Assembly: GCA_963778815.1 (NCBI GenBank)
Contig: CAVZVS010000005.1
Coordinates: 30,653 to 94,652 of the forward strand
Direction: 5' to 3'
Source of the DNA: an uncultured Chloroflexia bacterium
GTDB taxonomy: Bacteria > Chloroflexota > Limnocylindria > Limnocylindrales > CSP1-4
DNA length: 64,000 nt
Shown here: positions 1-64,000 of the stretch, piece after piece
How the letters are laid out: each line of letters opens with the position of its first letter
How positions within the stretch are numbered: the stretch's first letter is position 1
Translations under genes and position numbers: made by a program
Notes under the pieces: generated by a model
Told to the model about the DNA's origin: nothing
The model's database searches: none
Seen by the model: the letters and a program-made list of their open reading frames with translations, nothing else

Positions 1-1
1 C

Positions 2-826
2 GTCTTCCATACCGTCGACGTCCTGGCCGGCGTGGTCATGACCCAGATCATCCGGGCCGGTGCGCCAGTCCTGTTCGGCGGGGCGCCGGCGACGTTCCAC
101 ATGCGCCTGGCCAGCTCGCCGATGGCGGCCATCGAGGCGCTCCACCTCGACGTGGCCTACGTCGCGGTCGGCAAGCACCTCGGCTTGCCGACCCAGTCCT
201 ACATGGCCCTCTCGGACGGCAAGATCCTCGACGCCCAGGCCGGCGCGGAGACGTTCGGCAGCGCCCTGCTGGCGGCCCTGGCCGGGGTCAACTCGGTGTC
301 TGGACCGGGCATGCTCGACTTCGTCCTGGTGTTCAGCCTGGCCAAGCTCGTCTTCGACGACGAGATGTGCGGCCAGGCGCTCCACTTCGTCCGCGAGGTC
401 AAGCCGCTCGGCGATCTGCCCACGATGGCCCTGGTCAACCAGGTGATGACCGAGCAGCACCTAATCATGGCCCAGCATACCCTCGACCACTGGCCGACCG
501 AGCTGTACCTGCCATCCGCGGTGACCGATCGCGACAACCGCGAGAACTGGCTCAAAGCCGGTGGGCGGGATGCCGGCCAACGGGCCGTCGAGGAGGTCGA
601 CAAACGGCTGGCCGCCTACCAGCCGGTGACGACCGACTCGGCTCTCGACGCCGAGCTGCGCCGGATCATCAGCGCCGGCCTGCGCGACCAGGAGCACCTG
701 CCCGAGCTGCCGGTGGCTGGTGAGCCCGTCCCGCTCGAGGATCCGACCGGCGGTCGTCGCCCCAACGCTCGACGAGCCGCTCGCCCAGCCCCAGCCCCGC
801 CCAGCCAGGAGGACCCGCCGTCATGA
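2..826 (+). CDS. Trimethylamine:corrinoid methyltransferase (MttB/MtgB) family protein, 5' truncated by window edge
   Basis: Frame open from window start; motifs [29 protein letters not shown]...[10 protein letters not shown] typical of the MttB superfamily C-terminal half; Leu (YMAL-SD), not amber, at the apparent pyrrolysine position. Confidence 0.85.
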
Positions 827-1992
827 CCAGCCAGACCGCCCCGGCGACCGACGCTTCGAGCACCCTCTACTTCGGGCCGTGGTATCGGCGCTCGCCGTTC
901 TTCGAGAAGACCCTCGAGGCCGGCTGCAGCGCCTACGACATCTACAACCACATGTACCTGCCCGGCTACTACGCTGACCCGATCGAGGAGTACTGGGCTC
1001 TGCTCAACGACGTCACGGTCTGGGACGTGGCGGTCGAGCGGATCGTCGAGATCAGCGGCCCGGATGCCTCGGCCTTCACCAACATGCTGACCTGCCGCGA
1101 CCTGACCACGTGCGCGGTGGGCCAGGGCAAGTACGTCCTGATCACGGCCGAGGACGGCGGCATCGTCAACGATCCCGTCCTGCTCCGGGTCGAAGCGGAC
1201 CGCTGGTGGCTGGCCCTGGCTGATTCCGACGCCGGCCTGTGGGCCCGCGGCGTAGCCACCTACGCGGGCATGGACGTCAAGGTCCGCGAGCCCGAGATCT
1301 ACCCGGTCCAGGTCCAGGGCCCGAAGTCGAAGGAGGTCATGCGGACGCTGTTCGGCGACGCCGTCCTCGACATCAAGTACTACTGGACGATGACCACCGA
1401 GCTCGACGGGATCCCGGTCGTCATCAGCCGGACCGGCTGGACCGGTGAGGTCGGCTACGAGATCTACCTCCAGGACCCGTCCCGTGGCGGCGACCTGTGG
1501 GACCGCCTGATGGAGGCCGGCAAGCCCCACAAGATCCGCCCGATCGCTCCCTGCGAGGCGCGCCGGATCGAGGCCGGCATCTTCAACTACGGCTCGGACA
1601 TGACCATCGCCGACAACCCGTTCGAGGTGATGGGCCTGGAGCGGCTGGTCGAGCGGCAGGAGGCCGACTACATCGGCAAGGCGGCCCTCGAGGAGATCCG
1701 GGTGCGCGGGGTCAGGCGCAAGCTGGTCGGCATCGAGGTGGCCGGCGACGCGCTCCCGTTCGAGCTCTCGCGCAAGTGCGCTGCGCTCCACGATGGCCAG
1801 GCGGTCGGGACGGTGACCGACCTGATCTGGTCGCCCCGGCTCGAGAAGAACATCGGCTATGTCTGGGTCCCGATCGAGCTGGCCGGTGCCGGGACGCCGC
1901 TCGAGATCGTCGCCCCGGACGGCGGGATCTGGCCGGCCAAGACGGCGGCGATCCCGTTCCTCGATCCGAAGAAGGCCGTCCCCCTGGGCTGA
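823..1992 (+). CDS. Folate-dependent aminomethyltransferase/demethylase (GcvT family, DmdA-like)
   Basis: [52 protein letters not shown]; ATGA overlap with upstream gene. Confidence 0.85.
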
Positions 1993-2063
1993 TCCAGGCC
2001 TCGATCCGGGTCCATCGGACGCCCCACCTACAGCCCATCTTTACCCGCCACGGAGAACTACCC

Positions 2064-3371
2064 TTGACCGCCCCCGACGAGCTCCTGTCGCCGCTGACCC
2101 CGACCGAGATCGCGTCCGTCCGTCGCGAGTACCGGGCGGCCTCGCTCCTGCCCAAGCGGGCGTATCACGACCCGGCCATCTTCGACTGGGAGCGACAGCA
2201 CGTCGTTCGGACCGACTGGGTGATGGTCGGCCGCGAGTCGGACACGCCCGATCCGGGGACCTACGCCCTGGTCGAGCTCGACGGCGAGAGCATCATCGTG
2301 GTCCGCGGCCGGGATGGCCGGTTGCGTGCCTTCTTCAACGTCTGCCGCCACCGGGGCACGGCGGTGGCCGAGGAATCGTGCGGCAAGATCGTCCGGTTCC
2401 AGTGTCCGTATCACGCCTGGATCTACGACCTCGAGGGCCAGCTCGTGCGGGCCAAGCACACCGAGGATCTCGAGGACTTCAGCTTCGAGCGGTTCGGCCT
2501 GGCCAGCGTCCGGCTGGACACCTGGCAGGGCTTCGTCTTCCTCAACCTGGACCCGGACGCGGCGCCGCTCAGCGCGCAGCTGGGCGACCTGGTCGAGCAC
2601 TGGAGCCGATTCGACTTCGGCAGCTTGCGTTCAGCTCGGCGGGTCGAGTACGACATCGCCGCCAACTGGAAGTTCGTGGCCGAGAACTACAGTGAGTGCT
2701 ACCACTGCCCGGGGGTCCACCCTCAACTCAACAAGCTCACCCCGTACGACCTGGGCGGCGACTTCGATCCGCACGGCGCCTGGCAGGGTGGCTGGATGGA
2801 GCTGGTCGACTCGGCCGAGACGATGTCGCTCGACGGGGGCCTCGGGTCGAGGGACGGGCGGCCGTCGATGGCCGGGATCACCGACCTCGACGAGCGTCGG
2901 ATCTACTACTACGTCCTGTGGCCGACGACCTTCCTGTCGATCCACCCCGACTACCTGCTGGTCCATCGACTCGTGCCGCAGGGGCCGGACCGGACGATCA
3001 TCGTGTGCGACTGGCTGTTCGAGGCCGAGACGATGGCTCAGCCCGGCTTCGATCCGTCCGATGCGGTCGCCTTCTGGGACCTGACCAACCGCCAGGACTG
3101 GCACGTGTGCGAGCTCCAGCAACGGGGCACGAAGTCGAGCTCGTGGGTGGCCGGGCGCTACACGGACGCCGAAGCGTCGGTCCATGCCTTCGACCAGATG
3201 GTGGCCGATCGTTATGCTGGCCAGACCACCTGGTCGCAGCGGATCGTGCGCGAGCGCTACGACGTCCCGCCGCCCAAGGCCGAGCCGGTCGATGTCCCGG
3301 GCGCCGGGCCGAACGGAACCGCCCCCGGGGCGAGGACCGCCGCCCGGTCGAAGGCGACCAGCGCCCGCTGA
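2064..3371 (+). CDS. Rieske non-heme iron oxygenase alpha subunit (choline monooxygenase/GbcA-like)
   Basis: Rieske NVCRHRG and CPYHAW; mononuclear Fe motif ANWK...ENYSECYHC..VH and QDWHVCE; TTG start at 2064 after GGAG. Confidence 0.88.
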   Translation: MTAPDELLSPLTPTEIASVRREYRAASLLPKRAYHDPAIFDWERQHVVRTDWVMVGRESDTPDPGTYALVELDGESIIVVRGRDGRLRAFFNVCRHRGTAVAEESCGKIVRFQCPYHAWIYDLEGQLVRAKHTEDLEDFSFERFGLASVRLDTWQGFVFLNLDPDAAPLSAQLGDLVEHWSRFDFGSLRSARRVEYDIAANWKFVAENYSECYHCPGVHPQLNKLTPYDLGGDFDPHGAWQGGWMELVDSAETMSLDGGLGSRDGRPSMAGITDLDERRIYYYVLWPTTFLSIHPDYLLVHRLVPQGPDRTIIVCDWLFEAETMAQPGFDPSDAVAFWDLTNRQDWHVCELQQRGTKSSSWVAGRYTDAEASVHAFDQMVADRYAGQTTWSQRIVRERYDVPPPKAEPVDVPGAGPNGTAPGARTAARSKATSAR

Positions 3372-3420
3372 TCGGAGCGCACCCGAGGGGTCGGGTCACT
3401 CCGGTCGGAGGTGACGTCGG

Positions 3421-4230
3421 TCAGGTCTCGTCGGCCGCCAGCTTGCGTGTGTCCGCGCTGAACGCGCCTAGCTTCCAGGCGATCAGCAGGGCGACCGCCA
3501 CGACCGCCACGATGATCGTCGAGATGGCGTTGATCTGGGGCGTGACCCCGAACTTGATCGCGCTGTAGATCGCCATCGGCAGGGTCGTCGACCCGACCCC
3601 GGCATTGAACGAGGTCACGATCAGGTCGTCGAACGAGAGGGCGAACGAGAGCATCGCCCCGGCCCCGATGGCCGGCGCGATGAGCGGCAGGGTCACGTGC
3701 CAGAACGCTCCGCCGGCCGATGCGCCCAGGTCCCGGGCGGCCTCCTCGAGACGCGGGTCGAGGCCGACCGCGCGGGCCCGGACGACGACGGCCACGTACG
3801 AGATGCAGAACGTGATGTGGGCCAGACCGATCTGCCCGAGCGAGCCCTTCTGGTGGAAGATCTGGCCGAAGAAGATGAGCAGGCTGATGCCCATGATGAT
3901 CTCCGGGGTGATCATCGGCAGCAGGATCAGGGTCTCCGTGGCGCCGCTGCCCCGAAAGCGCAGACGGGCCAGGCCGAGGCCCAGGAGGGTCCCCAGGATG
4001 GTCGCCCCGATGACCGCGATCACGGACACCTTGAGGGTCACTGACAGCGCATCCAGGAGCTGGGTGTTGGCCAGCAACTTGGGATACCAATCCGTGGTGA
4101 AACCGAGCCACACGAAGTTGCGCCGCGACTGGTTGAAGCTGAACACGATCAGGACGACGATGGGGGCGAACAGGAAGGCGTAGGTCAGCAGGGCCCACCC
4201 GGTCAGCCACGGATTGCGCCCCTGGTTCAC
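3421..4230 (-). CDS. potC: Polyamine-type ABC transporter permease (PotC-like)
   Basis: EEAARDLGA EAA loop, LSFDD, TTLP, 6 TM. Confidence 0.85.
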   Translation of the reverse strand: MNQGRNPWLTGWALLTYAFLFAPIVVLIVFSFNQSRRNFVWLGFTTDWYPKLLANTQLLDALSVTLKVSVIAVIGATILGTLLGLGLARLRFRGSGATETLILLPMITPEIIMGISLLIFFGQIFHQKGSLGQIGLAHITFCISYVAVVVRARAVGLDPRLEEAARDLGASAGGAFWHVTLPLIAPAIGAGAMLSFALSFDDLIVTSFNAGVGSTTLPMAIYSAIKFGVTPQINAISTIIVAVVAVALLIAWKLGAFSADTRKLAADET

Positions 4231-5111
4231 GAGCCGAGTGTTTCCCGGCGCAGCGTCTGGAGAGCCAGCAAGGTCCCGCCCAGGGTCAGGATCATGAGCA
4301 AGAAACCGAGCGCCGACCCGTACGGCCAGTCGCGCCCGCTGGTGAACAAGACCTGGACGATCTTGGCGATGGTCGTCGTCTGAGCGCCGCCCAGCAGGTC
4401 CGGCGTGACGTAGTCGCCGATGGCCGGGATGAACGTGAGCAGGGCCGCGGCCACGATCCCCGGCATGGTGATCGGCAGGGTCACGTGGAGGAACGCCTGG
4501 CGGCCGTTGGCGTACAGATCGCGGGCGGCCTGGACCAGGTTCTGGTCCATCCGGTCGATCGACACGAAGAGAGGCAGGATCGCGAACGGCAGGAAGCCGT
4601 AGACCATCCCCAGCACGACCGAGAAGTCGGTGTCCAGGAAGGGGATCGGCTCGCTGGTCAAGCCCAGCGTCTGGAGCAACGAGTTGAGCACGCCATTGTC
4701 GCGCAGGATGATCATCCAGGCGTAGGTCCGGATGAGATAGCTCGTCCAGAATGGGAGCATCACCAGGATCAGCAGGAGGATCTTGCGTCGACCGCCGTGG
4801 CGGGAGATCCAGTAGGCGATGGGGTAGCCGATGACGATCGACATGATCGTCGTGATGAACGCGTAGCGGAGCGAATTGAAGAAGGCCGGCAGGTACTCCG
4901 GTCGGGTCGCCTGGAAGTAGTTGTGCAGGCTCGGGTGGCTCAGGTCCACGTTGCCCGCAGCGTCCTTCGAACCGAGGCTGACCACGGCGATGATGATCAG
5001 CGGCACGATGAACAGGACGCCCAGCCAGACGACCCCGGGGAGGACGAAGAAGAGGCCGGGAAGCCGCTCGCGGAAGGGTCGCCGGAGGGGCGGGGCCCCG
5101 GCCGCACTCAC
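4227..5111 (-). CDS. potB: Polyamine-type ABC transporter permease (PotB-like)
   Basis: LPFWTSYLIRTYAW, YGFLPF.ILP, AARDL, DWPYGSA. Confidence 0.85.
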   Translation of the reverse strand: MSAAGAPPLRRPFRERLPGLFFVLPGVVWLGVLFIVPLIIIAVVSLGSKDAAGNVDLSHPSLHNYFQATRPEYLPAFFNSLRYAFITTIMSIVIGYPIAYWISRHGGRRKILLLILVMLPFWTSYLIRTYAWMIILRDNGVLNSLLQTLGLTSEPIPFLDTDFSVVLGMVYGFLPFAILPLFVSIDRMDQNLVQAARDLYANGRQAFLHVTLPITMPGIVAAALLTFIPAIGDYVTPDLLGGAQTTTIAKIVQVLFTSGRDWPYGSALGFLLMILTLGGTLLALQTLRRETLGS

Positions 5112-6352
5112 GCCTTCAGCGCGTTCCAGCGATTGGTGTACTTGTCGATGTCGGTGCCGACCTCGATCAGCTCGACCAGCTTGTCCAGGACGGCTGTGGC
5201 CGGGTTGATCCGGGGGTCACCCGAGATGGTCGGGTCGATCAGCGGCAGGGCCGCGGCGTTGGGGCCCATGTAGCCGATGAAGTTCGTGTTGGCGGCACTG
5301 ACGTTGGCGTCCAGGTTGAAGTCGATCCACAGGTTGGCCGCGACGGGATGCTCGGCCCCGGACAGGACGACCATCGTGTCCGAGCCGCGGATGGCGCCTT
5401 CCGCGGGCACGACGTACTGGGTCTTGGGCTTGTCGGCCAGCATCTGGAAGTAGTCGCCCGACCAGGCGTGGGTCAGCCACAACTGGCCGCTGGTCAGATC
5501 GCCGATGTCGTTGCTCGTGTACTTGCGCAGGAGCGGCTTCTGCTGCTCGAGCAGGGCCAGGATCGCATCGAGGTCTGCCTCCGACGTCGTGTTCGGGTCG
5601 AGCCCGAGCCGGAAGGCGCCGGCGGCGAAGACCTCGCGGACGTCGTCCAGCATCGCCATGTGGCCCTTGTACTTCTCGTCCCAGAGCGCGGTCCAGCTGG
5701 TCAGCTGATCCTTGATCTTGTCGCCGTCCCAGGCGAAGCCGGTGGTCCACCACATGTACGGCATCGAGTTGGCGTTGTCGGGGTCGTACTTCGGGTTGGT
5801 CCACTCGGTCCCGAGGTTGGTCGAATTGGGGATGAGGCCCTGGTCGAGCGGTGCGATGACCCCATCCTTGATCAAGTCCGGGATCCGGGTCGAGACCGGG
5901 TAGGTGACGTCGTAGCCGCCGCCCTTGCCATCGCTCCGGATCTTGGCGATCTGGGTGTCCTCGTCGGGGAACTTGTCGTAGGTGACCGCGATGCCGTACT
6001 TGTCCTGGAATTTCTGGACGGTGTCCTCGCCGACGTAGGCATCCCAGTTGTAGACGAACAGCTTGTCCTCGGGGCTCGGCACCGGGGTCGGTTCGGCGGT
6101 CGCGGTCGGGCTGGCGATGGCGGCCGCGCTGTCAGCGGGCGTCGGGACCGGTGCTGCCGAGGCAGGCGCCGCGGCGGATGCGCTGGCCGTCTCAGCCGTG
6201 CCGCAGGCGGCGATGATCGGGGTCAGAGCGGCCCCAGCCCCGACGATCGCGATCCGCGACAGGAGCTGCCGCCGGGTCAGCCGATGCTCGGCCATGTAGC
6301 GCACGACCATCCGTTCGAGGTCGATGCTGGAACCGTCGTACTCGTGACTCAC
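5108..6352 (-). CDS. potD: Polyamine ABC substrate-binding lipoprotein with Tat-like signal (PotD-like)
   Basis: TRRQLL...AAC signal; LFVYNWDAY, PYMWWTTG, SW..LWD, DD.RE, WSGD. Confidence 0.85.
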   Translation of the reverse strand: MSHEYDGSSIDLERMVVRYMAEHRLTRRQLLSRIAIVGAGAALTPIIAACGTAETASASAAAPASAAPVPTPADSAAAIASPTATAEPTPVPSPEDKLFVYNWDAYVGEDTVQKFQDKYGIAVTYDKFPDEDTQIAKIRSDGKGGGYDVTYPVSTRIPDLIKDGVIAPLDQGLIPNSTNLGTEWTNPKYDPDNANSMPYMWWTTGFAWDGDKIKDQLTSWTALWDEKYKGHMAMLDDVREVFAAGAFRLGLDPNTTSEADLDAILALLEQQKPLLRKYTSNDIGDLTSGQLWLTHAWSGDYFQMLADKPKTQYVVPAEGAIRGSDTMVVLSGAEHPVAANLWIDFNLDANVSAANTNFIGYMGPNAAALPLIDPTISGDPRINPATAVLDKLVELIEVGTDIDKYTNRWNALKA

Positions 6353-7461
6353 GCTGGAACCTCCGTGGGAGCCGGTCGATCGCCCAGGACGAGCGCGTCC
6401 TGGGGCGACCAGCTGATCTCGACATCGTCACCGGCGACGAAACGCCGGTCTGATTTGGGGGCGTGCGCACTGACGAGCGCCCCACCCTGGGTCCTGATGT
6501 GGTACTGGACGCTGGAGCCCATGTAGGCGGACTGCTCGACCCGGCCCTCGATCGTGGCGGGTCCACCGAGGCCCGGAGCGTTGACGACGATCGCCTCTGG
6601 CCGGACCGAGATCTCGAGCGCCTCACCCGGGGCCAGGACCGTGGCCAGGGCGGCCCGGCAGGCGTCGCCCCCGGTCAGCCGGATCGCGGCGACCACCCCG
6701 TCGAGCGTCTCGACCGTGCCCTTGAGCAGGTTGGTGGTGCCCATGAAGTCGGCCACGAAGCGGGTGGCGGGACGGTCGTAGAGGTCCTCGGGCAGGCCGA
6801 TCTGCTCGACCTTGCCCTTGTTCATCACCGCGATCCGGTCGCTCATCGTGAGCGCCTCCTCCTGATCGTGGGTGACGTACACGAAGGTGATCCCGACCTC
6901 GATCTGGATCCGCTTGAGCTCGAGCTGGAGATTGCGCCGCAGCTTGAGGTCGAGCGCCCCGAGCGGCTCGTCGAGCAGAAGCACCTGGGGACGATTGACC
7001 AGGGCTCGCGCCAGGGCGACCCGCTGCTGCTGACCGCCCGACAGCTCGTTCGGCTTGCGTCGACCGTACTCGGTCAGGTGGACCAGGTCGAGCGCCTCGC
7101 CGACCCGGGCCTTGACCTCGACCTCTTTGACCTTGTGCCGACGCAGCCCGAAGGCGATGTTGTCGTGGACGTTGAGGTGGGGGAACAGGGCGTAGCTCTG
7201 GAAGACCATGTTGACCGGCCGCTTATCCGGCGGCTCCATGGTCACGTCGACGCCGCGCAGCTCGATCCGGCCGGCGGTCGGGAGCTCGAAGCCACCGATC
7301 ATCCGGAGCGTGGTCGTCTTCCCGCAACCGGACGGTCCGAGCAGCGAGAAGAATTCCCCCGACCCGATCTCGAGCGAGATGTCGTCGACCGCGCGGACAT
7401 CGCGGAAGAGCTTCGAGACGCCCGTGAGACGGATCTCGGATACCGACCCGGAGATCGTCAT
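6349..7461 (-). CDS. potA: Polyamine ABC transporter ATPase (PotA-like)
   Basis: GPSGCGKTT, LSGGQQQR, LLLDEP, C-terminal TOBE-like region. Confidence 0.9.
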   Translation of the reverse strand: MTISGSVSEIRLTGVSKLFRDVRAVDDISLEIGSGEFFSLLGPSGCGKTTTLRMIGGFELPTAGRIELRGVDVTMEPPDKRPVNMVFQSYALFPHLNVHDNIAFGLRRHKVKEVEVKARVGEALDLVHLTEYGRRKPNELSGGQQQRVALARALVNRPQVLLLDEPLGALDLKLRRNLQLELKRIQIEVGITFVYVTHDQEEALTMSDRIAVMNKGKVEQIGLPEDLYDRPATRFVADFMGTTNLLKGTVETLDGVVAAIRLTGGDACRAALATVLAPGEALEISVRPEAIVVNAPGLGGPATIEGRVEQSAYMGSSVQYHIRTQGGALVSAHAPKSDRRFVAGDDVEISWSPQDALVLGDRPAPTEVPA

Positions 7462-7616
7462 GCGAGCCAGCCTACGGGACGGCTCGCGACCGACGCGGCG
7501 CCTGTCCCGTCAAGCGCAACCGGTGGGGTGTGGCGCGGCCATACGGCGCGCCTGCCTGGTTCGGTCATCGACTCCTCAACCGACCGTGGGCGCGGCCGAT
7601 GACGGAGCGTAGCGCA

Positions 7617-8558
7617 TCACCGGGAACTCGTCCCGGACGGCGGTCTGGTCCGCGAGGCGATCCGGGACAGGGCCCCATCCCAGTCGGCGTCGAAGGCCCG
7701 TCCAGGGCTGTCCAGGTCGATCACCAGGGGGGCGTGGTCGGACGGGATCGGCGGTCCCTTGCGCGCCTCGCGGTCGATCTCGGCCCAGACGACCCGCTCG
7801 ACGATCGGCTGGGTCACCAGCAGGTGGTCGATCCGCATCCCCAGGTTCTTGTGGAAGTTGCCGGCCCGATAGTCCCACCAGGTGTAGCGCCCCGACTCGG
7901 GGTGCTTGAGCCGATAGGCGTCGGTCAGGCCCCAGTCGAGGAGCGCCTGGAAGGCGTCTCGTTCGGGCGCCGAGACATGGGTCCCGCCATGGACCGCGGC
8001 CGGCTCCCAGACGTCGGCATCGGTCGGCGCGATGTTCAGGTCGCCGCCCAGGATCAGGACCTCGTCCGGGCTGCCCGTCTCATCAAGCCAGCGACGCAGC
8101 CGGCCGAACCAGTCCAGCTTGCCGCTGAAGAAGGGCGAACCCACGACCCGTCCGTTGGGTGCGTATAGGCTGACGATCCGGATCGGTCCACCGGCGGCGC
8201 CCGTCGGGTCGACCGTCGCGGCGACCATCCTGGCCTCATCCGACGGATCGAAGTCCTCCTCACCCACGGCCACCAGGGCACCCGGCCCACTGTCGCGGAC
8301 CGGCCCATCGCCGAAGTTGGTGACCACGTCGGCGGCGCCGAGGCCCTGGCGGATGGCGATGGCCACCCCGTTCCAGCGCCCCTCGCCGTGATGGACCAGG
8401 TCGTAGCCGGCCATCGCGAAGGCCATCAGCGGAGCGTCGTCGTCGCCCAACTTGGTCTCCTGGATGAGCAGGATGTCCGGGGCGGCCCGTTCGAGCCAGC
8501 CTTCGACCTTGTCCTGGCGGGCCTTGAGCGAGTTGACGTTCCAGGTCGCGATGCGCAC
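7617..8558 (-). CDS. xth: Exodeoxyribonuclease III / AP endonuclease
   Basis: IATWNVNS, QETK, GDLNIAP, YTWWDYR, RIDH, SDHAP. Confidence 0.93.
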   Translation of the reverse strand: MRIATWNVNSLKARQDKVEGWLERAAPDILLIQETKLGDDDAPLMAFAMAGYDLVHHGEGRWNGVAIAIRQGLGAADVVTNFGDGPVRDSGPGALVAVGEEDFDPSDEARMVAATVDPTGAAGGPIRIVSLYAPNGRVVGSPFFSGKLDWFGRLRRWLDETGSPDEVLILGGDLNIAPTDADVWEPAAVHGGTHVSAPERDAFQALLDWGLTDAYRLKHPESGRYTWWDYRAGNFHKNLGMRIDHLLVTQPIVERVVWAEIDREARKGPPIPSDHAPLVIDLDSPGRAFDADWDGALSRIASRTRPPSGTSSR

Positions 8559-8578
8559 GGTCGCCTACCGATGCCGGC

Positions 8579-9271
8579 TCAGAGTCGTTTTCCGCGCTGT
8601 CGGGCCAGATCGAACGTCGCGGTGTCGGCGATGGCCATGACCGCCATCGTCCCGGCCTGGACCGGATCGGACACGACCAGGTCGACCGCGCTCGTGATCG
8701 AGCCGACCATGTTCAAGGCGATGATCGGGATGCCCCTGGCCCGCAGCTCGTTGGCCGCCCGGGTGATGTCGCCACCCATGATCGAGCCGGCCAGGACCAG
8801 GAGCCGGGCGCGGGGCAGGTCGGCCACCGCCCGGACCGCGGCCGCGATGTTGTCCTCACCGACCAGGGGGATGGTATCGACGCTGATCCGCTCGCCGCGC
8901 AGATTGTGCCGATCCGCCTCGGTCACGGCACCCAGCGCGACCTGGGCCACCTGCGCTCCGCCGCCGACCACGATGACCCGCTTGCCGAAGACCCGTTCGA
9001 GGCTGCGGGTGATGTCGTGGCTGCGCAGGCCCGGCAGGTCGTCCACGACCTCGTCCAGACCGGCTTCGTCCAAACCCTCGACCTCGACCTCGATCTCGGC
9101 CCCGGCCGGGCCGCCATCGGTCGCCGCCAGGCGTCGGACGGTGCTCAGGTTGCGCAGCGTGCCGCCGGCCTGGCCGATCCGAGCCACCAGCGCCGGGATG
9201 GCCGTCGGAGCGTCGTCGAAGCTCAGCCGGATGGCGACGGCGGTGGGCGGGTCGGTCGCGCGGCGAGGCAT
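8579..9271 (-). CDS. ACT-like domain + DUF5612 protein (archaeal-type putative metabolic regulator)
   Basis: [59 protein letters not shown] recognised from archaeal homologues. Confidence 0.8.
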
Positions 9272-9291
9272 CGGTCAGCGGCTCGCGAGGT

Positions 9292-9594
9292 TCAGGTGCC
9301 GGCGCTGGGAGGCGTGCCAGGCGAGGCATCGCGCTCGGCGACGACGTCGTTCACGCTCAGCTCGTCGGGCGAGAAGCCGGCCGTGGGATCGTGCTCCTCG
9401 AAGGCCAGGTCGATCGCCGCGAACGCCAGACGGGTCGCCACGGGGTCGCTGGTCGTGAGCATCAGGGCTCCATCGGTGTCCTCGGCGACGCCGACGATGC
9501 CGGTGATGTTCACGCCGCGGTCCCCGAGCGCCGCCGCCATCCGGGCGAGTGAGCCGGGCCGATCGTCGAGCCGAACCGTGAACCAGACGGTCAC
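9292..9594 (-). CDS. Single ACT-domain protein
   Basis: VRLDDRPGSLA..AAALG..GVNI; GGAGG RBS before GTG at 9594. Confidence 0.75.
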   Translation of the reverse strand: MTVWFTVRLDDRPGSLARMAAALGDRGVNITGIVGVAEDTDGALMLTTSDPVATRLAFAAIDLAFEEHDPTAGFSPDELSVNDVVAERDASPGTPPSAGT

Positions 9595-9655
9595 GTGGTG
9601 CACCTCCACTCGGGATGGTAGCGGGTCGCACGCTGCGACCGATACCCTTGGCGCG

Positions 9656-10033
9656 ATGCCCGCTCCGAACGACCAGCCCAGCATCCAGATCTTCGGTCTG
9701 CCCGACGACCGGGCGACCCGGGCGGCCCAGCGCTTCTTCAAGGAGCGACGGCTGGCGATCCATTTCGTCGACCTCCGACGCAAGCCGATGGCCGCCGGCG
9801 AGCTCCGTCGGTTCGTGGAACGGCTGGGAGCTGCCAACGTGGTCGACCGCGAGAGCAAGGCCTACCGCGATGCCGGCTTGGGCTACCTGACGATGAGCGA
9901 TGCCGACCTGGCTGAGCGGATGCTGGCCGACCAGCGACTTCTGCGCCTGCCCCTCGTCCGCCGGGGCAACGAGCTGAGCGCGGGCCCGGCGGAAGCGAGC
10001 TGGAAGGGTTGGCTGACGGTCAAGGGCGGCTGA
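9656..10033 (+). CDS. ArsC/Spx/MgsR-family thioredoxin-fold protein lacking cysteines
   Basis: IQIFG....TRAAQRFFKER..HFVDL, GEL.RF, LLRLPLVR; -10-like TACCCT 7 nt upstream of ATG. Confidence 0.75.
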   Translation: MPAPNDQPSIQIFGLPDDRATRAAQRFFKERRLAIHFVDLRRKPMAAGELRRFVERLGAANVVDRESKAYRDAGLGYLTMSDADLAERMLADQRLLRLPLVRRGNELSAGPAEASWKGWLTVKGG

Positions 10034-10095
10034 CGGTCAAGAAGCGGCCGACCCGGACTCGGCAGGTCCGCGCCTTGATCGCCGCCCGACGCTCA

Positions 10096-10278
10096 TCAGC
10101 GGCGGCGGAGCGTGTTCCAAACGAGGAAGACCCCGGCGGCCGCCACGACCATCCCGGCCACGGCCCAGAACCGGTCGCCCGACATGACGCTCCCCGGCAG
10201 GATCCCCATCCCCTGGCCGATCCAGAGCGTCCCCACGACCACAAGCACGATCGCGATCGCGATCCTCAGCCGATACAT
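10096..10278 (-). CDS. Small 2-TM membrane protein
   Basis: GGAGG RBS; hydrophobic segments with W..QG.G.LPGS.MSG..FW motif. Confidence 0.7.
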   Translation of the reverse strand: MYRLRIAIAIVLVVVGTLWIGQGMGILPGSVMSGDRFWAVAGMVVAAAGVFLVWNTLRRR

Positions 10279-10307
10279 CTCCACCTCCGCGGTGGCATCC
10301 TACGGGA

Positions 10308-11105
10308 GTGACCGAACATACGCCTTCGGGCGGGTCCGCCCGCCATCGGAGTGGGCGGGTGACGATCAAGCCCAAGGCGGCCGAACACCTCTCGACCGAT
10401 TCGGCCGTGACCGAGGACGAGAAGCTCTTCGCCCGTTCGACCCGTCCGGCCTTCCTCGGTGAGGATCCCTGGCGAGTCCTGCGGATCATGTCCGAGTTCG
10501 TCGACGGCTTCGACGCCCTGGCCGAGGTCGGTCCGGCGGTCACCGTGTTCGGCTCGGCCCGGGTCCCCGAAGGCTCGGCCATCTACGAACAGGCCCGCGA
10601 GATCGGTCGGAGCCTGGCCCGCGACGGCTGGGCGGTGATCACCGGTGGTGGACCCGGCGTGATGGCGGCGGCCAACCGCGGCTGCCAGGAGGCGGGCGGG
10701 CTGTCCATCGGCTGCAACATCGAGCTGCCCCATGAGCAGTCGGTCAATCCCTACGTGGACCTGGCCGTCGAGTTCCGCTACTTCTTCGCCCGCAAGACGA
10801 TGTTCGTAAAGTACGCCGATGCGTTCGTGATCATGCCCGGTGGCTTCGGCACGCTGGATGAGCTGTTCGAGGCGTTGACCCTGATCCAGACCGGCAAGAT
10901 CCGGCACTTCCCGGTGGTCCTGGTCGGGACCGAGTACTGGGCCGGACTGATCGACTGGGCGCGCGACACGCTGATCGCCGATGGCACGGTGTCCGAGGCG
11001 GACCTGGCCCTGCTGACCCTGACCGACGATCCGGAAGAGGTCTGCCGGGTGGTCCGCGCCTTCGCCCGGGCCAATCACATCGGCACGCCGACCAGCCCCG
11101 GCTGA
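10308..11105 (+). CDS. LOG family nucleotide monophosphate phosphoribohydrolase (TIGR00730-like)
   Basis: VTVFGSAR, ITGGGPG.M, FFARK.MF, PGGFGTLDELFE. Confidence 0.92.
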   Translation: MTEHTPSGGSARHRSGRVTIKPKAAEHLSTDSAVTEDEKLFARSTRPAFLGEDPWRVLRIMSEFVDGFDALAEVGPAVTVFGSARVPEGSAIYEQAREIGRSLARDGWAVITGGGPGVMAAANRGCQEAGGLSIGCNIELPHEQSVNPYVDLAVEFRYFFARKTMFVKYADAFVIMPGGFGTLDELFEALTLIQTGKIRHFPVVLVGTEYWAGLIDWARDTLIADGTVSEADLALLTLTDDPEEVCRVVRAFARANHIGTPTSPG

Positions 11106-11211
11106 GGGCACGAGGGGACGCGTTCCGGCGACCCAGCAGTGGCGCCGGTAGCATCGATGGTGCTCGGCGCGGCGCCCGGTCGAGATTTCTGCGTCAGGCT
11201 GGGCCTCTCGA

Positions 11212-11422
11212 TATGACCACCATGAATAGGAACCCGGCCAGCTACCCGCCTGGACGTCTGATCAGGTCGGATCCGTCGCCCTGACGGCTGGGATATGACC
11301 ACCATTGCCAGGAAGCTGGCTGGCGGCTCCGATCCAGGTCGGATCGCAACGTCGCGTGCCTTAGGCGGCACTGGCTGGCCCGGGATCGTCGTTTCGGATG
11401 CAGGCTAGCAATGGCCGTTCTA
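11212..11422. repeat. Intergenic triplet of 17-bp pseudo-palindromic motif (copy A)
   Basis: 11212-11228 TATGACCACCATGAATA; 11294-11310 TATGACCACCATTGCCA; 11406-11422 reverse complement TAGAACGGCCATTGCTA. Confidence 0.6.
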
Positions 11423-11529
11423 GCGCGCCGGCCGGGACCCCCGCGCAACGCGGGATCAGCAGCACGGGCACCCTCGCCCGGCGCGGAGCGCGGGCACCCT
11501 CGTCGCGCAGCGTGGACTGCCAACGGCCG

Positions 11530-12015
11530 TCAGCCGGGCAGCGCGACCTCGATCCGACCGTCGGCGATGCGGACCGGGTAGTAGCGGAAGCGGCGGACGC
11601 GGGTCAGGCGTCGCGCCTCGGCCTTCTTGCCCGGCGGGTCCTCCTTGGGATCGCCGCCGGCCGGTGACCAGGTCGGGTGGTAGCGCCCGTCAGGGTCGAG
11701 GCCGCCGGTCGTCGGCATCTGGACCGGCTCGCCGGTGGCCAGGTCGAACCGCCCGTTGTGGAGTGGACAGGCCACGACGCAGCCGTCGAGCTCGCCGATC
11801 GACAACGGTGCCGACATGTGCGGGCAGCGGTCGTCGACGGCCATGATCCCGTCAGGCGTATGGGCCAGCAGGAGGTCGAGATCGCCGCGGCTGACCCGGC
11901 GCATCGCACCTGGCGGCAGCTCGGCAAGGTCGAGGACCGGCTCGAACGCTTCGGCCTCCCGGCCCGTGCCGAGCGCCTGGAGCTGAGCGGGGAAGGCGGC
12001 CGGTCGGGGTTCCAT
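11530..12015 (-). CDS. Rieske [2Fe-2S] ferredoxin with internal insertion
   Basis: CPHMSAPL and VACPLHNGRFDLATG; C-terminal YPVRI. Confidence 0.88.
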   Translation of the reverse strand: MEPRPAAFPAQLQALGTGREAEAFEPVLDLAELPPGAMRRVSRGDLDLLLAHTPDGIMAVDDRCPHMSAPLSIGELDGCVVACPLHNGRFDLATGEPVQMPTTGGLDPDGRYHPTWSPAGGDPKEDPPGKKAEARRLTRVRRFRYYPVRIADGRIEVALPG

Positions 12016-12035
12016 CAGTCGAATGCTACCTGCCC

Positions 12036-12076
12036 AAGACGAACGACGGCCCCGGTGGGATCCACCGGGGCCGTCG
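12036..12076 (-). terminator. Intrinsic terminator after MFS gene
   Basis: Perfect 15-bp stem 12044-12058/12062-12076, 3-nt loop, followed on minus strand by TTCGTCTT. Confidence 0.7.
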
Positions 12077-12097
12077 AACGAGGAGGAGGAGCGAAGG

Positions 12098-13831
12098 TCA
12101 GTCGCCGATCGCCGTGCTGGCCGAGACCGGATCGGCCTTGCCCGACGAGACAGCCGCCTCGGCCATCGCCGCGGACGGGACCGGCGCCGTGTTGGAGGTG
12201 CGTAGCGGGATCTCCTTGATCGCGATCGCGGCGATCAACGCGAGCACCGAACCGACCACGCCCAGCCAGAATGACTGGGCCGTCGCGAGGCTGAAGGCCC
12301 CGTGGATGCCCTGGACCATGGCATCGATGAACGGCGTGACCGCGGCCTGGAACTGGGCGGGGATGGCGGCCAAGAGCGCCGCGCCCTGGTCACCGACGCC
12401 GGTCAGGGCACTGAAATCGAACGAGCCGCTGCTGCTCGCCTGGGTGAACCCGTCAACGACCGGTTGGGGGACGCCGGCGGCGCTCATCTGCGGGATGAGG
12501 TGGTCCTGGAACGAGGTCGCGAAGATCGTACCCACGAATGCGAGCGCGATCGTCCCGCCGATCTGGCGGAAGAAGGTCAGGTTCGACGTGGCCACGCCGA
12601 GCTCCTTGAACGGGACCGCGTTCTGGATGACGATCGTGGGCACAGAGAACGTCGTTCCGACGCCCAGGCCGGCGATGAACATCCACAGCCACACGACCGG
12701 CACCGGTGTGTCCTTGGTGAGTTGGGTCATGAGCAGGACCCCAAGGCCCATCACGGCGACGGATCCGACGATCAGCCACTTGTACTTGCCGGTCCTCGAC
12801 ACGATCAGGCCGGACACGATCGAACTGCCGATGAGACCGATCATGAGCGGCAGCAGGGCAAGACCGGAGTTGGTCGGCGAGAAGCCCTCGACCACCTGGA
12901 ACCAGCGGGGCAGGAAGACGATCGCGCCGAAGAAGGCGAAGGCGGCGAAGAAGACCGAGACCATGGTGGCCGAGTAGGTCCGGCTCTTCCACAGGTCGAG
13001 CGGGACGATCGGCTCCTTGGCGCGCGACTCGGCCAGGATGAACAGCAAGGTCCCGATGAGGCCGACGATGATGAACCCGCCGACCGTCGCCCCGGCCCAG
13101 TCGCCGAACTGCTTGTTGGTCAAGCCGACCAGCAGGAAGACCATCGAGACCGTGAAGATCGCCCCGCCGATCAAGTCGAAGTTCCGCTCTGCCGAGGGTG
13201 TCTTGACCGTCGGCAGCAAGCGCTGGATGACGATCAGAGCGACGATCCCGATCGGGATGTTGACGTAGAAGATCGCGTGCCAGCCGATGTTCTCGGTCAG
13301 CCAACCGCCGATGAGCGGGCCGGCGACGAAGGCGATCCCGAAGACCGCCCCGAAGAGGCCCTGGTACTTGCCCCGCTCCTGAGGAGTGAACAGGTCGCCG
13401 ATGATCGCGAGCGCCACCGGGAACAGCGCGCCGGCGCCGATGCCCTGGATGCCCCGGAAGAGGATCAGCATCGCCATGTTCTGGCTGAGGCCGGACAGCG
13501 CCGAGCCGATCAGGAAGATCACGATGCCGAGCATGTAGATCGGCTTGCGTCCGTAGAGGTCGGACAGCTTGCCCCAGAACGGCACGCTGATCGTGCTGGT
13601 CAGCAGGTAGATTGTGATGGCCCAGACGTAGTAGTCGTTGCCACTCAGCTGGGTGACGATGGTCGGCAGGGCCGGCCCGACGATGGTCTGGTCGAGGGCG
13701 CCGAGGAACAGCCCCAGCATGACCGCGAAGAGGATCTCCATCTTCGCGCGGTGGGAGAGCCCGAGGGCTGGGTCTTCTTGGAGGGACGGTGCGAAGCCCC
13801 TTCCGTCGTCGGCGAATCCGCCTTCCATCAT
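12098..13831 (-). CDS. MFS multidrug efflux transporter, DHA2 (EmrB/QacA) family
   Basis: ALDQTIV..ALP, GKLSDLYGRK, RGIQGIGAG, W..IFYVNIPIG; 14 TM. Confidence 0.92.
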   Translation of the reverse strand: MMEGGFADDGRGFAPSLQEDPALGLSHRAKMEILFAVMLGLFLGALDQTIVGPALPTIVTQLSGNDYYVWAITIYLLTSTISVPFWGKLSDLYGRKPIYMLGIVIFLIGSALSGLSQNMAMLILFRGIQGIGAGALFPVALAIIGDLFTPQERGKYQGLFGAVFGIAFVAGPLIGGWLTENIGWHAIFYVNIPIGIVALIVIQRLLPTVKTPSAERNFDLIGGAIFTVSMVFLLVGLTNKQFGDWAGATVGGFIIVGLIGTLLFILAESRAKEPIVPLDLWKSRTYSATMVSVFFAAFAFFGAIVFLPRWFQVVEGFSPTNSGLALLPLMIGLIGSSIVSGLIVSRTGKYKWLIVGSVAVMGLGVLLMTQLTKDTPVPVVWLWMFIAGLGVGTTFSVPTIVIQNAVPFKELGVATSNLTFFRQIGGTIALAFVGTIFATSFQDHLIPQMSAAGVPQPVVDGFTQASSSGSFDFSALTGVGDQGAALLAAIPAQFQAAVTPFIDAMVQGIHGAFSLATAQSFWLGVVGSVLALIAAIAIKEIPLRTSNTAPVPSAAMAEAAVSSGKADPVSASTAIGD

Positions 13832-14382
13832 GGCCTGCTGCTCTCCCTTCCCTGAGTCCCAACGGACTCTTCATGGCGTAGGTGCTCGTGGTAGATCCCG
13901 AATCGGTCGGGGTGTTCGATCTCCTCGGCCCGGACGGCCGCCCGGAAATCGATGAGGGCCAGGTGGAGCCGATCCAGCCGTTCGTCGTCGAGTCGCTCGA
14001 GGACGGCGGTCATCAGGTCGCGCTTCATGATCTGGATCTCGTCGAGAAGGTCCGTCCCGACCTGGGTCAGTCGGACGAGCACGACTCGACGGTCCTCTCG
14101 GTCGCGGATCCGTTCGATCAGACCGCGCTCCTCCATCCGGTCGACCAGCCCCGTGGCGTTGGACAGCGACACGTCCAGGAAGTCCGCCAGTCGGCTCATC
14201 GCCAACTCGCCCGACTCTTCGAGGCGCCACATGACGTGGACTTGCGTCATGCTGACGCCCTGCTTCACCATCCGGCCGGTAGCCGCACAGCGGAGCAGGC
14301 GGACCGAGCCGTTGAGCTCGTCGGTGATCCCCTCAAGGGTATCGCGACGAGTCGTCGAAGCGGTCGAAGAAGTTCGTGTCAC
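13828..14382 (-). CDS. MarR family transcriptional regulator
   Basis: LADFLDVSLSNATGLVDRMEERGLIER..D..DRRVV.V.LT; TATGAT 7 nt before GTG 14382 (track start 14394). Confidence 0.9.
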   Translation of the reverse strand: MTRTSSTASTTRRDTLEGITDELNGSVRLLRCAATGRMVKQGVSMTQVHVMWRLEESGELAMSRLADFLDVSLSNATGLVDRMEERGLIERIRDREDRRVVLVRLTQVGTDLLDEIQIMKRDLMTAVLERLDDERLDRLHLALIDFRAAVRAEEIEHPDRFGIYHEHLRHEESVGTQGRESSRP

Positions 14383-14470
14383 GTGAACTATCATACTGAT
14401 GCGGATAATCCTGTCAAACGAGACTATTCAGGTGGTCGGGTCGATCGGGAGCCCGCCCGAACGGAGGATC

Positions 14471-15415
14471 GTGCGTTACGTCCTGATGATCGAGGCCCAG
14501 CAGGGCTTGACCTACGAGGATCAGCTCGCCGTGGCGCTCCATGCCGAGGCGGCCGGCTTCGAGGCCCTCTTCCGGTCGGATCACTACGAGAGCTTCCCCG
14601 GCCCGGCCGGTCGTCCGACGACGGATGCCTGGACCGTCTTGGCCGGCCTGGCCCGAGAGACGCGGACGATCCGACTCGGCGTCCTCGTCTCGCCGGTCAC
14701 CTTCCGACCGCCCGGGACGATGGCCAAGATCGCCGCGACCGTGGACCACATGAGCGGTGGCCGGGTGGAGCTCGGCCTCGGAGCCGGCTGGAACCTCGAT
14801 GAGCATCGTCGTCACGGCGTGCCGTTCCCGCCGATCGCCGAGCGGGCCGACATGCTCGAGGAGCAGCTGGCCATCGTGGCCGGCCTGTGGGGTCCGGACG
14901 GCTGGTCCTTCGCCGGTGAGCACTACCAGGTCGAGGACACGATCTTCCAGCCCAAACCGGTCCAGCAGCCGCGCCCGCCGATCATCGTCGGGGGCGAGGG
15001 ATCGCCGCGATCGCTGCGGATCGCCGCCAAGCATGCCGACGAGTTCAACCTGACCGCCTCAGACCCCGCCCGCGCTGCCGACCGCTACGCCAAGCTGGCC
15101 GATGCCTGCCGGACCATCGGCCGCGATCCGGCCACGATCCGACGTTCGGCGATGGTCGGGACCCTGATGGGTCGCGACGCGACCGAGCTCGCCGCCCGGA
15201 AGCAGGCACTCCTGGCGGAGTTCACCCACGATGAGCAGGGCGATGAGTGGTTCGCGACCCGCGAACAGCGCTGGATCTTCGGGACGCCCGACCAGGTCCG
15301 AGCCAGGGTCGCGGAGTTCGCGGCTGCCGGCGTGGAGCGACTGGTGCTCCAGGACTTCCTGCCTCGCGACCTCGACATGATCGACCAGCTCGGCGAGGTG
15401 CTGGTCCGGGCCTAG
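14471..15415 (+). CDS. LLM-class (probably F420-dependent) oxidoreductase
   Basis: FRSDHY, DAWT.LAGLARET.TIRLG.LVSP.TFR.PG, D.MSGGR.ELGLGAGW; GGAGG before GTG 14471. Confidence 0.9.
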   Translation: MRYVLMIEAQQGLTYEDQLAVALHAEAAGFEALFRSDHYESFPGPAGRPTTDAWTVLAGLARETRTIRLGVLVSPVTFRPPGTMAKIAATVDHMSGGRVELGLGAGWNLDEHRRHGVPFPPIAERADMLEEQLAIVAGLWGPDGWSFAGEHYQVEDTIFQPKPVQQPRPPIIVGGEGSPRSLRIAAKHADEFNLTASDPARAADRYAKLADACRTIGRDPATIRRSAMVGTLMGRDATELAARKQALLAEFTHDEQGDEWFATREQRWIFGTPDQVRARVAEFAAAGVERLVLQDFLPRDLDMIDQLGEVLVRA

Positions 15416-15422
15416 CGGTGCC

Positions 15423-15477
15423 GGCTCAGCCCTCGGCCACGGCTCAGCCCTCGGCCACGGGCTCAACCCTCGGCGCG
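15423..15477. repeat. Three near-tandem 18-bp copies GGCTCAGCCCTCGGCCAC
   Basis: 15423-15440, 15441-15458 and a diverged copy 15460-15477 containing the SIS gene stop. Confidence 0.8.
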
Positions 15478-16662
15478 GGCGGCGGCTGCCGCGTAGATCG
15501 GGTCGGTCCGGCGGATCGGGTCCGGGTTGGTCCCGACGACCCGGGCCAGCCGCTCGACGATCAGCTGGAGCGGGGTCGCACTGCCCAGGACCGAGGCGAC
15601 CGGCGCGGGCAGGCCGCTCGCCTCCGGAACGACGATCCGGCCCATCGGAGTGAGCGACGGATCCAGGAGAGCGGCGATGTCGGCGGACAGGATCGCCCCG
15701 ACCCGGATGCCGATCTCGCCGGCCGCTTCGAGCGCCTGGCGCGCTCGTCCGACCCGCTCAGCTCGGGCCCGACGATCGGTCAGGATGAGGATCAGGCCGG
15801 TCGTCCGGTCGGTCGACGGCAGGTGACCGTGGAGGAACGTTTCGAGGTTCCGTGAAGCGGCCGGGATCCAGGTCCCCTCCTCGAACTTGAGGACCATCTC
15901 GCGGGCCGCCGTCCGGTCGGCGCCCGACCCGATGGTCAGGATCGGTCGGCAGACCCCGAGCCCGTCGGCGATGGCTTCCGCCGCGACGGTCGCCTCGCGG
16001 TCGATACCCGCCGCCATCAACCGGCGAATGACTGCCGGGTCGATCGGCTCGCCGCTCAGGATCGCTCCGACGACCGCGCCGGCCAGCAGGGGAGAGGTGT
16101 AGCCGATCGTGTGGCAGTAACTCTGGTCCCGCTCGAGGGTCTCGACCACGATGTCGATGCCCTGTGCTCCGGGTGCCTGGCCGCTGACGGTGATGATCGC
16201 GGTCCGGGCGCCGACAGCGCGGGCAGCGTCGATCGCCTGCGTCGTAGCGGCGGTGGCCCCATCGTGGCTGATCCCGATGCATAGCCCGCCACGGGGCTCG
16301 AGCGAGGCCTCGAATGCCTGGATGGCTGTCGGACCGTGGCCGGGCAGGCCTGCTCGGGCCCAGGCGTCGCGCAGGATCTCGGCCACACCGAGAGCCCCGT
16401 GCTCGCTGGTGCCGCAACCGAGCACGCTGACCGGCGCTCCGGCCGCTGCGGCCTCGCGCAGGGCGGTCGCCAGGCGGGTCGCGCCTCCGTTCGGTCCCTC
16501 GTCGACCAGGCGCGTGATCAGGCGCTCGGCGAACGCCGGTTCAGCCTCGATCATCTCGGTCATGAACCAGGGTGGAGCCCCGCGGTCGACCGGCCGCTCG
16601 GCCCAGTGCCACGGATCGGGTGGGCCGGGGAGCGGCTGCTCGGGATCGAACGCTTCAGGCAT
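15463..16662 (-). CDS. SIS-domain sugar-phosphate isomerase/deaminase-like protein (GlmS/AgaS-like)
   Basis: EMIEAEP, LGCGTSEH, GISHDG.T, SYCHT.GY, K.EEG.W; start placed at ATG 16662 behind TATCAT. Confidence 0.8.
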   Translation of the reverse strand: MPEAFDPEQPLPGPPDPWHWAERPVDRGAPPWFMTEMIEAEPAFAERLITRLVDEGPNGGATRLATALREAAAAGAPVSVLGCGTSEHGALGVAEILRDAWARAGLPGHGPTAIQAFEASLEPRGGLCIGISHDGATAATTQAIDAARAVGARTAIITVSGQAPGAQGIDIVVETLERDQSYCHTIGYTSPLLAGAVVGAILSGEPIDPAVIRRLMAAGIDREATVAAEAIADGLGVCRPILTIGSGADRTAAREMVLKFEEGTWIPAASRNLETFLHGHLPSTDRTTGLILILTDRRARAERVGRARQALEAAGEIGIRVGAILSADIAALLDPSLTPMGRIVVPEASGLPAPVASVLGSATPLQLIVERLARVVGTNPDPIRRTDPIYAAAAARAEG

Positions 16663-16817
16663 CACCCGATGATAGGCGGGTCGCGGCGTGGCCCGAGCTG
16701 CGGTCCGTCCAGCGCGACGTGGTGGCGGTCGGTGCGACGAGGTTGGTCGGTGCGGGCCGCGCATCGGCGACCTGCCCGCCCGCAAGGTGCGATCGTGGAT
16801 CGCGCCGACACATCCCG

Positions 16818-16985
16818 TATCACTGCCATTGTTAGCCAAGGCCCTACGAGCCTGGATCTCCAATTCCGACGACCTCGATGGCCTCGCGTATCCATCAGCC
16901 TGATATTCGGGGCCATAGGAGGCTCAGAACTGGGAGTCGAGGGTGACGAGCACGGTTGAACCGACTCCTAACAGTGCCTCTGATA
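16818..16985. repeat. Intergenic triplet of 17-bp pseudo-palindromic motif (copy C)
   Basis: 16818-16834 TATCACTGCCATTGTTA; 16889-16905 TATCCATCAGCCTGATA; 16969-16985 TAACAGTGCCTCTGATA. Confidence 0.6.
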
Positions 16986-17033
16986 TTCCGCCTCTGGGAG
17001 CGGCCGGCTGCGCGTCACGCCGCCTCGGTCTGC

Positions 17034-17510
17034 TCAGCGCTCGAGACGACCGATGCGCCCGGCGGGACCGTAGCGGAACCAGGCGCGGGCGAGCAACCGA
17101 TCCAGCCCGACCGGCCCGTAGTCCCGCGAGTCGTGGGACGCCGCCCGGTCGTCACCGAGCAGCCAGGCCTGGGTCGGGTCGAGGCGGATCGGTCCGTCGT
17201 GGGTCCGGATCACATCACCGGGCCGGGCGGCGACGCGCTTGATCGCCAGCAGCTCGCTGTCCGGCTCCCGGACGACCACGATCGTGCCCCGCCGCGGCCA
17301 CTCGCGGACCGTCGGGTCGGTCAGCAGCCAGTCGCCCGGTTCGAGCGCCGGGTTCATCGACTCCTCGACCACGGCGACCCGCCACGGCCCATCCCGGACA
17401 TCGCCGACAAGCCGCCCGGCCATGTCGGATCCGGGCACCTGCCCGGCGACACCGGGGATCCGTCCCACGACACCGGGTAGCAGGCCCGCGACGCGGCGGA
17501 CGGCGCCCAC
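17034..17510 (-). CDS. sodX: Nickel SOD maturation protease (S26 family)
   Basis: ESM.PAL.PGDWLL, IKRV, WLLGDD...S.DSRDYGPV; directly downstream of sodN; start uncertain. Confidence 0.85.
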   Translation of the reverse strand: MGAVRRVAGLLPGVVGRIPGVAGQVPGSDMAGRLVGDVRDGPWRVAVVEESMNPALEPGDWLLTDPTVREWPRRGTIVVVREPDSELLAIKRVAARPGDVIRTHDGPIRLDPTQAWLLGDDRAASHDSRDYGPVGLDRLLARAWFRYGPAGRIGRLER

Positions 17511-17523
17511 GCCCGACGGACGC

Positions 17524-17943
17524 TTACTTCTTGGTCGACCAGAAGATGTCGGAGAACTCCTTGACCGCGACCTCCAGCTGGGCGGCGGCCTCGGCGTCGA
17601 TGTTCTGCTTGTTCTTGCCGGCCAGCTTGAGCAGGTTCCAGACCTTGGTGTGGAGGTCCGGGTTGGCCTCGAGATGCTCAGGCTTGAAGTAGTCGGACCA
17701 GATGACCTGGACCTCGCGCTTGACGATCTCAGCGTGCTCTTCCTTGACCGTGACGCAGCGGATGAACTTGTTGCGATCGGCCAGGGCGGTCGAACCGGCG
17801 TCGATCCCGCCGATCAGCTCGACCATCCGGGCGACGGTCCGGGCAGCCTGGGTGGCGCCGGCCGGGTCGTAGATCCCGCAGGGGATGTCGCAGTGGGCGC
17901 GGACGACGGTCTTGGGCGCGAGCCAGCCAGTGAGTCGGGACAT
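17524..17943 (-). CDS. sodN: Nickel superoxide dismutase precursor
   Basis: Ni-hook AHCDIPCGIYDP after short propeptide; KEEHA..VK, IWSDYFKP; RBS GAGGTG. Confidence 0.96.
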   Translation of the reverse strand: MSRLTGWLAPKTVVRAHCDIPCGIYDPAGATQAARTVARMVELIGGIDAGSTALADRNKFIRCVTVKEEHAEIVKREVQVIWSDYFKPEHLEANPDLHTKVWNLLKLAGKNKQNIDAEAAAQLEVAVKEFSDIFWSTKK

Positions 17944-18118
17944 GGGACACCTCGGGCAGTGGTGGTTCCGAACGGTCGCCAAAGTGTCCAAGTCCCAGCC
18001 CGGGGTGTCAAACGAGCGGCGGGGCGAAGCTGGTACCGACGTCGCGAGTCGCAAGAGCGTGCTCGTCTGGGCCGATGAGGACGTCGATCGCGGTCAGATC
18101 GTCATCCGATGGGTCACG

Positions 18119-19003
18119 TTAGAAGACGGTGTTCCAGTCGTTCTTCATGCTGACGACCGTCCAGCCCAGCTTCTTGGCCTTGGCCAGCGAGGCCTCGCCA
18201 CCATTGGTATAGGCGAACTCGCGGTGCGCATCGTCATGGTTCACGAGTACGGAGAACCGGGCAGCTTCGAGCATCTCGATATCGACGTCGGCGTTCCCGC
18301 CGGCGAACACCGGGAGTCGGCCGGTCTGAGCGAAGATGTGCTCTGGCTTACCCGGACCGATGTCGACCCCACCGAGCACGTGCTCACCCCGGATGATCCG
18401 CCCATCGGTGTAGCTGTACTCGGCAGCGGTCCCGATCACGTTCTCCTTGTAGATGCCCCATGTCTCCTCGGCGAAGACGCGCATGAAGTCGCGCCCGCCA
18501 CCGGAGCACACGAACACCCGGAACTGCTCTGCCTTGAGGTACTCCAGGAGCTCGAGCATGGGCTTGTACACGAGTTCGATGTACAAGGCGCCAAGCTTCG
18601 GCTGCTTCACGGTGGTGAGCCACACCCGGACCTGGGCGTCGAACTCGTCGGGCGTCGTCCCCTGCCAGGAACGGGAGAAGGCCGCCAGCAGCGCGCCGAC
18701 GGCCTCCGGCTCCTGGGTCGCGATGGCCCCGAAGAAGGCCGGATCCCTGGTCAGGATGGCCTTGTACGGTTGCTGCTCGGCCAGGGATGGGTCCGCCCTC
18801 ACTTCGTCGGCCCACTTGCGGAAGACGAAGTCGAACTGGGGCGGTAGCGGCTGCTCGACCCACAACGTGCCGTCGTTGTCGAACGTCGCGATCCGGTCCG
18901 CGACTCCGACGAAGTCAGGTCCAGGCGCCGTCGCCCGGGAGATGAAGTCGACGATGGCTCGTTTCGCCGGTCCGTCGTTCCAACTCTGAAGTCGGTCAGC
19001 CAT
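18119..19003 (-). CDS. HAD-superfamily hydrolase (sulfatase-associated type)
   Basis: ATFDNDGTLWVEQP, Y.PM.ELL.YL, CSGGGRDFMR, GGNAD.DIEML. Confidence 0.88.
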   Translation of the reverse strand: MADRLQSWNDGPAKRAIVDFISRATAPGPDFVGVADRIATFDNDGTLWVEQPLPPQFDFVFRKWADEVRADPSLAEQQPYKAILTRDPAFFGAIATQEPEAVGALLAAFSRSWQGTTPDEFDAQVRVWLTTVKQPKLGALYIELVYKPMLELLEYLKAEQFRVFVCSGGGRDFMRVFAEETWGIYKENVIGTAAEYSYTDGRIIRGEHVLGGVDIGPGKPEHIFAQTGRLPVFAGGNADVDIEMLEAARFSVLVNHDDAHREFAYTNGGEASLAKAKKLGWTVVSMKNDWNTVF

Positions 19004-19094
19004 GAGGAACGGACGCCTCCATCTTCACAGGGTCTCGGGTCAGGCCCATCGTATCCGCCCCTCAGTCGTGCGGCTGACGATCGACCCGTCCCCG

Positions 19095-21452
19095 CTACTC
19101 GCGCATGAGCATGGCCTGAGCCTCGCGCTCGAGGTCGATGTAGGGCTCGCCGCTGACGTCGACCGCGACCCGCCGGATGGTCCCGCCGGTGAAGCGCCAG
19201 GGCTGCTCGCCGGGATAGTCGCTGGACACCCCGGAACCTCCGTCCCGGCCGATGGTCAGACCTTCGCCGGCGATCATGAACTTGCCCGGCTGGGTCTTGA
19301 TCCGACCTTCGCCGACCTTCACGTCACCATGCCACAGGCTGAGCATCCCGGTCGCGACGTGGGGCGGGTCCTCGCCGTCCTTGTCGAACGAAGCGGCCAG
19401 GATGAGGTTCTTGCCGGTCGGCACGTCGGCGGTCGCGACCACGGTCTGCTGGGCCATGCCCACGAAGTTGTAGACGTAGTGGAGGCGGTCGTCCTTGATG
19501 TACAGCGAGTGACCGCCGAACAACGAGCCGTGGGCGAACAGGACGCCCTGCGCACCGGGGGCCGGGATATCCACCAGCGCGCCGATGCCGTAGGACCGGT
19601 TGCGGACGTTGACCGCCTGCGACTCGGGCACCTCAGCGGTGTCGGGGAAGTAGATGTAGCGGTTCCGGGGCGGTGAAAGGACCGGCCGCGGCGTGATCAT
19701 GATCTCGAGGGCCGAACGATCGTCGAGCGGGAACGCCCCGTTGGCGCCGGCCTCGAGGAACCACAGGTTGACCATCTCGCGGACCTTGTCCGGGTTCTCG
19801 GCCGCCAGGTCGTGCATCTCCGAGCGGTCGACTTCGGTGTGATAGAGCTCCCAGGTGTCGTCGTTGAAGTTGCTCCAGCCGGCGATCGTCGGGTGGGTGG
19901 TGACCGCCTTCCAGCCGTCGTGCCAGATCGCCCGCGAGCCGAGCATCGCGTAGAACTGGGTCGACCGGTTGCTGGGTGCCTTGGCGTCGTCGAACGTGGA
20001 GCGCATGCTCACGCCATCGAAGGCGCTCTGGGTGTGACCCTTGATGGTCTCGGGCGGATCGACCCCGAGGACGTCCAGGACCGTTGGCACCAGGTCGATC
20101 GCATGGTGGTACTGGTCGCGGATCTCGCCCTTGGCCTTGATCCCCGCTGGCCACGAGATGATGCACGGGTCACTCGTGCCGCCGTTGAACTCGTAGCGCT
20201 TCCACATCTTGAACGGTGTGTTGAAGGCCATCGCCCAGCCGTTGGGATAGTGGTTGTAGGTCTTGGTCCCACCGAGCTCGTCAAGGAAGGGCATGTTGGC
20301 TGCGATCGTGTCGGGGATACCGTTGGCGAACTTCATCTCGTTGACCGAGCCGTTCGGGCCGCCCTCACCCGAGGCGCCGTTGTCGGAGACGACGATGACC
20401 AGGGTGTTCTCGCGATAACCGAACTCTTCGAGGAAGTCGAGGAGTCGGCCGATCTGCTCATCGGCATGACCCAGGAACCCGGCGTAGACCTCGGCCATCC
20501 GGGCGAACAGGCGCTTCTCGTTATCGGACAGCGAGTCCCAGGGTCGGGTGTCGTCGAGGGGCGGGAAGGGCCGTCCCTCGGGTCCCGTCCGCGTCTCAGA
20601 CGTTCCGATGGGGTTGACCGGCGGGAGCTCGGTGTCCTTGGGGACCAGGCCGAGCTTCTTCTGGCGGGCCAGGGTCTCCTCGCGCATCGCTTCGTAGCCC
20701 TGGTCGAACTTGCCCTTGAACTTGTCCGCCCACTCCTTCGGAGCATGGTGCGGAGCGTGCGCCGCCCCGGGCGCGTAGTACAGGAAGAAGGGCTTCTCGG
20801 GGGCGATCGACTTGGCGTCCCGGATGAACTCGATGGCCTTGTCGGTCAGATCCACGGTCAGGTGGTAGCCCTCTTCGGGCGACTTGGGCTGGTCGACCAG
20901 GTGGTTGTCGTAGACCAGATCCGGATACCACTGGTTGGTCTCGGCGCCGAGGAAGCCGTACCAGCGCTCGAAGCCGCGACCGGAAGGCCAGTTGCGGCGG
21001 GTGGACGCCAGGTTCATCTCGTCGTCCGGGCAGAGGTGCCACTTGCCGACCATGTAGGTGTTCCAGCCGCGCTCGCCCAGGATCTCGCCCAGGGTGCCAT
21101 TCTCGGGCGGGATGGTCCCGCTCGCGTTGGGGAAGCCGATGGCGGCCTCGGTGATGCAGGCCATGCTGTTGCGGGTGTGGTTGCGGCCGGTCAGCAGGCA
21201 CGATCGGGTCGGCGAGCACAGCGCGGTCGTGTGCCACTGGGTGTAGCGCACCCCATCGGCCGCCAGGCGGTCGATGTTGGGCGTGTCGATCGGGCCGCCA
21301 TAGCTGGACATCGCCGAGAAGCCGACGTCGTCGAGGACGATGTAGACGACGCTGGGGGCGCCCTCCGGAGCCTTCGGTGGTTCGAACGGCGACCAATCCG
21401 GCACGGAGTCCCGGATGTCGACATTGATCGTGCCCTTGAACGTGCTGGCCAT
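19095..21452 (-). CDS. Arylsulfatase (formylglycine-dependent, long AtsA/AtsB type)
   Basis: LDDVGF, ALCSPTRSCLLTGR (CxPxR), GKWH, SDNGASGEGG, H..D..PT. Confidence 0.95.
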   Translation of the reverse strand: MASTFKGTINVDIRDSVPDWSPFEPPKAPEGAPSVVYIVLDDVGFSAMSSYGGPIDTPNIDRLAADGVRYTQWHTTALCSPTRSCLLTGRNHTRNSMACITEAAIGFPNASGTIPPENGTLGEILGERGWNTYMVGKWHLCPDDEMNLASTRRNWPSGRGFERWYGFLGAETNQWYPDLVYDNHLVDQPKSPEEGYHLTVDLTDKAIEFIRDAKSIAPEKPFFLYYAPGAAHAPHHAPKEWADKFKGKFDQGYEAMREETLARQKKLGLVPKDTELPPVNPIGTSETRTGPEGRPFPPLDDTRPWDSLSDNEKRLFARMAEVYAGFLGHADEQIGRLLDFLEEFGYRENTLVIVVSDNGASGEGGPNGSVNEMKFANGIPDTIAANMPFLDELGGTKTYNHYPNGWAMAFNTPFKMWKRYEFNGGTSDPCIISWPAGIKAKGEIRDQYHHAIDLVPTVLDVLGVDPPETIKGHTQSAFDGVSMRSTFDDAKAPSNRSTQFYAMLGSRAIWHDGWKAVTTHPTIAGWSNFNDDTWELYHTEVDRSEMHDLAAENPDKVREMVNLWFLEAGANGAFPLDDRSALEIMITPRPVLSPPRNRYIYFPDTAEVPESQAVNVRNRSYGIGALVDIPAPGAQGVLFAHGSLFGGHSLYIKDDRLHYVYNFVGMAQQTVVATADVPTGKNLILAASFDKDGEDPPHVATGMLSLWHGDVKVGEGRIKTQPGKFMIAGEGLTIGRDGGSGVSSDYPGEQPWRFTGGTIRRVAVDVSGEPYIDLEREAQAMLMRE

Positions 21453-21509
21453 CGCGTCATCCCTTTGTCGTTGCTGGGGGCTGGGGACAACGAAGGTAGC
21501 ACCGGGCGG

Positions 21510-21944
21510 CTAACTCAGTGGGGCGGTCCCGCCGGTCGTGCCGCCGGCCATCCCGGCCGATGTTGCAGCGTCGAGCGCGGCCTCCCGCGCCGCCTCGCGT
21601 TCGGCGGCTCGGCGTCGCCATGGGACGACCCCGTCGAGCTCGATCTCGAGCGAGAAACTCAGGAACGTCCGGACCAGCACGATGACGCCCAGGGCGACCG
21701 CGCTTTGGAGGGTCGAATCGATGGCCACGGTCAGGACGATGTCGGCCACGATCAGGATCTCCAGCCCGAGGAGGATCGTCCGACCGATGTTCTGACGCAT
21801 GTTGGTGTACGCCTGGATCCGATCGAATTGCTGCAGATCGCGGGCGTAGGTCACCAGGGCGATCAGGCTGCCGCTGACGAGGACCGCCACGCCCGCGATC
21901 TCGATCGCCCGGATCACCCACTCGACGACACTCTCGAAGGTCAC
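21510..21944 (-). CDS. DUF1622-type membrane protein
   Basis: R..IGRTILLGLEILIVADIV.TV, LG.IVLVRTFLSFSLE.E. Confidence 0.85.
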   Translation of the reverse strand: MTFESVVEWVIRAIEIAGVAVLVSGSLIALVTYARDLQQFDRIQAYTNMRQNIGRTILLGLEILIVADIVLTVAIDSTLQSAVALGVIVLVRTFLSFSLEIELDGVVPWRRRAAEREAAREAALDAATSAGMAGGTTGGTAPLS

Positions 21945-22038
21945 GCGCAGCTCCCTGATAGGCGGCTCGGACGGGAAGTGTACAGAGTGAGTGCGGTACG
22001 CTCCGGCGGTCCTTTCGGCTAGGAGGTGACTGGCTCAG

Positions 22039-22952
22039 ATGACGACGGATGCGACATCGCTCGACGCCGCTGCGGCCGGGGCGGATGCGGCCGGGGCGGA
22101 CGCGCCCGATGACGACGCTCGGCCGGAAGAGCTCCAGGCGCCGGCGTACGAGATCTTCATCGGGTTGCTGGCGGTCATCTCGCTGATCAACCTGGCCCTG
22201 GTGGTCATCCCGGGCGTCCCACCGGACTACAAGGCGATCGCCCAGATCGTCGACATCCCGATCACCTTCATCTTCCTGGCCGACTTCTCCAATCGGCTGC
22301 GCCAGTCGCATCCCCGCCGCAAGTACTTCATCGACCAGCGGGGCTGGCTGGACCTGCTGGGTAGCCTGCCCTCGTTCTTCAAGCTCTTGCGCATCTTCCG
22401 ATTGGTCCGGGTCATCCGGCTGATGCGCGAATACGGCCTCAAGAACATCCTCAAGTCGTTCCTCAAGAACCGGGCCGACAATGCCCTGCTGGTGGTCGGG
22501 CTGTTCGTGCTCCTGGTCCTCGAGTTCGGGAGCATGCTCGTCGTCACCTTCGAGGCGCCTGCGCCGGGTGCCAACATCACGACCGGTGGCGACGCTCTCT
22601 GGTGGGCCTTCGTGAGCATCACCACGGTGGGCTACGGCGACAAGTACCCGATCACGACGGGCGGTCGGACGTCGGCCGTGTTCGTCCTGGCGGCCGGCGT
22701 GGGCTTGTTCGGGGTGCTGTCGGGCTACCTGGCCAATTTCTTCCTGACGCCGTCAAAACCGGCCAAGGAGGACGATGACGCTTCAGCGAGCGACGAGTCA
22801 GCCCCGACGCGCGCGGTCGCCAGCGCCGAAGCTCCCGGGCGGGAGGTACGGCGGGCGAGGTCCTGGCCGCGATCGACGACCTCGAGGCACGGCTCGCCGC
22901 GCTGCGCGCCAAGGTTGCCGGGTCGGTCGGGCCGCCGGCGCAGCCGAGCTAG
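22039..22952 (+). CDS. 6-TM voltage-gated-type K+ channel; apparent single-base frameshift in the C-terminal tail (unshifted frame ends 22968)
   Basis: S4-like LLRIFRLVRVIRLMR, DALWWAFVSITTVGYGD selectivity filter; coiled-coil tail EVLAAIDDLEARLAALRAK lies in the -1 frame ending TAG 22950-22952. Confidence 0.85.
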
Positions 22953-24448
22953 CCCGCGACGGCCTTGACCCGGCCGTCGGCGATGGCCGCCTTGAACTCG
23001 GCGTGATCACGGGCGTTCTGGTCGGCGTAGGTCTCGGCGAAGTCGGCGATGGCGCCGTCGAACTTGTCGCTGGTCCCGAGGTAGGCCGCGATGGCGACCG
23101 CGTCGCCGCTCCGGGCGTGGGCCCGGGCGATCGTTCGCGCACACAGACTGCCGTAGAAGGCCAGGCCGGCGGGACGGAGGGTGGTGATGTCGACCGAGCC
23201 TTTCATGTCCCACAGCTGGCGGAAGTAGAAGTCGCGGCCTTCGGCGCCACGGGTCCAACCCAAGAAGATGTCCGGCGTGGTCTGCATCAGGCGCTGCCCG
23301 ACGACGACCCGTTCGCCGTGGTTGGCATGCTCGCTCGCGTTGGTATACGGCTCGAGTACCGAGGCGGTCGCCTCCTTGACCTGGAGGATCATCGGATCCT
23401 CCTGGTCGCGCCCCTCGAGCAGGACGATGAAGCAGCGCGTCCCCACACTGCCGACGCCGACCACCTTCAGGGCGAAGTCGACGAAGCGGTAGCGCTCGAT
23501 GAGCTCGCGCCGGTTCTGGGCAAGGGTGGCCCGATAGGCGGCGAAGACCTTCTCGAGGGCTTCGGCACCGCCCGAGATCTCGACGTGCGACACGACTGGT
23601 GGGTCATCGACGATCCGCCATTGGCCGTCGATGACCGTCGTCATGGAGACGGTGGCCCGCAGGCGGTCCTTCTTGCGAGCCTTCTCGAACAGGGCGTCGA
23701 GCCGGGCTCGGCCGGCGATCCTCTCACCCGAGGCCTGGCTCGCCTCGTCGAGGGCTGTCTCGATGTCAGTTGAGGTCATCTTCTCGTACCAGATGTCGAG
23801 CAGACGCATCCCGGCGAGGCGGGTCATCGCTTCCCGGTACGCCGCGACCGCACGCAGGGTCGATGACCGTCCCTCGGCCGGGCTGAAGCCGTTCTCCCGG
23901 GACGCGATCACGATGCTGGCCGCCATCCGCTTGACGTCCCATTCCCACGGCGCCGGCAAGGTCTCGTCGAAGTCGTTGGTGTCGAACACGAGCGAACGCT
24001 CGGGCGACGCGAACAGGCCGAAGTTGGAGATGTGGGCGTCCCCGCAGGCCTGGACGATGAGGTCGCTGCGCGGGGTGCTGGACAGGTCGAAGGCCATCAC
24101 GGCCGGCGCCCCGCGGTAGAAGGCGAAGGCCGAGGCGGCCATCCGTCCGTGACGGAGCGGGACCAGGTCCTGGAGTCGATCGCTCTCCTGCTCGGTGAGG
24201 ATGGCGATCGGGTCGCGGTCCGGGGCGAGCTCGAGAGCGCCCTGACTCGTCCGCGGCGCTCGTTCGCGAGCGGCACTGCCGACGGCCGCGCGCTCCTCGC
24301 TCGAGACCCACGGTCGAGGGACCCAGCGATCGACATTCGGTTCCTCGGGTGTCCAGGCGGTTTCCAGATCCGAACGCCGGTTCGTCCGCCGGTTCGCCTG
24401 CCGACGATCCGCCGGGTCGGCTTCTGGGGTGGGTTCTTCGGTTGCCAT
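22949..24448 (-). CDS. DUF2252 family protein
   Basis: [54 protein letters not shown]. Confidence 0.9.
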
Positions 24449-24561
24449 CTCGACCTCGGTCCGTTCGTCCGGGAGCTGGTCAGCGTCCACGCTTGGTGAC
24501 TGTAGCAGCCTGCCATGGTGCCGTACCATCGGCTGAGGTGCGGCAGGTATCATCGAAGGTG

Positions 24562-25821
24562 ATGACGGAGCGCACCGCCCCCGACGCCGGCGCGATCGCC
24601 TGTCCGTTCGTCGCGTTCGTCGATGACCGCGACGAACGCGCCGACCTGCCCGACCACCGGCACCGTTGCTACGCCGAGATCCGCCCGGCCCAACGAGCGC
24701 TCGCTCACCAGCAGGCCTTCTGTCTGTCCGCCGGCTTCTCGGGCTGCCCCACGTTCCAGGACTGGGCCAAGCGCGAATCGGCCAAGGCCAGGGCGGCGTC
24801 CGCTGCCCAGCGCCCGTCCGACCCCGACCTGCCGCTGGCCGGAGCCGCGGTGGTCGCGGCAGCGGCCGATGGTCCACCTCCCCCCGACGACATCGACGAA
24901 GCGCCGGTCGAAGACGATCCGTTCGACGATCGGGCGACCCGGAACCCCCACCGGGACTGGGCGGCGCCGCCACCCTGGGTGGATCCGGCCGGTCCGGACC
25001 CGGATCAGCCGACCGATGCCCCCGCCTTCCTGTCCGACCGGTCGTCCAGCAGCGAACCCGACCCGGCCGTGAGTGCGGCGGGACTCTCCGCCTCGCGTTG
25101 GATCCAGGACGTCCCGCCGCCGCGCTCCGACGATGCCAGCTCGGCGAGTCGACCCGCCGCCGACGATGAACTAGAGCGATCGCTGGCCGAGGATCGCGCC
25201 CAGCGCGAGCGAGCCGCAGCCATCGGAACGGCCGCGGTCGTGGGCGCCACAGCGTCGGGCAGCCGGGCGGCGCGACGGAACGCGGCGGCGGTCAGCCCAC
25301 CAAAGAAGGTGTCGCAGGCCCGCCCGCGACCGGCCCAGCACGACTCCACGGGCCCGGCCTGGGAGCGTCCCCGCCGGAACGAGGCCTACCCGACGATCAA
25401 GACCCGGATCGGCCTGCCGTCGATCCCCCGGGTCGTCCTGGCCGGCGCAGCCCTCGTCGTCGCTTCGGTGATCCTGCTGGCCGCGCCGTCGGTCCTCCAT
25501 CTCGGCGGCGACAACGGGGCTGGTGTGCCCGGGTCATCGGCATCGCCGGGCGCGTCGGGCGCGGTCGCCAGCTCGTCGCTCGCGCCGACCGCGAAGCCAG
25601 CCCCGACTCCCCAGATCTACATCGTCAAGTCGGGCGATACCCTGCTCAAGATCGCCAAGAAGTTCGGGATCACCGTCGACCAGTTGATCGCCGCCAACAA
25701 GCAGATCAAGAACCCGAACAGGATCGGGGTGGGGGCGGAGTTGAAGATCCCCGTGCCGGTCGCCAGCGGCGTGATCCAGGACTCGTCGGCCGCGCCCGGC
25801 TCGAGCGCCCCGGCCCCGTAA
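24562..25821 (+). CDS. Membrane-anchored LysM protein with N-terminal Cys/His-rich domain
   Basis: N-terminal CPF...HRHRCY...[13 protein letters not shown]; low-complexity linker; one TM; C-terminal [16 protein letters not shown] LysM. Confidence 0.85.
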
Positions 25822-25848
25822 CGGCAGGCCAGCTGCGCGCGCCGCCCC

Positions 25849-26178
25849 CTAGCGCGGGGCCAGGTTGATCGAGGTGATCTTGCCGGCCTCGACCCGGAAG
25901 GTCGCGTCGAGGTGCTGCGAAGGGGCGCCGGGGCGGACGACCAGGATGTCCGCCTCGTAGGTGTTGCCCATGTCCCGAGCGTCACCCGGGATCATCTTGA
26001 GGCCGCGGTCGCTGCGCAGGAACCAGCCCCCGACCCGGTCGACGCCGCGCAGGGTCTGGACCGAGTCCCCGACGTGGATGCGCATCTCCGTCTTCTCGTC
26101 CATGAGCGCGACGGCACCCTCGCGGTCACCCGCGTTGAGCTTCTCGAAGAAGTCGTCCATCGTGTCAACGGCACCCAT
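25849..26178 (-). CDS. SnoaL/NTF2-like small protein
   Basis: FFEKLNAGD.EGAVALM N-terminus and F.V..GKI C-terminus; alternative start 26160. Confidence 0.65.
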   Translation of the reverse strand: MGAVDTMDDFFEKLNAGDREGAVALMDEKTEMRIHVGDSVQTLRGVDRVGGWFLRSDRGLKMIPGDARDMGNTYEADILVVRPGAPSQHLDATFRVEAGKITSINLAPR

Positions 26179-26202
26179 CGCCGGGCAGTGTACGCGAGCC
26201 GC

Positions 26203-27903
26203 CTAGAAGCCGCCGCCCGCCCCACCACCGCCGCCGCCCCCGCCGCCACCGCCGAATCCGCCGCCACCCGAACCGCCCGACGAGGACGGCGAGTTGCCGA
26301 CGGCCCCCAGTGCTCCGAACATGCCACCGAAGTCGGGCACGGCCGACGACGAGAAGACCGACCCGCCCCCTCCGCCCATACCGCCGCCGCCGACGAACGA
26401 CTGGGACGATCCGTACCAGGCCGGGAACCAGGGTGTGGAGGTGCCGCCGCGCAGATCGGCGGCGCTCCGCTTGAGGACCTCCTCGGCATCGTCCTGCAGG
26501 CCAAGGGCGACCGCCCAGACCATCGCCTGGTCCGGTGTCTCGATCCAGGCCAGCTTGGCCTCCTCGACGACCTGGGTCATCGAACGGGCCTGATCCATCG
26601 TCTTCTGGAGGGTCCGGCGGTAGGCGGCCAACATCGCCCGGATTGTCGCTCCGGCCATCGTCCGGGCCGGCATCGCCCGCGACAGGATGGTCGTGACGAT
26701 GCCCGCCGCGAGCAGCCCGCCGCCGAGGACCACCAGTCCCGAGAACGGGATGCTGATGCCGGTGAACAGGGCGATCGCCCCGCCGACGATCTCGAGGACT
26801 CCGCGCCCGGCCCAGCGGGTGGCGACCTTGCCGGGAGCCTCGCCGAACCAGCCGTGGTCGACCGCGTAGGCCTCCAGCTTCTTGTCGAAGGTATCGACCT
26901 TGGAGCCGAACTTGAGCAGATCGGCGTCCTCGAGCGGCTCGCCGTCGGGCGACAGATCGCGCAGCTCGGTAAGGGCGTAGGTCTCGGCCTCGCTCAGCGG
27001 TCGGCGGGCGTTCAGCCGTCGCTGGGCCGCTTCCTGGTCGTTGGCCGGTGCCGTGCCCTGGGTCCGGAGGGCGACCTTGTGCGAGAGCAGGCCGTCCTTC
27101 TGTTCGAACGCCAATTCGCCCCGGCTGGCCAGGTCGAGCAGGGCTGTGGTCAGCGCCCGGCGGGAGGTCTGCCCGTCGTAGATGAGCGCGCCGCTGGCCG
27201 CCGTCAGGTCGGCCGGCGGGGCCGGCATGAGCACGGACGGGTCATCGATGTAGACCGGGTCGCGACCGAAGCGCAGCCAGTGGAAGACCGCCCAGCCGAC
27301 CAGCAGGAAGAACAGCCCGGGCCCGACGAGGAGCCCGAAAATGGCATTGACGATGCGGCCGCGCGAGAGGGTCTCAGCGTGGTCGGCCGTGGCGGCTGCG
27401 TCGACCTTGGCCATCGCAGCCAGGACGGCGCCGCTGAGATCGCCACCGCGCAGGAGCGGCAGCATGTCGTTCTCGTAGATCGCCTGGCGCTCCTGGTTGG
27501 ACAGGAAGCTCGTCTCGAAGCCGGGACCCGCGAACAGCTGGACCTGGCCGTGGCGGAGGCTGTCGTCCAGGTCGAGCAGGATGACCAGGCCGTCGTCGAA
27601 GCCCTTCCGGCCGATGCCCCACTGGTCCATCAGCGCCCGCGCATCTGCCGCCGCCAGCTCGGGCGTGTCGCTGTCCGGCTTGAGCTGGGTGTAGACGACC
27701 ACCTGGGCACCGGTTCGGGCCTCGATCTGGTCCGAGATCTGCTGGGCCTGGGCGATCGCCGCCGGCGAGAGGACCCCGGCCGTGTCGTAGACGCGCTGTC
27801 CGAGGGTCGGTTCTGGGAACGGCGGGCCAGCCGTCAGGGCCGGCCCGGCGACCGCGAGCAGGGCGAGCACGGCGAGTGCCAGCGCGGATACTCGACGGCT
27901 CAT
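26203..27903 (-). CDS. TPM-domain + DUF2207-like membrane protein
   Basis: Signal peptide; VYD.AGVLS, GAQVVVYT, WGIG.KG.DDG (TPM); ALLDLA.RG.L region; Gly-rich C-terminus. Confidence 0.8.
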   Translation of the reverse strand: MSRRVSALALAVLALLAVAGPALTAGPPFPEPTLGQRVYDTAGVLSPAAIAQAQQISDQIEARTGAQVVVYTQLKPDSDTPELAAADARALMDQWGIGRKGFDDGLVILLDLDDSLRHGQVQLFAGPGFETSFLSNQERQAIYENDMLPLLRGGDLSGAVLAAMAKVDAAATADHAETLSRGRIVNAIFGLLVGPGLFFLLVGWAVFHWLRFGRDPVYIDDPSVLMPAPPADLTAASGALIYDGQTSRRALTTALLDLASRGELAFEQKDGLLSHKVALRTQGTAPANDQEAAQRRLNARRPLSEAETYALTELRDLSPDGEPLEDADLLKFGSKVDTFDKKLEAYAVDHGWFGEAPGKVATRWAGRGVLEIVGGAIALFTGISIPFSGLVVLGGGLLAAGIVTTILSRAMPARTMAGATIRAMLAAYRRTLQKTMDQARSMTQVVEEAKLAWIETPDQAMVWAVALGLQDDAEEVLKRSAADLRGGTSTPWFPAWYGSSQSFVGGGGMGGGGGSVFSSSAVPDFGGMFGALGAVGNSPSSSGGSGGGGFGGGGGGGGGGGAGGGF

Positions 27904-28199
27904 CCGAGGATCGCCTTGGCGACCAGGTTGGCGCCGATGACCGCGACGACCACGACCATCCCGATCCGGCGGCCGAGCTGACCGCGCTCGGTGACCTCAT
28001 CGCCCAGCCAGATGGCCAGGATGGCCAGGATGAGCGCCGCCGTCTCGGCGATGGCCGGGACGCGATCCAGATCGCCCATCTCACGACCCTGGGCGGCGAA
28101 CGGGACCCAGGCGAACGAACCGATCGCCAGCGGGATCGAAGCGACCCCAAGGACGACCGAGCGGAGCGGCCCAGCCGGGCGGATCTCGGCATCGGTCAT
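27900..28199 (-). CDS. Small 3-TM hypothetical protein
   Basis: Three hydrophobic segments; ATGA overlap with downstream gene. Confidence 0.6.
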   Translation of the reverse strand: MTDAEIRPAGPLRSVVLGVASIPLAIGSFAWVPFAAQGREMGDLDRVPAIAETAALILAILAIWLGDEVTERGQLGRRIGMVVVVAVIGANLVAKAILG

Positions 28200-28243
28200 G
28201 GTCGCATCCGGGCCATTGTATGGGCCGCTCATCCCCTGGACGC

Positions 28244-29575
28244 TCAGCCCAGGCCCGTCGCTGAGCCGCGTCGACGGGCAAGGGTCAGCTGACCACCCGG
28301 CTCGACGATGACCTGGGGCGGTCGGGGTCGTCCGTTGTAGGTCGAGGAGAAGGCCGCGGCGTAGGCGCCGGCGTCGCGGATGGCGACGAGGTCGCCGCGC
28401 CGGAGGGCCGGGAGGGGATGGCTCCCGAGGGCGTCGGTCGACTCACAGATCGGTCCGTGGACGTGGACGGGTCCATCGTCGGCGGAAGCCCCGGCGGTTC
28501 GGGCGGCGGCATGGTCGACCGGCCGACCCAGCGAGGTCAGGGCGACCACCGGATGACGGCCGTCATAGAGGGCCGGGCGGATGAGCTCGGTCATGCCCGT
28601 ATCGATCACGATCATCCGGCCGTCCCGCTCGCGGACATGGAGGACGGAGCCGACCAGCCAGCCCGCCCGGGCCACGGCGAAGCGCCCGGGTTCGATCGCC
28701 AGCCGGGTCGGTCGACGGTCCGCGGGGACCGCCCGGAGCAGGGCCGGCACCTCGCGGGCGAAGCGTTCGGGACGGGGTCCGGGGTCGCCCAGCGGAGGGA
28801 CCGGGAAGCCGCCACCCAGGTCGAGCGTGTCGAAGTCAGGTAGCCCGCCGCGAAGGAGGGCCACCAGGGCGATGCCCCGGCGCACGGCGTCGCGCCAGGC
28901 GTCGATCGCACCGAGCTGCGAGCCGACATGGAGGTGGATGCCGCGCCAGCGGAGCGGACCGGCGGGGCCACCGCCCGCCTCGATCGCGGCGGCCAGCTCG
29001 TCGTCCGCCAGGCCGAACTTGCTCGAGCCCGTGCCGACCGCCAAGCCGCGGTGGGTCTCGGGCTCGACCGCCGGGTTGAACCGAAGCAGGACATCGAGCC
29101 GATCCAGACCGGCCCGCCGGGCCAGTCGGGCCAGGACGGCCGCCTCGTCGGCCGATTCGATCGCGATCCAACGGAGGGGAGTCCCGGTGGCAGCCGCCCG
29201 GACGGCGGCGCGCAGGTCACCATCTGTCTTGCCGATGCCCTCGAGGGTGATCCGCTCGTTGGCGATGCCGGCCCGCCGGGCGACCGCCCACTCGCCGCGC
29301 GACACCACGTTCGCGCCGAGCCCAGCCGCCCCAAGCCGGGCGACCACGGCCGCCACGTCGTTGGCCTTGACCGAGTACTGGCGGATCCACGGGTCGGGGA
29401 ATGCGCCACGGAGCTCGTCGGCAGCTGCCGCGATCCCGACCGTATCCGTGACGTACAGCGGTGTCCCGAACCGCCGGGCTGCCGTCCGGAGCGAGGCGGC
29501 CAGCTCGGGCAGTCGGTCGGCCTCGACGGGACCTGTGCGGCCGTCAGGGCCGCTCCGGCCGCCGCGATCCGTCAT
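28244..29575 (-). CDS. lysA: Diaminopimelate decarboxylase (fold III PLP)
   Basis: GTPLYV, YSVKAN, S.GE, SKFG, HLHVGSQ, DLGGG, EPGR, GPICESTD, GAY..S.YN.RPRP. Confidence 0.85.
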   Translation of the reverse strand: MTDRGGRSGPDGRTGPVEADRLPELAASLRTAARRFGTPLYVTDTVGIAAAADELRGAFPDPWIRQYSVKANDVAAVVARLGAAGLGANVVSRGEWAVARRAGIANERITLEGIGKTDGDLRAAVRAAATGTPLRWIAIESADEAAVLARLARRAGLDRLDVLLRFNPAVEPETHRGLAVGTGSSKFGLADDELAAAIEAGGGPAGPLRWRGIHLHVGSQLGAIDAWRDAVRRGIALVALLRGGLPDFDTLDLGGGFPVPPLGDPGPRPERFAREVPALLRAVPADRRPTRLAIEPGRFAVARAGWLVGSVLHVRERDGRMIVIDTGMTELIRPALYDGRHPVVALTSLGRPVDHAAARTAGASADDGPVHVHGPICESTDALGSHPLPALRRGDLVAIRDAGAYAAAFSSTYNGRPRPPQVIVEPGGQLTLARRRGSATGLG

Positions 29576-29597
29576 CGGCTGGCGCGTCGGCGGCGGA

Positions 29598-29999
29598 TCA
29601 GCGGCTCGTCTTGACGAACGGCAGGAACCCGATCGCGGTCGAGACCACGCTCAGGATCACCCCGCCCACGACGGCCGCGATGATCGCGTCGAGCCCGAAC
29701 TTCGGCGGGAAGCCGCCGACCGTGAAGTCCAGCTTGAGCTTCTCCGAGACGAAGGCAAGGGCTAGCAGGAGCGCCCCGTTGACCAGCAGACCGAACATGC
29801 CGAAGGTCAGGATGGTCAGCGGTAGCGACAGGGCCTTCACGATCGGCTTGATGACCGTATTGGCCAGTCCGAAGATCGCCGCAACGATGAGGATCGAGAG
29901 TGGTTTGACGTCCGCCCCGAACGAGATGCCGCTGTAGAGCAGCGCGGTCACGTACAGCGCGACCCCGGTCCCGACGGCGGTGAGGATGAAGCCGATCAT
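29598..29999 (-). CDS. Phage-holin-family (YvlD/DUF360-like) membrane protein
   Basis: IFGL.NT.IKPI.K.LSLP.TILTFG.F..VNG; GGAGG RBS. Confidence 0.88.
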   Translation of the reverse strand: MIGFILTAVGTGVALYVTALLYSGISFGADVKPLSILIVAAIFGLANTVIKPIVKALSLPLTILTFGMFGLLVNGALLLALAFVSEKLKLDFTVGGFPPKFGLDAIIAAVVGGVILSVVSTAIGFLPFVKTSR

Positions 30000-30090
30000 C
30001 GCGATCCTCCAGGCGAGCTTGGGCCCCTTCGACGGTCGCGGCGAACCGGCCGTGTCGCGACCGATGATGGCAGACCCGTCGAGCCGGGTC

Positions 30091-31131
30091 TCAGCGGAGC
30101 AGGAAGCCGGTCCCGAGCGGGTCGCGCGGGTCGAGTTCGAACTCGTGTCTGCCGGTCAGGAAGGCAGATCCTTCGACCTCGGTCAGCACGGCCGCCCGAC
30201 CGCCGACCGTGGTCTCTCCGACCACCCAGCCCAGGAACGCCGAGTCGACCACGCTCAGGTGCCGGAGCGGATCCCGGGCCGCCGAGCCGAGGCGACCCTC
30301 GGCCGCCAGCAGGGCCAGCCGGGCGGAGGTCCCGCTGCCACACGGCGACCGGTCCACCTCGCCGTCCGCGAAGACGGTCACGTTGCGCTGGGTGAGGGCC
30401 ACTCCCTGCGCTCGATCGATCTCGGATGTCGGTTCGTCCTGCCAGTAGATGACTCCGTAGATGCCACGCAGCTCGGGCTCGTCCGGGTGGACGACATCAC
30501 ACGCCTCTTCGAGCGCCGGGCGGAGGTCGCGCTGGAGCGCGATGAGGGCGGGCAGACTGGCCGCTGCGACGTCAAGGCCGAGCGACCGGGCGTCGACCGA
30601 GGCGTAGAACGCTCCGCCATAGCTGACCTGGCACAGCACCTGGCCACGGCTGGTCGCGATGGTCACGTCCCGTGCCAGCACGAACGCCGGGACGTTCCGG
30701 AAGCGGACCGAGCCGACATGGACGCCGTCCACGTCCATCCGGACGGTGCACGGCAGTCGGCCGGACGGTACGTCGACGACGATCCTGCCTCCGTCTGTCG
30801 GGGCCGCCAGTCGGCCCGACTCGATGGCCCAGGTGACCAGGGCGATGGTGCCGTGACCGCACGCCGTCGAGTAGCCCTCGTTGTGGAAAAAGACCACGCC
30901 AAGGTCGCCCTCGGCGTCGTCCGGCTCGGTCACGAAGCAGCCGTACATGTCGGCGTGGCCGCGCGGCTCGTCGATGACGAGGTGGCGGATGCGCTCGAGA
31001 TGGTCGTGAGCGTAGGCCCGGCGCTCGAGCACGGTCCGCCCTTCGAGGGGCGCCACCCCGTCGGTCACGATCCGGAACGGTTCTCCGCCGGTGTGGTAGT
31101 CGACCGTCCCGATCCGCAAGGTCGAGGTCAT
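30091..31131 (-). CDS. Proline racemase / hydroxyproline epimerase family protein
   Basis: DYHTGGEPFRIV, EPRGH.DMYG, YSTACGHG, DRSPCGSGT; ATGA overlap with GNAT stop. Confidence 0.92.
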   Translation of the reverse strand: MTSTLRIGTVDYHTGGEPFRIVTDGVAPLEGRTVLERRAYAHDHLERIRHLVIDEPRGHADMYGCFVTEPDDAEGDLGVVFFHNEGYSTACGHGTIALVTWAIESGRLAAPTDGGRIVVDVPSGRLPCTVRMDVDGVHVGSVRFRNVPAFVLARDVTIATSRGQVLCQVSYGGAFYASVDARSLGLDVAAASLPALIALQRDLRPALEEACDVVHPDEPELRGIYGVIYWQDEPTSEIDRAQGVALTQRNVTVFADGEVDRSPCGSGTSARLALLAAEGRLGSAARDPLRHLSVVDSAFLGWVVGETTVGGRAAVLTEVEGSAFLTGRHEFELDPRDPLGTGFLLR

Positions 31132-31745
31132 CGGGCCAGGCGGTGGCGCTCGAGGCGTTCCTGGAGTCGCGCCCGGACCAGCGGCCACTCGTCGTCGAGG
31201 ATGCTGTAGTAGGCGGTGTCCCGGGCCCGGCCCCCGGCCATCACCATGTGCTTGCGGAAGATCCCCTCGAAGGTCGCGCCGATGCCCAGGATGGCCGCCC
31301 GTGACTGGCTGTTGAGGGCGTCCGTCTTGAGTTCGACCCGCCGGCAGCCCAGCGCATCGAAAGCGTGGCCGAGCATGGCCAGCTTGGCCTCGGTGTTGAC
31401 CGCGGTCCGCTGGAGGGCCGGGTCGATCCAGGTCCAGCCGATCTCGAGGCGCAGGTCCGCCGGGGCGACGTTGAGGTAGCGCGAGCTGCCCACCACCCGT
31501 CCCCCGGCCCGCTCGACGGTCACGAACGGGACCATCGATCGAGCGGCGTGACCGGCCAGCGCCGCGTCGACGATCGTGCCCATCCCGGCGTCGGTCGAGC
31601 CGTCGGTGGGCATCCAGGTCCAGATCCGGGGATCGCGACCGGCGGCGGTCAGCCCGGCCAGGTGGTCTGGTCGGAGCGGTTCGAGCAGGACGGTCTCGCC
31701 GATCAGGACCGGCGGCTCGAACCAGGTGCGGGTCGTGTCATCCAT
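31128..31745 (-). CDS. GNAT N-acetyltransferase (RimJ/RimL type)
   Basis: LEIGWTW, T.VNTEAKL.ML.HAF, RVELKTD.LN..SR.AI..IGA..EG..R.H. Confidence 0.9.
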   Translation of the reverse strand: MDDTTRTWFEPPVLIGETVLLEPLRPDHLAGLTAAGRDPRIWTWMPTDGSTDAGMGTIVDAALAGHAARSMVPFVTVERAGGRVVGSSRYLNVAPADLRLEIGWTWIDPALQRTAVNTEAKLAMLGHAFDALGCRRVELKTDALNSQSRAAILGIGATFEGIFRKHMVMAGGRARDTAYYSILDDEWPLVRARLQERLERHRLAR

Positions 31746-31751
31746 GGCGCG

Positions 31752-31761
31752 AGTCTAGACT
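31752..31761. promoter_or_regulatory. Palindromic AGTCTAGACT supplying a TAGACT -10 element on both strands
   Basis: Each -10 lies exactly 6 nt from the ATG of a divergent gene (31745 and 31768) in a 22-bp gap without RBS. Confidence 0.6.
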
Positions 31762-31767
31762 CTGACG

Positions 31768-32202
31768 ATGCGCCACGACCTGACCGTCGACGACCTCGGC
31801 GACCTGCTCGACCTGCCCTTGTTGGCGACCCTGGCGACGCGTCGGGCCGACGGCTCGGTCCTCCTCTCGCCGGTCTGGCACGAATGGTCCGATGGCGGGT
31901 TCCTGATCGCGGTCGAGACCGGCGATGGGAAGTTGAAGCACGTCCAGCGCGACCCGAACGTGACCATCCTCGTCGCCGAACCGGACCTGCCCTATCGCGG
32001 CCTCGAGATCAGCGCTTCGGCCGAGATCGTCGAGACGGAGTACGGCCCGGTCATCCGGCGGATCGGCCGGCGCTATGTCGGGGACGTGGTGGATCGGATG
32101 TGGGCAGATCCGGGGGACGGGGTCGTCCTCCGGATCGCACCCGGCCGGCTGCGTGCCTGGGACTTCAAGGACGACTACCCGGAGGGAACCTCGGCGCCAT
32201 GA
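31768..32202 (+). CDS. PPOX-class (probably F420-dependent) oxidoreductase
   Basis: ATLAT.R.DGS..LSPVW, K..H..RDP.V.I. Confidence 0.85.
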   Translation: MRHDLTVDDLGDLLDLPLLATLATRRADGSVLLSPVWHEWSDGGFLIAVETGDGKLKHVQRDPNVTILVAEPDLPYRGLEISASAEIVETEYGPVIRRIGRRYVGDVVDRMWADPGDGVVLRIAPGRLRAWDFKDDYPEGTSAP

Positions 32203-33992
32203 CCGATCCGACCTCGGCCTTCGCGGCCCGCATCGATGTGTTCCTGTCGGAGTTCTTCCGGCTCCACCCGCTCCACGCCACCGCGGCCGGGATGCACGAC
32301 CACGATGCACGCTGGCCCGACCTGACCGGGACGGGGCGCGCCGAGCGCCTTGCCTTCGCCGCTCGCTGGGAGGCGGAGTTGGGCTCGATCCCCGAGTCGG
32401 ACCTGACCCGCGATGAGCTGGTCGACCGGGATCTCATCCTGGCCGAGCTCGACGGCTTGCGCTTCAGCGAGACGGAGCTGCGCCAGGAGCGCTGGGATCC
32501 GCTCGAGTGGGTCTACCTCTTGGGTGGCGGGATCTTCCCGCTTATCGCTCGCGACTTCGCCCCACTGGCGGACCGGCTGGCCTCGGTCGCCGGTCGGCTC
32601 GAGGGGATGACCGGGGTGATCGCCGCGGCCCGGGCCGAGCTGGTCGGACTGCCCGATCGGCCAGTGGCCTTGCTCCACACCGAGACCGCCCTGAGGAACC
32701 TGGCCGGAGTGGCCGAGCTGGCGACCGAGGCGCTGACCGAGGCTGAGGGTGCGGCGCCTGCCGATCCGCGGGTGGCGGCCATCCTGCCCCGCCTCGCCGC
32801 CGCCGCGGATTCGGCCCGGGCGGTCCTGGCCGCCTTCGAGACGCATCTCCGCGACGTGGTCCTGCCGGCCGCCTCCGGTGAGGGTCGCCTGGGGGCCGAC
32901 CTATTCAGCGCCAAGATGCGCCACACCCTGCGCGACGACGAGCTCACTCCGGCCCGGATCCTGGAGCGGGCGGACGTGGAGTTCGCGGCGGTGCGAGCCG
33001 AGATGGTGCGCTTGGCCCGCGAGCTGTGGCCGACCTGGTGCCCGGATCGCACCATGCCCGCCGAGGACGGGGCGATCGTCCGGGCGGTCAGCGACGCCAT
33101 CGCCGCCGAGCATCAACCGGCCGGCGAGCTCCTGACCTGGTGTCGCCAGGAGCTGGCCAGGATCGAGGCCTTCTGCCGCGAGCGCGACGTGGTCGGTCTG
33201 GCCGACGATCCGCTCGAGATCCGCTGGACCCCGGTATTCATGCGCTCGTTCGGGGGCGCGATGCTCGATACGCCAGGGCCGCTGGACAAGGGCCAGAAGG
33301 CGTTCTTCGCGATCACCCCGATCCCCGACGACTGGAGCGCCGAACGGGCCGAGAGCTATCTGCGCGAGGACAACGACCGGATGCTCCGGGTCCTGACCAT
33401 CCACGAAGCGGTGCCCGGCCACTACCTCCAGGGCAGCTACGCCAATCGCAACCCGTCCATCGTCCGGGGCGTGTTCTGGAGCGGGGTCTACGCCGAGGGC
33501 TGGGCGGTCTACGTGACCCAGGTGATGATGGACCTGGGCTACGGCGCCGACGATCCGGCCCTGATGCTCATCCACTGGAAGTTCTACCTGCGTGCGGTCA
33601 CCAACGCGATGATCGATGTCCGGATCCACGCCGGGGAGGCCTTCGGCGGCGCGATGACCGAGGATGAGGCCGTCCGACTGATGGTCGACGGCGGCTTCCA
33701 GGAGGAAGCCGAAGCCCGGGCCAAGTTCGACCGGGCTCGGCTGTCGTCGACCCAGCTGTCGACCTACTTCGTCGGCTCGATGGCGATGTGGCAACTCGAA
33801 CTCGAGGTCCGGCGCCGCCTGGCCGAGGCGAGTGGCGACCCACGGGGACGCTCGGCGGTCACCGAGCGGACCCTGGCCGGCTGCCTGGGTGACTCAGCCG
33901 GCTTCGTCTATCGACGGCACCTCGAGACGGTCATCGGGCACGGGGCGTTGCCCATCTCACTGCTCCGGCGGCTCGTCCTCGACGAAGCCTGA
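32199..33992 (+). CDS. DUF885 family protein (possible metallopeptidase)
   Basis: P..ATA.G.H.HD, TIHEAVPGHYLQ, EGWA.Y, TQLSTYF.G; ATGA overlap. Confidence 0.88.
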   Translation: MTDPTSAFAARIDVFLSEFFRLHPLHATAAGMHDHDARWPDLTGTGRAERLAFAARWEAELGSIPESDLTRDELVDRDLILAELDGLRFSETELRQERWDPLEWVYLLGGGIFPLIARDFAPLADRLASVAGRLEGMTGVIAAARAELVGLPDRPVALLHTETALRNLAGVAELATEALTEAEGAAPADPRVAAILPRLAAAADSARAVLAAFETHLRDVVLPAASGEGRLGADLFSAKMRHTLRDDELTPARILERADVEFAAVRAEMVRLARELWPTWCPDRTMPAEDGAIVRAVSDAIAAEHQPAGELLTWCRQELARIEAFCRERDVVGLADDPLEIRWTPVFMRSFGGAMLDTPGPLDKGQKAFFAITPIPDDWSAERAESYLREDNDRMLRVLTIHEAVPGHYLQGSYANRNPSIVRGVFWSGVYAEGWAVYVTQVMMDLGYGADDPALMLIHWKFYLRAVTNAMIDVRIHAGEAFGGAMTEDEAVRLMVDGGFQEEAEARAKFDRARLSSTQLSTYFVGSMAMWQLELEVRRRLAEASGDPRGRSAVTERTLAGCLGDSAGFVYRRHLETVIGHGALPISLLRRLVLDEA

Positions 33993-34058
33993 GCCGGCGC
34001 GCAGCGACCCCGGCTCCGGTGCGGACCGGGGCGGGGTCGCCGCTCGGGAGGGCGCTGG

Positions 34059-34709
34059 TCAGAGGCTGGGCTGGGCAGCCTCGTCCGGTCGGCCGAGACG
34101 GATCAGGAAGCGCAGGAAGATCGCCCCCGAGGTCAACGCCACCAGGGCCAGGCTCAGGTTGAGGATCGGCCAGGCGAGTACGTTGACGGTCTGCTCGTCG
34201 GGGTTCGCCGCGATCAACGCGCCAGGGAGTCCGCCGAGCCCGTAGACCGTCAGGCGATCGACCTGATCGGCAGCCTCGAGCCCGTAGATCTGGGGAACGA
34301 TGTAGAGGGCCGAGGCGATGACAAGGAGGCCGCTCACCAGGCGGAATGCTCCAGGATCGTCGTCGGCGTCCCGAAGGAGCTTGACGCACATCGCCCACAG
34401 CAGGACCACCACGGCGAGCGGGGCGGTCAGGGGCAGGCCAAGCCCGATGTAGAGGTTCGGCATCAGGAACACGAGGCTCAACCCGAGGACGATCACCAGC
34501 AGCGCGTCGCGCAAGAGCACGTACGACAGCCACCAGACGTCACCGCCGAAGCGGAGCGTCAGGGATTGGAGGAACCGGACGATGTACGGTCGGGCGAAGT
34601 GGAGGATCAAGGCGAACGACCACAGGATCGGCAGGACGGCTGCCACCGACAGGACAAGCCAGCCCTGACCGCCGGTGGTGATCGCAGTGGCGAGATCGTC
34701 GGCACTCAT
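34059..34709 (-). CDS. Uncharacterised multi-TM protein, paralog B
   Basis: About 6 TM; ARPY..TLRFGGDVWW.SY..LRD; ATGA overlap with paralog A. Confidence 0.8.
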   Translation of the reverse strand: MSADDLATAITTGGQGWLVLSVAAVLPILWSFALILHFARPYIVRFLQSLTLRFGGDVWWLSYVLLRDALLVIVLGLSLVFLMPNLYIGLGLPLTAPLAVVVLLWAMCVKLLRDADDDPGAFRLVSGLLVIASALYIVPQIYGLEAADQVDRLTVYGLGGLPGALIAANPDEQTVNVLAWPILNLSLALVALTSGAIFLRFLIRLGRPDEAAQPSL

Positions 34710-35320
34710 CGGGTCTTCTCCTTGCTCGGGCGGCTGCTGGCCTGCCTGAAGTTGTAGGCGACGGCGACCAGGGCCATGATCCCGACCAGGGCCCCGGAGA
34801 AGTAGCACAGTCCGAGCGCGACATCCACGTTCTGGCTGGACACCAGCACCGAGGCGAGCTGGTTCGACTGATCCGTTCCGATGGTCGTGACCTGCACGCC
34901 GAGCAGGTAGGGAAGGATGTAGAGGGTGGCGCCGAGCCCCAGGAGCGCGACCTGGGCCCGGAACCAGTTCACCTCATGGTCGCCCTTGATGAGCTTGATC
35001 AGCATCACCGCGAAGGCGCAAGCGGCGGCCAGCCCGCCGGTGATCGGCAGATCCTTGCCGCTCACGACGTCGGGGTAAAAGAAGATGAAGCTGCCGAGGA
35101 AGAGGTTGACGAGGAGCAGGTCGCGCAGGGCGATGTAGATGATCCACCACAGGTCGGCGCCCAGGCGCAGGGTGAACTTGTTGAGGTTCGCGACCATGTA
35201 TGGGCGGGCGATGTACAGCGACACGACGAGGACCCAGAGCACGACGAGGACCGCCGCGATCGTCCCCTCGATGAAGCTCTCGCCTGCGTCGAACAAGCCT
35301 GACACCTGGTCGGGGGTCAT
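34706..35320 (-). CDS. Uncharacterised multi-TM protein, paralog A
   Basis: About 6 TM; ARPY..TLRLGADLWW..Y..LRD; ATGA overlap with flavoprotein gene. Confidence 0.8.
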   Translation of the reverse strand: MTPDQVSGLFDAGESFIEGTIAAVLVVLWVLVVSLYIARPYMVANLNKFTLRLGADLWWIIYIALRDLLLVNLFLGSFIFFYPDVVSGKDLPITGGLAAACAFAVMLIKLIKGDHEVNWFRAQVALLGLGATLYILPYLLGVQVTTIGTDQSNQLASVLVSSQNVDVALGLCYFSGALVGIMALVAVAYNFRQASSRPSKEKTR

Positions 35321-37314
35321 CGGTCTCCTCCTGCTGGTGGGGTTGCGTCGAGGTGGACATGGGGCACGGCCGAGGCGATCGGCGGTGGGGCCGCCCGCCC
35401 TGGTCCGTCAGCCGGCCCGCGACCGTCGAGCACGCTCACGGTCGTGCAGCTGTAGACGGCATCGCACCGGAAGCAACGCCCGGCCTCGCGCTGGGCTGCA
35501 GCCACGTCGAACCCGGTCTGAGCTGCCGCGAACGTGGCCACGTCGACCATCGGCAGGGGCGCGCGCTCCCGGGGCCGTGGCTCCAGTCTGAGTTCGAGCT
35601 TTGACTCGGGCGCCGTGGGGTAGCGCACGGCCGCCAGGATGTCGGCTTCGCCATCGACTGAACCGGCGAGGTACTGGTGGATCGCCCCGGCGGCGCGACG
35701 ACCGGCGGCGACGGCGTCGATGATGGTCTTTGGGCCGGTCACCACGTCGCCGCCCGCGAAGACGCCCTTCCGACCCGTCGCCAGGGTCCCCGGATCGGCC
35801 GCGATGCCGGCCCAGGCGCTGGTCTCGATGCCGGCCCCTTCGGGCAGGATCGACGGATCGGGCTCCTCGCCGATCGCGACCAGGATGACGTCGGCGGGTA
35901 CGACCGCTTCGCTGCCCGGGACCGACGACCAGACGGCCCGCCCGCCTTCGACCGCTCCGCTGGGTGCCTGTTCGGTCACGCGCAGACCGGTGACCCGGCC
36001 GTCGATCCCGATGACCTCGCCGATGGCCACCCCGATCCGAAACTCGACGCCCTCGCGACGGGCGGCTTCGACTTCCTCGGCCTGGGCGGGCATCTCCTTG
36101 AAGCCTCGCCGGTAGAGGACGGTGACGGTGGCGGCACCGCTCCGGAGGGCCGATCGAGCGGCGTCCATCGCAGTGCTACCGCCGCCCACGACGACGACCC
36201 GACCCGGCAGCCGGGGAGTCTCGCCGAGGTTGACCTGCTTGAGGAAGACGGTGCCCGGGATGACCCCTCGGAGATCGTCGCCGGGGACGCCGAGGCGACG
36301 ACTCTTCGGGGCGCCGGTGGCCAGGAAGACCGCGTCGAAGCCCTGGGTCTCCAGGTCGTTCAAGGTGTAGTCACGACCCATCACGGCGTCGAGCCGAAGT
36401 TCCACCCCGAGCCCGACGATGCGCTCGATCTCCTCGCGGAGGACCTGGCGCGGGAGGCGATACTCCGGGATCCCGATCGCCATCATCCCGCCCGGGACCG
36501 GCATCGCCTCGAGCACCGTGACGCCATAGCCGAGCCGGGCGAGGTAGTAGGCGGCCGACATGCCGGCAGGCCCCCCACCGACGATGGCCACCCGCTCCGG
36601 CCGGCGGACCGTCGGAGGGTCGATCTTGGGCAGGGTGCCCTGTTCTGCCGCGAATCGCTTGAGCGTCCGGATGGCGATCGGCTCGTCGAGCGTGCCTCGA
36701 CGGCAGGCGGTCTCGCAGGGGGCCGTGCAGATCCAGCCGCAGACCGACGGGAACGGGTTGACCTCGGCGGCGACGGCATAGGCGTCGTCGTACCGACCGG
36801 CAGCGATGAGACCGATATAGCGACCGGCGTCGGTACCGGCGGGACAGGCCGCCTGGCACGGGGCGCCGAGCGGCGGCACATCTGCCCCGACCATCGAGGT
36901 CCATACCTGCCATGGCTCAGGCCGGCTGTGAGTCTTCCAGCTGCCGAACTGGTCGAACGGCGAGACCTTGGTCGGTTTGAGCGCTTCGCGGGTGACCGCC
37001 GACAGCGGGATCCAGCCGGCCGAGGGCTGGGGCCGTTCGATCCGGCCCTGGCGCGCTGCCAGTGGGGTCGGGCCGTCGACTTCGTCGAGGGTCATCACCA
37101 CCACCGGGCACTCGCGGATGCAGATCGAGCAACCGATGCACTCTCCGACCTGGATCGGATACTCCATCATCCCGAGGAGCGGTCGCCCGTTCGGACCCGC
37201 CTCGACCCCGGACCGCTCCGGCCGGGTCATGTCGAGCGCCTCGACCGGGCAGACGTCCATGCACACGCCGCAGTTGATGCAGTTCTCGAGGTCGACCTGG
37301 ATCCGGTAGCCCAT
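35317..37314 (-). CDS. 2[4Fe-4S] ferredoxin fused to GltD/NfnB-like NAD(P)H:FAD oxidoreductase
   Basis: CINCGVCMDVCP and CIGCSICIRECP; CQAACP, CGWICTAPCE.ACRR; GGGPAG, GGGSTAMD, GGD..TGP; C-terminal EAGRCFRC; GGAG RBS. Confidence 0.9.
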   Translation of the reverse strand: MGYRIQVDLENCINCGVCMDVCPVEALDMTRPERSGVEAGPNGRPLLGMMEYPIQVGECIGCSICIRECPVVVMTLDEVDGPTPLAARQGRIERPQPSAGWIPLSAVTREALKPTKVSPFDQFGSWKTHSRPEPWQVWTSMVGADVPPLGAPCQAACPAGTDAGRYIGLIAAGRYDDAYAVAAEVNPFPSVCGWICTAPCETACRRGTLDEPIAIRTLKRFAAEQGTLPKIDPPTVRRPERVAIVGGGPAGMSAAYYLARLGYGVTVLEAMPVPGGMMAIGIPEYRLPRQVLREEIERIVGLGVELRLDAVMGRDYTLNDLETQGFDAVFLATGAPKSRRLGVPGDDLRGVIPGTVFLKQVNLGETPRLPGRVVVVGGGSTAMDAARSALRSGAATVTVLYRRGFKEMPAQAEEVEAARREGVEFRIGVAIGEVIGIDGRVTGLRVTEQAPSGAVEGGRAVWSSVPGSEAVVPADVILVAIGEEPDPSILPEGAGIETSAWAGIAADPGTLATGRKGVFAGGDVVTGPKTIIDAVAAGRRAAGAIHQYLAGSVDGEADILAAVRYPTAPESKLELRLEPRPRERAPLPMVDVATFAAAQTGFDVAAAQREAGRCFRCDAVYSCTTVSVLDGRGPADGPGRAAPPPIASAVPHVHLDATPPAGGDR

Positions 37315-37458
37315 GGTTGGCTCCGTTGCGAGTTGTCTCGGATAGCGTCCGGCCAGGGGCGTCGTCCGACCAGACACAGCCGAGCAGGGAGGGCGATGTC
37401 CGATCGGGTGGGGGAGTGGTGCCGGATGGCCCGGGCCGAACAGCCGGACGGACGCCGA

Positions 37459-38121
37459 TCAGGTCGGGCCGACAGGATCGCTCGGTGGGATCAGGCCCTC
37501 GCGGACCGCTCGTGCGGCGACCTCGGTCCGGGACTCCGCATGGAGCTTCTCGAGGATGTTCCGGAGGTGGTACTTGGCGGTGTTCTCGCTGATCCCCAGC
37601 CGGACGGCGATCTCCTTGTTGCGGAGGCCGGCTGTTACCAGACGGAGGACCTCGATCTCGCGATCGGTCAGGGCATCCGGCCCGGCCGAACGGTCGGGCG
37701 GTCGATCGCGACGGAGGAACTCCTCGATGATCCGGGCTGCGGTGGCCGGTGCGATGGCGGCCTCGCCCCGGCCCACGGCGTCGATCATCGCCCGGAATTG
37801 GACCCCTTCGAGGTTCTTGAGCAGGTAGCCGTTGGCGCCGGCTTTGATCGCCGCGAACAGGTCGTCCTCATCCTCGCTGACGGTCAGGATGACGATGGCC
37901 GTCTCGGGTCGATCGGCCTTGATCCGGGCGGTGGCGTCGAGGCCCGATCCACCGGGCATCCGGATGTCCATCAGGACCAGGTCCGGAGCGAGGCGCTTCG
38001 ATTGCTCGACCGCGTCGGGCCCGCTCGACGCGAGACCGACGATGTCGTGGCCCCAGACGTCGAGGAGCGAGGCCACCCCGTCGCGAAACAGGGCGTGATC
38101 GTCGGCCAGCAGGATCCTCAT
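37459..38121 (-). CDS. NarL/LuxR family response regulator
   Basis: ILLADDH, LMDIRMPG, LT.RE.EVL, NKEIA..L.ISE.T.K.H..NIL.KL. Confidence 0.93.
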   Translation of the reverse strand: MRILLADDHALFRDGVASLLDVWGHDIVGLASSGPDAVEQSKRLAPDLVLMDIRMPGGSGLDATARIKADRPETAIVILTVSEDEDDLFAAIKAGANGYLLKNLEGVQFRAMIDAVGRGEAAIAPATAARIIEEFLRRDRPPDRSAGPDALTDREIEVLRLVTAGLRNKEIAVRLGISENTAKYHLRNILEKLHAESRTEVAARAVREGLIPPSDPVGPT

Positions 38122-39467
38122 CGCGACGCGAGTCCTGGGAGCGCAAGGGTCTCGTCCGTTGGCACCGTCAACCGGACGAGGGTGCCGTGGTCGCCGACGC
38201 GTTGCCATTCGACACTGCCGCCGGCCGCGGCGGCCCGTTCGCGCATACCGACCAGGCCCAGGTGTGGCCAATCGCTCCCGACCTCGTGCGCGACGGCCGG
38301 ATCGAACCCGCGGCCATCGTCCTCGATCTCCACGTCGACGTGGGCGTCGGTCCGGATGATCCGGACGATCACTCGGTGAGCCTTGCTGTGCTTGCGGACG
38401 TTCGTCAGGGCCTCCCTGACACTCCTGAACAGGTCGTCCTCGACCTCGGGCTGAAGGGCGATCGCGGCGATCGGATCGGACTCGACTTGGACGGCCAGCT
38501 TGGACGCCTCGGCGAATCGTCGGGCGTAGTCGCGGATCGCGGCGACCAGCCCACCGGATGGTTCGACCGGGCTGCTGAGACCGAGGATCGCTTCGCGGAC
38601 ATCGACGTAGATGGAGCGGGCGGCGAGCGCAAGCTCGTCGATCTGGGCACGGGCCTCGGTGACCCGACCCGCGTCGAGCAGCTCGGTCGCCGCCTGCGAC
38701 TTCGTGTTCACGTAACCGAGCACCTGGGCCAGACCGTCGTGCAGCTCGCGGGCGATCCGCTCGCGTTCCCCGCGGACCGCCATGGCGCGCAGCTCGCGCT
38801 GGAGCCGGTCGTTCTCGATCGCTACGGCGACCTGGTCTCCCAGGGCCTGCAGCGTCTCGAGGTCCACCTCGCCCAGCGGTCGCGCGGTCGAATCGCCAAC
38901 GACCAGCGTCCCGATCGTCTGGTCACCGCGACGGACGGGCACGCCGACGGTCGCCCGAACCCGGTCTGATCGAACGAACGCTCCGGCATCTGCCAGGGCA
39001 CCCTTCGCGTCCACCCCGGGTCGGGCGACTACGTCGACGACGCCCGGAGCGAACAGGTCGTCGGAACCACTTCGGGCAACGAGCTGGGTCAGCCCGTTGG
39101 CATCGATGGTCAGGATGAAGGCCAGGTCCGCCCGGAGCAGATCTCGGGCGGTCTCGACCACCAGGCGCAGGATCCGGTCGAGGTCGGCCAGGGTGGAGAT
39201 CGCGACACTCGACTCCTGCAGGGCGCGCAGGGAGGCGTCGCGGGCCTCGAGCTCCTGATTTCGAGCCAGGAGGTCGGCACTCAGACGGTCGATCCGACGA
39301 AAGGCGATCGACGAGAAGGCCGCCGCCAAGATCCCGACGACGACCATCACCAGCAGGGTGTCGAGCGGGAACGGCAGGAACGGATCGAGCAATGTGTCGC
39401 TGAGCAGTTCGATGCTGCCGACCAGGGCCACCGGCAGGACGATGGTCAGCCAGCGCAGTCGGATCAT
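38118..39467 (-). CDS. GAF-domain sensor histidine kinase (HisKA_3, NarX/NarQ-like)
   Basis: 2 N-terminal TM; GAF; ERERIARELHDGLAQ; EALTNVRKH, DDGRGF, GL.GMRERA. Confidence 0.92.
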   Translation of the reverse strand: MIRLRWLTIVLPVALVGSIELLSDTLLDPFLPFPLDTLLVMVVVGILAAAFSSIAFRRIDRLSADLLARNQELEARDASLRALQESSVAISTLADLDRILRLVVETARDLLRADLAFILTIDANGLTQLVARSGSDDLFAPGVVDVVARPGVDAKGALADAGAFVRSDRVRATVGVPVRRGDQTIGTLVVGDSTARPLGEVDLETLQALGDQVAVAIENDRLQRELRAMAVRGERERIARELHDGLAQVLGYVNTKSQAATELLDAGRVTEARAQIDELALAARSIYVDVREAILGLSSPVEPSGGLVAAIRDYARRFAEASKLAVQVESDPIAAIALQPEVEDDLFRSVREALTNVRKHSKAHRVIVRIIRTDAHVDVEIEDDGRGFDPAVAHEVGSDWPHLGLVGMRERAAAAGGSVEWQRVGDHGTLVRLTVPTDETLALPGLASR

Positions 39468-42400
39468 CCCGGGACGATGCCTCCCTTATCATCGGCGATC
39501 GCCGCCACCAGCTTCTCGACCTGGTATCCCGCCGCTCCCGCCAGGCCGATCAGACGGTCAACGGTGATCGCCGACGGGACAGCCTCGATCGGCTCGGACC
39601 GCGTCGGCGTGATCGTCGGCGCCATCGGGGCGGCCAGCGGCGCGACCGTCTCGACCAGCCGCTCGAACGCGTCGCGATCGAACCAGGTCGCTCCGTCGGC
39701 TTCGTGGACACCCAAGGCACGAGCCAGGTCCGGGTCGGTGAACCAGAGGACGACCGTCGGACCGTCGAGTGCGCGCAGGTCGGGCTCGGCCAGGACGAGC
39801 CCCCGTACGATGGCGGTCCCGCGCTCCGCCGCCGCCGGCTCCAGCCCGGTCTCGACCAGGGCGTCGCGGACAGGCACGTCGAGTCGGTCCGCAGCGAAGA
39901 CGTCGCGGTCGCTGTCAAGGGCTTCGACCGCGGCGGCAAGGACGGCGCCGGGCCGACCTGGCTTCAGTTTCAGCGCCGCGAACGCAGCCGCGAGCCTCGC
40001 CCGAGCGCTCGCGTGGACCGGGCGCAGGACGATCCAGTGGAGCGCCTCGTCGATCGACGGCAGCCAGCCTTCGCCCAGCTCGACGGCCAGGGTCGAGATC
40101 GGTCGGTCGGGTTCGTCGCCCATCTCTTCGAGGTCGACCAGGACCCGGCAGGCGTAGGCCGACAGCCCGACGTGGAGACCGCCGCGGACCAGCCCCGCCG
40201 ACCAGCGCAGCGTCTCGAGCCCGCTCATCGCATCGCGCAGGCGCAGCCAACGATCCTCGCGCCCCGAGGCGCCCAGACCGGCCGCAAGGGACTCGCGCTG
40301 GAGCCGACGCTCGCCGTCCGCCCCGCGACCGTTGAACGCGGTCGACTCGCGGATCCAGCCGTCGGCATCGGCGTAGGCGTTGTGATAGACCACCAGCGAT
40401 CGACCCCCGCCGGGGCCGACGTTCGAATAGGCGAAGACGTCCTCGTTGACCGAACCGTCGCTGGACACCAGGTCGTACAGCCGGAAGGCGTCGGACCCGG
40501 CGAAGTCGGCCCGGCGATGGAGGAGCGGGAAGATCGTCCGGCCGTGATGGTCGAGCAGGCCCTGGTCGACGGTCTCGTCGCGCTTGGCCCGACGGTATTC
40601 CATGCCGTACTTCTCAGTGAAGCCCTCGACCTGGCCGTGGCCGAACATGGGCAGCCCGGGCAGGGTCGCCATCATCGCCGCGACCCCGAAGTACTTGCCG
40701 CCCGACCCGAACTGGTCGACCGCGGTCCGCTCGTCCGGGTTGCTCATGAAATTGACGAACCGGCCGAGGATGGCCGGGTCGAATTCGAGGGTGTTCTTGA
40801 TGACCTGGCGGTACTCCGCGTTGAGCTCGTCGCGGAGCATGTTCATGAAGGCGCTGTTGTAGACCCGGTGCATCCCGAGGGTCCGCACGAAGTAGCCCTC
40901 GAGCATCCAGAAGGCCTCGGCCAGGAGGAGCGTCCCGGGGACCTCGACGGCGACCCGGTCGACGACCTCGCGCCAGAACTCGCGGGGCATCGCCCGGTCG
41001 AACTCCTGGCGGGTCAGCCCATGACCGGCCCGGCTGGGAATCGCCCCGCCGTGGCCCGGCTCCGGGAACCACAACCGTTGGACGTGCTTGCGGGCGAGGA
41101 CCATCGCGGCGTCGAAGCGGATGACCGGAAACTGCCGGGCGACCTCGAGGATGGTCTGGATGACGGCCTCGCGGACGGCCGCCTTGGAGTAGTCCAGCTG
41201 GGCCGTGTCGTTCCAGGGGAAGCTCGTCCCGTCGTTACCGTGGTACACGAAGCGCTCGTCGCCGGTCTGCCGGTCGAAGCGCTTGAACACCACCGCCGCG
41301 TCGGTCGAGTCGTAGTAGTGGTCCTCGAGGACGATCCCGACCCGCTCGTCGGACGACAGGTCCGGCCCGTTGAAGGTATAGCCGGGAACGGACTGTAGGG
41401 CAAGGACAGGAAGCGATCGGGTTGGTCGATGACCCAGCGCGAATCGATGCCCATGTGGTTGGGGACCATGTCACTGGCCAGGCGGATGCCCCGGGCGCCG
41501 GCCCGGTCACGCAGGTCGGCCAGGGCCCCGGGTCCGCCAAGGTCGGCGGCGATCCGGTAGTCGTCGAGGGAGTAGGCGGACGCGACTGCCTCCGGGTCCC
41601 CGCGCAGACGCTTGATCCGCTCGGACGCCGTCGAGCGCTCCCACAGCCCGATCAGCCACAGGCCGGTGATGCCCCGGATGGCGAGCGTGTCCAGCTCTTC
41701 GTCGGGGACGCCGTCGAGGGTCCGGATATCGCGTTCGTAGCGGCGCGAGAGCTGATCCAGCCAGACATACGTGCTCTTGGCGATAAGGACCAGGCGCGGC
41801 ATCCAGTCGCGGTCCTGGCTGAACCGCTCTTCCTCGCCGAGCTCGTACTGGTAGACCTCCGATGGGCCGCCGGCCCCGTGATCATGGGCCGAGAACCAGG
41901 CCCGGTCGGCTGCCTGGCGCTCCTCGGACAGGACGTCCAGCGCGACCAGGAGCTTGTCCAGCAGGTCGTCGATGGCGCCGTCGAACTTGCCCGCCCAGTT
42001 GGTCCGGATCCAGCGCAGCTGATCGGCCAGCGAACCCGGCGCCGCGGCGGCCGGCTGACGGAGAAGCTCGACCAGCGAACGACCTTCCGGCCCGAAGCCG
42101 GGCCGACCGCCGAAGAAGCCTTCGAGCGCGTCGGCCACGGCTCCCAGCGCCTGGCCCTCGCGGACGGCGCGCAGGTCGACCAGCTCGCGGAACGGGTCGA
42201 CCGCGGCGTTCTCGTCGAGACTGGCCAGCAGCAGGAGCTGGGCCACGGCCGTCGGTGGGTCGGCGGTCTCGGGCACGGTCAGGCGAGCCGGGAACTCGGT
42301 GCTGAAGGCACTGACCGCAGCGCTCAGCGGTGCGTTGCCCAACCGGTCGCGCAGCCAGGCATCGGCCGCGACCAGGGCCGTCGGGTCGGCTTCGGCCCGG

Positions 42401-42684
42401 TAGCGATCGACCAGGCGGCCGAGGATGGTCACCAGCAGACCGGCCGCGTGGAGTTGGCCGGCGGTCAGCGGGTCGTCGCTGACGCGCGCGGCGTCATCGC
42501 CGGCGGTCGTCGGCTCGCTCGCCCGCCCCGGGTCGCGCGAGGGCGACCGTCCTGCGTTGACCCGGGCGGCGATCGTCCGAGCCGTCGCCAGGTCCGCGGC
42601 GAGGGTCAGATCGGCCAGCCGGTAGCGGGTCCGGGCCGGTCGAGCCAGCCGGAAGTCCTCAGCGGTGGACCGGCCGCCGGCCAC
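39464..42684 (-). pseudogene. Large GH13 alpha-amylase-family protein (about 1073 aa if repaired), split by one-base deletion near 41384-41386
   Basis: DMVPNH, RFDAA, AEAFW, NPDE catalytic-region motifs are spread over ORFs 41014-42795 and 39464-41293; adding one base to the G run gives SPFPGYTFNGPDLS; may be a sequencing error. Confidence 0.85.
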
Positions 42685-42686
42685 GC

Positions 42687-43673
42687 TCAGCCCGGAGTGC
42701 CGGATCCGGCGCCGACCGGGGCTCGATCGGCGGCGGCGTGATCGATCGCTCGACGAAGCAGTTCGAAGCCGGACGGATCGAATTCGTAGAGCCACTCACG
42801 GACGCGCTCCGGCCGGCTGAACCGATCGGCCAGACCGAGGGCGAGCGCTTCGCGCGAGAGCAGGATGATGTCGGCGGCCGCATCGACCTTGGCGATCGAG
42901 ACGTCATCGTCGATGGTCGCGGAGACGAGGGTCACTCCGCTCGTGCCGGAGATGCGCAGGGTCTCGGCGATGTTGTCGGTCCCGGTCGCCGAGGCGCAGA
43001 CCAGGCCGACCTTCGCTCCCGGCGGCAACTCCGCCACCTCGTGGACCAGATCCATGTAGCCGGGACCGACGATCATCGCCACGACCGGGACGCGACCGGC
43101 GGCGTAGGCCTGGGCCTCGTCGGCGTGGAAGGTCGTGGTCGCGATGAGGTCGTAGTGGAAACGGTCGAGACGTTCCGTGATGTCCTCGAGGAGGGTGCCC
43201 TCGGCCTCGATCGTGCCCGGGAAAGCCTCGGCGATCCGATCCGCGTCGTAGCAGCTGTCGGCCTTGGTGCACTCGGCGAAGAGGACCCGGACGAGCGGGC
43301 CCGGGCGCTTGCGCTCGGCGGCAGCCGCGAACGTGGCCGAAGCCACCTCATCGGCGGTGAACCCGGCCACGGCTCCGCGCCGGAGCATCTCGGCCACGAT
43401 CCCGGCCAGCGCCTCGGCCCCGCGCCGCTGCGGCGGCCGATCCGCGACGTGGGTCCCGGCCCCGTGCCGACTGGTCACGTAGCCGGCGTCGGCCAGGCGC
43501 TTGTAGACCGCTCGGATGGTGTTCGGATTGACCCGCAAGGCGGCACCGAGCTCGCGGACCGGGGCGAGCCGAGCGCCTGACAAAAGCCGCCCGGAATCGA
43601 TCTGGTAGGCGATCTGCCAGTAGATCTGGGTCGAGATCGGGACGTCCGAAATCACGCTCGACGTCGAGGTCAT
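42687..43673 (-). CDS. GntR (YtrA-like HTH) regulator with long C-terminal alpha/beta domain
   Basis: PISTQI..QI...I.SG.L..G.RL.PVRELG..L.VN.NT....Y..L...G; C-terminal FAEC and TTTFH motifs. Confidence 0.88.
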   Translation of the reverse strand: MTSTSSVISDVPISTQIYWQIAYQIDSGRLLSGARLAPVRELGAALRVNPNTIRAVYKRLADAGYVTSRHGAGTHVADRPPQRRGAEALAGIVAEMLRRGAVAGFTADEVASATFAAAAERKRPGPLVRVLFAECTKADSCYDADRIAEAFPGTIEAEGTLLEDITERLDRFHYDLIATTTFHADEAQAYAAGRVPVVAMIVGPGYMDLVHEVAELPPGAKVGLVCASATGTDNIAETLRISGTSGVTLVSATIDDDVSIAKVDAAADIILLSREALALGLADRFSRPERVREWLYEFDPSGFELLRRAIDHAAADRAPVGAGSGTPG

Positions 43674-43739
43674 CGGTGACCCGGGGATTCGGCCCTGGGG
43701 GTGTGCTCGATCGGTCCTGGGATGTGACGTCTGGATTAC

Positions 43740-43768
43740 TTGACATAGTCTGATAGTCCAACTAGTAT
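43740..43768 (+). promoter_or_regulatory. Sigma70-type promoter TTGACA-17-TAGTAT
   Basis: TTGACA 43740-43745, TAGTAT 43763-43768, upstream of small ORF at 43808. Confidence 0.7.
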
Positions 43769-43781
43769 CTTGGCCTAGTCC
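43746..43781. promoter_or_regulatory. Putative GntR operator
   Basis: Inverted repeat TAGTCCAA-N8-TTGGCCTA 43754-43777 and TAGTC[CT] at 43746, 43754, 43776, in AT-rich DNA between divergent genes. Confidence 0.5.
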
Positions 43782-43807
43782 ACTATAACAAGCAGCGGAG
43801 TTTCGTC

Positions 43808-43948
43808 ATGGCGATCCTGATCCTCGCCATCCCGGTGGCCATCGTCGCACTTCTTGGCATCGCCGCGCTCCGCTGGGGTGTCGACTCGCGCCATGGGTCC
43901 AGCGACGCCCGTGCGCCCCTCGAGCCAGTCGGCATCTGGGTCCGCTAG
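43808..43948 (+). CDS. 46-aa single-TM small protein (MAILILAIPVAIVALLGIAALRWGVDSRHGSSDARAPLEPVGIWVR), below ORF-track cutoff
   Basis: GGAG RBS at 43797-43800, promoter upstream, terminator downstream, hydrophobic helix then WGVDSR. Confidence 0.7.
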   Translation: MAILILAIPVAIVALLGIAALRWGVDSRHGSSDARAPLEPVGIWVR

Positions 43949-44009
43949 ACCGCCCGCCGGCCGGCCCTCAGCGGCCCACCGGCCAACGACTCCCCGATCG
44001 ACTTCACCC

Positions 44010-44056
44010 AAGGGCAGACGTGTCGCGCGCAGGCGGCACCTCTGCCCTTTCTTCGT
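44010..44056 (+). terminator. Intrinsic terminator after small ORF
   Basis: AAGGGCAGA 44010-44018 pairs with TCTGCCCTT 44041-44049, inner stem GTGTCGC/GCGGCAC, then TCTTC. Confidence 0.55.
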
Positions 44057-44116
44057 GTCTGCTTCCTTCGTGCCCGCGGATCAGCGCGACCATGGCCGCG
44101 GATCCGCGCCGCCAGA

Positions 44117-44285
44117 TATCACTCCCACTGCTACGAGACGGGTAGATCGGGTGTCAGGCTCGAGCCTCGGGCCTAAAGACCGATTCTGCGGTGCGTTCTA
44201 TCGATGGAGGTGATATCTGAGGCCACTGCAGGGCAGATCTAGCGCTCAGGCGGGTCCAGGCCATTCCGTAACGATGGTGGTGATA
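44117..44285. repeat. Intergenic triplet of 17-bp pseudo-palindromic motif (copy B)
   Basis: 44117-44133 TATCACTCCCACTGCTA; 44199-44215 TATCGATGGAGGTGATA; 44269-44285 TAACGATGGTGGTGATA. Confidence 0.65.
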
Positions 44286-44325
44286 TCGGATCCAGGACCA
44301 CCGCTCTTCGGGACGCCGGCGTTCG

Positions 44326-46515
44326 TCAGATGCGGGACAGTTCCTCGGTCATGCGATCGACGCTGGTCATCACGGCGTTCCTGATGGCCACCGAGCGACT
44401 GGCGCCTGCCGCCAGCTCGAGCGGCCAGACGAACAGCAGCGCGCTGCCCTGGTAGATCCGCTCGAAGCCGTGCTCCGAGTTCGAGATCGTCTCGATGGGC
44501 GACCACCATGCCTCCGCCGCGGGTTCGACCGTGGACGTCAGCTCGAGCCCGATGTAGGTATTCGCGCTGACGACCCGTTCGACCACGGGGCGCCGGCCGG
44601 TCGAGTCGTGGGTGAAGGACTCCTCGCCGATCCGATAGAACGCCGCCGGGTTGCCGCCGCCGCCGAGCATCGTGAGGGCCCACTCGATCCCAAGATCGAA
44701 CCGCAGCGGGCCCTCCGAGCGGTTGGTGACAGTGACCTCGAGCCCGACGGTCGGGTGGCTGCGATCCGGCCCGAAGGTGAACCGCTTGTCCACCTGGACG
44801 ACCGTGCCACCGCTCCCGATGGCGACCTCTCGACGGAGATCGACAGCACCCGGACCCAGGGCGACGACCGCATAGCGGCCATCCACGGCATCACCGAGCT
44901 CGTTCGCCGTGCCGGTCGCGAATGTCTCGGCGGTCGTGCCCGAGGCCAGCAGGTGGACGAGACCGGAGCGGCGCTCGTAGGCGTCGTAGCGGAGTCGAGC
45001 AGCCAGCCCGGGCTCGCGGCTGCGGACGATGTCGTGGATCGTCGCGACGACTTCGTCGGGGGCCTCACCGGCGCCAGCGGCGTCAGCATCCGGCACCGCT
45101 TCGGAGGCGATCAATCGGGCGTGGTAGGCCTCCGGTCGGCGGCGCATCACGGCAGTCAACGCGTGCCGGACCGCCCGGATGTCCCAGGTCCCGAGGCCGC
45201 CGCCCTCGGCCGGGTCGAGCACCGCCAGCTGGCCGGGCAGGGTCACCAGGATCTCGTCGACCCCGTCAAGGTCCGTATCGGCCAGGACGATGCCATCCGG
45301 GGTCGCGCCGCTCGCCCGCAGCGCCCCGTCGGCCAGGTCCTCCGCGGCGATCAGGTGCTCGTGGGTGGCCAGGCGCATGTGCGAGATGTAGATCCCGCCA
45401 AAGACGCCATGCCAGTAGCAGTCGTTGGACTGGCCCATGTACAGGTGGTCGAGGGCGAGGCGGCGCTCCGGACCGTCGGCCATCGCGGCCGTCTTGGCCG
45501 ACACCCGGAGCATCTGCTTGTGGAGGTCGTTGATCTCGCGGTACTTGACCTGGAAGTTGCGCCAGAACCCGCCTCGTAGCCAGCGTGCCCACGGTTCCTG
45601 GCGGGCCTCGGCCGCCTTGGCCGTCGTCTCGAAGGCAAGGGCCTGGTCGGCCGGCAGGACCCACTCGCCCATCTCGAAGTAGGACGACGTGGGCAGGTAG
45701 ATCCGACCGCTCGGTCGGTGGTCGGCCAGCCAGGTGGTCGGGGTCACCGTGGCGATCGTGCCGGCCCAGGCCTCGACCGCGCTGAAGAACCGGTCGACCC
45801 AGCCATCAGGTCCCCAGCAATGGTCCGAAGTGTCCGGCCAGGCACCGAACTTCTCGCCATCGTCGCCCATGAACCCGAGCCGGTCGCCGGCCGGCGTGGC
45901 ATTGGCGACGAGGTGGCCGACCATGGCGTCGACCGAGCTGAACGGGATCCCGTAGCGGAGCAGCTTGTCCGACCCGAACACGGTCAGGAGCCGGCCCTGG
46001 TCCTCGGTGGTATATGGCCCCCACAGGTCGTCGTCATCGAGTGAGGCCGCTCGGAAGTGGGTGTCGTCGAGGATCGTCCAGCGATAACCGGCCTCGACGA
46101 TCGACGTCGGCAAGTCCGGTTCCCAGACTCGCTCAGCCAGCCACGCCCCGACCGGCCGGCGTCCGCCGATCCGCTCGATCTCGTCGGCCATCCGCTCGAG
46201 CTGGCCGATCCGATCGCGCTCCGGGAGCGAAGCCAGGACCGGTTCGTAGTAGCCGCCGCCGAGCAGTTCGACCTGGTCGCGGGCGACCAGGGCGGCCAGG
46301 CGCTCCAGGAAGTCGGGTCGCTCGGCCCGGATCCAATCGAGCAGCGGACCCGAGTAGTGAAGCCCGATCCGGATGTTCGGGTGGCGCTCGAGGGCGGCGA
46401 CCATCGGCAGGTAGGCCCTGGCGTAGGCATCCGCGATCACCCAGCCGAAGTTGCCCACCGGTTGATGGTTGTGCAGGACGAGGGCCAGCGAGATCCGGTC
46501 CGCTGGGTCGGTCAT
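44326..46515 (-). CDS. GH57 alpha-amylase / 4-alpha-glucanotransferase
   Basis: LHNHQPVGNF, GAWLAERVWEP, GDDGEKFG.WP, SY.EM.EW, Q.ND.YWHG.FGG.Y. Confidence 0.92.
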   Translation of the reverse strand: MTDPADRISLALVLHNHQPVGNFGWVIADAYARAYLPMVAALERHPNIRIGLHYSGPLLDWIRAERPDFLERLAALVARDQVELLGGGYYEPVLASLPERDRIGQLERMADEIERIGGRRPVGAWLAERVWEPDLPTSIVEAGYRWTILDDTHFRAASLDDDDLWGPYTTEDQGRLLTVFGSDKLLRYGIPFSSVDAMVGHLVANATPAGDRLGFMGDDGEKFGAWPDTSDHCWGPDGWVDRFFSAVEAWAGTIATVTPTTWLADHRPSGRIYLPTSSYFEMGEWVLPADQALAFETTAKAAEARQEPWARWLRGGFWRNFQVKYREINDLHKQMLRVSAKTAAMADGPERRLALDHLYMGQSNDCYWHGVFGGIYISHMRLATHEHLIAAEDLADGALRASGATPDGIVLADTDLDGVDEILVTLPGQLAVLDPAEGGGLGTWDIRAVRHALTAVMRRRPEAYHARLIASEAVPDADAAGAGEAPDEVVATIHDIVRSREPGLAARLRYDAYERRSGLVHLLASGTTAETFATGTANELGDAVDGRYAVVALGPGAVDLRREVAIGSGGTVVQVDKRFTFGPDRSHPTVGLEVTVTNRSEGPLRFDLGIEWALTMLGGGGNPAAFYRIGEESFTHDSTGRRPVVERVVSANTYIGLELTSTVEPAAEAWWSPIETISNSEHGFERIYQGSALLFVWPLELAAGASRSVAIRNAVMTSVDRMTEELSRI

Positions 46516-46521
46516 CCCAGG

Positions 46522-48738
46522 TCAGCCGGCCGAATCGACCAGTGCTTCGCGCCGGCGAGGCGTCTTGGCGACGGGAGCCGACGGCAGGCCGGCCGCCGGC
46601 AGGTACAGCTGCTCCGTGTACTCGTGGAGCATCCGTGTCGTCGAGAAGCGCCAGATGGTGCTGCCGATCGACTTCCGCATCAGCTCGGTCCAGGCGCGCG
46701 GGACGCCGCTCGAATCGCGGGTGTAGTAGCGCGGCAGGATCTCCTGCTCGACGATCCGGTAGAGGTCCTGGGCGTCGGCCCAGTCCTGGGCGCCCTCGTC
46801 GGGGTTCTGGTCGCGGCCACCGATGGCCCAGCCGTTGTCCCCGGTCCAGCCCTCGTCCCACCAGCCGTCCAGGACCGAGGCGTTGACCACGCCGTTCTGG
46901 GCCGCCTTCATGCCCGACGTGCCGCTGGCCTCGAGCGGTCGACGTGGGTTGTTCAGCCAGACGTCGACGCCGTGGACCAGGAAGCGGGCGATCCGCATGT
47001 CGTAGTCCTCGACGATGAAGACCCGGCCGCGCAGCTCGGGCGAGCGCGAGCGGGTGAAGATCTCCTGGATGACCCGCTGGCCGGGCCGATCGGCCGGATG
47101 GGCCTTGCCGGCGAACACGATCTGGATCGGTCGCTCCTTGTCCCACAGCAGCTTCGACAGTCGATCGAGGTCGCTGAACAGCAGGGCCGCCCGCTTGTAG
47201 GTCGCGAAACGGCGGGCGAAGCCGATCGTCAGGATGTCCGGGTCGAGCGCCGTCTCGAGTTCCTCGAGGACCCCCGGCGACTCGCCGTGGCGGGCGAACT
47301 GGTTGCGCAGGCGACCCCGGGCGAAGATCGCCAACTCCAGCTTCTGGCGCTGATGGGCGCGCCACAGGTCGGCATCCGGGACCCGCGACATCCGTTCCCA
47401 GAAGCGCCGCCGCTCGGTCTGCGGGTCGAGATCGTCCAGGTCCGCCTCGAGATAGCGGCGATAGAGCTCGGCCATCGCCCGGCCCACCCAGGTCGGCGAG
47501 TGGACGCCGTTGGTGATGCCCAGGATGCGCCCGTCGAGGACCCCCTCCCAGGTCGCGTTGGCGGTCTCGGCGTGGAGCTGGCTGACCGCGTTGGCGCCGT
47601 TCGTCTGGCGCAGCGAGAAGGCGGTCATGTCGAAGGCGCTGGTGTCGCCATCGACGCCTCGCCCGAGCTCCAGGATCCGGTCAAGCGGGACGCCGCCGGT
47701 GTCCGGCCGGCCATCACCCTCCAGGAGCGGACCGGCCAGTCGCCGGACCAGGCTCACGTCGAACCGTTCGTTGCCGGCCGAGACGGGGGTGTGGATCGTG
47801 AACACGCTCGAGCGCTTGACGCTGTCGAGAGCGCCGTCGAGGCTGGCGCCGCCGGCCACCAGCTCGCGGGCTCGTTCTGCCAGCAGGAAGGCCGAGTGGC
47901 CCTCGTTGAGGTGCCAGACCGCCGGGCTGAGCCCGAGGGCCCGGATCGCCCGGACCCCGCCGACACCCAGGATGAGCTCCTGGTGGAGGCGCATCTCGCG
48001 TCCTCGGACGTACAGGATGTTGGTGATCGGTCGGTCTGCGTCGGCGTTCTCGGGCAGGTCCGTGTCGAGGAGCAGGACCGGCACGCGACCGACCTGGGCG
48101 ACCCAGACGGCCACGTGGACGTCGCGACCGGGCAGCGGGACCGTGACCTGGAGCGCATCGCCGTTCGGATCGGAGGCTCGCAGGAGGGGCAGTCGGTTGA
48201 GGTCGTAGTCCGGGTAGGCGTGCTCCTGGTGACCGTCGGCGTCGATCGTCTGGCGGAAGTAGCCCTTGCGATAGAGCAGACCCACCCCGACGAAGGGCAG
48301 GGCCATGTCGCTGGCCGACTTCATGTGGTCGCCGGCCAGCACGCCCAGGCCGCCCGAATAGATCCCGAGCGACTCGTGGAAGCCGTACTCCGCACAGAAG
48401 TAGGCGATCGGGCCCTGAAGGGCAGCGCCGTGGGCGCGCTGGAACCAGTGGTCGCTGCCATTGGTCATGTAGGCGTCGAACTGGCGCAGGATGCCCTGGT
48501 ACTCGGCGAGCAGATCGGGGTCCTCGAGGACCTCGGCCCAACGGACCGGACCCTCGAGCAAGGGGACGGGGTTCCGATAGCGCGCCCAGGCGGCACCGTC
48601 GAGGCGGCTGAACAGAGCCCGCGCTCCCGGATGCCACGTCCACCACAGGTTGTAGGCCATCCGACGAAGGCCTTCGAGCTGGGGTGGGACGCGGAATGCG
48701 ACGCCGGGCAGCGTCGGAACGACGATCTTCGACTCCAT
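46522..48738 (-). CDS. glgP: Alpha-glucan (glycogen/maltodextrin) phosphorylase
   Basis: AYFCAEYG..ESL.IYSGGLGVLAGDH.K, HLNEGH, GFARRFATYKRA, PLEASGTSGMK. Confidence 0.95.
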   Translation of the reverse strand: MESKIVVPTLPGVAFRVPPQLEGLRRMAYNLWWTWHPGARALFSRLDGAAWARYRNPVPLLEGPVRWAEVLEDPDLLAEYQGILRQFDAYMTNGSDHWFQRAHGAALQGPIAYFCAEYGFHESLGIYSGGLGVLAGDHMKSASDMALPFVGVGLLYRKGYFRQTIDADGHQEHAYPDYDLNRLPLLRASDPNGDALQVTVPLPGRDVHVAVWVAQVGRVPVLLLDTDLPENADADRPITNILYVRGREMRLHQELILGVGGVRAIRALGLSPAVWHLNEGHSAFLLAERARELVAGGASLDGALDSVKRSSVFTIHTPVSAGNERFDVSLVRRLAGPLLEGDGRPDTGGVPLDRILELGRGVDGDTSAFDMTAFSLRQTNGANAVSQLHAETANATWEGVLDGRILGITNGVHSPTWVGRAMAELYRRYLEADLDDLDPQTERRRFWERMSRVPDADLWRAHQRQKLELAIFARGRLRNQFARHGESPGVLEELETALDPDILTIGFARRFATYKRAALLFSDLDRLSKLLWDKERPIQIVFAGKAHPADRPGQRVIQEIFTRSRSPELRGRVFIVEDYDMRIARFLVHGVDVWLNNPRRPLEASGTSGMKAAQNGVVNASVLDGWWDEGWTGDNGWAIGGRDQNPDEGAQDWADAQDLYRIVEQEILPRYYTRDSSGVPRAWTELMRKSIGSTIWRFSTTRMLHEYTEQLYLPAAGLPSAPVAKTPRRREALVDSAG

Positions 48739-48790
48739 CGGCCCGCATCATAGCGGGCCGAGGGTGCCTCCTATCGGTACCATGCAGACG

Positions 48791-50308
48791 ATGCGTGTCG
48801 CCTTCATCGCCGCCGAGTGTGAGCCGTGGGCCAAGACGGGCGGCCTGGCTGACGTCGTGGACGCCCTGGCTCGCGCGCTCGGTCGGATCCCGAACGGCCC
48901 GCAGACACCGGTCGACGTGTTCCTCCCGCGCTACCGGGCGATGACCCTGCCTGACGGCGAGCACCCACGCCGTCGCCTGCGGGTGCCCGACCCGATGTCC
49001 CCGACCGGCACGACCGAGGTCACCGTCGTCGACATCGTCAGCCACGGCTATCGGCTACGCCTGATCGACCACCCGCCGGCGTTCGATCGGGCGGGTTACT
49101 ACGGCGAGCCCGGGGGCGACGACTACCCGGACAACGGCTGGCGATTCGGGTTGTTCTGTCGGGCCGCGCTCGAGACGCTCCGGGCAGATGAACGGCCGAT
49201 CGACGTCATCCACCTCCACGACTGGCACGCCGGACCCGCGGTGATCCTGCGCGACCGGTTCTACGCCGAGGACCCGATCGTCGGCCGAGCCGCGAGCCTG
49301 ATCACGATCCACAACCTGGCGTATCACGGCTGGGTCCCGCGCGACCGGCTGGCCGAGCTGGGGCTCGCCCCCGGCGATGGTGCGATCCGCCTGGACGCCG
49401 TCGGGCTGGACCTGCTCCTCGCCGGCATCGAGCGGTCCGAGCTGGCCAACACGGTCAGCCCCGGCTACGCCGCCGAGTCGCTCACGCCTGACTACGGGAT
49501 GGGACTGGATGAGGCGCTCGTGCTCAAGACCGCCCAGCGCACCAGGTCGGGTGGACCGCGCTTCTTCGGCATCCTTAACGGGCTCGACACGCAGCTGTGG
49601 GATCCAGCCACCGACGCCGACCTCGCGGCGGGCTACGACGCGAGGGACCTCGCCGGCAAGGCCGCTTGTCGGGCTGACCTGCTGGCCCGCCATGGGATGG
49701 ACCCCGACGACCCGGCGCCTGTTCTCGGGATGATCGGCCGGCTCGACCCGCAGAAGGGCTTCGACCTGCTCGCCGCCGCCGCGCCGAGACTGGTCGCGCT
49801 CGGTGCCCGGATCGTCGTCCAGGGCAGCGGCGACGCCCGGCTGGCCGACCCGTTCCGGGCCCTGGCGGCGGCCCGCCCCGATGCGGTCGCCCTGGTCGAG
49901 CGATTCGACCGGGCCAATGCCCGCCGGATCTATGCCGGGTCGGACCTGTTCCTGATGCCGTCCCGCTTCGAACCGTGCGGCCAGGGCCAGATGATCGCCC
50001 TGCGCTACGGCACGCCGCCCGTCGTCCGCCGGACGGGCGGCCTGGGCGACACGGTCAGCGACGAGACGGAGGAGCCGGGGGAGGGCACCGGTTTCGTCTT
50101 CGACGAAGCGAACGCCGACGCGCTCATCCAGGCCTGCGAGCGAGCCTTCGCGATCCGGGGGACGGATGGATCCGGCCTCGCCTGGAAGGAGCTCATCCAG
50201 CGCGGGATGGCCCTCGACTTCGCCTGGGAGACGGGCTCGGCGCCGCGCTATGCCGCGGCCTATCGGGAGGCGGTCGAGCTCCGTCGGGCGGCGGCGGACA
50301 GGGGCTGA
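48791..50308 (+). CDS. glgA: Glycogen synthase (GT5)
   Basis: KTGGLADV, H.HDWH, TIHNLAY.G, GILNG.D, RL..QKG, PSRFEPCG; start behind TACCAT. Confidence 0.93.
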   Translation: MRVAFIAAECEPWAKTGGLADVVDALARALGRIPNGPQTPVDVFLPRYRAMTLPDGEHPRRRLRVPDPMSPTGTTEVTVVDIVSHGYRLRLIDHPPAFDRAGYYGEPGGDDYPDNGWRFGLFCRAALETLRADERPIDVIHLHDWHAGPAVILRDRFYAEDPIVGRAASLITIHNLAYHGWVPRDRLAELGLAPGDGAIRLDAVGLDLLLAGIERSELANTVSPGYAAESLTPDYGMGLDEALVLKTAQRTRSGGPRFFGILNGLDTQLWDPATDADLAAGYDARDLAGKAACRADLLARHGMDPDDPAPVLGMIGRLDPQKGFDLLAAAAPRLVALGARIVVQGSGDARLADPFRALAAARPDAVALVERFDRANARRIYAGSDLFLMPSRFEPCGQGQMIALRYGTPPVVRRTGGLGDTVSDETEEPGEGTGFVFDEANADALIQACERAFAIRGTDGSGLAWKELIQRGMALDFAWETGSAPRYAAAYREAVELRRAAADRG

Positions 50309-50464
50309 GGCAGCACGCGCTCAACGCGCGTCGAGCGCGCGCAGCAGGGCAAGCAAGGTCGTGACCGCTTCGACTGGTGGGCAACGTGGCACAGCCACCG
50401 GGTCCGCCTCGCCCGGCTAGAATCGGGTCATCGCCGCTCAAGCCCGCGGCACCCCGGAGGTCGT

Positions 50465-50854
50465 ATGGCCAGGCAGTTCGTCGTCCAGCTCAAGAACCAG
50501 CCGGGAGCCCTGGCCATCCTGGCCGAGGCCCTCGCCGCGCGCGGGGTCGATCTGCGGGCGATCGGCGGGGGCAGCATCGGCGATTCGGGCCACGTGATCA
50601 TGACCACCGCCGACGACGACGCGACCAAGGAGATCCTCGACGAGGGCGGCTACACCTACGTCGAGGGCGAGGCGATCCTGTCCGAGGTCGGCGATCGACC
50701 GGGCGGGATGGCCGCCATCGCCCGGGAGCTGGCCGATGCCGGCGTGAACATCCAGGGCCACCTCTTCCTGGGTCGCTGGGGCGACCGTGCCATGTTCACC
50801 TTCGTGGTCGACAAGCCGGACATCGCCCGCCCCATCCTCGAGCGCAAGCCGTAG
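50465..50854 (+). CDS. Tandem ACT-domain protein
   Basis: QF.V.L.N.PG.LA, then DRPGGMA....LADAGVNI; GGAGG RBS. Confidence 0.88.
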   Translation: MARQFVVQLKNQPGALAILAEALAARGVDLRAIGGGSIGDSGHVIMTTADDDATKEILDEGGYTYVEGEAILSEVGDRPGGMAAIARELADAGVNIQGHLFLGRWGDRAMFTFVVDKPDIARPILERKP

Positions 50855-51444
50855 CCCCGACCGACGAGGCCCTCCTCGCGCGTGAAGCCTCCCTCCAGGC
50901 GGAGGCCTCGACCGTCCTCGCCGATCTCGACCTGCTGGCCCGTCTCGCGACGATCGGGCGACCGGTCCAGACGGGCAGCGTCGCGCTCGGCCTGATGGTC
51001 TGGCGCGACATCGACCTGACCGTCCTGTGCCCGTCGCTCGACGTCGAGCCGGTCTTCGAGATCGGCAGGTCGCTGGCAGCCCACCCGCATCTGCGCAAGC
51101 TCGGGTTCCGCAACGACACCGGCCGCTGGAACACCGACCCCGACTACCCCGACGGCCTGTACTGGGCGCTCGAGTATCGGACGCCGACCGGGGCGGCCTG
51201 GAACGTCGATGTGTGGTTCCTGCGCGAGGGCACGACCCAGTTCGACCTCCAGCACCTGGAGACGCTCCTGCCGCGACTGACCCCGGAGACGCGTCTGGCG
51301 ATCCTGCGGATCAAGGACGCCTGGCATGGTCGCCCTGAGTATCGGTCCGAGATCCGGAGCTACCACATCTACGAAGCCGTCCTTGAACACGGCGTGCGGA
51401 CGCCCGATGGGTTCCAGACCTACCTGACCGAGCGCCGGGGTTAG
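50851..51444 (+). CDS. Putative Pol-beta-like nucleotidyltransferase; no canonical start codon found
   Basis: GSVALGLMVWRDID (GS..DxD) and W..DVW motifs; the frame at the expected N-terminus begins GTA overlapping the ACT stop. Confidence 0.65.
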   Translation, partial: VAPTDEALLAREASLQAEASTVLADLDLLARLATIGRPVQTGSVALGLMVWRDIDLTVLCPSLDVEPVFEIGRSLAAHPHLRKLGFRNDTGRWNTDPDYPDGLYWALEYRTPTGAAWNVDVWFLREGTTQFDLQHLETLLPRLTPETRLAILRIKDAWHGRPEYRSEIRSYHIYEAVLEHGVRTPDGFQTYLTERRG

Positions 51445-52169
51445 GCCCGGGGCAGTGCCGACAGAGCACTCGTCGAAGGTGACGTGGCCAGGACGGCCCG
51501 GCGCCCCCGGCGCATGCCGACCGACATCACGATCCGATAGCAGAACAGGAAGGTCACTGCCACCGTGGCGCCGACGTAGATCCACCAGGCCCAGGCAGAA
51601 CCGCTATCGGTCCCCGCTCCGAGTCCGTGAGCGGTCGCGCCGATGAAGGCCAGGAAGGTCAGGTAGTGGAGCAGCCGCCAGGTGCGTTGGCCGATCCTGC
51701 GCCGGACGTAGAAGCTGGCGATCACCAGGGCCATCAGGTAGAACGCGACCTGGCCGGCCGCAACGGCGATCGGCGCGTGCGGCGATAGGCCCGGGACGGC
51801 GATCTGGGACAGGCTGAACGGGATCGTCTTGTCGAGCGCAAGCAGCGCGCCATGGACGCCGGCCAGCCCCAACCCGATCGAGGCCAGGTCCTGGTGGAGA
51901 TCGAACGTGATCGGCCGATGGGCGATCGCATCGAGGATCTTGGTGGAGAGCAGGAGCCCATAGATCACCGACCCGGCCACCGCGAAGTAGGCCAGGAACC
52001 CGGCGATCCGCTCGACCAACCAGGGGAGGCTGGCCCGGTTCGCCTCCCAGGCGGTCGCCAGCGATCGGGCGGCCGAGGGAGCAGTGGCTCCCAGGATCAT
52101 CCCCACCGCGACGGCGAACAAGCCCCAGCGCAGGAGCTGGGTGCGTGGATCCAGGCCCTGGAACCTCAT
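51441..52169 (-). CDS. Ferric-reductase-like (MsrQ-type) transmembrane cytochrome b
   Basis: 6 TM with four His (DLHQ, GVHG, LLHY, TAHG); GLLLST and WR.LHY motifs; ATGA overlap. Confidence 0.85.
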   Translation of the reverse strand: MRFQGLDPRTQLLRWGLFAVAVGMILGATAPSAARSLATAWEANRASLPWLVERIAGFLAYFAVAGSVIYGLLLSTKILDAIAHRPITFDLHQDLASIGLGLAGVHGALLALDKTIPFSLSQIAVPGLSPHAPIAVAAGQVAFYLMALVIASFYVRRRIGQRTWRLLHYLTFLAFIGATAHGLGAGTDSGSAWAWWIYVGATVAVTFLFCYRIVMSVGMRRGRRAVLATSPSTSALSALPRA

Positions 52170-53188
52170 ACCAGCCAGCGCATGATCGAAGGAGTCAAGA
52201 GGAGCTCGTCCCGGTCGGTCAGGAGGATCGCACCGTCCACGCCGGGTCGGGCGAGCGCGTCGAGCGCCACGTCGGAACCGAGGATCACCGCCGTCTTGGC
52301 GAGTGCCTCGGCCTCGCGTGCCGTTCCAGCCAGGACCGTCGCCTGGACGATGTCGGTGCGGGCCGGCAGTCCGGTCCTTGGGTCGATCAGGTGGTGCGCG
52401 ACGCGGTCGCCATGGACCCAACGATGAACGCTCGTCCCGGACGTGGCCAGCCCGAACCGACGGCCACCATGGCGATCCGAGCCGATGAGATCGAGCTCGA
52501 GCAGGTCCTCGTCGTCGGTGCGTGGATCGGCGATTCCCAGTCGCCAGCGCTGACCGCGACCCAGCCTGAGCGCGATGTCGCCGTCAGCATCGACCACAGC
52601 CGCCGGGAACCGATCGAGTCGATCGAGCGCCCGATCGGCCAGCCAGCCTTTGGCCACCCCATCCAGGTCGAAGCGGAGGCCGGCTGAGCGGCGGACGTGT
52701 GTCGTGCGAGGACCCCGATCCATCGACCAGGTGCGGTCGATCGACCCGATGTCGCCGGACGGATCGCCGGAGTGTTCGGCGGCCAGCCGAGCGTTGAGCA
52801 TCGCGACGTCGACGATCCCGTCGCTCAGCCCCTCGGCCATCCGGGCCCAGTCGAGCGCCGCCGCGAGGGTCGGACGAACGGGCACCCGACCGGCCGGGGA
52901 AGCGTTGAGGCGTGCCAAGTCTGAGGACGTCGTGAAGCGGGTCAGGCGGTCGGCCCACGCGCCGACCCGGCGCAGGGTCGATCGCGCTGCCCGGCGCGCT
53001 TGAGAGGTCGCCTCCATCCCGCCATCGATCGGACGGACATGGATGCCGACCGTACCGCCCATCAGGCTCGTCTCGGCCGACACGAGCGGTGGCTCGACGC
53101 CATCGACCGGCCCAGGCGCCGGGTGACCGTGACTGGCCGGCCCGGCGCCTGGGGGCCACGGGGCGGGAGCGACGAACGCGATACTCAT
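52166..53188 (-). CDS. apbE: FAD:protein FMN transferase
   Basis: MGG.V, LTRF...SDL..LN, FDLDG.AKGW.AD, DA.GD, ATSG, HHLIDPRTG.P, AEALAK. Confidence 0.9.
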   Translation of the reverse strand: MSIAFVAPAPWPPGAGPASHGHPAPGPVDGVEPPLVSAETSLMGGTVGIHVRPIDGGMEATSQARRAARSTLRRVGAWADRLTRFTTSSDLARLNASPAGRVPVRPTLAAALDWARMAEGLSDGIVDVAMLNARLAAEHSGDPSGDIGSIDRTWSMDRGPRTTHVRRSAGLRFDLDGVAKGWLADRALDRLDRFPAAVVDADGDIALRLGRGQRWRLGIADPRTDDEDLLELDLIGSDRHGGRRFGLATSGTSVHRWVHGDRVAHHLIDPRTGLPARTDIVQATVLAGTAREAEALAKTAVILGSDVALDALARPGVDGAILLTDRDELLLTPSIMRWLV

Positions 53189-53529
53189 GGCTTGCCTCCC
53201 GATTGACGCGTCGTGACGACCACGACGCGCGGCTTCGGTGCGGGCGCCTGCTTCACGACCGTGTGCGGCGGCGCCGTCTGGCCCGGTTTGAGGTGGACGT
53301 ACTGGACGACGTGGCGCACCGCGGGCGGCGGGTCAGCCGGCAGCGTCACCGTCGTCTGGACCGCGGCGGGCGCCGAGCTTGCAGACGACGGTGCGACGAG
53401 GGCTGTCACCAGCGCGCTGGCCGCTGCGACCGCGCCCATCCCGAAGGCGATCCGGAGCGGGCGAGCGTCCGGACGCGGTCGCGCCACCGGAGCCGGTCGT
53501 GCCGCCCGGCTGCTGCCGATGTCCGCCAT
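53185..53529 (-). CDS. Small membrane-anchored/secreted Pro-rich protein ending VVTTRQSGGKP
   Basis: One hydrophobic helix, Pro/Ala-rich stalk; overlaps both neighbours. Confidence 0.75.
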   Translation of the reverse strand: MADIGSSRAARPAPVARPRPDARPLRIAFGMGAVAAASALVTALVAPSSASSAPAAVQTTVTLPADPPPAVRHVVQYVHLKPGQTAPPHTVVKQAPAPKPRVVVVTTRQSGGKP

Positions 53530-53816
53530 CAGTCGCCTGCCTCCGATCCTTCGGACTCGCCACCGCCGCTGGACTTGATGACCTTGTGGACCGTGACCGT
53601 CTTGCGCGGCTTGGGCGGCGCGATGTAGACCTTGTCGACCTGGACGGGGGGCGGTGCGGCGACGTCCGCAGCGCCTGCGCTCACGGTCGATGCCGGATCC
53701 GCCGAGGCGGCCGGTGCGGTCGTGACACCGGGCGCGAACCCGGCGGCCGTGAGTGCGACTGCGAGCGCCAGGGCGGCGGCCAGTGAGGCGAAGAAGAGCG
53801 CGGCCTTGTGGATCAT
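53529..53816 (-). CDS. Small secreted Pro/Ala-rich protein with acidic tail
   Basis: Signal peptide MIHKAALFFASLAAALALA; VQVDKVYI; SSGGGESEGSEAGD; GAGG RBS. Confidence 0.75.
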   Translation of the reverse strand: MIHKAALFFASLAAALALAVALTAAGFAPGVTTAPAASADPASTVSAGAADVAAPPPVQVDKVYIAPPKPRKTVTVHKVIKSSGGGESEGSEAGD

Positions 53817-53957
53817 CGTGGCTGACCTCATCGGTTGGTTGGTGATGAAGGCAGCATCGGGTCGTGCCATGGGACCGCCCTGTGGCTCCGATGAGAAGCT
53901 TCAAAGACAGGCCATTCGGTCCTCGACGTGCGGGTGTCTCACCCGCAGGATGAGCAC

Positions 53958-54635
53958 ATGATGCAGATCCTGGTGGTCGAGGACGAAGCCAAGATGGCCG
54001 CGCTGATCAAGCGCGTGCTGACGGCGGAGCGGCATGTCGTCGACGTGGCGCCCGATGGGCTGACCGCCGTCGCGCTGGCCCAGCGCGGCGCATACGACGT
54101 GATCGTCCTGGATCGGATGCTCCCGGACATCGACGGGGTGACCCTCCTGCGGCTCCTCCGGACGAAGGGGCTGGTCACGCCCGTCCTGATGCTGACAGCG
54201 CTCGGAGCGGTCGACGACCGGGTCGCCGGGCTCGACGCCGGGGCGGACGACTATCTGGCCAAACCGTTCGCCTTCGCCGAGCTCATCGCCCGGATCCGCG
54301 CCCTCGGTCGGCGCTCCGCCGTGGCCCCCGTCCGGCCGCTCCAGGCCGGCGACCTGTCGATCGACGATCTCCGCCACGTAGCCCAGGTCGGGGACCGGAC
54401 AGTGGACCTGTCGGCCCGCGAGTTCGCCCTGCTCGGCTACCTCATCCGCCATGTCGGCCAGGTGTTGACCCGGCAGCAGATCCTCGATGCGGTCTGGGGG
54501 GCGGAGCCCGACGTCTACTCGAACGTGGTGGACCTGTACGTCCATTACCTGCGCCGCAAGCTCGGAGAGCTCGGGCGGGCCGACCGGCTGCGCACCGTTC
54601 GCGGCGTCGGCTACACGCTCCGGGCTGAGGCCTGA
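53958..54635 (+). CDS. OmpR family response regulator
   Basis: ILVVEDE, LDRMLP..DG, GLD.GADDYL.KPF, L..REF.LL.YL, NVVD.YV.YLRRKL, TVRGVGY. Confidence 0.94.
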   Translation: MMQILVVEDEAKMAALIKRVLTAERHVVDVAPDGLTAVALAQRGAYDVIVLDRMLPDIDGVTLLRLLRTKGLVTPVLMLTALGAVDDRVAGLDAGADDYLAKPFAFAELIARIRALGRRSAVAPVRPLQAGDLSIDDLRHVAQVGDRTVDLSAREFALLGYLIRHVGQVLTRQQILDAVWGAEPDVYSNVVDLYVHYLRRKLGELGRADRLRTVRGVGYTLRAEA

Positions 54636-54644
54636 TCGGTCCGC

Positions 54645-55940
54645 ATGACCGATCCGACCGCCCGGCTCCTCCGGACGACCCGTCGCCGGCTGATCGTGGT
54701 CACCCTCGGGCTGATCGCCTTGCTCGTGGTCGGGATCGGGGCTGCGACCGCCTTCGTCGGCCTGCGTGTGCTCGATGCAGAGGTCGACCGGGCGCTGGCC
54801 GCCAGCGTCGACTCGGCGATCGTGGGGCTTCACGGCGAGCTGCCCCAGGCGCAGGGGGAGACCGATGGGGACGACACCGCCCCAGCCTCAGCCGATACCT
54901 TCCTGCTCTACCTGGATCCATCCGGCAAGTCGCTGGCGAACCCTTCGCGCGTGGCCCTCCGGGGGCTGCCCAACGCATCCGCACTGGCCGCCGCTTCGTC
55001 CTCTGGGCGCGACCTGCGGACGGTCGATGCGGCCGGGGTCGAGGTCCGCCTCCTGACCGTGCCAGTCCTCGCGTCGGAAGGTGGGTCGCCGGCCGGCTTC
55101 GTCCAGGGAGGGTTCGTCCTGACCCTTCACGATGCCCAATCGAACAGCCTGATCGCGGCCATCGCGCTGGTCGGCGTCGTCGGCCTGCTCGGCGCTGCGC
55201 TGGTCACCCTCCTCGTCACTGGGGACGCACTCGTGCCGATCCGCCAGTCGTTCGCTGCTCAGCGGCGCTTCGTGGCCGATGCCTCGCACGAGTTGCGAAC
55301 CCCGACCGCGTTGATCCGGGCGAACGCCGAGGTGCTCGATCGCGAGGACCTCGTCCTCGGCGACGGGCGTCCCCTGGTCGGCGATATCGTGGCTGAGACC
55401 GACCGCCTCTCCCGCCTCATCGGCGACCTGCTCCAGCTCGCCTCGTCCGACGCGAGCGGGCTGGTCCTCGATCGGCAGCGGACCGACCTGGCCGCCGTCG
55501 CCACCGACACCGTGCGCCAGGCGGGGGCGCTGGCAGCCGAGCGCCGGGTAGCGCTGCGGATGCTGCCGGTGCCGGTCGGTGCCTCGACCTTCGTCCTGGG
55601 CGACCGCGATCGGTTGACCCAGCTGCTGCTGATCCTGCTCGACAACGCATTCGATCACACGCCCGACGGGACGTCCGTCACGGTCGGCGTTCGACCGACC
55701 GGCCGGACCGTGGAGTTGACGGTGGCCGACCAGGGGCCCGGGATCGCGAGTGGCGACCGCGATCGGATCTTCGAGCCGTTCGCTCGACTGACCGGCGTGT
55801 CCCGTGAGCGCGCCGGCGGCACGGGGCTCGGCTTGGCCATCGCCCGCCGGATCGCGACGGCCCACGACGGGACGATCGGAGTGGACGACGCAGCAGAGGG
55901 CGGGGCGAGGTTCGTGCTCACCCTGCCGAAGGTGGACTGA
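54645..55940 (+). CDS. Sensor histidine kinase (HisKA)
   Basis: 2 TM; FVADASHELRTP; LLDNA, D.GPGI, IFEPF, GTGLGLAI. Confidence 0.94.
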   Translation: MTDPTARLLRTTRRRLIVVTLGLIALLVVGIGAATAFVGLRVLDAEVDRALAASVDSAIVGLHGELPQAQGETDGDDTAPASADTFLLYLDPSGKSLANPSRVALRGLPNASALAAASSSGRDLRTVDAAGVEVRLLTVPVLASEGGSPAGFVQGGFVLTLHDAQSNSLIAAIALVGVVGLLGAALVTLLVTGDALVPIRQSFAAQRRFVADASHELRTPTALIRANAEVLDREDLVLGDGRPLVGDIVAETDRLSRLIGDLLQLASSDASGLVLDRQRTDLAAVATDTVRQAGALAAERRVALRMLPVPVGASTFVLGDRDRLTQLLLILLDNAFDHTPDGTSVTVGVRPTGRTVELTVADQGPGIASGDRDRIFEPFARLTGVSRERAGGTGLGLAIARRIATAHDGTIGVDDAAEGGARFVLTLPKVD

Positions 55941-56143
55941 GCGCGGACCGGGCTCGCCAGATGGCACGGCCGGATGGGCGAACGCACATCCGGGCCAAAG
56001 GACGGCCACATCGGCCGACGCGATGCTGGGATCAGGCCGCGTGATGGCGATCGACGTCATCCGCGCGGCCGGCCATCGATGAAACCTCGACGCGATCCCT
56101 CTCCTCGAAGGGATGTCGACCCATCCTCATGGAGGACCCGACT

Positions 56144-56434
56144 TTGGCCTACGTGATCGCCGAACCGTGCATCGACAACAACGACCAGTCGTGCGTGTCA
56201 GTCTGCCCGGTCGACTGCATCAGCGCCGACCCGACGGTCGATCGCAAGTTCTACATCGACCCGGACGGCTGCATCGATTGCGGATCGTGCGAGGCCGCCT
56301 GTCCCAACCAGGCGATCTTCCGGGCCGACCAGTTGCCGCCCGAGTGGGTGGACTTCGCCTTGATCGACGCGACCTGGTATCGCGACCAGGCTGCTGCCCG
56401 CGACGCTGTGGACAGCGCCGCGTCGGCAGCCTGA
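56144..56434 (+). CDS. Ferredoxin (FdxA-like 7Fe/8Fe)
   Basis: AYVIAEPCID..D.SCV.VCPVDCI, YIDPD.CIDCG.CE.ACP; GGAGG before TTG 56144. Confidence 0.93.
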   Translation: MAYVIAEPCIDNNDQSCVSVCPVDCISADPTVDRKFYIDPDGCIDCGSCEAACPNQAIFRADQLPPEWVDFALIDATWYRDQAAARDAVDSAASAA

Positions 56435-56436
56435 CG

Positions 56437-57276
56437 ATGGCCGCGACGACCACCGGGGTCGACCACCAACGGGGTATCCGGCTCTCCGGACCGGTGGCCC
56501 GGCCGGGTCTCGATCCGAATGCGACGCTGGTTGCCCGGATCGACCTGTCGCCGACGATCGCCCGGTTCGTCGTCCGCCCGGACGGCGGCGCCGGCCCGTT
56601 CGAACCGGGCCAGTACTTCGCGCTCGGTCTCACCGTCGACGGCCGGCCGCTGCTGCGCCCGTACTCGACCTCGTCCGCAGCGGGCAGCCGGACGGAGCTC
56701 GAGTTCCTCATCCGGCTCGTGCCCGCTGGCGCGTTCACGCCTCGGTTGTGGGCTCTCCGGGTAGGGCAACGACTTTGGCTGGGGCGAGCCAAAGGCCTCT
56801 TCCGACTTCGTCCAGGCGATCAACGGACGCACCTGTTCGTGGCCACGGGCACCGGTCTGGCGCCGTTCGTCTCGATGCTCGCGACGCTCATCCCGAACGA
56901 CCCGGCCGGCCCGTCCCGGATCAGTCTTGCTGCGACAGCGTCGCCTCGGGCGCTCGTCGTCCACGGGGTCTCGCATGTCGAGGAGCTCGCCTACCGCGAT
57001 CGGCTGGAACGACTGCAAGCAACCGAGGTCGGTCTGCACTACGTACCGGTCGTCTCCCGTCCAGCCGATCCCGCCAACTCCGGCTGGACGGGCCTCACCG
57101 GCCGGCTCGAAGCGCAGCTCAGCGACCTGTGCACGACCCACCGGCTCGACCCCGCCTTGAGCGTCGCTTACCTGTGCGGCAACCCGGCGATGATCGCGAC
57201 GGTCGAGGGGATCCTGGCCGACCACGGCTTCGCCCGGGAGGCGGTCATCAGCGAGCAGTACTGGCCGGCCAGCTGA
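56437..57276 (+). CDS. Ferredoxin-NADP+ reductase-like flavoprotein
   Basis: [40 protein letters not shown]. Confidence 0.88.
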   Translation: MAATTTGVDHQRGIRLSGPVARPGLDPNATLVARIDLSPTIARFVVRPDGGAGPFEPGQYFALGLTVDGRPLLRPYSTSSAAGSRTELEFLIRLVPAGAFTPRLWALRVGQRLWLGRAKGLFRLRPGDQRTHLFVATGTGLAPFVSMLATLIPNDPAGPSRISLAATASPRALVVHGVSHVEELAYRDRLERLQATEVGLHYVPVVSRPADPANSGWTGLTGRLEAQLSDLCTTHRLDPALSVAYLCGNPAMIATVEGILADHGFAREAVISEQYWPAS

Positions 57277-57309
57277 TGTCGGGCCCACGGCCCCTTGGGA
57301 GCGCCGCGA

Positions 57310-57984
57310 TCAGGAGCCGGTGACGATCGAGATCTCGTCCATCGTGCCTTCGAACCAATCGCCGCCCTCGGCCTTCGCACCGATCGACAGGACCGCCTTG
57401 TTGCCCATCGTGCCGAGCGCTTTGGTCTTCTTCCAGATCCTGCCGTCGACCGACATCGAAACGGTGGTGGCGTGCTTCTCGCACGTGATGGTGTGATACA
57501 CGCCGTCGGCCAGGTCGGGGCCGGTCGTCTTCTGCCACGAGCCGGCCGAACCCTTGAGATAGCAGCGCGCCACCGAGCGCCCGTCGACGTTGACGATCTC
57601 GATCTTCCAATCGCCCCCGGCCGTGCTCGAGAGGCCTTTGCGGATGATGTCGTAGTCGTCCTCGGGCGCCTTGTCGAAAGCGACATGCACGGTCACGACC
57701 ATATCCGCCGTCTCGGCGTTAAGGCCCTGCCCGTCCGGTACGACGACCAAAGATGAAGTGCCGTTGAACCGATAGCCCTTCGTCCCGCCGATGCCCGGTG
57801 CTCCCAGCTGGATGTTCTTGAGGGTGCCCTCGTGGCCCTGGCCGGAGCCGTCGTGCATGACCGAGCCGGAGGTCTCATCGAGGTGCCAGATGGCGGCCGG
57901 CGAGGCCCCGACCACGGTCCCGACGGACGCCCCGAACAAGGCGAGCACGCCAAGCGTGATGAACGACGACCGCAGAATGCGCAC
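57310..57984 (-). CDS. Secreted LamG/concanavalin-like domain protein
   Basis: Signal-like N-terminus; WHLDE..G....D.SG, F.G, DG.YH, F.G.MDE; GGAGG before GTG 57984 (track start 58062). Confidence 0.8.
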   Translation of the reverse strand: MRILRSSFITLGVLALFGASVGTVVGASPAAIWHLDETSGSVMHDGSGQGHEGTLKNIQLGAPGIGGTKGYRFNGTSSLVVVPDGQGLNAETADMVVTVHVAFDKAPEDDYDIIRKGLSSTAGGDWKIEIVNVDGRSVARCYLKGSAGSWQKTTGPDLADGVYHTITCEKHATTVSMSVDGRIWKKTKALGTMGNKAVLSIGAKAEGGDWFEGTMDEISIVTGS

Positions 57985-58122
57985 CAGCAGGCCTCCCCGA
58001 GCGGACCGATGGATGATCTCCGTAACGGTACTCATCGCCACGGTCGCTGACTCGCCCGCCACGACAGCACCGCTGTCAGGCTGCCGACCGGGAAGCCCGC
58101 GAGCGTCGGTAGAATGAGCTCG

Positions 58123-58488
58123 ATGATCCGCGTCGGTTCGATCGTGATCCGGGTCGACGACCTGGCCCGCCAGCGGGAGTTCTGGTCGGCGGCCCTCGAC
58201 TACGCCGCCCGCGCCGAGACCAGCGACGACTTCGCGTTGCTCAGTCCGCGGGACGGCGTCGGGCCGAACCTGTCGCTCGACCAGGTGCGCTCAACAGTGC
58301 AGGTGCCACCGCGCATCCATCTCGACCTCTACGCCGAGGACCAGGCCGCCGAAGTCCGCCGGCTCATCGGGCTGGGCGCCACCGAGGTCCACTGGGACAA
58401 GCGGCCGGCGGACGCCGACTACATCATCCTGGCCGATCCCGAGGGCAACCGCTTCTGTGTGATCGACGTTGGTGAGACGGACTCCTGA
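58123..58488 (+). CDS. VOC/glyoxalase-like protein
   Basis: FWSAAL.Y, RIHLDLY, EV.RL..LGA, LADPEGN.FCV; TAGAAT 7 nt before ATG. Confidence 0.9.
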   Translation: MIRVGSIVIRVDDLARQREFWSAALDYAARAETSDDFALLSPRDGVGPNLSLDQVRSTVQVPPRIHLDLYAEDQAAEVRRLIGLGATEVHWDKRPADADYIILADPEGNRFCVIDVGETDS

Positions 58489-59007
58489 CTAGCGACGGGC
58501 CCACAGGTCGATCGCCGGCAGACCGTTCGCGCCGAGGAGCTGCGGGATCTCCCGGCTGTGGAAGGCGTCGTGGCTGAGCAGCCGCAACAAGATCGACCGG
58601 CGCGTGTGGAGTTGCCGGATGTCGCCGAGGTGCCGCTCGAACTCGACCTCGAGCATGTCGGCGGTCCACGTGTCGAGGCAGCGCTCGACGATGGCGCCGG
58701 TCGTCTCCTAGGCCCCGACCAGCTCTGCGGCTGACCGCGGATGGTCCAGGTCGTCCTCCCAGCCGAGTCCGCTGAACGGGTCGGGGAACGGCGTCGTCTC
58801 AGCGCCAGGTTCGCCGAGGACACCGCACAGCCAGTAGGTCCGCGTCCCGGCAGCGTGCGCAGCCAGCGCCCAGATCGGCGCATGATCCGGCCCGGCACTG
58901 AGCGCAAGCTGGTCGGCCGTCAGGTCACGCACCCCATCGACCAGGCGCGATCGGTACTGCGCCCCGTCGGCGTAGAAGCGGCGGATCGGCTCGGCTGGGT
59001 GCGTCAT
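58489..59007 (-). pseudogene. DinB-family protein interrupted by in-frame TAG at 58708-58710
   Basis: IWALAAH.AGTR.YW in first part; the same frame continues ETTGAIVERCLD..HDAFH..EI..LLG..GLP.IDLW to TAG 58489-58491. Confidence 0.8.
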
Positions 59008-59035
59008 CTCCGTCGAGTATGACGACTGCGCCCGG

Positions 59036-59419
59036 CTAGCCCTTGGGCTGGACGACCGCCAGGACGTTCCGGCTCGGGTCGACGAACCAGGCTGCCCAGG
59101 AGTGGCCCATGTCGGCGACACCGTTGGTCGTGACCGGATCGGGGGCCTCGTACTCCTCGATCTTGACCCCTCGCGCACGGAGATCCACGAGTGCCGCCTG
59201 GATATCCGGGACGCGCCAGGCCATCTGGGTCTGGCTGTCGGAGGTGCCGACGGTGCTCAACGTCACGACCAGCTGCGTCCCGGCCCCGCAGCGGAAGACG
59301 ATCCGGTCGCCTTCGTCTTCGCGCAGGATCTCAAGGCCGAGGGTGTCGTGGTAGAAGGTCCGGGTGGCGTCGAGGTCCAGCGACAGAAGGATCGGGAACA
59401 CCACGTGATCGCTGAGCAT
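59036..59419 (-). CDS. VOC/glyoxalase-like protein
   Basis: DLDATR.FY...LGL, L.ARGV..E.YE, AAWF.DP.RN.L; AAGGAG RBS. Confidence 0.88.
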   Translation of the reverse strand: MLSDHVVFPILLSLDLDATRTFYHDTLGLEILREDEGDRIVFRCGAGTQLVVTLSTVGTSDSQTQMAWRVPDIQAALVDLRARGVKIEEYEAPDPVTTNGVADMGHSWAAWFVDPSRNVLAVVQPKG

Positions 59420-59554
59420 CGCCTGCACTCCTTGCCGATGCAGGTGGCAGCGGACGTGCCACCACCGCGCTTTATACCCCGAACGGCGATCGGGCGGCGA
59501 CAGCCGATCCGCGGCAGGCGAGCCTGGTGATCCGCTGCCCCGGACGCGCCAGGC

Positions 59555-60223
59555 TCAGTCGCGACCCTGGACGGAGGCGACGTCGACCTCGTTGCCGGCC
59601 GCATCGGCCAGGGTCCACCAAGATGGTGCGTAGTCATCGCGCACCAGTCGGCCACCCGCGGCCAGCGCGGCAGCGACCCGAGCCTCGGTCTGCTCGGCCG
59701 GGATCCAGACCGCCACGTGGATCGATCCGCCGCCATCGCCGCGCGGCTCATTCATCCGCTCGAACCAGAAAGCCGGTCCGCGGTCGGCCGGATCGACGAG
59801 GTCCTCGTCGGGGCTATCGCCTCGCGGCCGGTACCCCAGCACGGCCTGCCAGAAGGGCAGGATCTCGGCGGTGTTCGGCGCACCGGGCACCACCAGGAAG
59901 CTCTGCACCAGGGATGGGTCGGCGGACAGGCCCAGGTCCCTGGCCGCCGCCGTGATCCGCCTCGCCAGCTCGACGTCCCGCTGGCTCATCCCGTAGTAGT
60001 CGTCGCTGACCGTGATCAGACGGACCGTCACCCCGCCGTGACGCAGGTCGACGTCCGGCTGATGGTCGTCGACGAGGGCCAGCTCCCCGATCACCTGGAT
60101 CAGCCGGGCGCTCGCCGCGAACGAGTCCGTGGCGAAGAAGGTGCAGGCACCGTCGCCGACGACGCGCCAGTCCTCGACGCCGTCGGACTCGCGGAACTGC
60201 CTGGCGCTGATCCCATCGGTCAT
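59555..60223 (-). CDS. Pterin-4a-carbinolamine-dehydratase-like domain fused to VOC domain
   Basis: DWR, F.T.SF, H.PD.DLR N-terminal domain; FW.AVLGY, DP..RGP..WF, AL.AGGRLV, WW.LAD..GNE.D. Confidence 0.8.
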   Translation of the reverse strand: MTDGISARQFRESDGVEDWRVVGDGACTFFATDSFAASARLIQVIGELALVDDHQPDVDLRHGGVTVRLITVSDDYYGMSQRDVELARRITAAARDLGLSADPSLVQSFLVVPGAPNTAEILPFWQAVLGYRPRGDSPDEDLVDPADRGPAFWFERMNEPRGDGGGSIHVAVWIPAEQTEARVAAALAAGGRLVRDDYAPSWWTLADAAGNEVDVASVQGRD

Positions 60224-60359
60224 CTCCAGAACGTATCAGGTTCCGGGTCAGAAGTTGACATGATCGGTGTGCCTTCCAGGCGGCCGCCACGCCGCACACT
60301 GGGACGGACACCGACGATCCACGGCTGAGGACGCCTAAAACGCGGGAGACGAGACCACG

Positions 60360-60833
60360 ATGACCGACCGCCTCGGCACTCCATTCGTCCTTCGACCAGG
60401 TGAAGGACGGCCGATCGACCTCGGCAACTTCGTGATGTCGGTCAAGGCGACCGGCCAGGACACCGGGGGAGTCTTCGCCTTGCTCGAGGCCGCCGAGCCA
60501 GCCGGATTCGGGCCACCGATGCACATGCATCGCGATGCCGCCGAGGCGTTCTACGTCCTCGAGGGCGAGTACCGCATCTTCATCGACGATGAGACCCACG
60601 TCTGCCCGGCGGGTTCGTTCATCTTCATCCCAGCCGGGATCCGCCATGGCTTTCGAGTCGGCGGCGCGCCCAGCCGGAAGCTGAACCTGTACACGCCGGC
60701 CGCGATGGTCGGTTACTTCGACGAGCTCAGCGCAGCGATCGCGGCCGGCGCTGCCGACCCGGATCGACTCGACGAGATCGCCGGACGGCATGGCATGGAG
60801 GTGATCGGCCCGGTCCCCGAGGGCTATCTGTAG
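60360..60833 (+). CDS. Cupin-domain protein
   Basis: GPPMHMH...EAFYVLEGE, G.F.FIP.G..H.F. Confidence 0.88.
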   Translation: MTDRLGTPFVLRPGEGRPIDLGNFVMSVKATGQDTGGVFALLEAAEPAGFGPPMHMHRDAAEAFYVLEGEYRIFIDDETHVCPAGSFIFIPAGIRHGFRVGGAPSRKLNLYTPAAMVGYFDELSAAIAAGAADPDRLDEIAGRHGMEVIGPVPEGYL

Positions 60834-60914
60834 TCTGAAGAGGCTCGGCGAGCGGCGGGATACCGTGCTCGAGTCGACGGGGGCGGCAGCCCGCCGGAGA
60901 GTAGATTGGGGCAC

Positions 60915-61670
60915 ATGAGCTTCGAGGTGGCCGCGGACGCGTACGACCGCTACATGGGTAGGTACTCGGTCCAACTCGCGCCGCAACTGGCTGACTTCGC
61001 CGGGGTGGCACACGGCCAACGCGTGCTCGACGTCGGTTGTGGACCGGGAGCGCTGACAGGCGAGCTGGTCGCGCGCCTGGGGGCCTCGGCCGTGGCAGCG
61101 GTCGACCCGTCGACATCCTTCGTCGCTGCCTCCCGGGAGCGCCACCCCGGCGTCAACGTGCTGCAGGCGTCGGCCGAGCGACTCCCGTTCCCGGACCAGG
61201 CCTTCGACGCAACCCTCGCCCAGCTGGTCGTGCACTTCATGTCAGATCCGGTCGGAGGAGTGGCCGAGATGGTCCGCGTGACCCGGGCCAACGGTGTCGT
61301 CGCGGCCTGCGTCTGGGATCATGCCGGTCAGGGCCCGCTGAGCCTGTTCTGGCGCGCTGCCCACGAGCTGGACCCGGAGGTCGACGACGAATCAGAGCTT
61401 CCGGGGGTCCGTGAGGGCCACCTGGCCGAGTTGTTCGAGGCAGCCGGATCGCGCGAGATCGCGGTAGGGGTCTTTTGGGCCAGCCTCGAGCACGCGACCT
61501 TCGATGCCTGGTGGGAGCCGTTCACCAGGGGTGTCGGTCCGGCCGGTGCCTTCCTGGCCAGCCTCAGCGCGGATCGGCAGGTCGAGCTGCGTGAATCGTG
61601 TCGGAGGATGAGCCCGGAGACACCGTTCGTGGTCACGGCTCGGGCCTGGGCGGCTCGCGGCCTCGCCTAA
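60915..61670 (+). CDS. Class I SAM-dependent methyltransferase
   Basis: YDRYMGRYS, VLDVGCGPGALT, AVDPS, AE.LPF.D; TAGATT 7 nt before ATG. Confidence 0.9.
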   Translation: MSFEVAADAYDRYMGRYSVQLAPQLADFAGVAHGQRVLDVGCGPGALTGELVARLGASAVAAVDPSTSFVAASRERHPGVNVLQASAERLPFPDQAFDATLAQLVVHFMSDPVGGVAEMVRVTRANGVVAACVWDHAGQGPLSLFWRAAHELDPEVDDESELPGVREGHLAELFEAAGSREIAVGVFWASLEHATFDAWWEPFTRGVGPAGAFLASLSADRQVELRESCRRMSPETPFVVTARAWAARGLA

Positions 61671-62035
61671 GGGCCCTCGCGCAGTCCGATCACGTTGCCG
61701 GCGGGGTCCTTGAACCAGGCGGCTCGGACGGGCCCGAACTGGGCGATGAAGTCGACCGTCCTGGGAGTCTCGTACTCCTCGAAGGTGACCCCGCGTGAGC
61801 CCAGGTCGCGGACGACCGCCTCGATATCGTCAACCTCGAAGTGCATGACCGTCTGGCCACCGCCACCCGGCTGTCCACGGCGGATCGTGAACTGCGATCC
61901 CTTGCCGGCGCCGAACCGGATGCCCGCCGGGGTCTCCTCAAGGAGGGTCAAGCCGAGCTGTTCCGCGTAGAACCGCTTGGCGACGTCGACGTCGGTCACG
62001 ACCAACGTCGTGACGGCAAGGAACTCGGAGAGCAT
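61667..62035 (-). CDS. VOC/glyoxalase-like protein
   Basis: V.DV..AKRFY...LGL, F.V.DIE..V..L..RGV.FEEY, AAWFKDP.GN.IGL; GAGG RBS. Confidence 0.88.
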   Translation of the reverse strand: MLSEFLAVTTLVVTDVDVAKRFYAEQLGLTLLEETPAGIRFGAGKGSQFTIRRGQPGGGGQTVMHFEVDDIEAVVRDLGSRGVTFEEYETPRTVDFIAQFGPVRAAWFKDPAGNVIGLREGP

Positions 62036-62250
62036 CGCGGGCACCTCGATCTTGACGAGCACGCGGAGCGGATGGGCGCCCCGATCTCGGGTGCATGGCT
62101 GGACGCCTGCCTGGCGCGAGGACCCGAGTATGCGCGGCTTGCGCACGGTGCACCGGTCCGATCCACCTCGTCCAGTTGGCCTGCCCTCCGAGGTCAAGAG
62201 CGGGCGCCGGGACAGCAGGTCGACGGGTCGAACGGTTGGCAGATCCCTGG

Positions 62251-62323
62251 TTTGTCCAACCTCTTGACAAAGCCCTGTCGGCTGGCACACCATCCGACTT
62301 CGTCCAGTCTCTTGCCAAAGCCC
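62251..62323. promoter_or_regulatory. Two putative ROK-repressor operators overlapping a TTGACA -35
   Basis: TTTGTC-N9-GACAAA 62251-62271 and TTCGTC-N9-GCCAAA 62299-62319, both followed by GCCC; TTGACA at 62264-62269. Confidence 0.6.
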
Positions 62324-62373
62324 GACGGCAAGTGGCATGGGGTGGTCTCGGTAGGAGGAGCGTCCGCCCGCGC

Positions 62374-63549
62374 ATGACTGCCAGCCCGACGGTGCTCCCT
62401 GAGCGAGCCACCCACCAGCAGACGCGAACCTTCAACCAGCAGCTGGTCCTCCGAGCGCTTCACGACGACAGCCCGCTCTCGCGCGCCGACCTGGCCAGGC
62501 TCACCGGCTTGACCCGAACCTCGGTCAGTGACCTCGTCAGCACGCTCATCGACGACGGCCTGATCGAAGAAGTCGGTCGGGGCCAGTCGAGTGGCGGCAA
62601 GTCACCCATCCTCTTGCGTGTCGCTCCGGACGGTCGCCACCTGATCGGGCTCGACCTCGGCGAGGCGCAGTTCAGCGGTGCCGTGGTCAACCTGCGCGGC
62701 GAGATCCTGCGCTCCATCGACCTGCCCCTCGAAGGACGGGATGGCGAAGCCGCCGTGGAGCTCGTGATCCAGCTCGTCGACGCCCTGCGCGCCGATGACC
62801 AGTCGCCCCTCCTCGGGATCGGCATCGGGTCGCCGGGCATCATCGACACCAGCACCGGGACCGTCCTCTGGTCGGTCCTCAACTGGGCTGAGCTCCGGCT
62901 TGGACCGCTCCTCGAGAAGCGCTACGGCGTGCCGGTCGCGGTCGCCAACGACAGTCATGCTGCCGCGCTCGCCGAACTGACCTTCTTTCGCCGCCCGCGG
63001 CCCAACAATCTGATCGTGATCAGGGTGGGTCGTGGGGTCGGCGCCGGGATCATCCTCAACGGTCAACTGTTCCAGGGCGATGGCTATGGGGCCGGCGAGT
63101 TCGGCCACGTCTCGATGGGCGCCGGCCACGCTCCGTGCCGGTGTGGGCGCGAGGGCTGCCTCGAGACGATCGCGAGCATGCGCGCGTTGGTCGACGCCGC
63201 CGGCGCCATCGAGCCCGCGATCACCGACGAGAGCGGACTCGTAGCGGCCTTCCTGGGCGGTGTGAGCAGCATCCGGCGGATCGTCCTCGATGCCGCCCGT
63301 GAGCTCGGCATCGCGGTCGGTTGGCTGATCGGCGTGCTCAACGTCCGGCATGTCCTGCTGGTCGGTCCGGTCGCGGCGTTCGGCGACGACTGGCTGGGTG
63401 AGGTTCGGCAATACGCCCGGGCCAGCGTCCTGGCCCTGCTCGCCCGGGACACCCAGATCGAGTTCGGCCACGTCCACGACGACGTGGTCGTGCTGGGCGC
63501 ATCGGCCCTGCTCATGGAGCAGCAGCTGGGCCTGGGGTTGGTGCGTTGA
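62374..63549 (+). CDS. ROK family transcriptional repressor (NagC/XylR-like)
   Basis: SRADLARLTGLT..SVS HTH; G.DLG; NDSHAAALAE; GE.GH, C.CG..GCLE. Confidence 0.92.
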   Translation: MTASPTVLPERATHQQTRTFNQQLVLRALHDDSPLSRADLARLTGLTRTSVSDLVSTLIDDGLIEEVGRGQSSGGKSPILLRVAPDGRHLIGLDLGEAQFSGAVVNLRGEILRSIDLPLEGRDGEAAVELVIQLVDALRADDQSPLLGIGIGSPGIIDTSTGTVLWSVLNWAELRLGPLLEKRYGVPVAVANDSHAAALAELTFFRRPRPNNLIVIRVGRGVGAGIILNGQLFQGDGYGAGEFGHVSMGAGHAPCRCGREGCLETIASMRALVDAAGAIEPAITDESGLVAAFLGGVSSIRRIVLDAARELGIAVGWLIGVLNVRHVLLVGPVAAFGDDWLGEVRQYARASVLALLARDTQIEFGHVHDDVVVLGASALLMEQQLGLGLVR

Positions 63550-64000
63550 ACGCGACCGATGAGCCGGACCTCCACGGGCCGCTGGTCGCCGGGGTCGATG
63601 TCGGCGGGACCAAGACCTCGATCGTCGTCGTCGACGACCGGGATCGCATCCGCTACGAGCAGGTCGCGCCCACGGACCGGTCGGGTCTGGTCGGCCAGAT
63701 CGCCGGACTCGTCGACGACGCCCGGCGCCGGCTCGGGCAGGACATCGCGGCCGTCGGCGTCGCTATCCCCGGCCGGGTCGACCCGGCGGATGGCTCGGTG
63801 AGCATGGCTGTCAACCTGGGCATCACCCACCTGCCGCTGGGGACGATGCTGGAGACGGAGCTGGGAGTCCCGGTCTTCGTCGAGCACGACGCCCGGGCGG
63901 CCGCGTTCTGGCTCAGCGAGCAGGCGACCGACGGGGCCGGCCCGGCGCCGGCGAGCGTCGCCTTCCTGGCGATCGGGACCGGCATCTCGGCCGGGGTCGT
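63546..64000 (+). CDS. ROK family sugar kinase, 3' truncated by window edge
   Basis: TTG start overlapping upstream stop; GVDVGGTKT, VGVAIPG.VD, EHDARAAA, L.IGTGI. Confidence 0.85.
   Translation, partial: MNATDEPDLHGPLVAGVDVGGTKTSIVVVDDRDRIRYEQVAPTDRSGLVGQIAGLVDDARRRLGQDIAAVGVAIPGRVDPADGSVSMAVNLGITHLPLGTMLETELGVPVFVEHDARAAAFWLSEQATDGAGPAPASVAFLAIGTGISAGV

Follow-up and report, generated by a model that had tools for sequence, protein, structure and literature searches.

The 64,000-nucleotide window analysed here, from the genome of an uncultured Limnocylindrales bacterium (Chloroflexota; G000 below), contains three gene-less cassettes, each carrying three copies of a short site. We interpret these solo cassettes as gene-less copies of a three-operator array that would be bound by an XRE-family protein, a reading to which we assign a probability of roughly 0.6. 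It draws on the architecture and helical phasing of the cassettes, on the link between one such array and an XRE gene, on the co-variation of gene and operator family among genomes, and on a patchy phyletic distribution. A sequence-only reading of the window had been unable to name a described element that matches; likewise, we found no matching RNA family and no published description of this pairing of repeat and protein.

Sites, cassettes and their phasing

The nine 17-mers that had been reported in the window, grouped as three triplets, are all present at the positions and with the sequences given for them (Table 1). Their frequency is far above chance: allowing up to three mismatches, the consensus TATCACNNCCATTGNTA matches the window nine times, against 0.62 matches expected, and none of 100 shuffled sequences reaches nine. 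Eight of these matches are previously reported sites, and the extra one, at 18193-18209, lies within coding sequence and is probably a chance match. The remaining reported site, operator B2 (C5:47541), is more degenerate and is recovered by its PWM score. When the whole G000 genome is scanned at a threshold of at least 18 bits, 21 of the 22 PWM matches fall within eight clusters (three in the window, five on contig C4), and every cluster lies in a non-coding gap.

Table 1. Positions, sequences and settings of the three window cassettes and their nine predicted operators.
Feature	Position	Strand	Sequence	Remarks
Cassette A, solo	11211..11423	.		pattern +,+,-; centre spacings 82 and 112 bp; the 424-bp gap that holds it is bounded by a LOG-family gene (10308-11105, +) and by a Rieske gene (11530-12015, -)
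Operator A1	11212..11228	+	TATGACCACCATGAATA	3 mismatches to consensus; PWM 23.5 bits
Operator A2	11294..11310	+	TATGACCACCATTGCCA	PWM 22.2 bits
Operator A3	11406..11422	-	TAGAACGGCCATTGCTA	found by consensus match and PWM
Cassette B, solo	16817..16986	.		pattern +,-,-; 71 and 80 bp between centres; lies downstream of a minus-strand gene for a signal peptidase (17034-17510) and, in turn, upstream of a SIS-domain gene of the same strand
Operator B1	16818..16834	+	TATCACTGCCATTGTTA	0 mismatches to consensus, near-palindromic; PWM 27.7 bits
Operator B2	16889..16905	-	TATCAGGCTGATGGATA	degenerate middle site; PWM 18.5 bits
Operator B3	16969..16985	-	TATCAGAGGCACTGTTA	PWM 20.3 bits
Cassette C, solo	44116..44286	.		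pattern +,-,-; centre spacings 82 and 70 bp; a short way downstream of the gene (44326-46515, -) for a GH57 amylase; opposite the terminator of a small ORF unit
Operator C1	44117..44133	+	TATCACTCCCACTGCTA	PWM 23.2 bits
Operator C2	44199..44215	-	TATCACCTCCATCGATA	PWM 25.0 bits
Operator C3	44269..44285	-	TATCACCACCATCGTTA	PWM 26.2 bits

The core of the site is one base longer than the 17-mer, that is, an 18-mer, (g)ATATCACnnnCATTGnTA, and information content is restricted to a core of 18-19 bp. A sequence logo of 59 sites displays a TAnCA...TGnTA pseudo-dyad only, with neither a GTAG head nor a stable hairpin inside the 18-mer. The A3-type variant TAGAACGG recurs in G000 at C4:323428, 323581 and 467399, and is common in G006, G015 and G016.

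The cassette, a unit of about 170 bp with three sites, belongs to a genus-wide family. Its outer 18-mers (ATATCACnnnCATTGnTA) invariably form an inverted pair whose ATATCAC ends face outward, about 153 bp apart, and the third site lies between the two in either orientation. In each window cassette one site faces two others, and the spacings, measured between centres, are as had been claimed. Across 104 clusters in 15 genomes, adjacent centres are separated by 70-73 bp in 26 cases and by 80-83 bp in 39, the six rarer distances (61, 62, 92, 93, 103 and 114 bp) are all in phase, and adjacent sites of opposite orientation are arranged +/- in 62 cases versus -/+ in one. The distance between centres is about 71.5 + n x 10.5 bp. 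Spacing thus changes in steps of one helical turn, and it follows that all three operators occupy one face of the helix.

The DNA between sites, which had been described as not conserved, is unrelated from copy to copy both within and between genomes. For example, in an all-against-all blastn comparison of 24 cassettes only the sites themselves match, over 15-25 bp, with the exception of one tandem duplicate. The cassettes yielded no match to a sigma-70 consensus promoter. The eight G000 cassettes adjoin housekeeping genes that are unrelated to one another and often convergent. The earlier statement that two window clusters lie between convergent genes is correct for cassette A, but for cassette C it requires that the small ORF at 43740-44056 be genuine. 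GC-rich tandem duplications adjoin cassettes.

The genes that flank cassettes A, B and C are conserved in all 18-19 congeners, whereas each cassette occurs in only two or three. The gap of cassette A carries a cassette also in G015 and G016 only; cassette B has an ortholog in these same two genomes, with identical orientation and offset; and the gap of cassette C is occupied only in G000 and G006 among 19 congeners. The sequence-only reading had proposed a search for empty sites in related genomes. Those in G011 and G006 are set apart by indels of about 350-400 bp rather than by a single clean unit of 172 bp, the available relatives not being close enough for a clear comparison. Moreover, no direct repeats of the kind left by target-site duplication flank the cassettes, and no recently copied pair is seen among the cassettes compared by blastn. 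Given the lack of target duplications and recent copies, and the ragged empty sites, the cassettes can be called only putatively mobile.

The gene-linked array and its protein

A scan with HTH_3 identifies an XRE gene directly adjoining one cassette in G000, G001, G018 and G015. In G000 this gene-linked cassette lies outside the window (C4:998905-999087), in the order glnA, cassette, XRE gene, MFS transporter. The neighbours are glnA and the transporter; no methyltransferase or separate endonuclease is found near the XRE gene, nor are there phage genes near the gene-linked cassette. In all 15 genomes of the genus that have the XRE gene, G000 and 14 congeners, a three-site array lies upstream of it, and in each of them the last operator overlaps the ATG; distant paralogues retain the geometry of the array with different operator sequences. 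Within the genus there is one copy of the gene per genome, at a fixed syntenic site and with a cassette upstream only, while elsewhere in the class a genome may hold up to 10 paralogues, each with its own array.

Solo arrays match their resident gene in operator family. G002, G003, G004 and G007 have ATATCGAnnCCAnCAGTA upstream of the gene, together with 6-11 dispersed matches of the same operator family and no more than 1-3 of the ATATCAC type, and most ATATCAC-type genomes show the reverse. Both families are present in G005, G013, G014 and G017, in which we did not identify a second cognate gene. Neither gene (nor stub) nor cassettes occur in G011, and the sister family f2, with genomes of 1.1 Mb, has neither gene nor cassettes. 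In G118, a member of another genus with another operator, solo inverted pairs are found 147-158 bp apart. Solo cassettes number about 8-12 per genome in the genus.

The suggestion that the triplets form a multi-site element for HTH dimers of the Cro/CI type gains support from the array at the XRE gene, from the one-turn spacing and from the co-variation of operator family. We thus predict, with somewhat better than even confidence, that the 17-mers are operators to which an XRE-family (Cro/CI-type HTH) protein would bind, and on the same sequence evidence we favour the view that the window cassettes are copies of the control array of the XRE gene, placed in unrelated intergenic gaps.

The partner protein has about 270 aa, with an XRE (Cro/CI-type) HTH at about aa 25-90 and many invariant charged residues. 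Pfam, NCBIfam and PADLOC return XRE-type HTH domains only (HTH_3/HTH_31). The C-terminal domain is modelled by AF2 with confidence (pLDDT 85, pTM 0.82) in an alpha-beta-beta-beta-alpha-beta topology; the top Foldseek matches of the model, weak as they are (best E = 0.017, TM 0.3-0.36), are nearly all PD-(D/E)xK nucleases. D138 and E153 lie on strands 2 and 3, the position of the ExK lysine is taken by a tryptophan, W155, and there is no sequence-profile match of the domain to PD-(D/E)xK families. According to the model, the C-terminal 170 residues probably form a restriction-endonuclease-like (PD-(D/E)xK) domain, which may be active. No simple code relates the recognition helix to the operator: the 'SQAR' helix of G000 is like that of genomes with ATATCGA operators, yet the operators of G000 are of the ATATCAC type.

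As assembled, the partner gene of G000 reads in three frames, and so the window sites may be orphaned, unless the frameshifts are an assembly error. The gene is broken or missing in G002, G005, G015, G016 and G011 as well. G015 retains an HTH stub only and yet has 19 sites; in G016, whose genome is 77% complete, there are 17 sites and no partner gene was found.

Alternative explanations

An ordinary regulon, in which the XRE protein would be a transcription factor controlling the gene next to each cassette, has in its favour that the sites are the same as the putative autoregulatory operators of the XRE gene; by polarity, three of the six solo cassettes in G000 (B, D and F) face the 5' end of a neighbouring gene. 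However, convergent 3' ends surround cassettes A, C and E and cluster H, the neighbouring genes share no function, positions are not conserved even though flanking genes are, and every copy retains the complete phased array, more than a simple operator would require. We consider such a regulon unlikely. The arrays might instead be domesticated chromosome-structuring sites, wrapped by protein into topological or transcriptional barriers and kept for the benefit of the host, as opposed to being selfish. One-turn spacing and the distance between outer sites are compatible with wrapping, 3' and convergent gaps are preferred, operators are kept while spacers drift in the orthologous cassettes of G015 and G016, and G003 and G004 have all cassettes in common. 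This explanation is nonetheless rather doubtful, because cassettes occupy different positions in different species, the gene is damaged or absent in G000 and the other genomes listed above, and the number of arrays per genome is small for such a role.

It is also conceivable, but quite improbable, that a mobile unit of cassette plus gene duplicates and then loses the gene. The many paralogues elsewhere in the class, each with its array, and the decay of the gene within the genus are in keeping with this idea. Yet a single gene at a fixed site stands against the 8-12 solo cassettes, the gaps of A and C leave no room for gene relics, no pseudogene fragments flank the G000 cassettes, and solo cassettes end in ATATc or ATATt where the gene-linked array has ATATG. 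Finally, the sequence-only reading had offered a decayed REP/MITE family, which finds no support in the strict sense; like a structured ncRNA, it would have no connection with the XRE gene. Inverted 18-mers at the ends, an intergenic position and the presence of several copies all recall such families, and complete cassettes have a better fold than shuffled sequences (z about -2.7). Interiors, however, are unrelated, and their folding does not surpass that of shuffled sequences (z -0.27), so that the fold signal derives from the outer inverted pair only; sites occur in both orientations; Rfam 15 has no match to the window at the gathering threshold and none at E<=1 to the cassettes; and no hairpin REP of the GTAG type, no target-site duplication and no transposase were found. 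Given, in addition, the tie to the XRE gene in 15 genomes, we regard this explanation as very improbable.

Relation to known systems and proposed mechanism

The tripartite 17-bp operators of lambdoid phages, OR1-3 and OL1-3, are bound by CI and Cro, and CI octamers loop the intervening DNA. The cassettes resemble them in their 17-bp pseudo-palindromes with a TATCAC half-site in common, in having three sites per array, and in the adjoining Cro/CI-type HTH gene, for which autoregulation and cooperative binding or looping would be expected. Lambda sites, however, are only 3-7 bp apart, compared with cassette spacers of 54-65 bp (centres 71/82 bp), and the strictly inverted outer sites, the dispersed solo copies, the lack of phage context and a C-terminal domain that is nuclease-like and not CI-type are all particular to the present system. 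The controller proteins of restriction-modification systems (C.AhdI, C.Esp1396I and C.BclI, which are fold matches) share the XRE-type HTH, repeated operators upstream of their own gene and a setting that involves a restriction-type nuclease fold; but here HTH and nuclease-like domain form one polypeptide with no methyltransferase or endonuclease nearby, and C-boxes are about 35 bp long and not dispersed, as against 170 bp for the cassettes. Type IIS enzymes such as FokI, also a fold match, follow the domain logic proposed for the partner protein, a sequence-specific HTH-type reader being fused to a PD-(D/E)xK cleavage domain that needs oligomerisation. They differ from the partner protein, which has no cognate methylase, dozens of genomic sites and a tryptophan in place of the ExK lysine.

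Correia elements of Neisseria and the BIMEs of E. coli are intergenic, 100-200 bp long with inverted ends, and sometimes organise the binding of IHF or gyrase; in such families interiors are conserved, targets are duplicated (TA for Correia) and near-identical copies are numerous. The cassettes agree in size range, inverted ends and location, and none of the other three features was seen in them. They likewise have the terminal inverted repeats of a MITE, in their outer 18-mers, without its homologous interior. A resolvase res site, which has three dimer-binding subsites next to a recombinase gene, was also considered and rejected, there being no serine or tyrosine recombinase beside the eight G000 cassettes or the gene-linked cassette.

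The genomic logic of solo repeats with one cognate gene is, by analogy, that of REP/REPIN-RAYT (TnpA_REP) systems. There, too, short intergenic repeats form inverted pairs, often at 3' ends. A single vertically inherited gene is itself flanked by the repeat (PMC3116915, PMC8049555), and the partner gene here is one syntenic copy per genome with the cassette upstream only. In both systems the repeat family varies between lineages with the gene. REP repeats do not occur in genomes that lack the gene; here gene and cassettes are both missing from G011 and the sister family, but G015 and G016 have sites without an intact gene. The RAYT partner, however, is a Y1/HUH transposase, in contrast to an XRE HTH protein with a PD-(D/E)xK-like domain, and a REP unit is a 20-40-nt imperfect palindrome (an ssDNA hairpin) with a GTAG/CGTC head (PMC3116915, PMC8049555), in contrast to a double-stranded pseudo-dyad operator. 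The cassettes also differ in their three helically phased sites and unconserved spacers, and in having no near-identical copies or bursts of copy number.

Under our preferred reading, that the solo cassettes are copies of the XRE array, a dimer of the protein would bind each operator, and C-terminal domains would link these dimers, wrapping or looping about 150 bp of DNA. At its own gene, binding of the array would bring about autorepression. Solo cassettes would spread rarely, by duplication, possibly aided by the nuclease-like domain; after spread, operators and phasing would be retained while spacers drift.

More tentatively, the system may represent a new class of repeat-protein partnership, in which an HTH-nuclease acts on three phased dsDNA operators, wraps about 150 bp in a nucleosome-like manner, and maintains or spreads gene-less copies of its array. 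If so, it would parallel REPIN-RAYT in function while using an unrelated enzyme and mode of recognition, and HTH-nuclease activity would have left the GC-rich tandem duplications next to cassettes as scars.

Operator clusters in the window and among congeners

A sequence-only reading of the window had described three non-coding gaps that each carry three copies of a 17-mer, and on re-reading the sequence we find all nine sites as they were written. They also exceed what shuffled controls produce: allowing at most three mismatches, the consensus TATCACNNCCATTGNTA matches nine times in the window, against 0.62 expected, and none of 100 shuffles reaches nine. Eight of the nine matches are sites of that reading; its remaining site is degenerate, yet scores 18.5 bits with a position weight matrix (PWM). 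The ninth consensus match, CCTCGCCACCATTGGTA, lies elsewhere in the window, with three mismatches and no companion sites. Its PWM score is under 12 bits and long open frames run across it; it is probably a chance hit in coding DNA.

The window is C5:30653-94652 of the source genome (G000; 2.28 Mb, 70% G+C, 66% complete), which the names carried by homologous proteins assign to Candidatus Limnocylindrales, Chloroflexota. The clustering holds throughout this genome, where 21 of the 22 PWM matches of at least 18 bits group into eight clusters, all in non-coding gaps. The ATATCAC-type pattern is found in 17 of 18 congeners, with 1-33 matches per genome, while a reversed control pattern gives 0-1. 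In the sister family, with genomes of 1.1 Mb, the pattern is near control level (0-4 matches versus 0-2 for the control).

The eight clusters, which we call cassettes, are flanked in G000 by unrelated housekeeping genes: LOG/Rieske, SIS/signal peptidase, GntR/GH57, S58 peptidase, PntB/TrkA, aldehyde dehydrogenase, and S41 peptidase/lysine aminomutase. We rejected the idea of a partner gene next to most cassettes, since ORF clustering of the flanks at 30 loci of congeners G018 and G012 gave no recurrent neighbour. The unclassified ORFs adjoining two further G000 cassettes, D and F, were likewise rejected as partners, since they encode membrane or low-complexity proteins.

Coordinates of cassettes and associated features (plain positions refer to the window; C, contigs; L, extracted loci)
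Feature	Location	Remark
Cassette A	11211-11423	
Cassette B	16817-16986	
Cassette C	44116-44286	
Other G000 clusters	C4 at 107198, 323189, 425727, 467399, 998906	PWM scan
Degenerate site	16889-16905 (minus strand)	
Isolated consensus match	18193-18209 (+)	
Small frames of cassette A	11214-11288, 11296-11412 (+)	
Hairpin terminator	44020-44056	part of small-ORF unit 43740-44056
Two-family gaps	G005 C1:195634-196121; G014 C6:436209-436672; G017 C10:57134-57597; G013 C1:226737-227146; G002 C135:39267-39678; G000 C4:323188-323598	
Tandem repeats by cassettes	G018 L036:1865-2215; G000 C4:323118-323178, C4:107073-107111, C4:998765-998836	also many G018/G012 cassette flanks
G[A/G]TAAG/CGTAAC-like motif	e.g. 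L004:5043-5052; loci L036-L068, L089-L101	
G000 partner gene	C4:999087-999830 (L004:5087-5829)	outside the window

Architecture of the cassette

The conserved part of each site is a core of 18-19 bp, (g)ATATCACnnnCATTGnTA, and the site logo holds almost no information at flanking positions. The core is a pseudo-dyad, TAnCA-N7-TGnTA, and because it is clearly asymmetric, each site has a direction. A set of 104 clusters, drawn from 15 genomes, shows two main distances between the centres of neighbouring sites, 70-73 bp (26 cases) and 80-83 bp (39 cases); the remaining distances below 130 bp are only 61, 62, 92, 93, 103 and 114 bp, consistent with steps of one helical turn. The commonest separation of the outer sites, again between centres, is 153-157 bp. 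Oppositely oriented neighbours are arranged +/- in 62 cases versus -/+ in 1, and therefore the ATATCAC ends always face outward; the middle site occurs in either orientation. The cassettes thus conserve three directional sites and the helical phase between them, a pattern that fits a protein binding double-stranded DNA.

The spacer DNA, by all-against-all blastn, is unrelated among cassettes, within and between genomes, the sole exception being two tandem cassettes of G018 that are 92% identical. A decayed MITE or REP family, which the sequence-only reading had allowed beside a protein-binding or looping element, is a less likely explanation, and a MITE with a conserved interior is ruled out by this comparison. 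A non-coding RNA is less likely as well. Whole cassettes do show a folding signal relative to shuffles (z about -2.7 on both strands); this signal comes from the outer inverted pair alone, because cassette interiors give z = -0.27, and a structured RNA is thus ruled out. So is a known RNA family, the window having no Rfam match at the gathering threshold and the cassettes having none at E<=1. Neither a sigma-70 promoter nor a terminator was found inside the cassettes.

Several further features occur in or near cassettes. In cassette A, a C-to-G change (TATCAC to TATGAC) makes ATG-led frames of 24 and 38 codons that start inside operators A1 and A2; no other cassette shows such frames, which are probably without meaning. 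A hairpin terminator, aagggcagaggtgccgcctgcgcgcgacacgtctgccctt, adjoins cassette C and is conserved at the orthologous gap of congeners G002, G006 and G011. Cassettes of two operator families adjoin in one intergenic gap of several genomes, ATATCAC with ATATCGA or, in G000, TAGAACGG..., which points to either common insertion hot spots or a double array that has been conserved. Of 23 cassettes, 14 have GC-rich tandem repeats on the outside, no more than about 110 bp away; these differ in sequence, with periods of 8-45 bp and 2-16 copies. For comparison, the figures in G000 are 18% for non-coding gaps of 300-1200 bp and 7% for randomly chosen positions. The repeats may arise as a side effect of events at the cassettes.

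The XRE gene and its protein

An HTH_3 scan places an XRE (Cro/CI-type) gene immediately beside exactly one cassette per genome in G000 and its congeners G001, G018 and G015, in the constant context glnA - cassette - XRE gene - MFS transporter. The gene is present in 15 of 19 congeners, and all 15 carry a three-site array upstream of it, with the last operator over the start codon (...GTGATATGG). Across the class, 88 of 151 genomes hold 1-10 paralogues, many with the same geometry and quite different operators, the last site lying over the ATG and an inverted partner 147-217 bp upstream. A G[A/G]TAAG/CGTAAC-like motif, which may be a promoter element, recurs between the second and third operators, some 30-40 nt ahead of the ATG, even in distant paralogues. 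Neither a sigma-70 consensus promoter nor a Shine-Dalgarno sequence was seen upstream of XRE genes, so that their mRNA may be leaderless or nearly so. In G000 the gene is divided among three frames (amino acids 1-179 in frame 2, about 185-202 in frame 3, 211-250 in frame 1), and is either a pseudogene or the product of two indel errors in the assembly. The orthologues of G005 and G002 are also split, and G015 retains an HTH stub only.

Residues ~25-90 of the partner protein match HTH_31/HTH_3, and in the PDB its sequence matches XRE antitoxins and repressors alone; the C-terminal 170 residues have no Pfam, NCBIfam, PADLOC or PDB profile match. The family comprises 373 clusters at E<=1e-3 among 1.84 billion representative proteins, and in almost all of these the C-domain begins near residue 95 of a protein of 250-275 aa. 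AlphaFold gives a confident model (pLDDT 85 for the full protein; pLDDT 85 and pTM 0.82 for the C-domain), with an alpha-beta-beta-beta-alpha-beta core in the C-domain. The Foldseek list for this domain is dominated by PD-(D/E)xK nucleases, all weak matches (E>=0.017, TM 0.3-0.36), and includes the R2 endonuclease domain, XisH, R.BspD6I, McrC, MunI, FokI, LmuA, SduA and cap-snatching endonucleases. Invariant residues include E102, H103, D138, E153, D160, K171, R205, T207, R209 and N210, and a tryptophan replaces the usual ExK lysine. On these grounds the C-domain probably has a PD-(D/E)xK nuclease-like fold.

The gene and the solo cassettes, that is, those without an adjoining partner gene, appear to co-vary, a pattern partly confounded by shared ancestry. 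Congeners G002, G003, G004 and G007 have another operator, ATATCGAnnCCAnCAGTA, upstream of the XRE gene; 6-11 matches of the ATATCGAnnCCAnCAGTA family are dispersed in these genomes as inverted pairs spaced about 150-190 bp, against only 1-3 matches of the ATATCAC family. In most ATATCAC-type genomes the balance is the other way round. G118, from another genus, has the operator TCAAGAAGGCGTATC at its gene and two solo inverted pairs 147-158 bp apart. Congener G011 has neither gene nor cassettes, and in the sister family the gene is absent from six genomes searched and cassettes from twelve scanned. Several genomes are exceptions. G016 has 17 sites and no XRE gene was found in it, the genome being 77% complete; gene absences are soft, because the genomes are incomplete MAGs. 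To these exceptions belong also the HTH stub of G015, the split gene of G000 itself, and four congeners that carry both operator families (G005, G013, G014, G017), in which a second cognate gene was not identified. A simple code relating recognition helix to operator was rejected, G000 being an exception to it.

History and proposed meaning of the cassettes

Positions A (downstream of the Rieske gene) and B (downstream of the signal peptidase gene) hold a cassette in G000, G015 and G016 only, at B with like orientation and offset. At position C, downstream of GH57, only G000 and G006 carry a cassette. In a tree built from three proteins, G000 falls in a group with G001, G011, G015, G006 and G016 (support 0.99). 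Given this grouping and the patchy positions, the cassettes look like clade-specific gains followed by losses. In the orthologous cassettes of G015 and G016 the operators are better kept than the spacers, and the close pair G003/G004 has all its cassettes in common. Empty sites in G011 and G006 are about 350-400 bp shorter, not by a clean 172 bp, these being divergent congeners whose indels exceed the cassette; no target duplication is visible at the cassettes in comparisons of such divergent congeners. Cassette turnover is real but slow.

We favour, at a probability of roughly 0.6, the reading that each window cluster is a solo copy of the three-operator array belonging to the XRE/nuclease-like protein. 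Its dimers would sit on one face of the DNA, joined via their C-terminal domains, and would together wrap or loop about 150 bp; at the XRE gene, the operator-bound complex would lead to autorepression. The solo copies may be selfish, may have spread with the aid of the nuclease-like domain, or may serve the host as barriers or decoys. Less likely are an ordinary regulon, the flanking genes being unrelated in function, and relics of gene-plus-cassette units.

The closest published analogues are REPIN/RAYT in genomic logic and the tripartite lambdoid operator in DNA recognition; membership in either fails on defining features. The sequence-only reading could name no described element that matches, and full-text literature searches agree, having found no account of such a repeat-protein system. 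Few intergenic repeats of bacteria have a known cognate protein, and REP/RAYT is the chief case. The present case would be a second such pairing, unrelated to REP/RAYT and readable from sequence alone, in which dispersed arrays of three strictly phased operators are matched by an HTH protein that is restricted to its lineage and carries a nuclease-like domain. For annotators it is a warning that the AT-rich cassette islands should be taken neither for promoters of adjacent genes nor for RNA genes. It provides a directly testable system for three questions: how operator arrays disperse, how helical phase survives spacer drift, and what role an orphan protein family plays in Chloroflexota of soil and fresh water that are abundant yet uncultured.

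Follow-up and report, generated by a model that had tools for sequence, protein, structure and literature searches.

A small anchored protein of 114 residues from a soil Chloroflexota (Limnocylindria), here called B, is probably a fold-less flavin carrier not described before, by which electrons leave the cell. Its gene lies in the window (the whole stretch of DNA that was analysed, 64,000 nucleotides) in an operon with genes for a second small protein, A, an ApbE homologue and a cytochrome b. On balance, and with only a little more confidence than doubt, we favour an electron path from NAD(P)H over an FNR-type reductase and a ferredoxin to the cytochrome b and finally to FMN esterified to Ser110 of B. 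The four genes would then be the membrane half of a conserved eight-gene, two-component-regulated, electron-exporting module.

Organization of the module

The initial annotation had described an overlapping four-gene operon with apbE and a four-histidine cytochrome. All four minus-strand genes (A, B, ApbE and cytochrome b) were found where it had placed them, and their junctions overlap in the sequences TGATG (A/B), ATGA (B/ApbE) and ATGA (ApbE/cytochrome). The features of the module are as follows.

51441..52169, minus strand: cytochrome b, MsrQ/ferric-reductase-like, 242 aa; start overlaps the ApbE stop
52166..53188, minus strand: ApbE homologue, 340 aa, Pfam PF02424; start overlaps the B stop (ATGA)
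53185..53529, minus strand: gene B, 114 aa, single-pass, N-in/C-out
53197..53211, minus strand: tail of B, T107-R108-Q109-S110-G111, then G-K-P and stop; FMN is proposed to be attached to S110
53529..53816, minus strand: gene A, 95 aa; ATG start conserved in orthologues
53881..53928, no strand assigned: conserved block between A and the divergently transcribed regulator gene, in their promoter region
53958..54635, plus strand: response regulator, OmpR/PhoB-type, Pfam Response_reg and Trans_reg_C; divergent from A
54645..55940, plus strand: sensor histidine kinase, Pfam HisKA and HATPase_c; two membrane helices, extracytoplasmic loop
56129..56434, plus strand: small ferredoxin, 2x[4Fe-4S]/7Fe-type, Pfam Fer4
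56437..57276, plus strand: FNR-type NAD(P)H:ferredoxin reductase, Pfam FAD_binding_6 and NAD_binding_1

The order A-B-ApbE-cytochrome is repeated in 51 of 51 related Limnocylindria loci and is therefore not a product of chance; together with the regulator it is also present in family- and order-level relatives. Nearly all orthologues keep the overlap between the B stop and the ApbE start. The module is bigger than these four genes and includes the response regulator, histidine kinase, ferredoxin and FNR-type reductase (about 41-47 of 51 loci). Specifically, in most of the 51 loci the regulator adjoins the operon, and linkage was observed for the kinase in 47, the ferredoxin in 43 and the FNR in 41 of them. 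Two placements of the ferredoxin-FNR pair occur: it either follows the kinase or, in 10 divergent loci, immediately follows the cytochrome gene on the same strand. In the window the FNR ATG comes three bases past the ferredoxin stop codon, as read from the junction sequence. The linkage of the pair to the operon outlasts rearrangement, which argues for a shared function, and we propose from synteny only that ferredoxin and FNR may be the cytoplasmic electron source.

The best NCBIfam matches of the response regulator are RppA and CopR-like, both under their cut-offs. Alignment of the regulator/A intergenic region from 15 orthologous regions gave 28 invariant columns, and the conserved block (minus strand, GTCGAG...GGCCTGTCTTTGAAGCTTCTCATC...CACA) is a candidate regulator-binding or promoter element. 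A sigma-70 consensus scan had no match at this block; sigma-70 and terminator scans were empty, and an Rfam search gave no match and no FMN riboswitch.

Tail of protein B

Protein B contains 18 proline residues and ends in VVVVTTRQSGGKP. According to the predicted topology its Arg/Pro-rich N-terminus is cytoplasmic and residues 23-45 form the membrane helix; a juxtamembrane motif, RPDxxPxR, is also present. The ectodomain is extended and Pro-rich and carries V(R/Q)HVxxYVxLKPGQTAPP. In the AlphaFold2 model the membrane helix is the only structured part and the remaining chain is extended. Among 1.84 billion proteins the family numbers 234 representatives.

The tail to which the initial annotation had drawn attention turned out to be well conserved. 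T107, S110 and G111 are invariant in 41 B sequences, and nothing else in the family is as strongly conserved as the C-terminal [T/S]-x-Q-S-G: [TS]x[QT]SG followed by 0-5 residues makes up the C-terminus in 139 of 150 family representatives. Gln is present in 137 of these 139 tails and a basic residue often comes after S-G, while Ser or Thr after SG occurs in only 16 family representatives and five family members stop exactly at ...QSG. Long variants have a Pro-rich linker of 30-60 aa that sets the tail apart from the rest of the protein.

The absence of the [S/T]GA[S/T] motif from the four products, stated in the initial annotation, was borne out, as a regular-expression search for [ST]G[AG][ST] was empty for these and for all eight module proteins, including the regulator and donor proteins. 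The flavinylation motif D-x-x-[S/T]-G-A-[S/T] is likewise absent from the eight. To our knowledge there is a Gly-Ala core in every proven ApbE site, and the tail of B does not have it. Neither A nor B belongs to a Pfam or NCBIfam family at E <= 0.1, and in the same searches the recognised substrate domains (FMN_bind, NqrB/RnfD, DUF2271, DUF3570, Flavodoxin_4, FMN_red) were absent from both.

The same genome has a paralogous operon with the order FUR-ZnuA-ABC-cytochrome-s1-s2-ApbE, which is present in 20 of 41 relatives, and its small proteins end in ...T-[G/C/S]-A-S-G-[H/K]-(P), that is, in the canonical [S/T]GA[S/T] motif. Some s1 proteins have T-G-A-S-G followed by an acidic tail. Judged by these tail sequences, s2 mirrors B and s1 mirrors A. 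When aligned on S-G-K-P, T-R-Q-S of B falls on T-G-A-S of s2, and thus only G-A differs, while the putative acceptor Ser is preserved; T-R-Q-S-G also has the same distance from Thr to Ser and the same Gly after them as the T-G-A-S-G tails of the paralogous operon. In other ApbE-cytochrome pairs of the relatives, small anchored proteins ending in ...SGGS lie ahead. An alternative register, with S-G-G of B placed on S-G-G-S of this third tail type, would leave a non-hydroxyl or absent residue at the canonical acceptor position, a point against flavinylation of the tail. Note that terminal [ST]GA[ST] appears by chance in 52 frames of this 70% GC genome, so the terminal motif alone proves nothing, and genome-wide motif counting was rejected as evidence. 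A second genomic frame ending in ...ITRQSGAK (C4:250470) was discarded as out-of-frame noise.

The T-R-Q-S-G-(x)-K-P tail could instead be a sorting or cross-linking signal, e.g. for a Gln-Lys isopeptide or envelope attachment, with ApbE serving the cytochrome system in trans. The nearly constant Gln and the basic residue that often trails S-G speak for such a signal, but the genes conserved with the module in the 51 loci include none for a transglutaminase, sortase or peptidase, and the five family members that end at ...QSG have no Lys. Moreover, the positional match with canonical paralogous tails would become a coincidence, and we consider this explanation very improbable.

Protein A

The initial annotation had named both small proteins as candidate non-canonical substrates. 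For B this idea gains from the conserved tail and its match to the paralogous tails; for A it finds no support, as no conserved Ser or Thr was found in its tail in the orthologue alignment. The N-terminus of A is a signal/anchor helix, followed by a VQVD(K/T)VY(V/I)xPP strand motif and TVTVHKV, and the protein ends with an acidic Gly/Glu/Asp(/His) tail, ...SSGGGESEGSEAGD. The net charge of the last 15 residues is -4.3 and the final residue is Asp in 33 of 34 sequences. Since it has no conserved Ser/Thr, A is probably an unmodified acidic partner, i.e. an anchored protein whose acceptor residue would have been lost or never present. It may pair with the basic ectodomain of B, or it may hold the acceptor, perhaps a metal cation. 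That A and B are clear paralogues was not accepted, because the tblastn cross-matches lacked composition correction and hhalign aligned only the membrane helix of the two (86% probability).

Cytochrome b and the choice of substrate

The cytochrome b is predicted to be a six-helix, di-haem protein without a fused NAD/FAD domain. Against Pfam Ferric_reduct (PF01794) it scores 22.7 bits, under the cut-off of 28, and 27 of 34 orthologues match this family at E <= 0.01 (best 6.1e-7). All of the 34 sequences compared have H92, H106, H168 and H181, in agreement with the annotated 4-His ferric-reductase-like membrane protein. They form the pairs H92/H106 and H168/H181 on two transmembrane helices, with a spacing of 13 and 12 residues. 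The AlphaFold2 model has a pLDDT of 90.4, and its top Foldseek PDB matches are STEAP2, S. pneumoniae NOX and STEAP1 (probability 0.94-1.0, E 0.06-0.5, TM-scores 0.38-0.45).

A and B may both be unmodified, acting as accessory or scaffold subunits or as modulators of the sensor kinase, while ApbE flavinylates the cytochrome b (e.g. at Thr187) or a distant FMN_bind protein. Such a role would suit two proteins without the canonical motif. Thr187 lies in the outer-face H-G-x-x-A-G-T-D loop, is at least 90% conserved and adjoins the outer haem ligand H181. However, in FRE proteins with an FMN_bind partner the corresponding G-x-D residue is Ala, Ser, Thr or Ile, and the loop is therefore a family-wide feature and not a site specific to the tail clusters; we rejected Thr187 as FMN site. 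A canonical FMN_bind protein (DLVSGATYTS) is indeed encoded on another contig of the genome. The initial annotation had raised the case of a canonical FMN-binding substrate encoded elsewhere and co-conserved with the operon apbE. We found that each genome has 3-5 ApbE genes and one FMN_bind gene, and that the latter always adjoins an ApbE of its own from a different clade, which speaks against the distant protein as main substrate. The relative G013 has a B-type operon and no FMN_bind match. In addition, unmodified A and B would leave unaccounted for why the best-conserved part of B is a C-terminal pentapeptide on a variable linker. We regard this alternative as unlikely. The FMN_bind protein starts with MPRRAVIAIAG, which is Tat-like in look.

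The ApbE paralogues split with strong support into four clades, which correspond one-to-one to the type of neighbour: FMN_bind, TGASG, TxQSG or SGGS. The ApbE of the operon, with its TxQSG neighbour, belongs to a separate clade of its own.

ApbE of the operon

Against PF02424 the ApbE homologue scores 124.4 bits (cut-off 25.6, E = 7.9e-36), and its PDB matches to ApbE/Ftp range from 4.6e-14 down to 2.4e-8; it was aligned to 4ifu. D159, K165, G166, T239, S240, H255, H256 and D259 (Ftp numbering) are kept in the window ApbE and in 44 of 44 orthologues. Among these we take H256 of T. pallidum Ftp (H257 of V. cholerae ApbE) to be the catalytic histidine and D159, K165, G166 and T239-S240 to bind FAD. 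In 44 of 44 B-type orthologues Glu and Lys stand where T. pallidum Ftp has its Mg2+ ligands D284 and T288, and the chemistry of the enzyme might therefore differ. The same Glu/Lys pair is found in 19 of 19 C4-type ApbEs, and the FMN_bind-partnered paralogue retains Asp/Thr.

The missing lipoprotein signal had been noticed in the initial annotation, and we likewise found no hydrophobic N-terminus or lipobox Cys in the window ApbE or in about 48 orthologues. All three ApbEs of the genome are leaderless, including the one with the canonical partner, and the feature is lineage-wide.

One could argue that the Glu/Lys ApbE is not a flavin transferase at all. It might bind or hydrolyse FAD, or serve as a flavin/haem assembly factor for the cytochrome at the cytoplasmic side, the B tail being a docking peptide for the cytochrome, the acidic tail of A or the kinase sensor domain. 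Both the replaced Mg2+ ligands and the absent signal peptide would be understandable in that case, and the acidic A tail and the basic B tail are electrostatically complementary. On the other hand, the neighbours of the paralogous C4 clade bear textbook T-G-A-S motifs, so the Glu/Lys pair and apparently canonical substrates occur together. The enzyme keeps the catalytic His256 and the residues that bind FAD, and the canonical-partner ApbE of the lineage is also leaderless. We think a non-transferase role quite unlikely.

If ApbE is a transferase acting on B, its location needs explanation: the enzyme is without export signal and the tail of B is predicted outside, therefore either modification before export or an unrecognised export route must be assumed. 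Tentatively, and with more doubt than conviction, we suggest that the leaderless Glu/Lys ApbE would esterify the Ser of the [T/S]-x-Q-S-G tail in the cytoplasm, this tail being the last residues off the ribosome. The tail would then be threaded out, and the FMN, a tethered swinging arm on the Pro-rich stalk, would carry electrons from the ferredoxin-fed cytochrome b to an envelope acceptor. Tat export of B after cytoplasmic modification was rejected: TatC is present in the genome, yet B has only R-x-x-R before the helix and hence no twin-arginine support.

Comparison with known systems

A seven-residue motif at a protein terminus is sufficient for ApbE, and with G changed to A or A to V in the motif flavinylation still reaches about 50%; Ser can serve as acceptor, and some ApbEs are cytosolic (PMC12052999). 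In FMN_red proteins an unstructured C-terminal extension is flavinylated (PMC11334425), and orphan apbE genes without substrate remain in published surveys (PMC8238504). Our literature search found no natural tail-type ApbE substrates. The engineered Flavin-tag, in the form summarized from Tong et al. 2021 in PMC12052999, shows that a short terminal peptide without flavin-binding fold suffices and that a terminus works best; similarly, in the Lactococcus FMN_red extension a short terminal peptide is modified by ApbE (PMC11334425). As given in these sources, both sites keep D-x-x-[S/T]-G-A-[S/T], whereas in the [T/S]-x-Q-S-G of B the Gly-Ala gives way to Arg-Gln. The FMN_red flavin folds back into the flavin-binding domain of the same protein (PMC11334425), and B has no such domain.

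The ApbE of Klebsiella pneumoniae, too, is cytosolic and has no lipoprotein or secretion signal (PMC12052999). It modifies, however, a soluble fumarate reductase of the cytoplasm that has an FMN_bind domain and the canonical motif (PMC12052999), whereas here the putative acceptor tail is predicted outside the membrane and the Mg2+ ligand positions are Glu/Lys.

An MsrQ-like flavinylation-associated system has been defined as a PF01794 gene inside an ApbE- or FMN_bind-containing cluster (Meheust et al. 2021, eLife, PMC8238504). The module, with its probable PF01794 cytochrome, falls under this operational definition, the ApbE stop overlapping the cytochrome start. Such clusters (Meheust et al. 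2021, PMC8238504; Huang et al. 2024, PMC11334425) resemble it in having ApbE next to a di-haem membrane protein of PF01794 type, which the cytochrome b here probably is, and a donor in the cytoplasm that is linked to NAD(P)H, as we propose for our module. The role proposed for them is extracytosolic reduction, in some cases connected with metal uptake, and in our genome the paralogous operon sits behind FUR-ZnuA-ABC genes. They typically include FMN_bind, together with a NuoF-like protein or an NAD-binding domain in fusion, whereas our module has a separate FNR and ferredoxin and lacks FMN_bind, DUF2271 and DUF3570 domains. Its candidate carrier is a fold-less tail, and the host belongs to Chloroflexota and not to Actinobacteria.

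E. coli MsrQ and the soluble flavin reductase Fre reportedly form a two-component NOX-like system (Juillan-Binard et al. 2017, cited in PMC8238504). As proposed for our module, the cytochrome b, in MsrQ of the ferric-reductase-domain type, lacks a dehydrogenase domain and receives its electrons from a soluble reductase that depends on NAD(P)H. MsrQ/Fre is not known to involve an ApbE, a covalent flavin carrier or a ferredoxin intermediate, and its acceptor is the molybdoenzyme MsrP.

Proposed electron path

In the favoured path, NAD(P)H in the cytoplasm would reduce the FNR-type flavoprotein, which in turn would reduce the small ferredoxin. The ferredoxin would pass electrons to the inner haem of the MsrQ/ferric-reductase-like cytochrome b, and the outer haem would reduce the FMN that the operon ApbE would have esterified to Ser110. 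On the Pro-rich stalk of fold-less B this flavin would be able to move back and forth between the cytochrome and an acceptor outside.

ApbE flavinylation is the basis of Nqr, Rnf, NosR and extracellular electron transfer. If B is modified, ApbE substrates need neither a flavin-binding fold nor a Gly-Ala core, and searches based on motif ([S/T]GA[S/T]) or domain overlook a whole class of carriers. Modification of the tail in the cytoplasm, if true, would mean a wider ApbE recognition code, a fold-less class of substrates and a modify-then-export route for covalent flavin. A modified B would also be a short tag of natural origin that comes with its own enzyme and is orthogonal to the engineered Flavin-tag, and would give abundant soil Chloroflexota an NAD(P)H-driven, sensor-controlled route of electron export. 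The FUR-ZnuA-ABC genes ahead of the paralogous operon suggest a link to metal reduction or uptake.

The operon and its products

The module described here is a previously undescribed form of the MsrQ-like flavinylation systems. In published MsrQ-like clusters an FMN_bind gene is typically accompanied by either a fused NAD domain or a NuoF-like protein, and orphan apbE genes remain in about 4% of genomes (PMC8238504). The overlapping four-gene operon reported in the initial annotation is present at window 51441-53816, with junctions TGATG, ATGA and ATGA:

53529-53816, minus strand: A, small anchored protein, 95 aa from an ATG conserved in orthologues
53185-53529, minus strand: B, small anchored protein, 114 aa, C-terminal end VVVVTTRQSGGKP
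52166-53188, minus strand: ApbE, 340 aa, Pfam ApbE E = 7.9e-36
51441-52169, minus strand: cytochrome (membrane protein), 242 aa

It also holds true that the canonical acceptor motif is missing: [ST]G[AG][ST] is absent from all four products. An ORF of about 214 aa without a Pfam match (50800-51444, plus strand) converges on the cytochrome gene; it lies near the module in only 8/51 loci and does not appear to belong to it.

The C-terminal tails of B and A

The initial annotation had proposed that ApbE flavinylates Thr/Ser-rich C-termini of both small proteins. The tail of B is conserved. The B family counts 234 members when 1.84 billion representatives are searched with a profile. Tail statistics refer to the best 150 of these: in 139 the chain terminates with [T/S]-x-[Q/T]-S-G and 0-5 further residues, and the other 11 resemble gene calls that were truncated or fused. 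The second tail position is occupied by Arg in 95 members, Thr in 22, Lys in 8 and Gly in 1, and the third by Gln in 137. T107, S110 and G111 are invariant in 41 aligned sequences. Five family members end exactly at ...QSG, and Ser or Thr follows SG in only 16 of the best 150. Given this conservation and the few Ser/Thr residues after SG, any acceptor must be S110 or, less likely, T107. That the tail is instead a flavin-independent sorting or cross-link signal is very improbable. A seven-residue motif suffices for ApbE and the terminus is its best position; within this motif, replacing D by A matters little, flavinylation falls to about 50% with G-to-A or A-to-V, and Ser is tolerated (PMC12052999). 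FMN_red proteins receive their flavin on a C-terminal extension without ordered structure (PMC11334425). Natural tail substrates of ApbE that lack a fold did not turn up in our literature searches.

From N to C terminus, B consists of a variable Arg/Pro-rich segment, an RPDxxPxR motif, one membrane helix (residues 23-45, AlphaFold2), an extended Pro-rich ectodomain containing V(R/Q)HVxxYVxLKPGQTAPP, and the tail, which long variants separate from the rest by a Pro-rich linker of 30-60 aa. The cytoplasmic juxtamembrane motif (R/K)PDxxP(L/M)R (residues 19-26, window ~53452-53475, minus strand) is nearly invariant across the family, in an N-terminus whose other parts range from 10 to 90 residues; the leaderless ApbE or the cytochrome might dock on this motif.

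For A the Thr/Ser-rich C-terminus was not borne out, as the aligned tails contain no conserved Ser or Thr. Its anchor helix is followed by VQVDTVYVxPP and TVTVHKV motifs and by a tail of 31% Gly, 21% Glu and 13% Asp with a net charge of -4.3; the final Asp is found in 33/34 sequences and His in 15/34. The putative paralogy of A and B is weak, because hhalign aligns the membrane helix only.

A paralogous operon with canonical tails

The source genome, a 2.28-Mb MAG that is 66% complete, has three ApbE genes. Two of them lie in the following clusters:

contig 2, locus L006 5276-8103 (C2 ~152.3-155.1 kb): canonical cluster, FRE(FAD/NAD)-FMN_bind(DLVSGATYTS)-ApbE
contig 4, locus L007 914-6715 (C4 ~476.9-482.7 kb): paralogous operon, FUR-ZnuA-ABC_tran-ABC-3-cytochrome b-s1-s2-ApbE

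The contig-4 arrangement, kept in 20/41 relatives, connects a putative tail-flavin/cytochrome module with a Mn/Zn/Fe ABC importer under Fur-family control. In the source genome both of its small proteins, s1 and s2, are anchored and of coiled-coil type, and s2 ends in the canonical ...NATSGASGH. Proteins of the s2 type end in ...[N/H]-x-[S/T]-[S/T]-[G/C/S]-A-S-G-[H/K]-(P), and in many genomes an acidic GGEGGGDD tail closes s1 after ...T-G-A-S-G. The basic ...S-G-K-P end of s2 thus mirrors B, and the acidic end of s1 mirrors A. With S-G-K-P as the anchor of the alignment, T-R-Q-S-G-K-P of B falls on T-G-A-S-G-K-P of s2, so that B keeps the Thr...Ser spacing of [S/T]-G-A-[S/T] and a Ser at the acceptor position, and Gly-Ala is replaced by Arg-Gln. 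Further ApbE-cytochrome pairs in relatives have small anchored proteins ending in ...SGGS upstream, and some are followed by a NuoF-like gene. S-G-G of B may instead be placed on S-G-G-S, a register that would leave B without an acceptor. It is unlikely that A and B are both unmodified accessory subunits.

Probably dedicated ApbE enzymes and their location

Relatives carry 3-5 ApbE genes each but one FMN_bind gene, which always adjoins an ApbE of its own. In a maximum-likelihood tree of 59 ApbEs the clades match neighbour type: FMN_bind neighbours (support 100/100), TGASG tails (100/99), TxQSG tails including the order-level TKPSG forms (100/99), and SGGS types in two starred subclades (97/94 and 100/100) whose joining branch is not starred (94/78). 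This match fits dedicated enzyme-substrate pairs. A canonical substrate encoded elsewhere and partnering the window ApbE, which the initial annotation had named as counter-evidence, was not found, the FMN_bind protein having its own ApbE in another clade.

Residues D159, K165, G166, T239, S240, H255, H256 and D259 (T. pallidum Ftp numbering) are kept in the window ApbE and in 44/44 orthologues. The same proteins have Glu and Lys at the Mg2+-ligand positions D284 and T288, as do 19/19 members of the TGASG-associated clade (own-genome copy L007 5723-6715); the FMN_bind-partnered paralogue has Asp/Thr and the NuoF-linked paralogues Asn/Thr. A non-transferase role of this ApbE homologue is improbable. 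The Lys of the tail-associated clades might replace the metal ion.

ApbE had been noted to have no obvious lipoprotein signal, and neither a signal peptide nor a lipobox is found in the window ApbE or any of its orthologues. All three ApbEs of the source genome are leaderless, and cytosolic ApbEs exist (PMC12052999). The tail of B is predicted to lie outside the membrane, the ApbE start codon overlaps the B stop, and the genome encodes TatC; B has no twin arginine. Modification of the B tail by ApbE before export is a possibility. The canonical contig-2 FMN_bind protein starts with MPRRAVIAIAG, a Tat-like twin arginine, and its ApbE is leaderless, which points to flavinylation in the cytoplasm and subsequent Tat export in the Limnocylindria lineage.

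Proposed electron path and conservation of the module

The cytochrome scores 22.7 bits against Pfam Ferric_reduct, under the cut-off of 28, and 27/34 of its orthologues match this family. H92, H106, H168 and H181 are invariant. The closest folds to the AlphaFold2 model (pLDDT 90.4) are those of STEAP2, S. pneumoniae NOX and STEAP1, with modest scores.

The order regulator(-) / A, B, ApbE, cytochrome(+) is found in 17/19 genomes of the genus, the window's own included, in several other genera of the family, and in 51/51 loci fetched from public species genomes. The histidine kinase is linked to the operon in 47/51 loci, and two further genes are linked as well:

56129-56434: small ferredoxin, linked in 43/51 loci
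56437-57276: FNR-type reductase (FAD_binding_6 and NAD_binding_1), linked in 41/51 loci

In ten divergent loci the ferredoxin-FNR pair comes directly 3' of the cytochrome gene and is co-oriented with it; in the others it comes after the kinase. This linkage outlasts rearrangement, which indicates that kinase, ferredoxin, FNR and operon form one functional unit. Since the cytochrome has no fused dehydrogenase domain, ferredoxin and FNR are, judging by synteny, its likely cytoplasmic electron source. On balance we favour a path in which NAD(P)H would reduce FNR and FNR the ferredoxin, from which electrons would pass to the di-haem cytochrome b, then to FMN on Ser110 of the B tail and finally to an external acceptor. 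This acceptor may be a metal, which we propose because the A tail is acidic and a paralogue sits in the FUR-ZnuABC operon.

Within the same order, B-ApbE-cytochrome is also present in three genomes of 1.1 Mb. The B homologues at L026 827-1450 and L030 394-1014 have two copies of a VVY(V/I)YLKPGE(x)PP strand motif and end in ...PPTKPSGG or ...ATKPSGAP; a separate A gene was not detected in these two genomes.

A stretch of some 48 nt in the intergenic region that separates A from the regulator gene (window 53881-53928; minus strand, GTCGAG...GGCCTGTCTTTGAAGCTTCTCATC...CACA) hardly varies among 15 orthologous regions, which have diverged elsewhere. It includes the 8-bp palindrome GAAGCTTC and is probably a response-regulator binding site or a promoter element.
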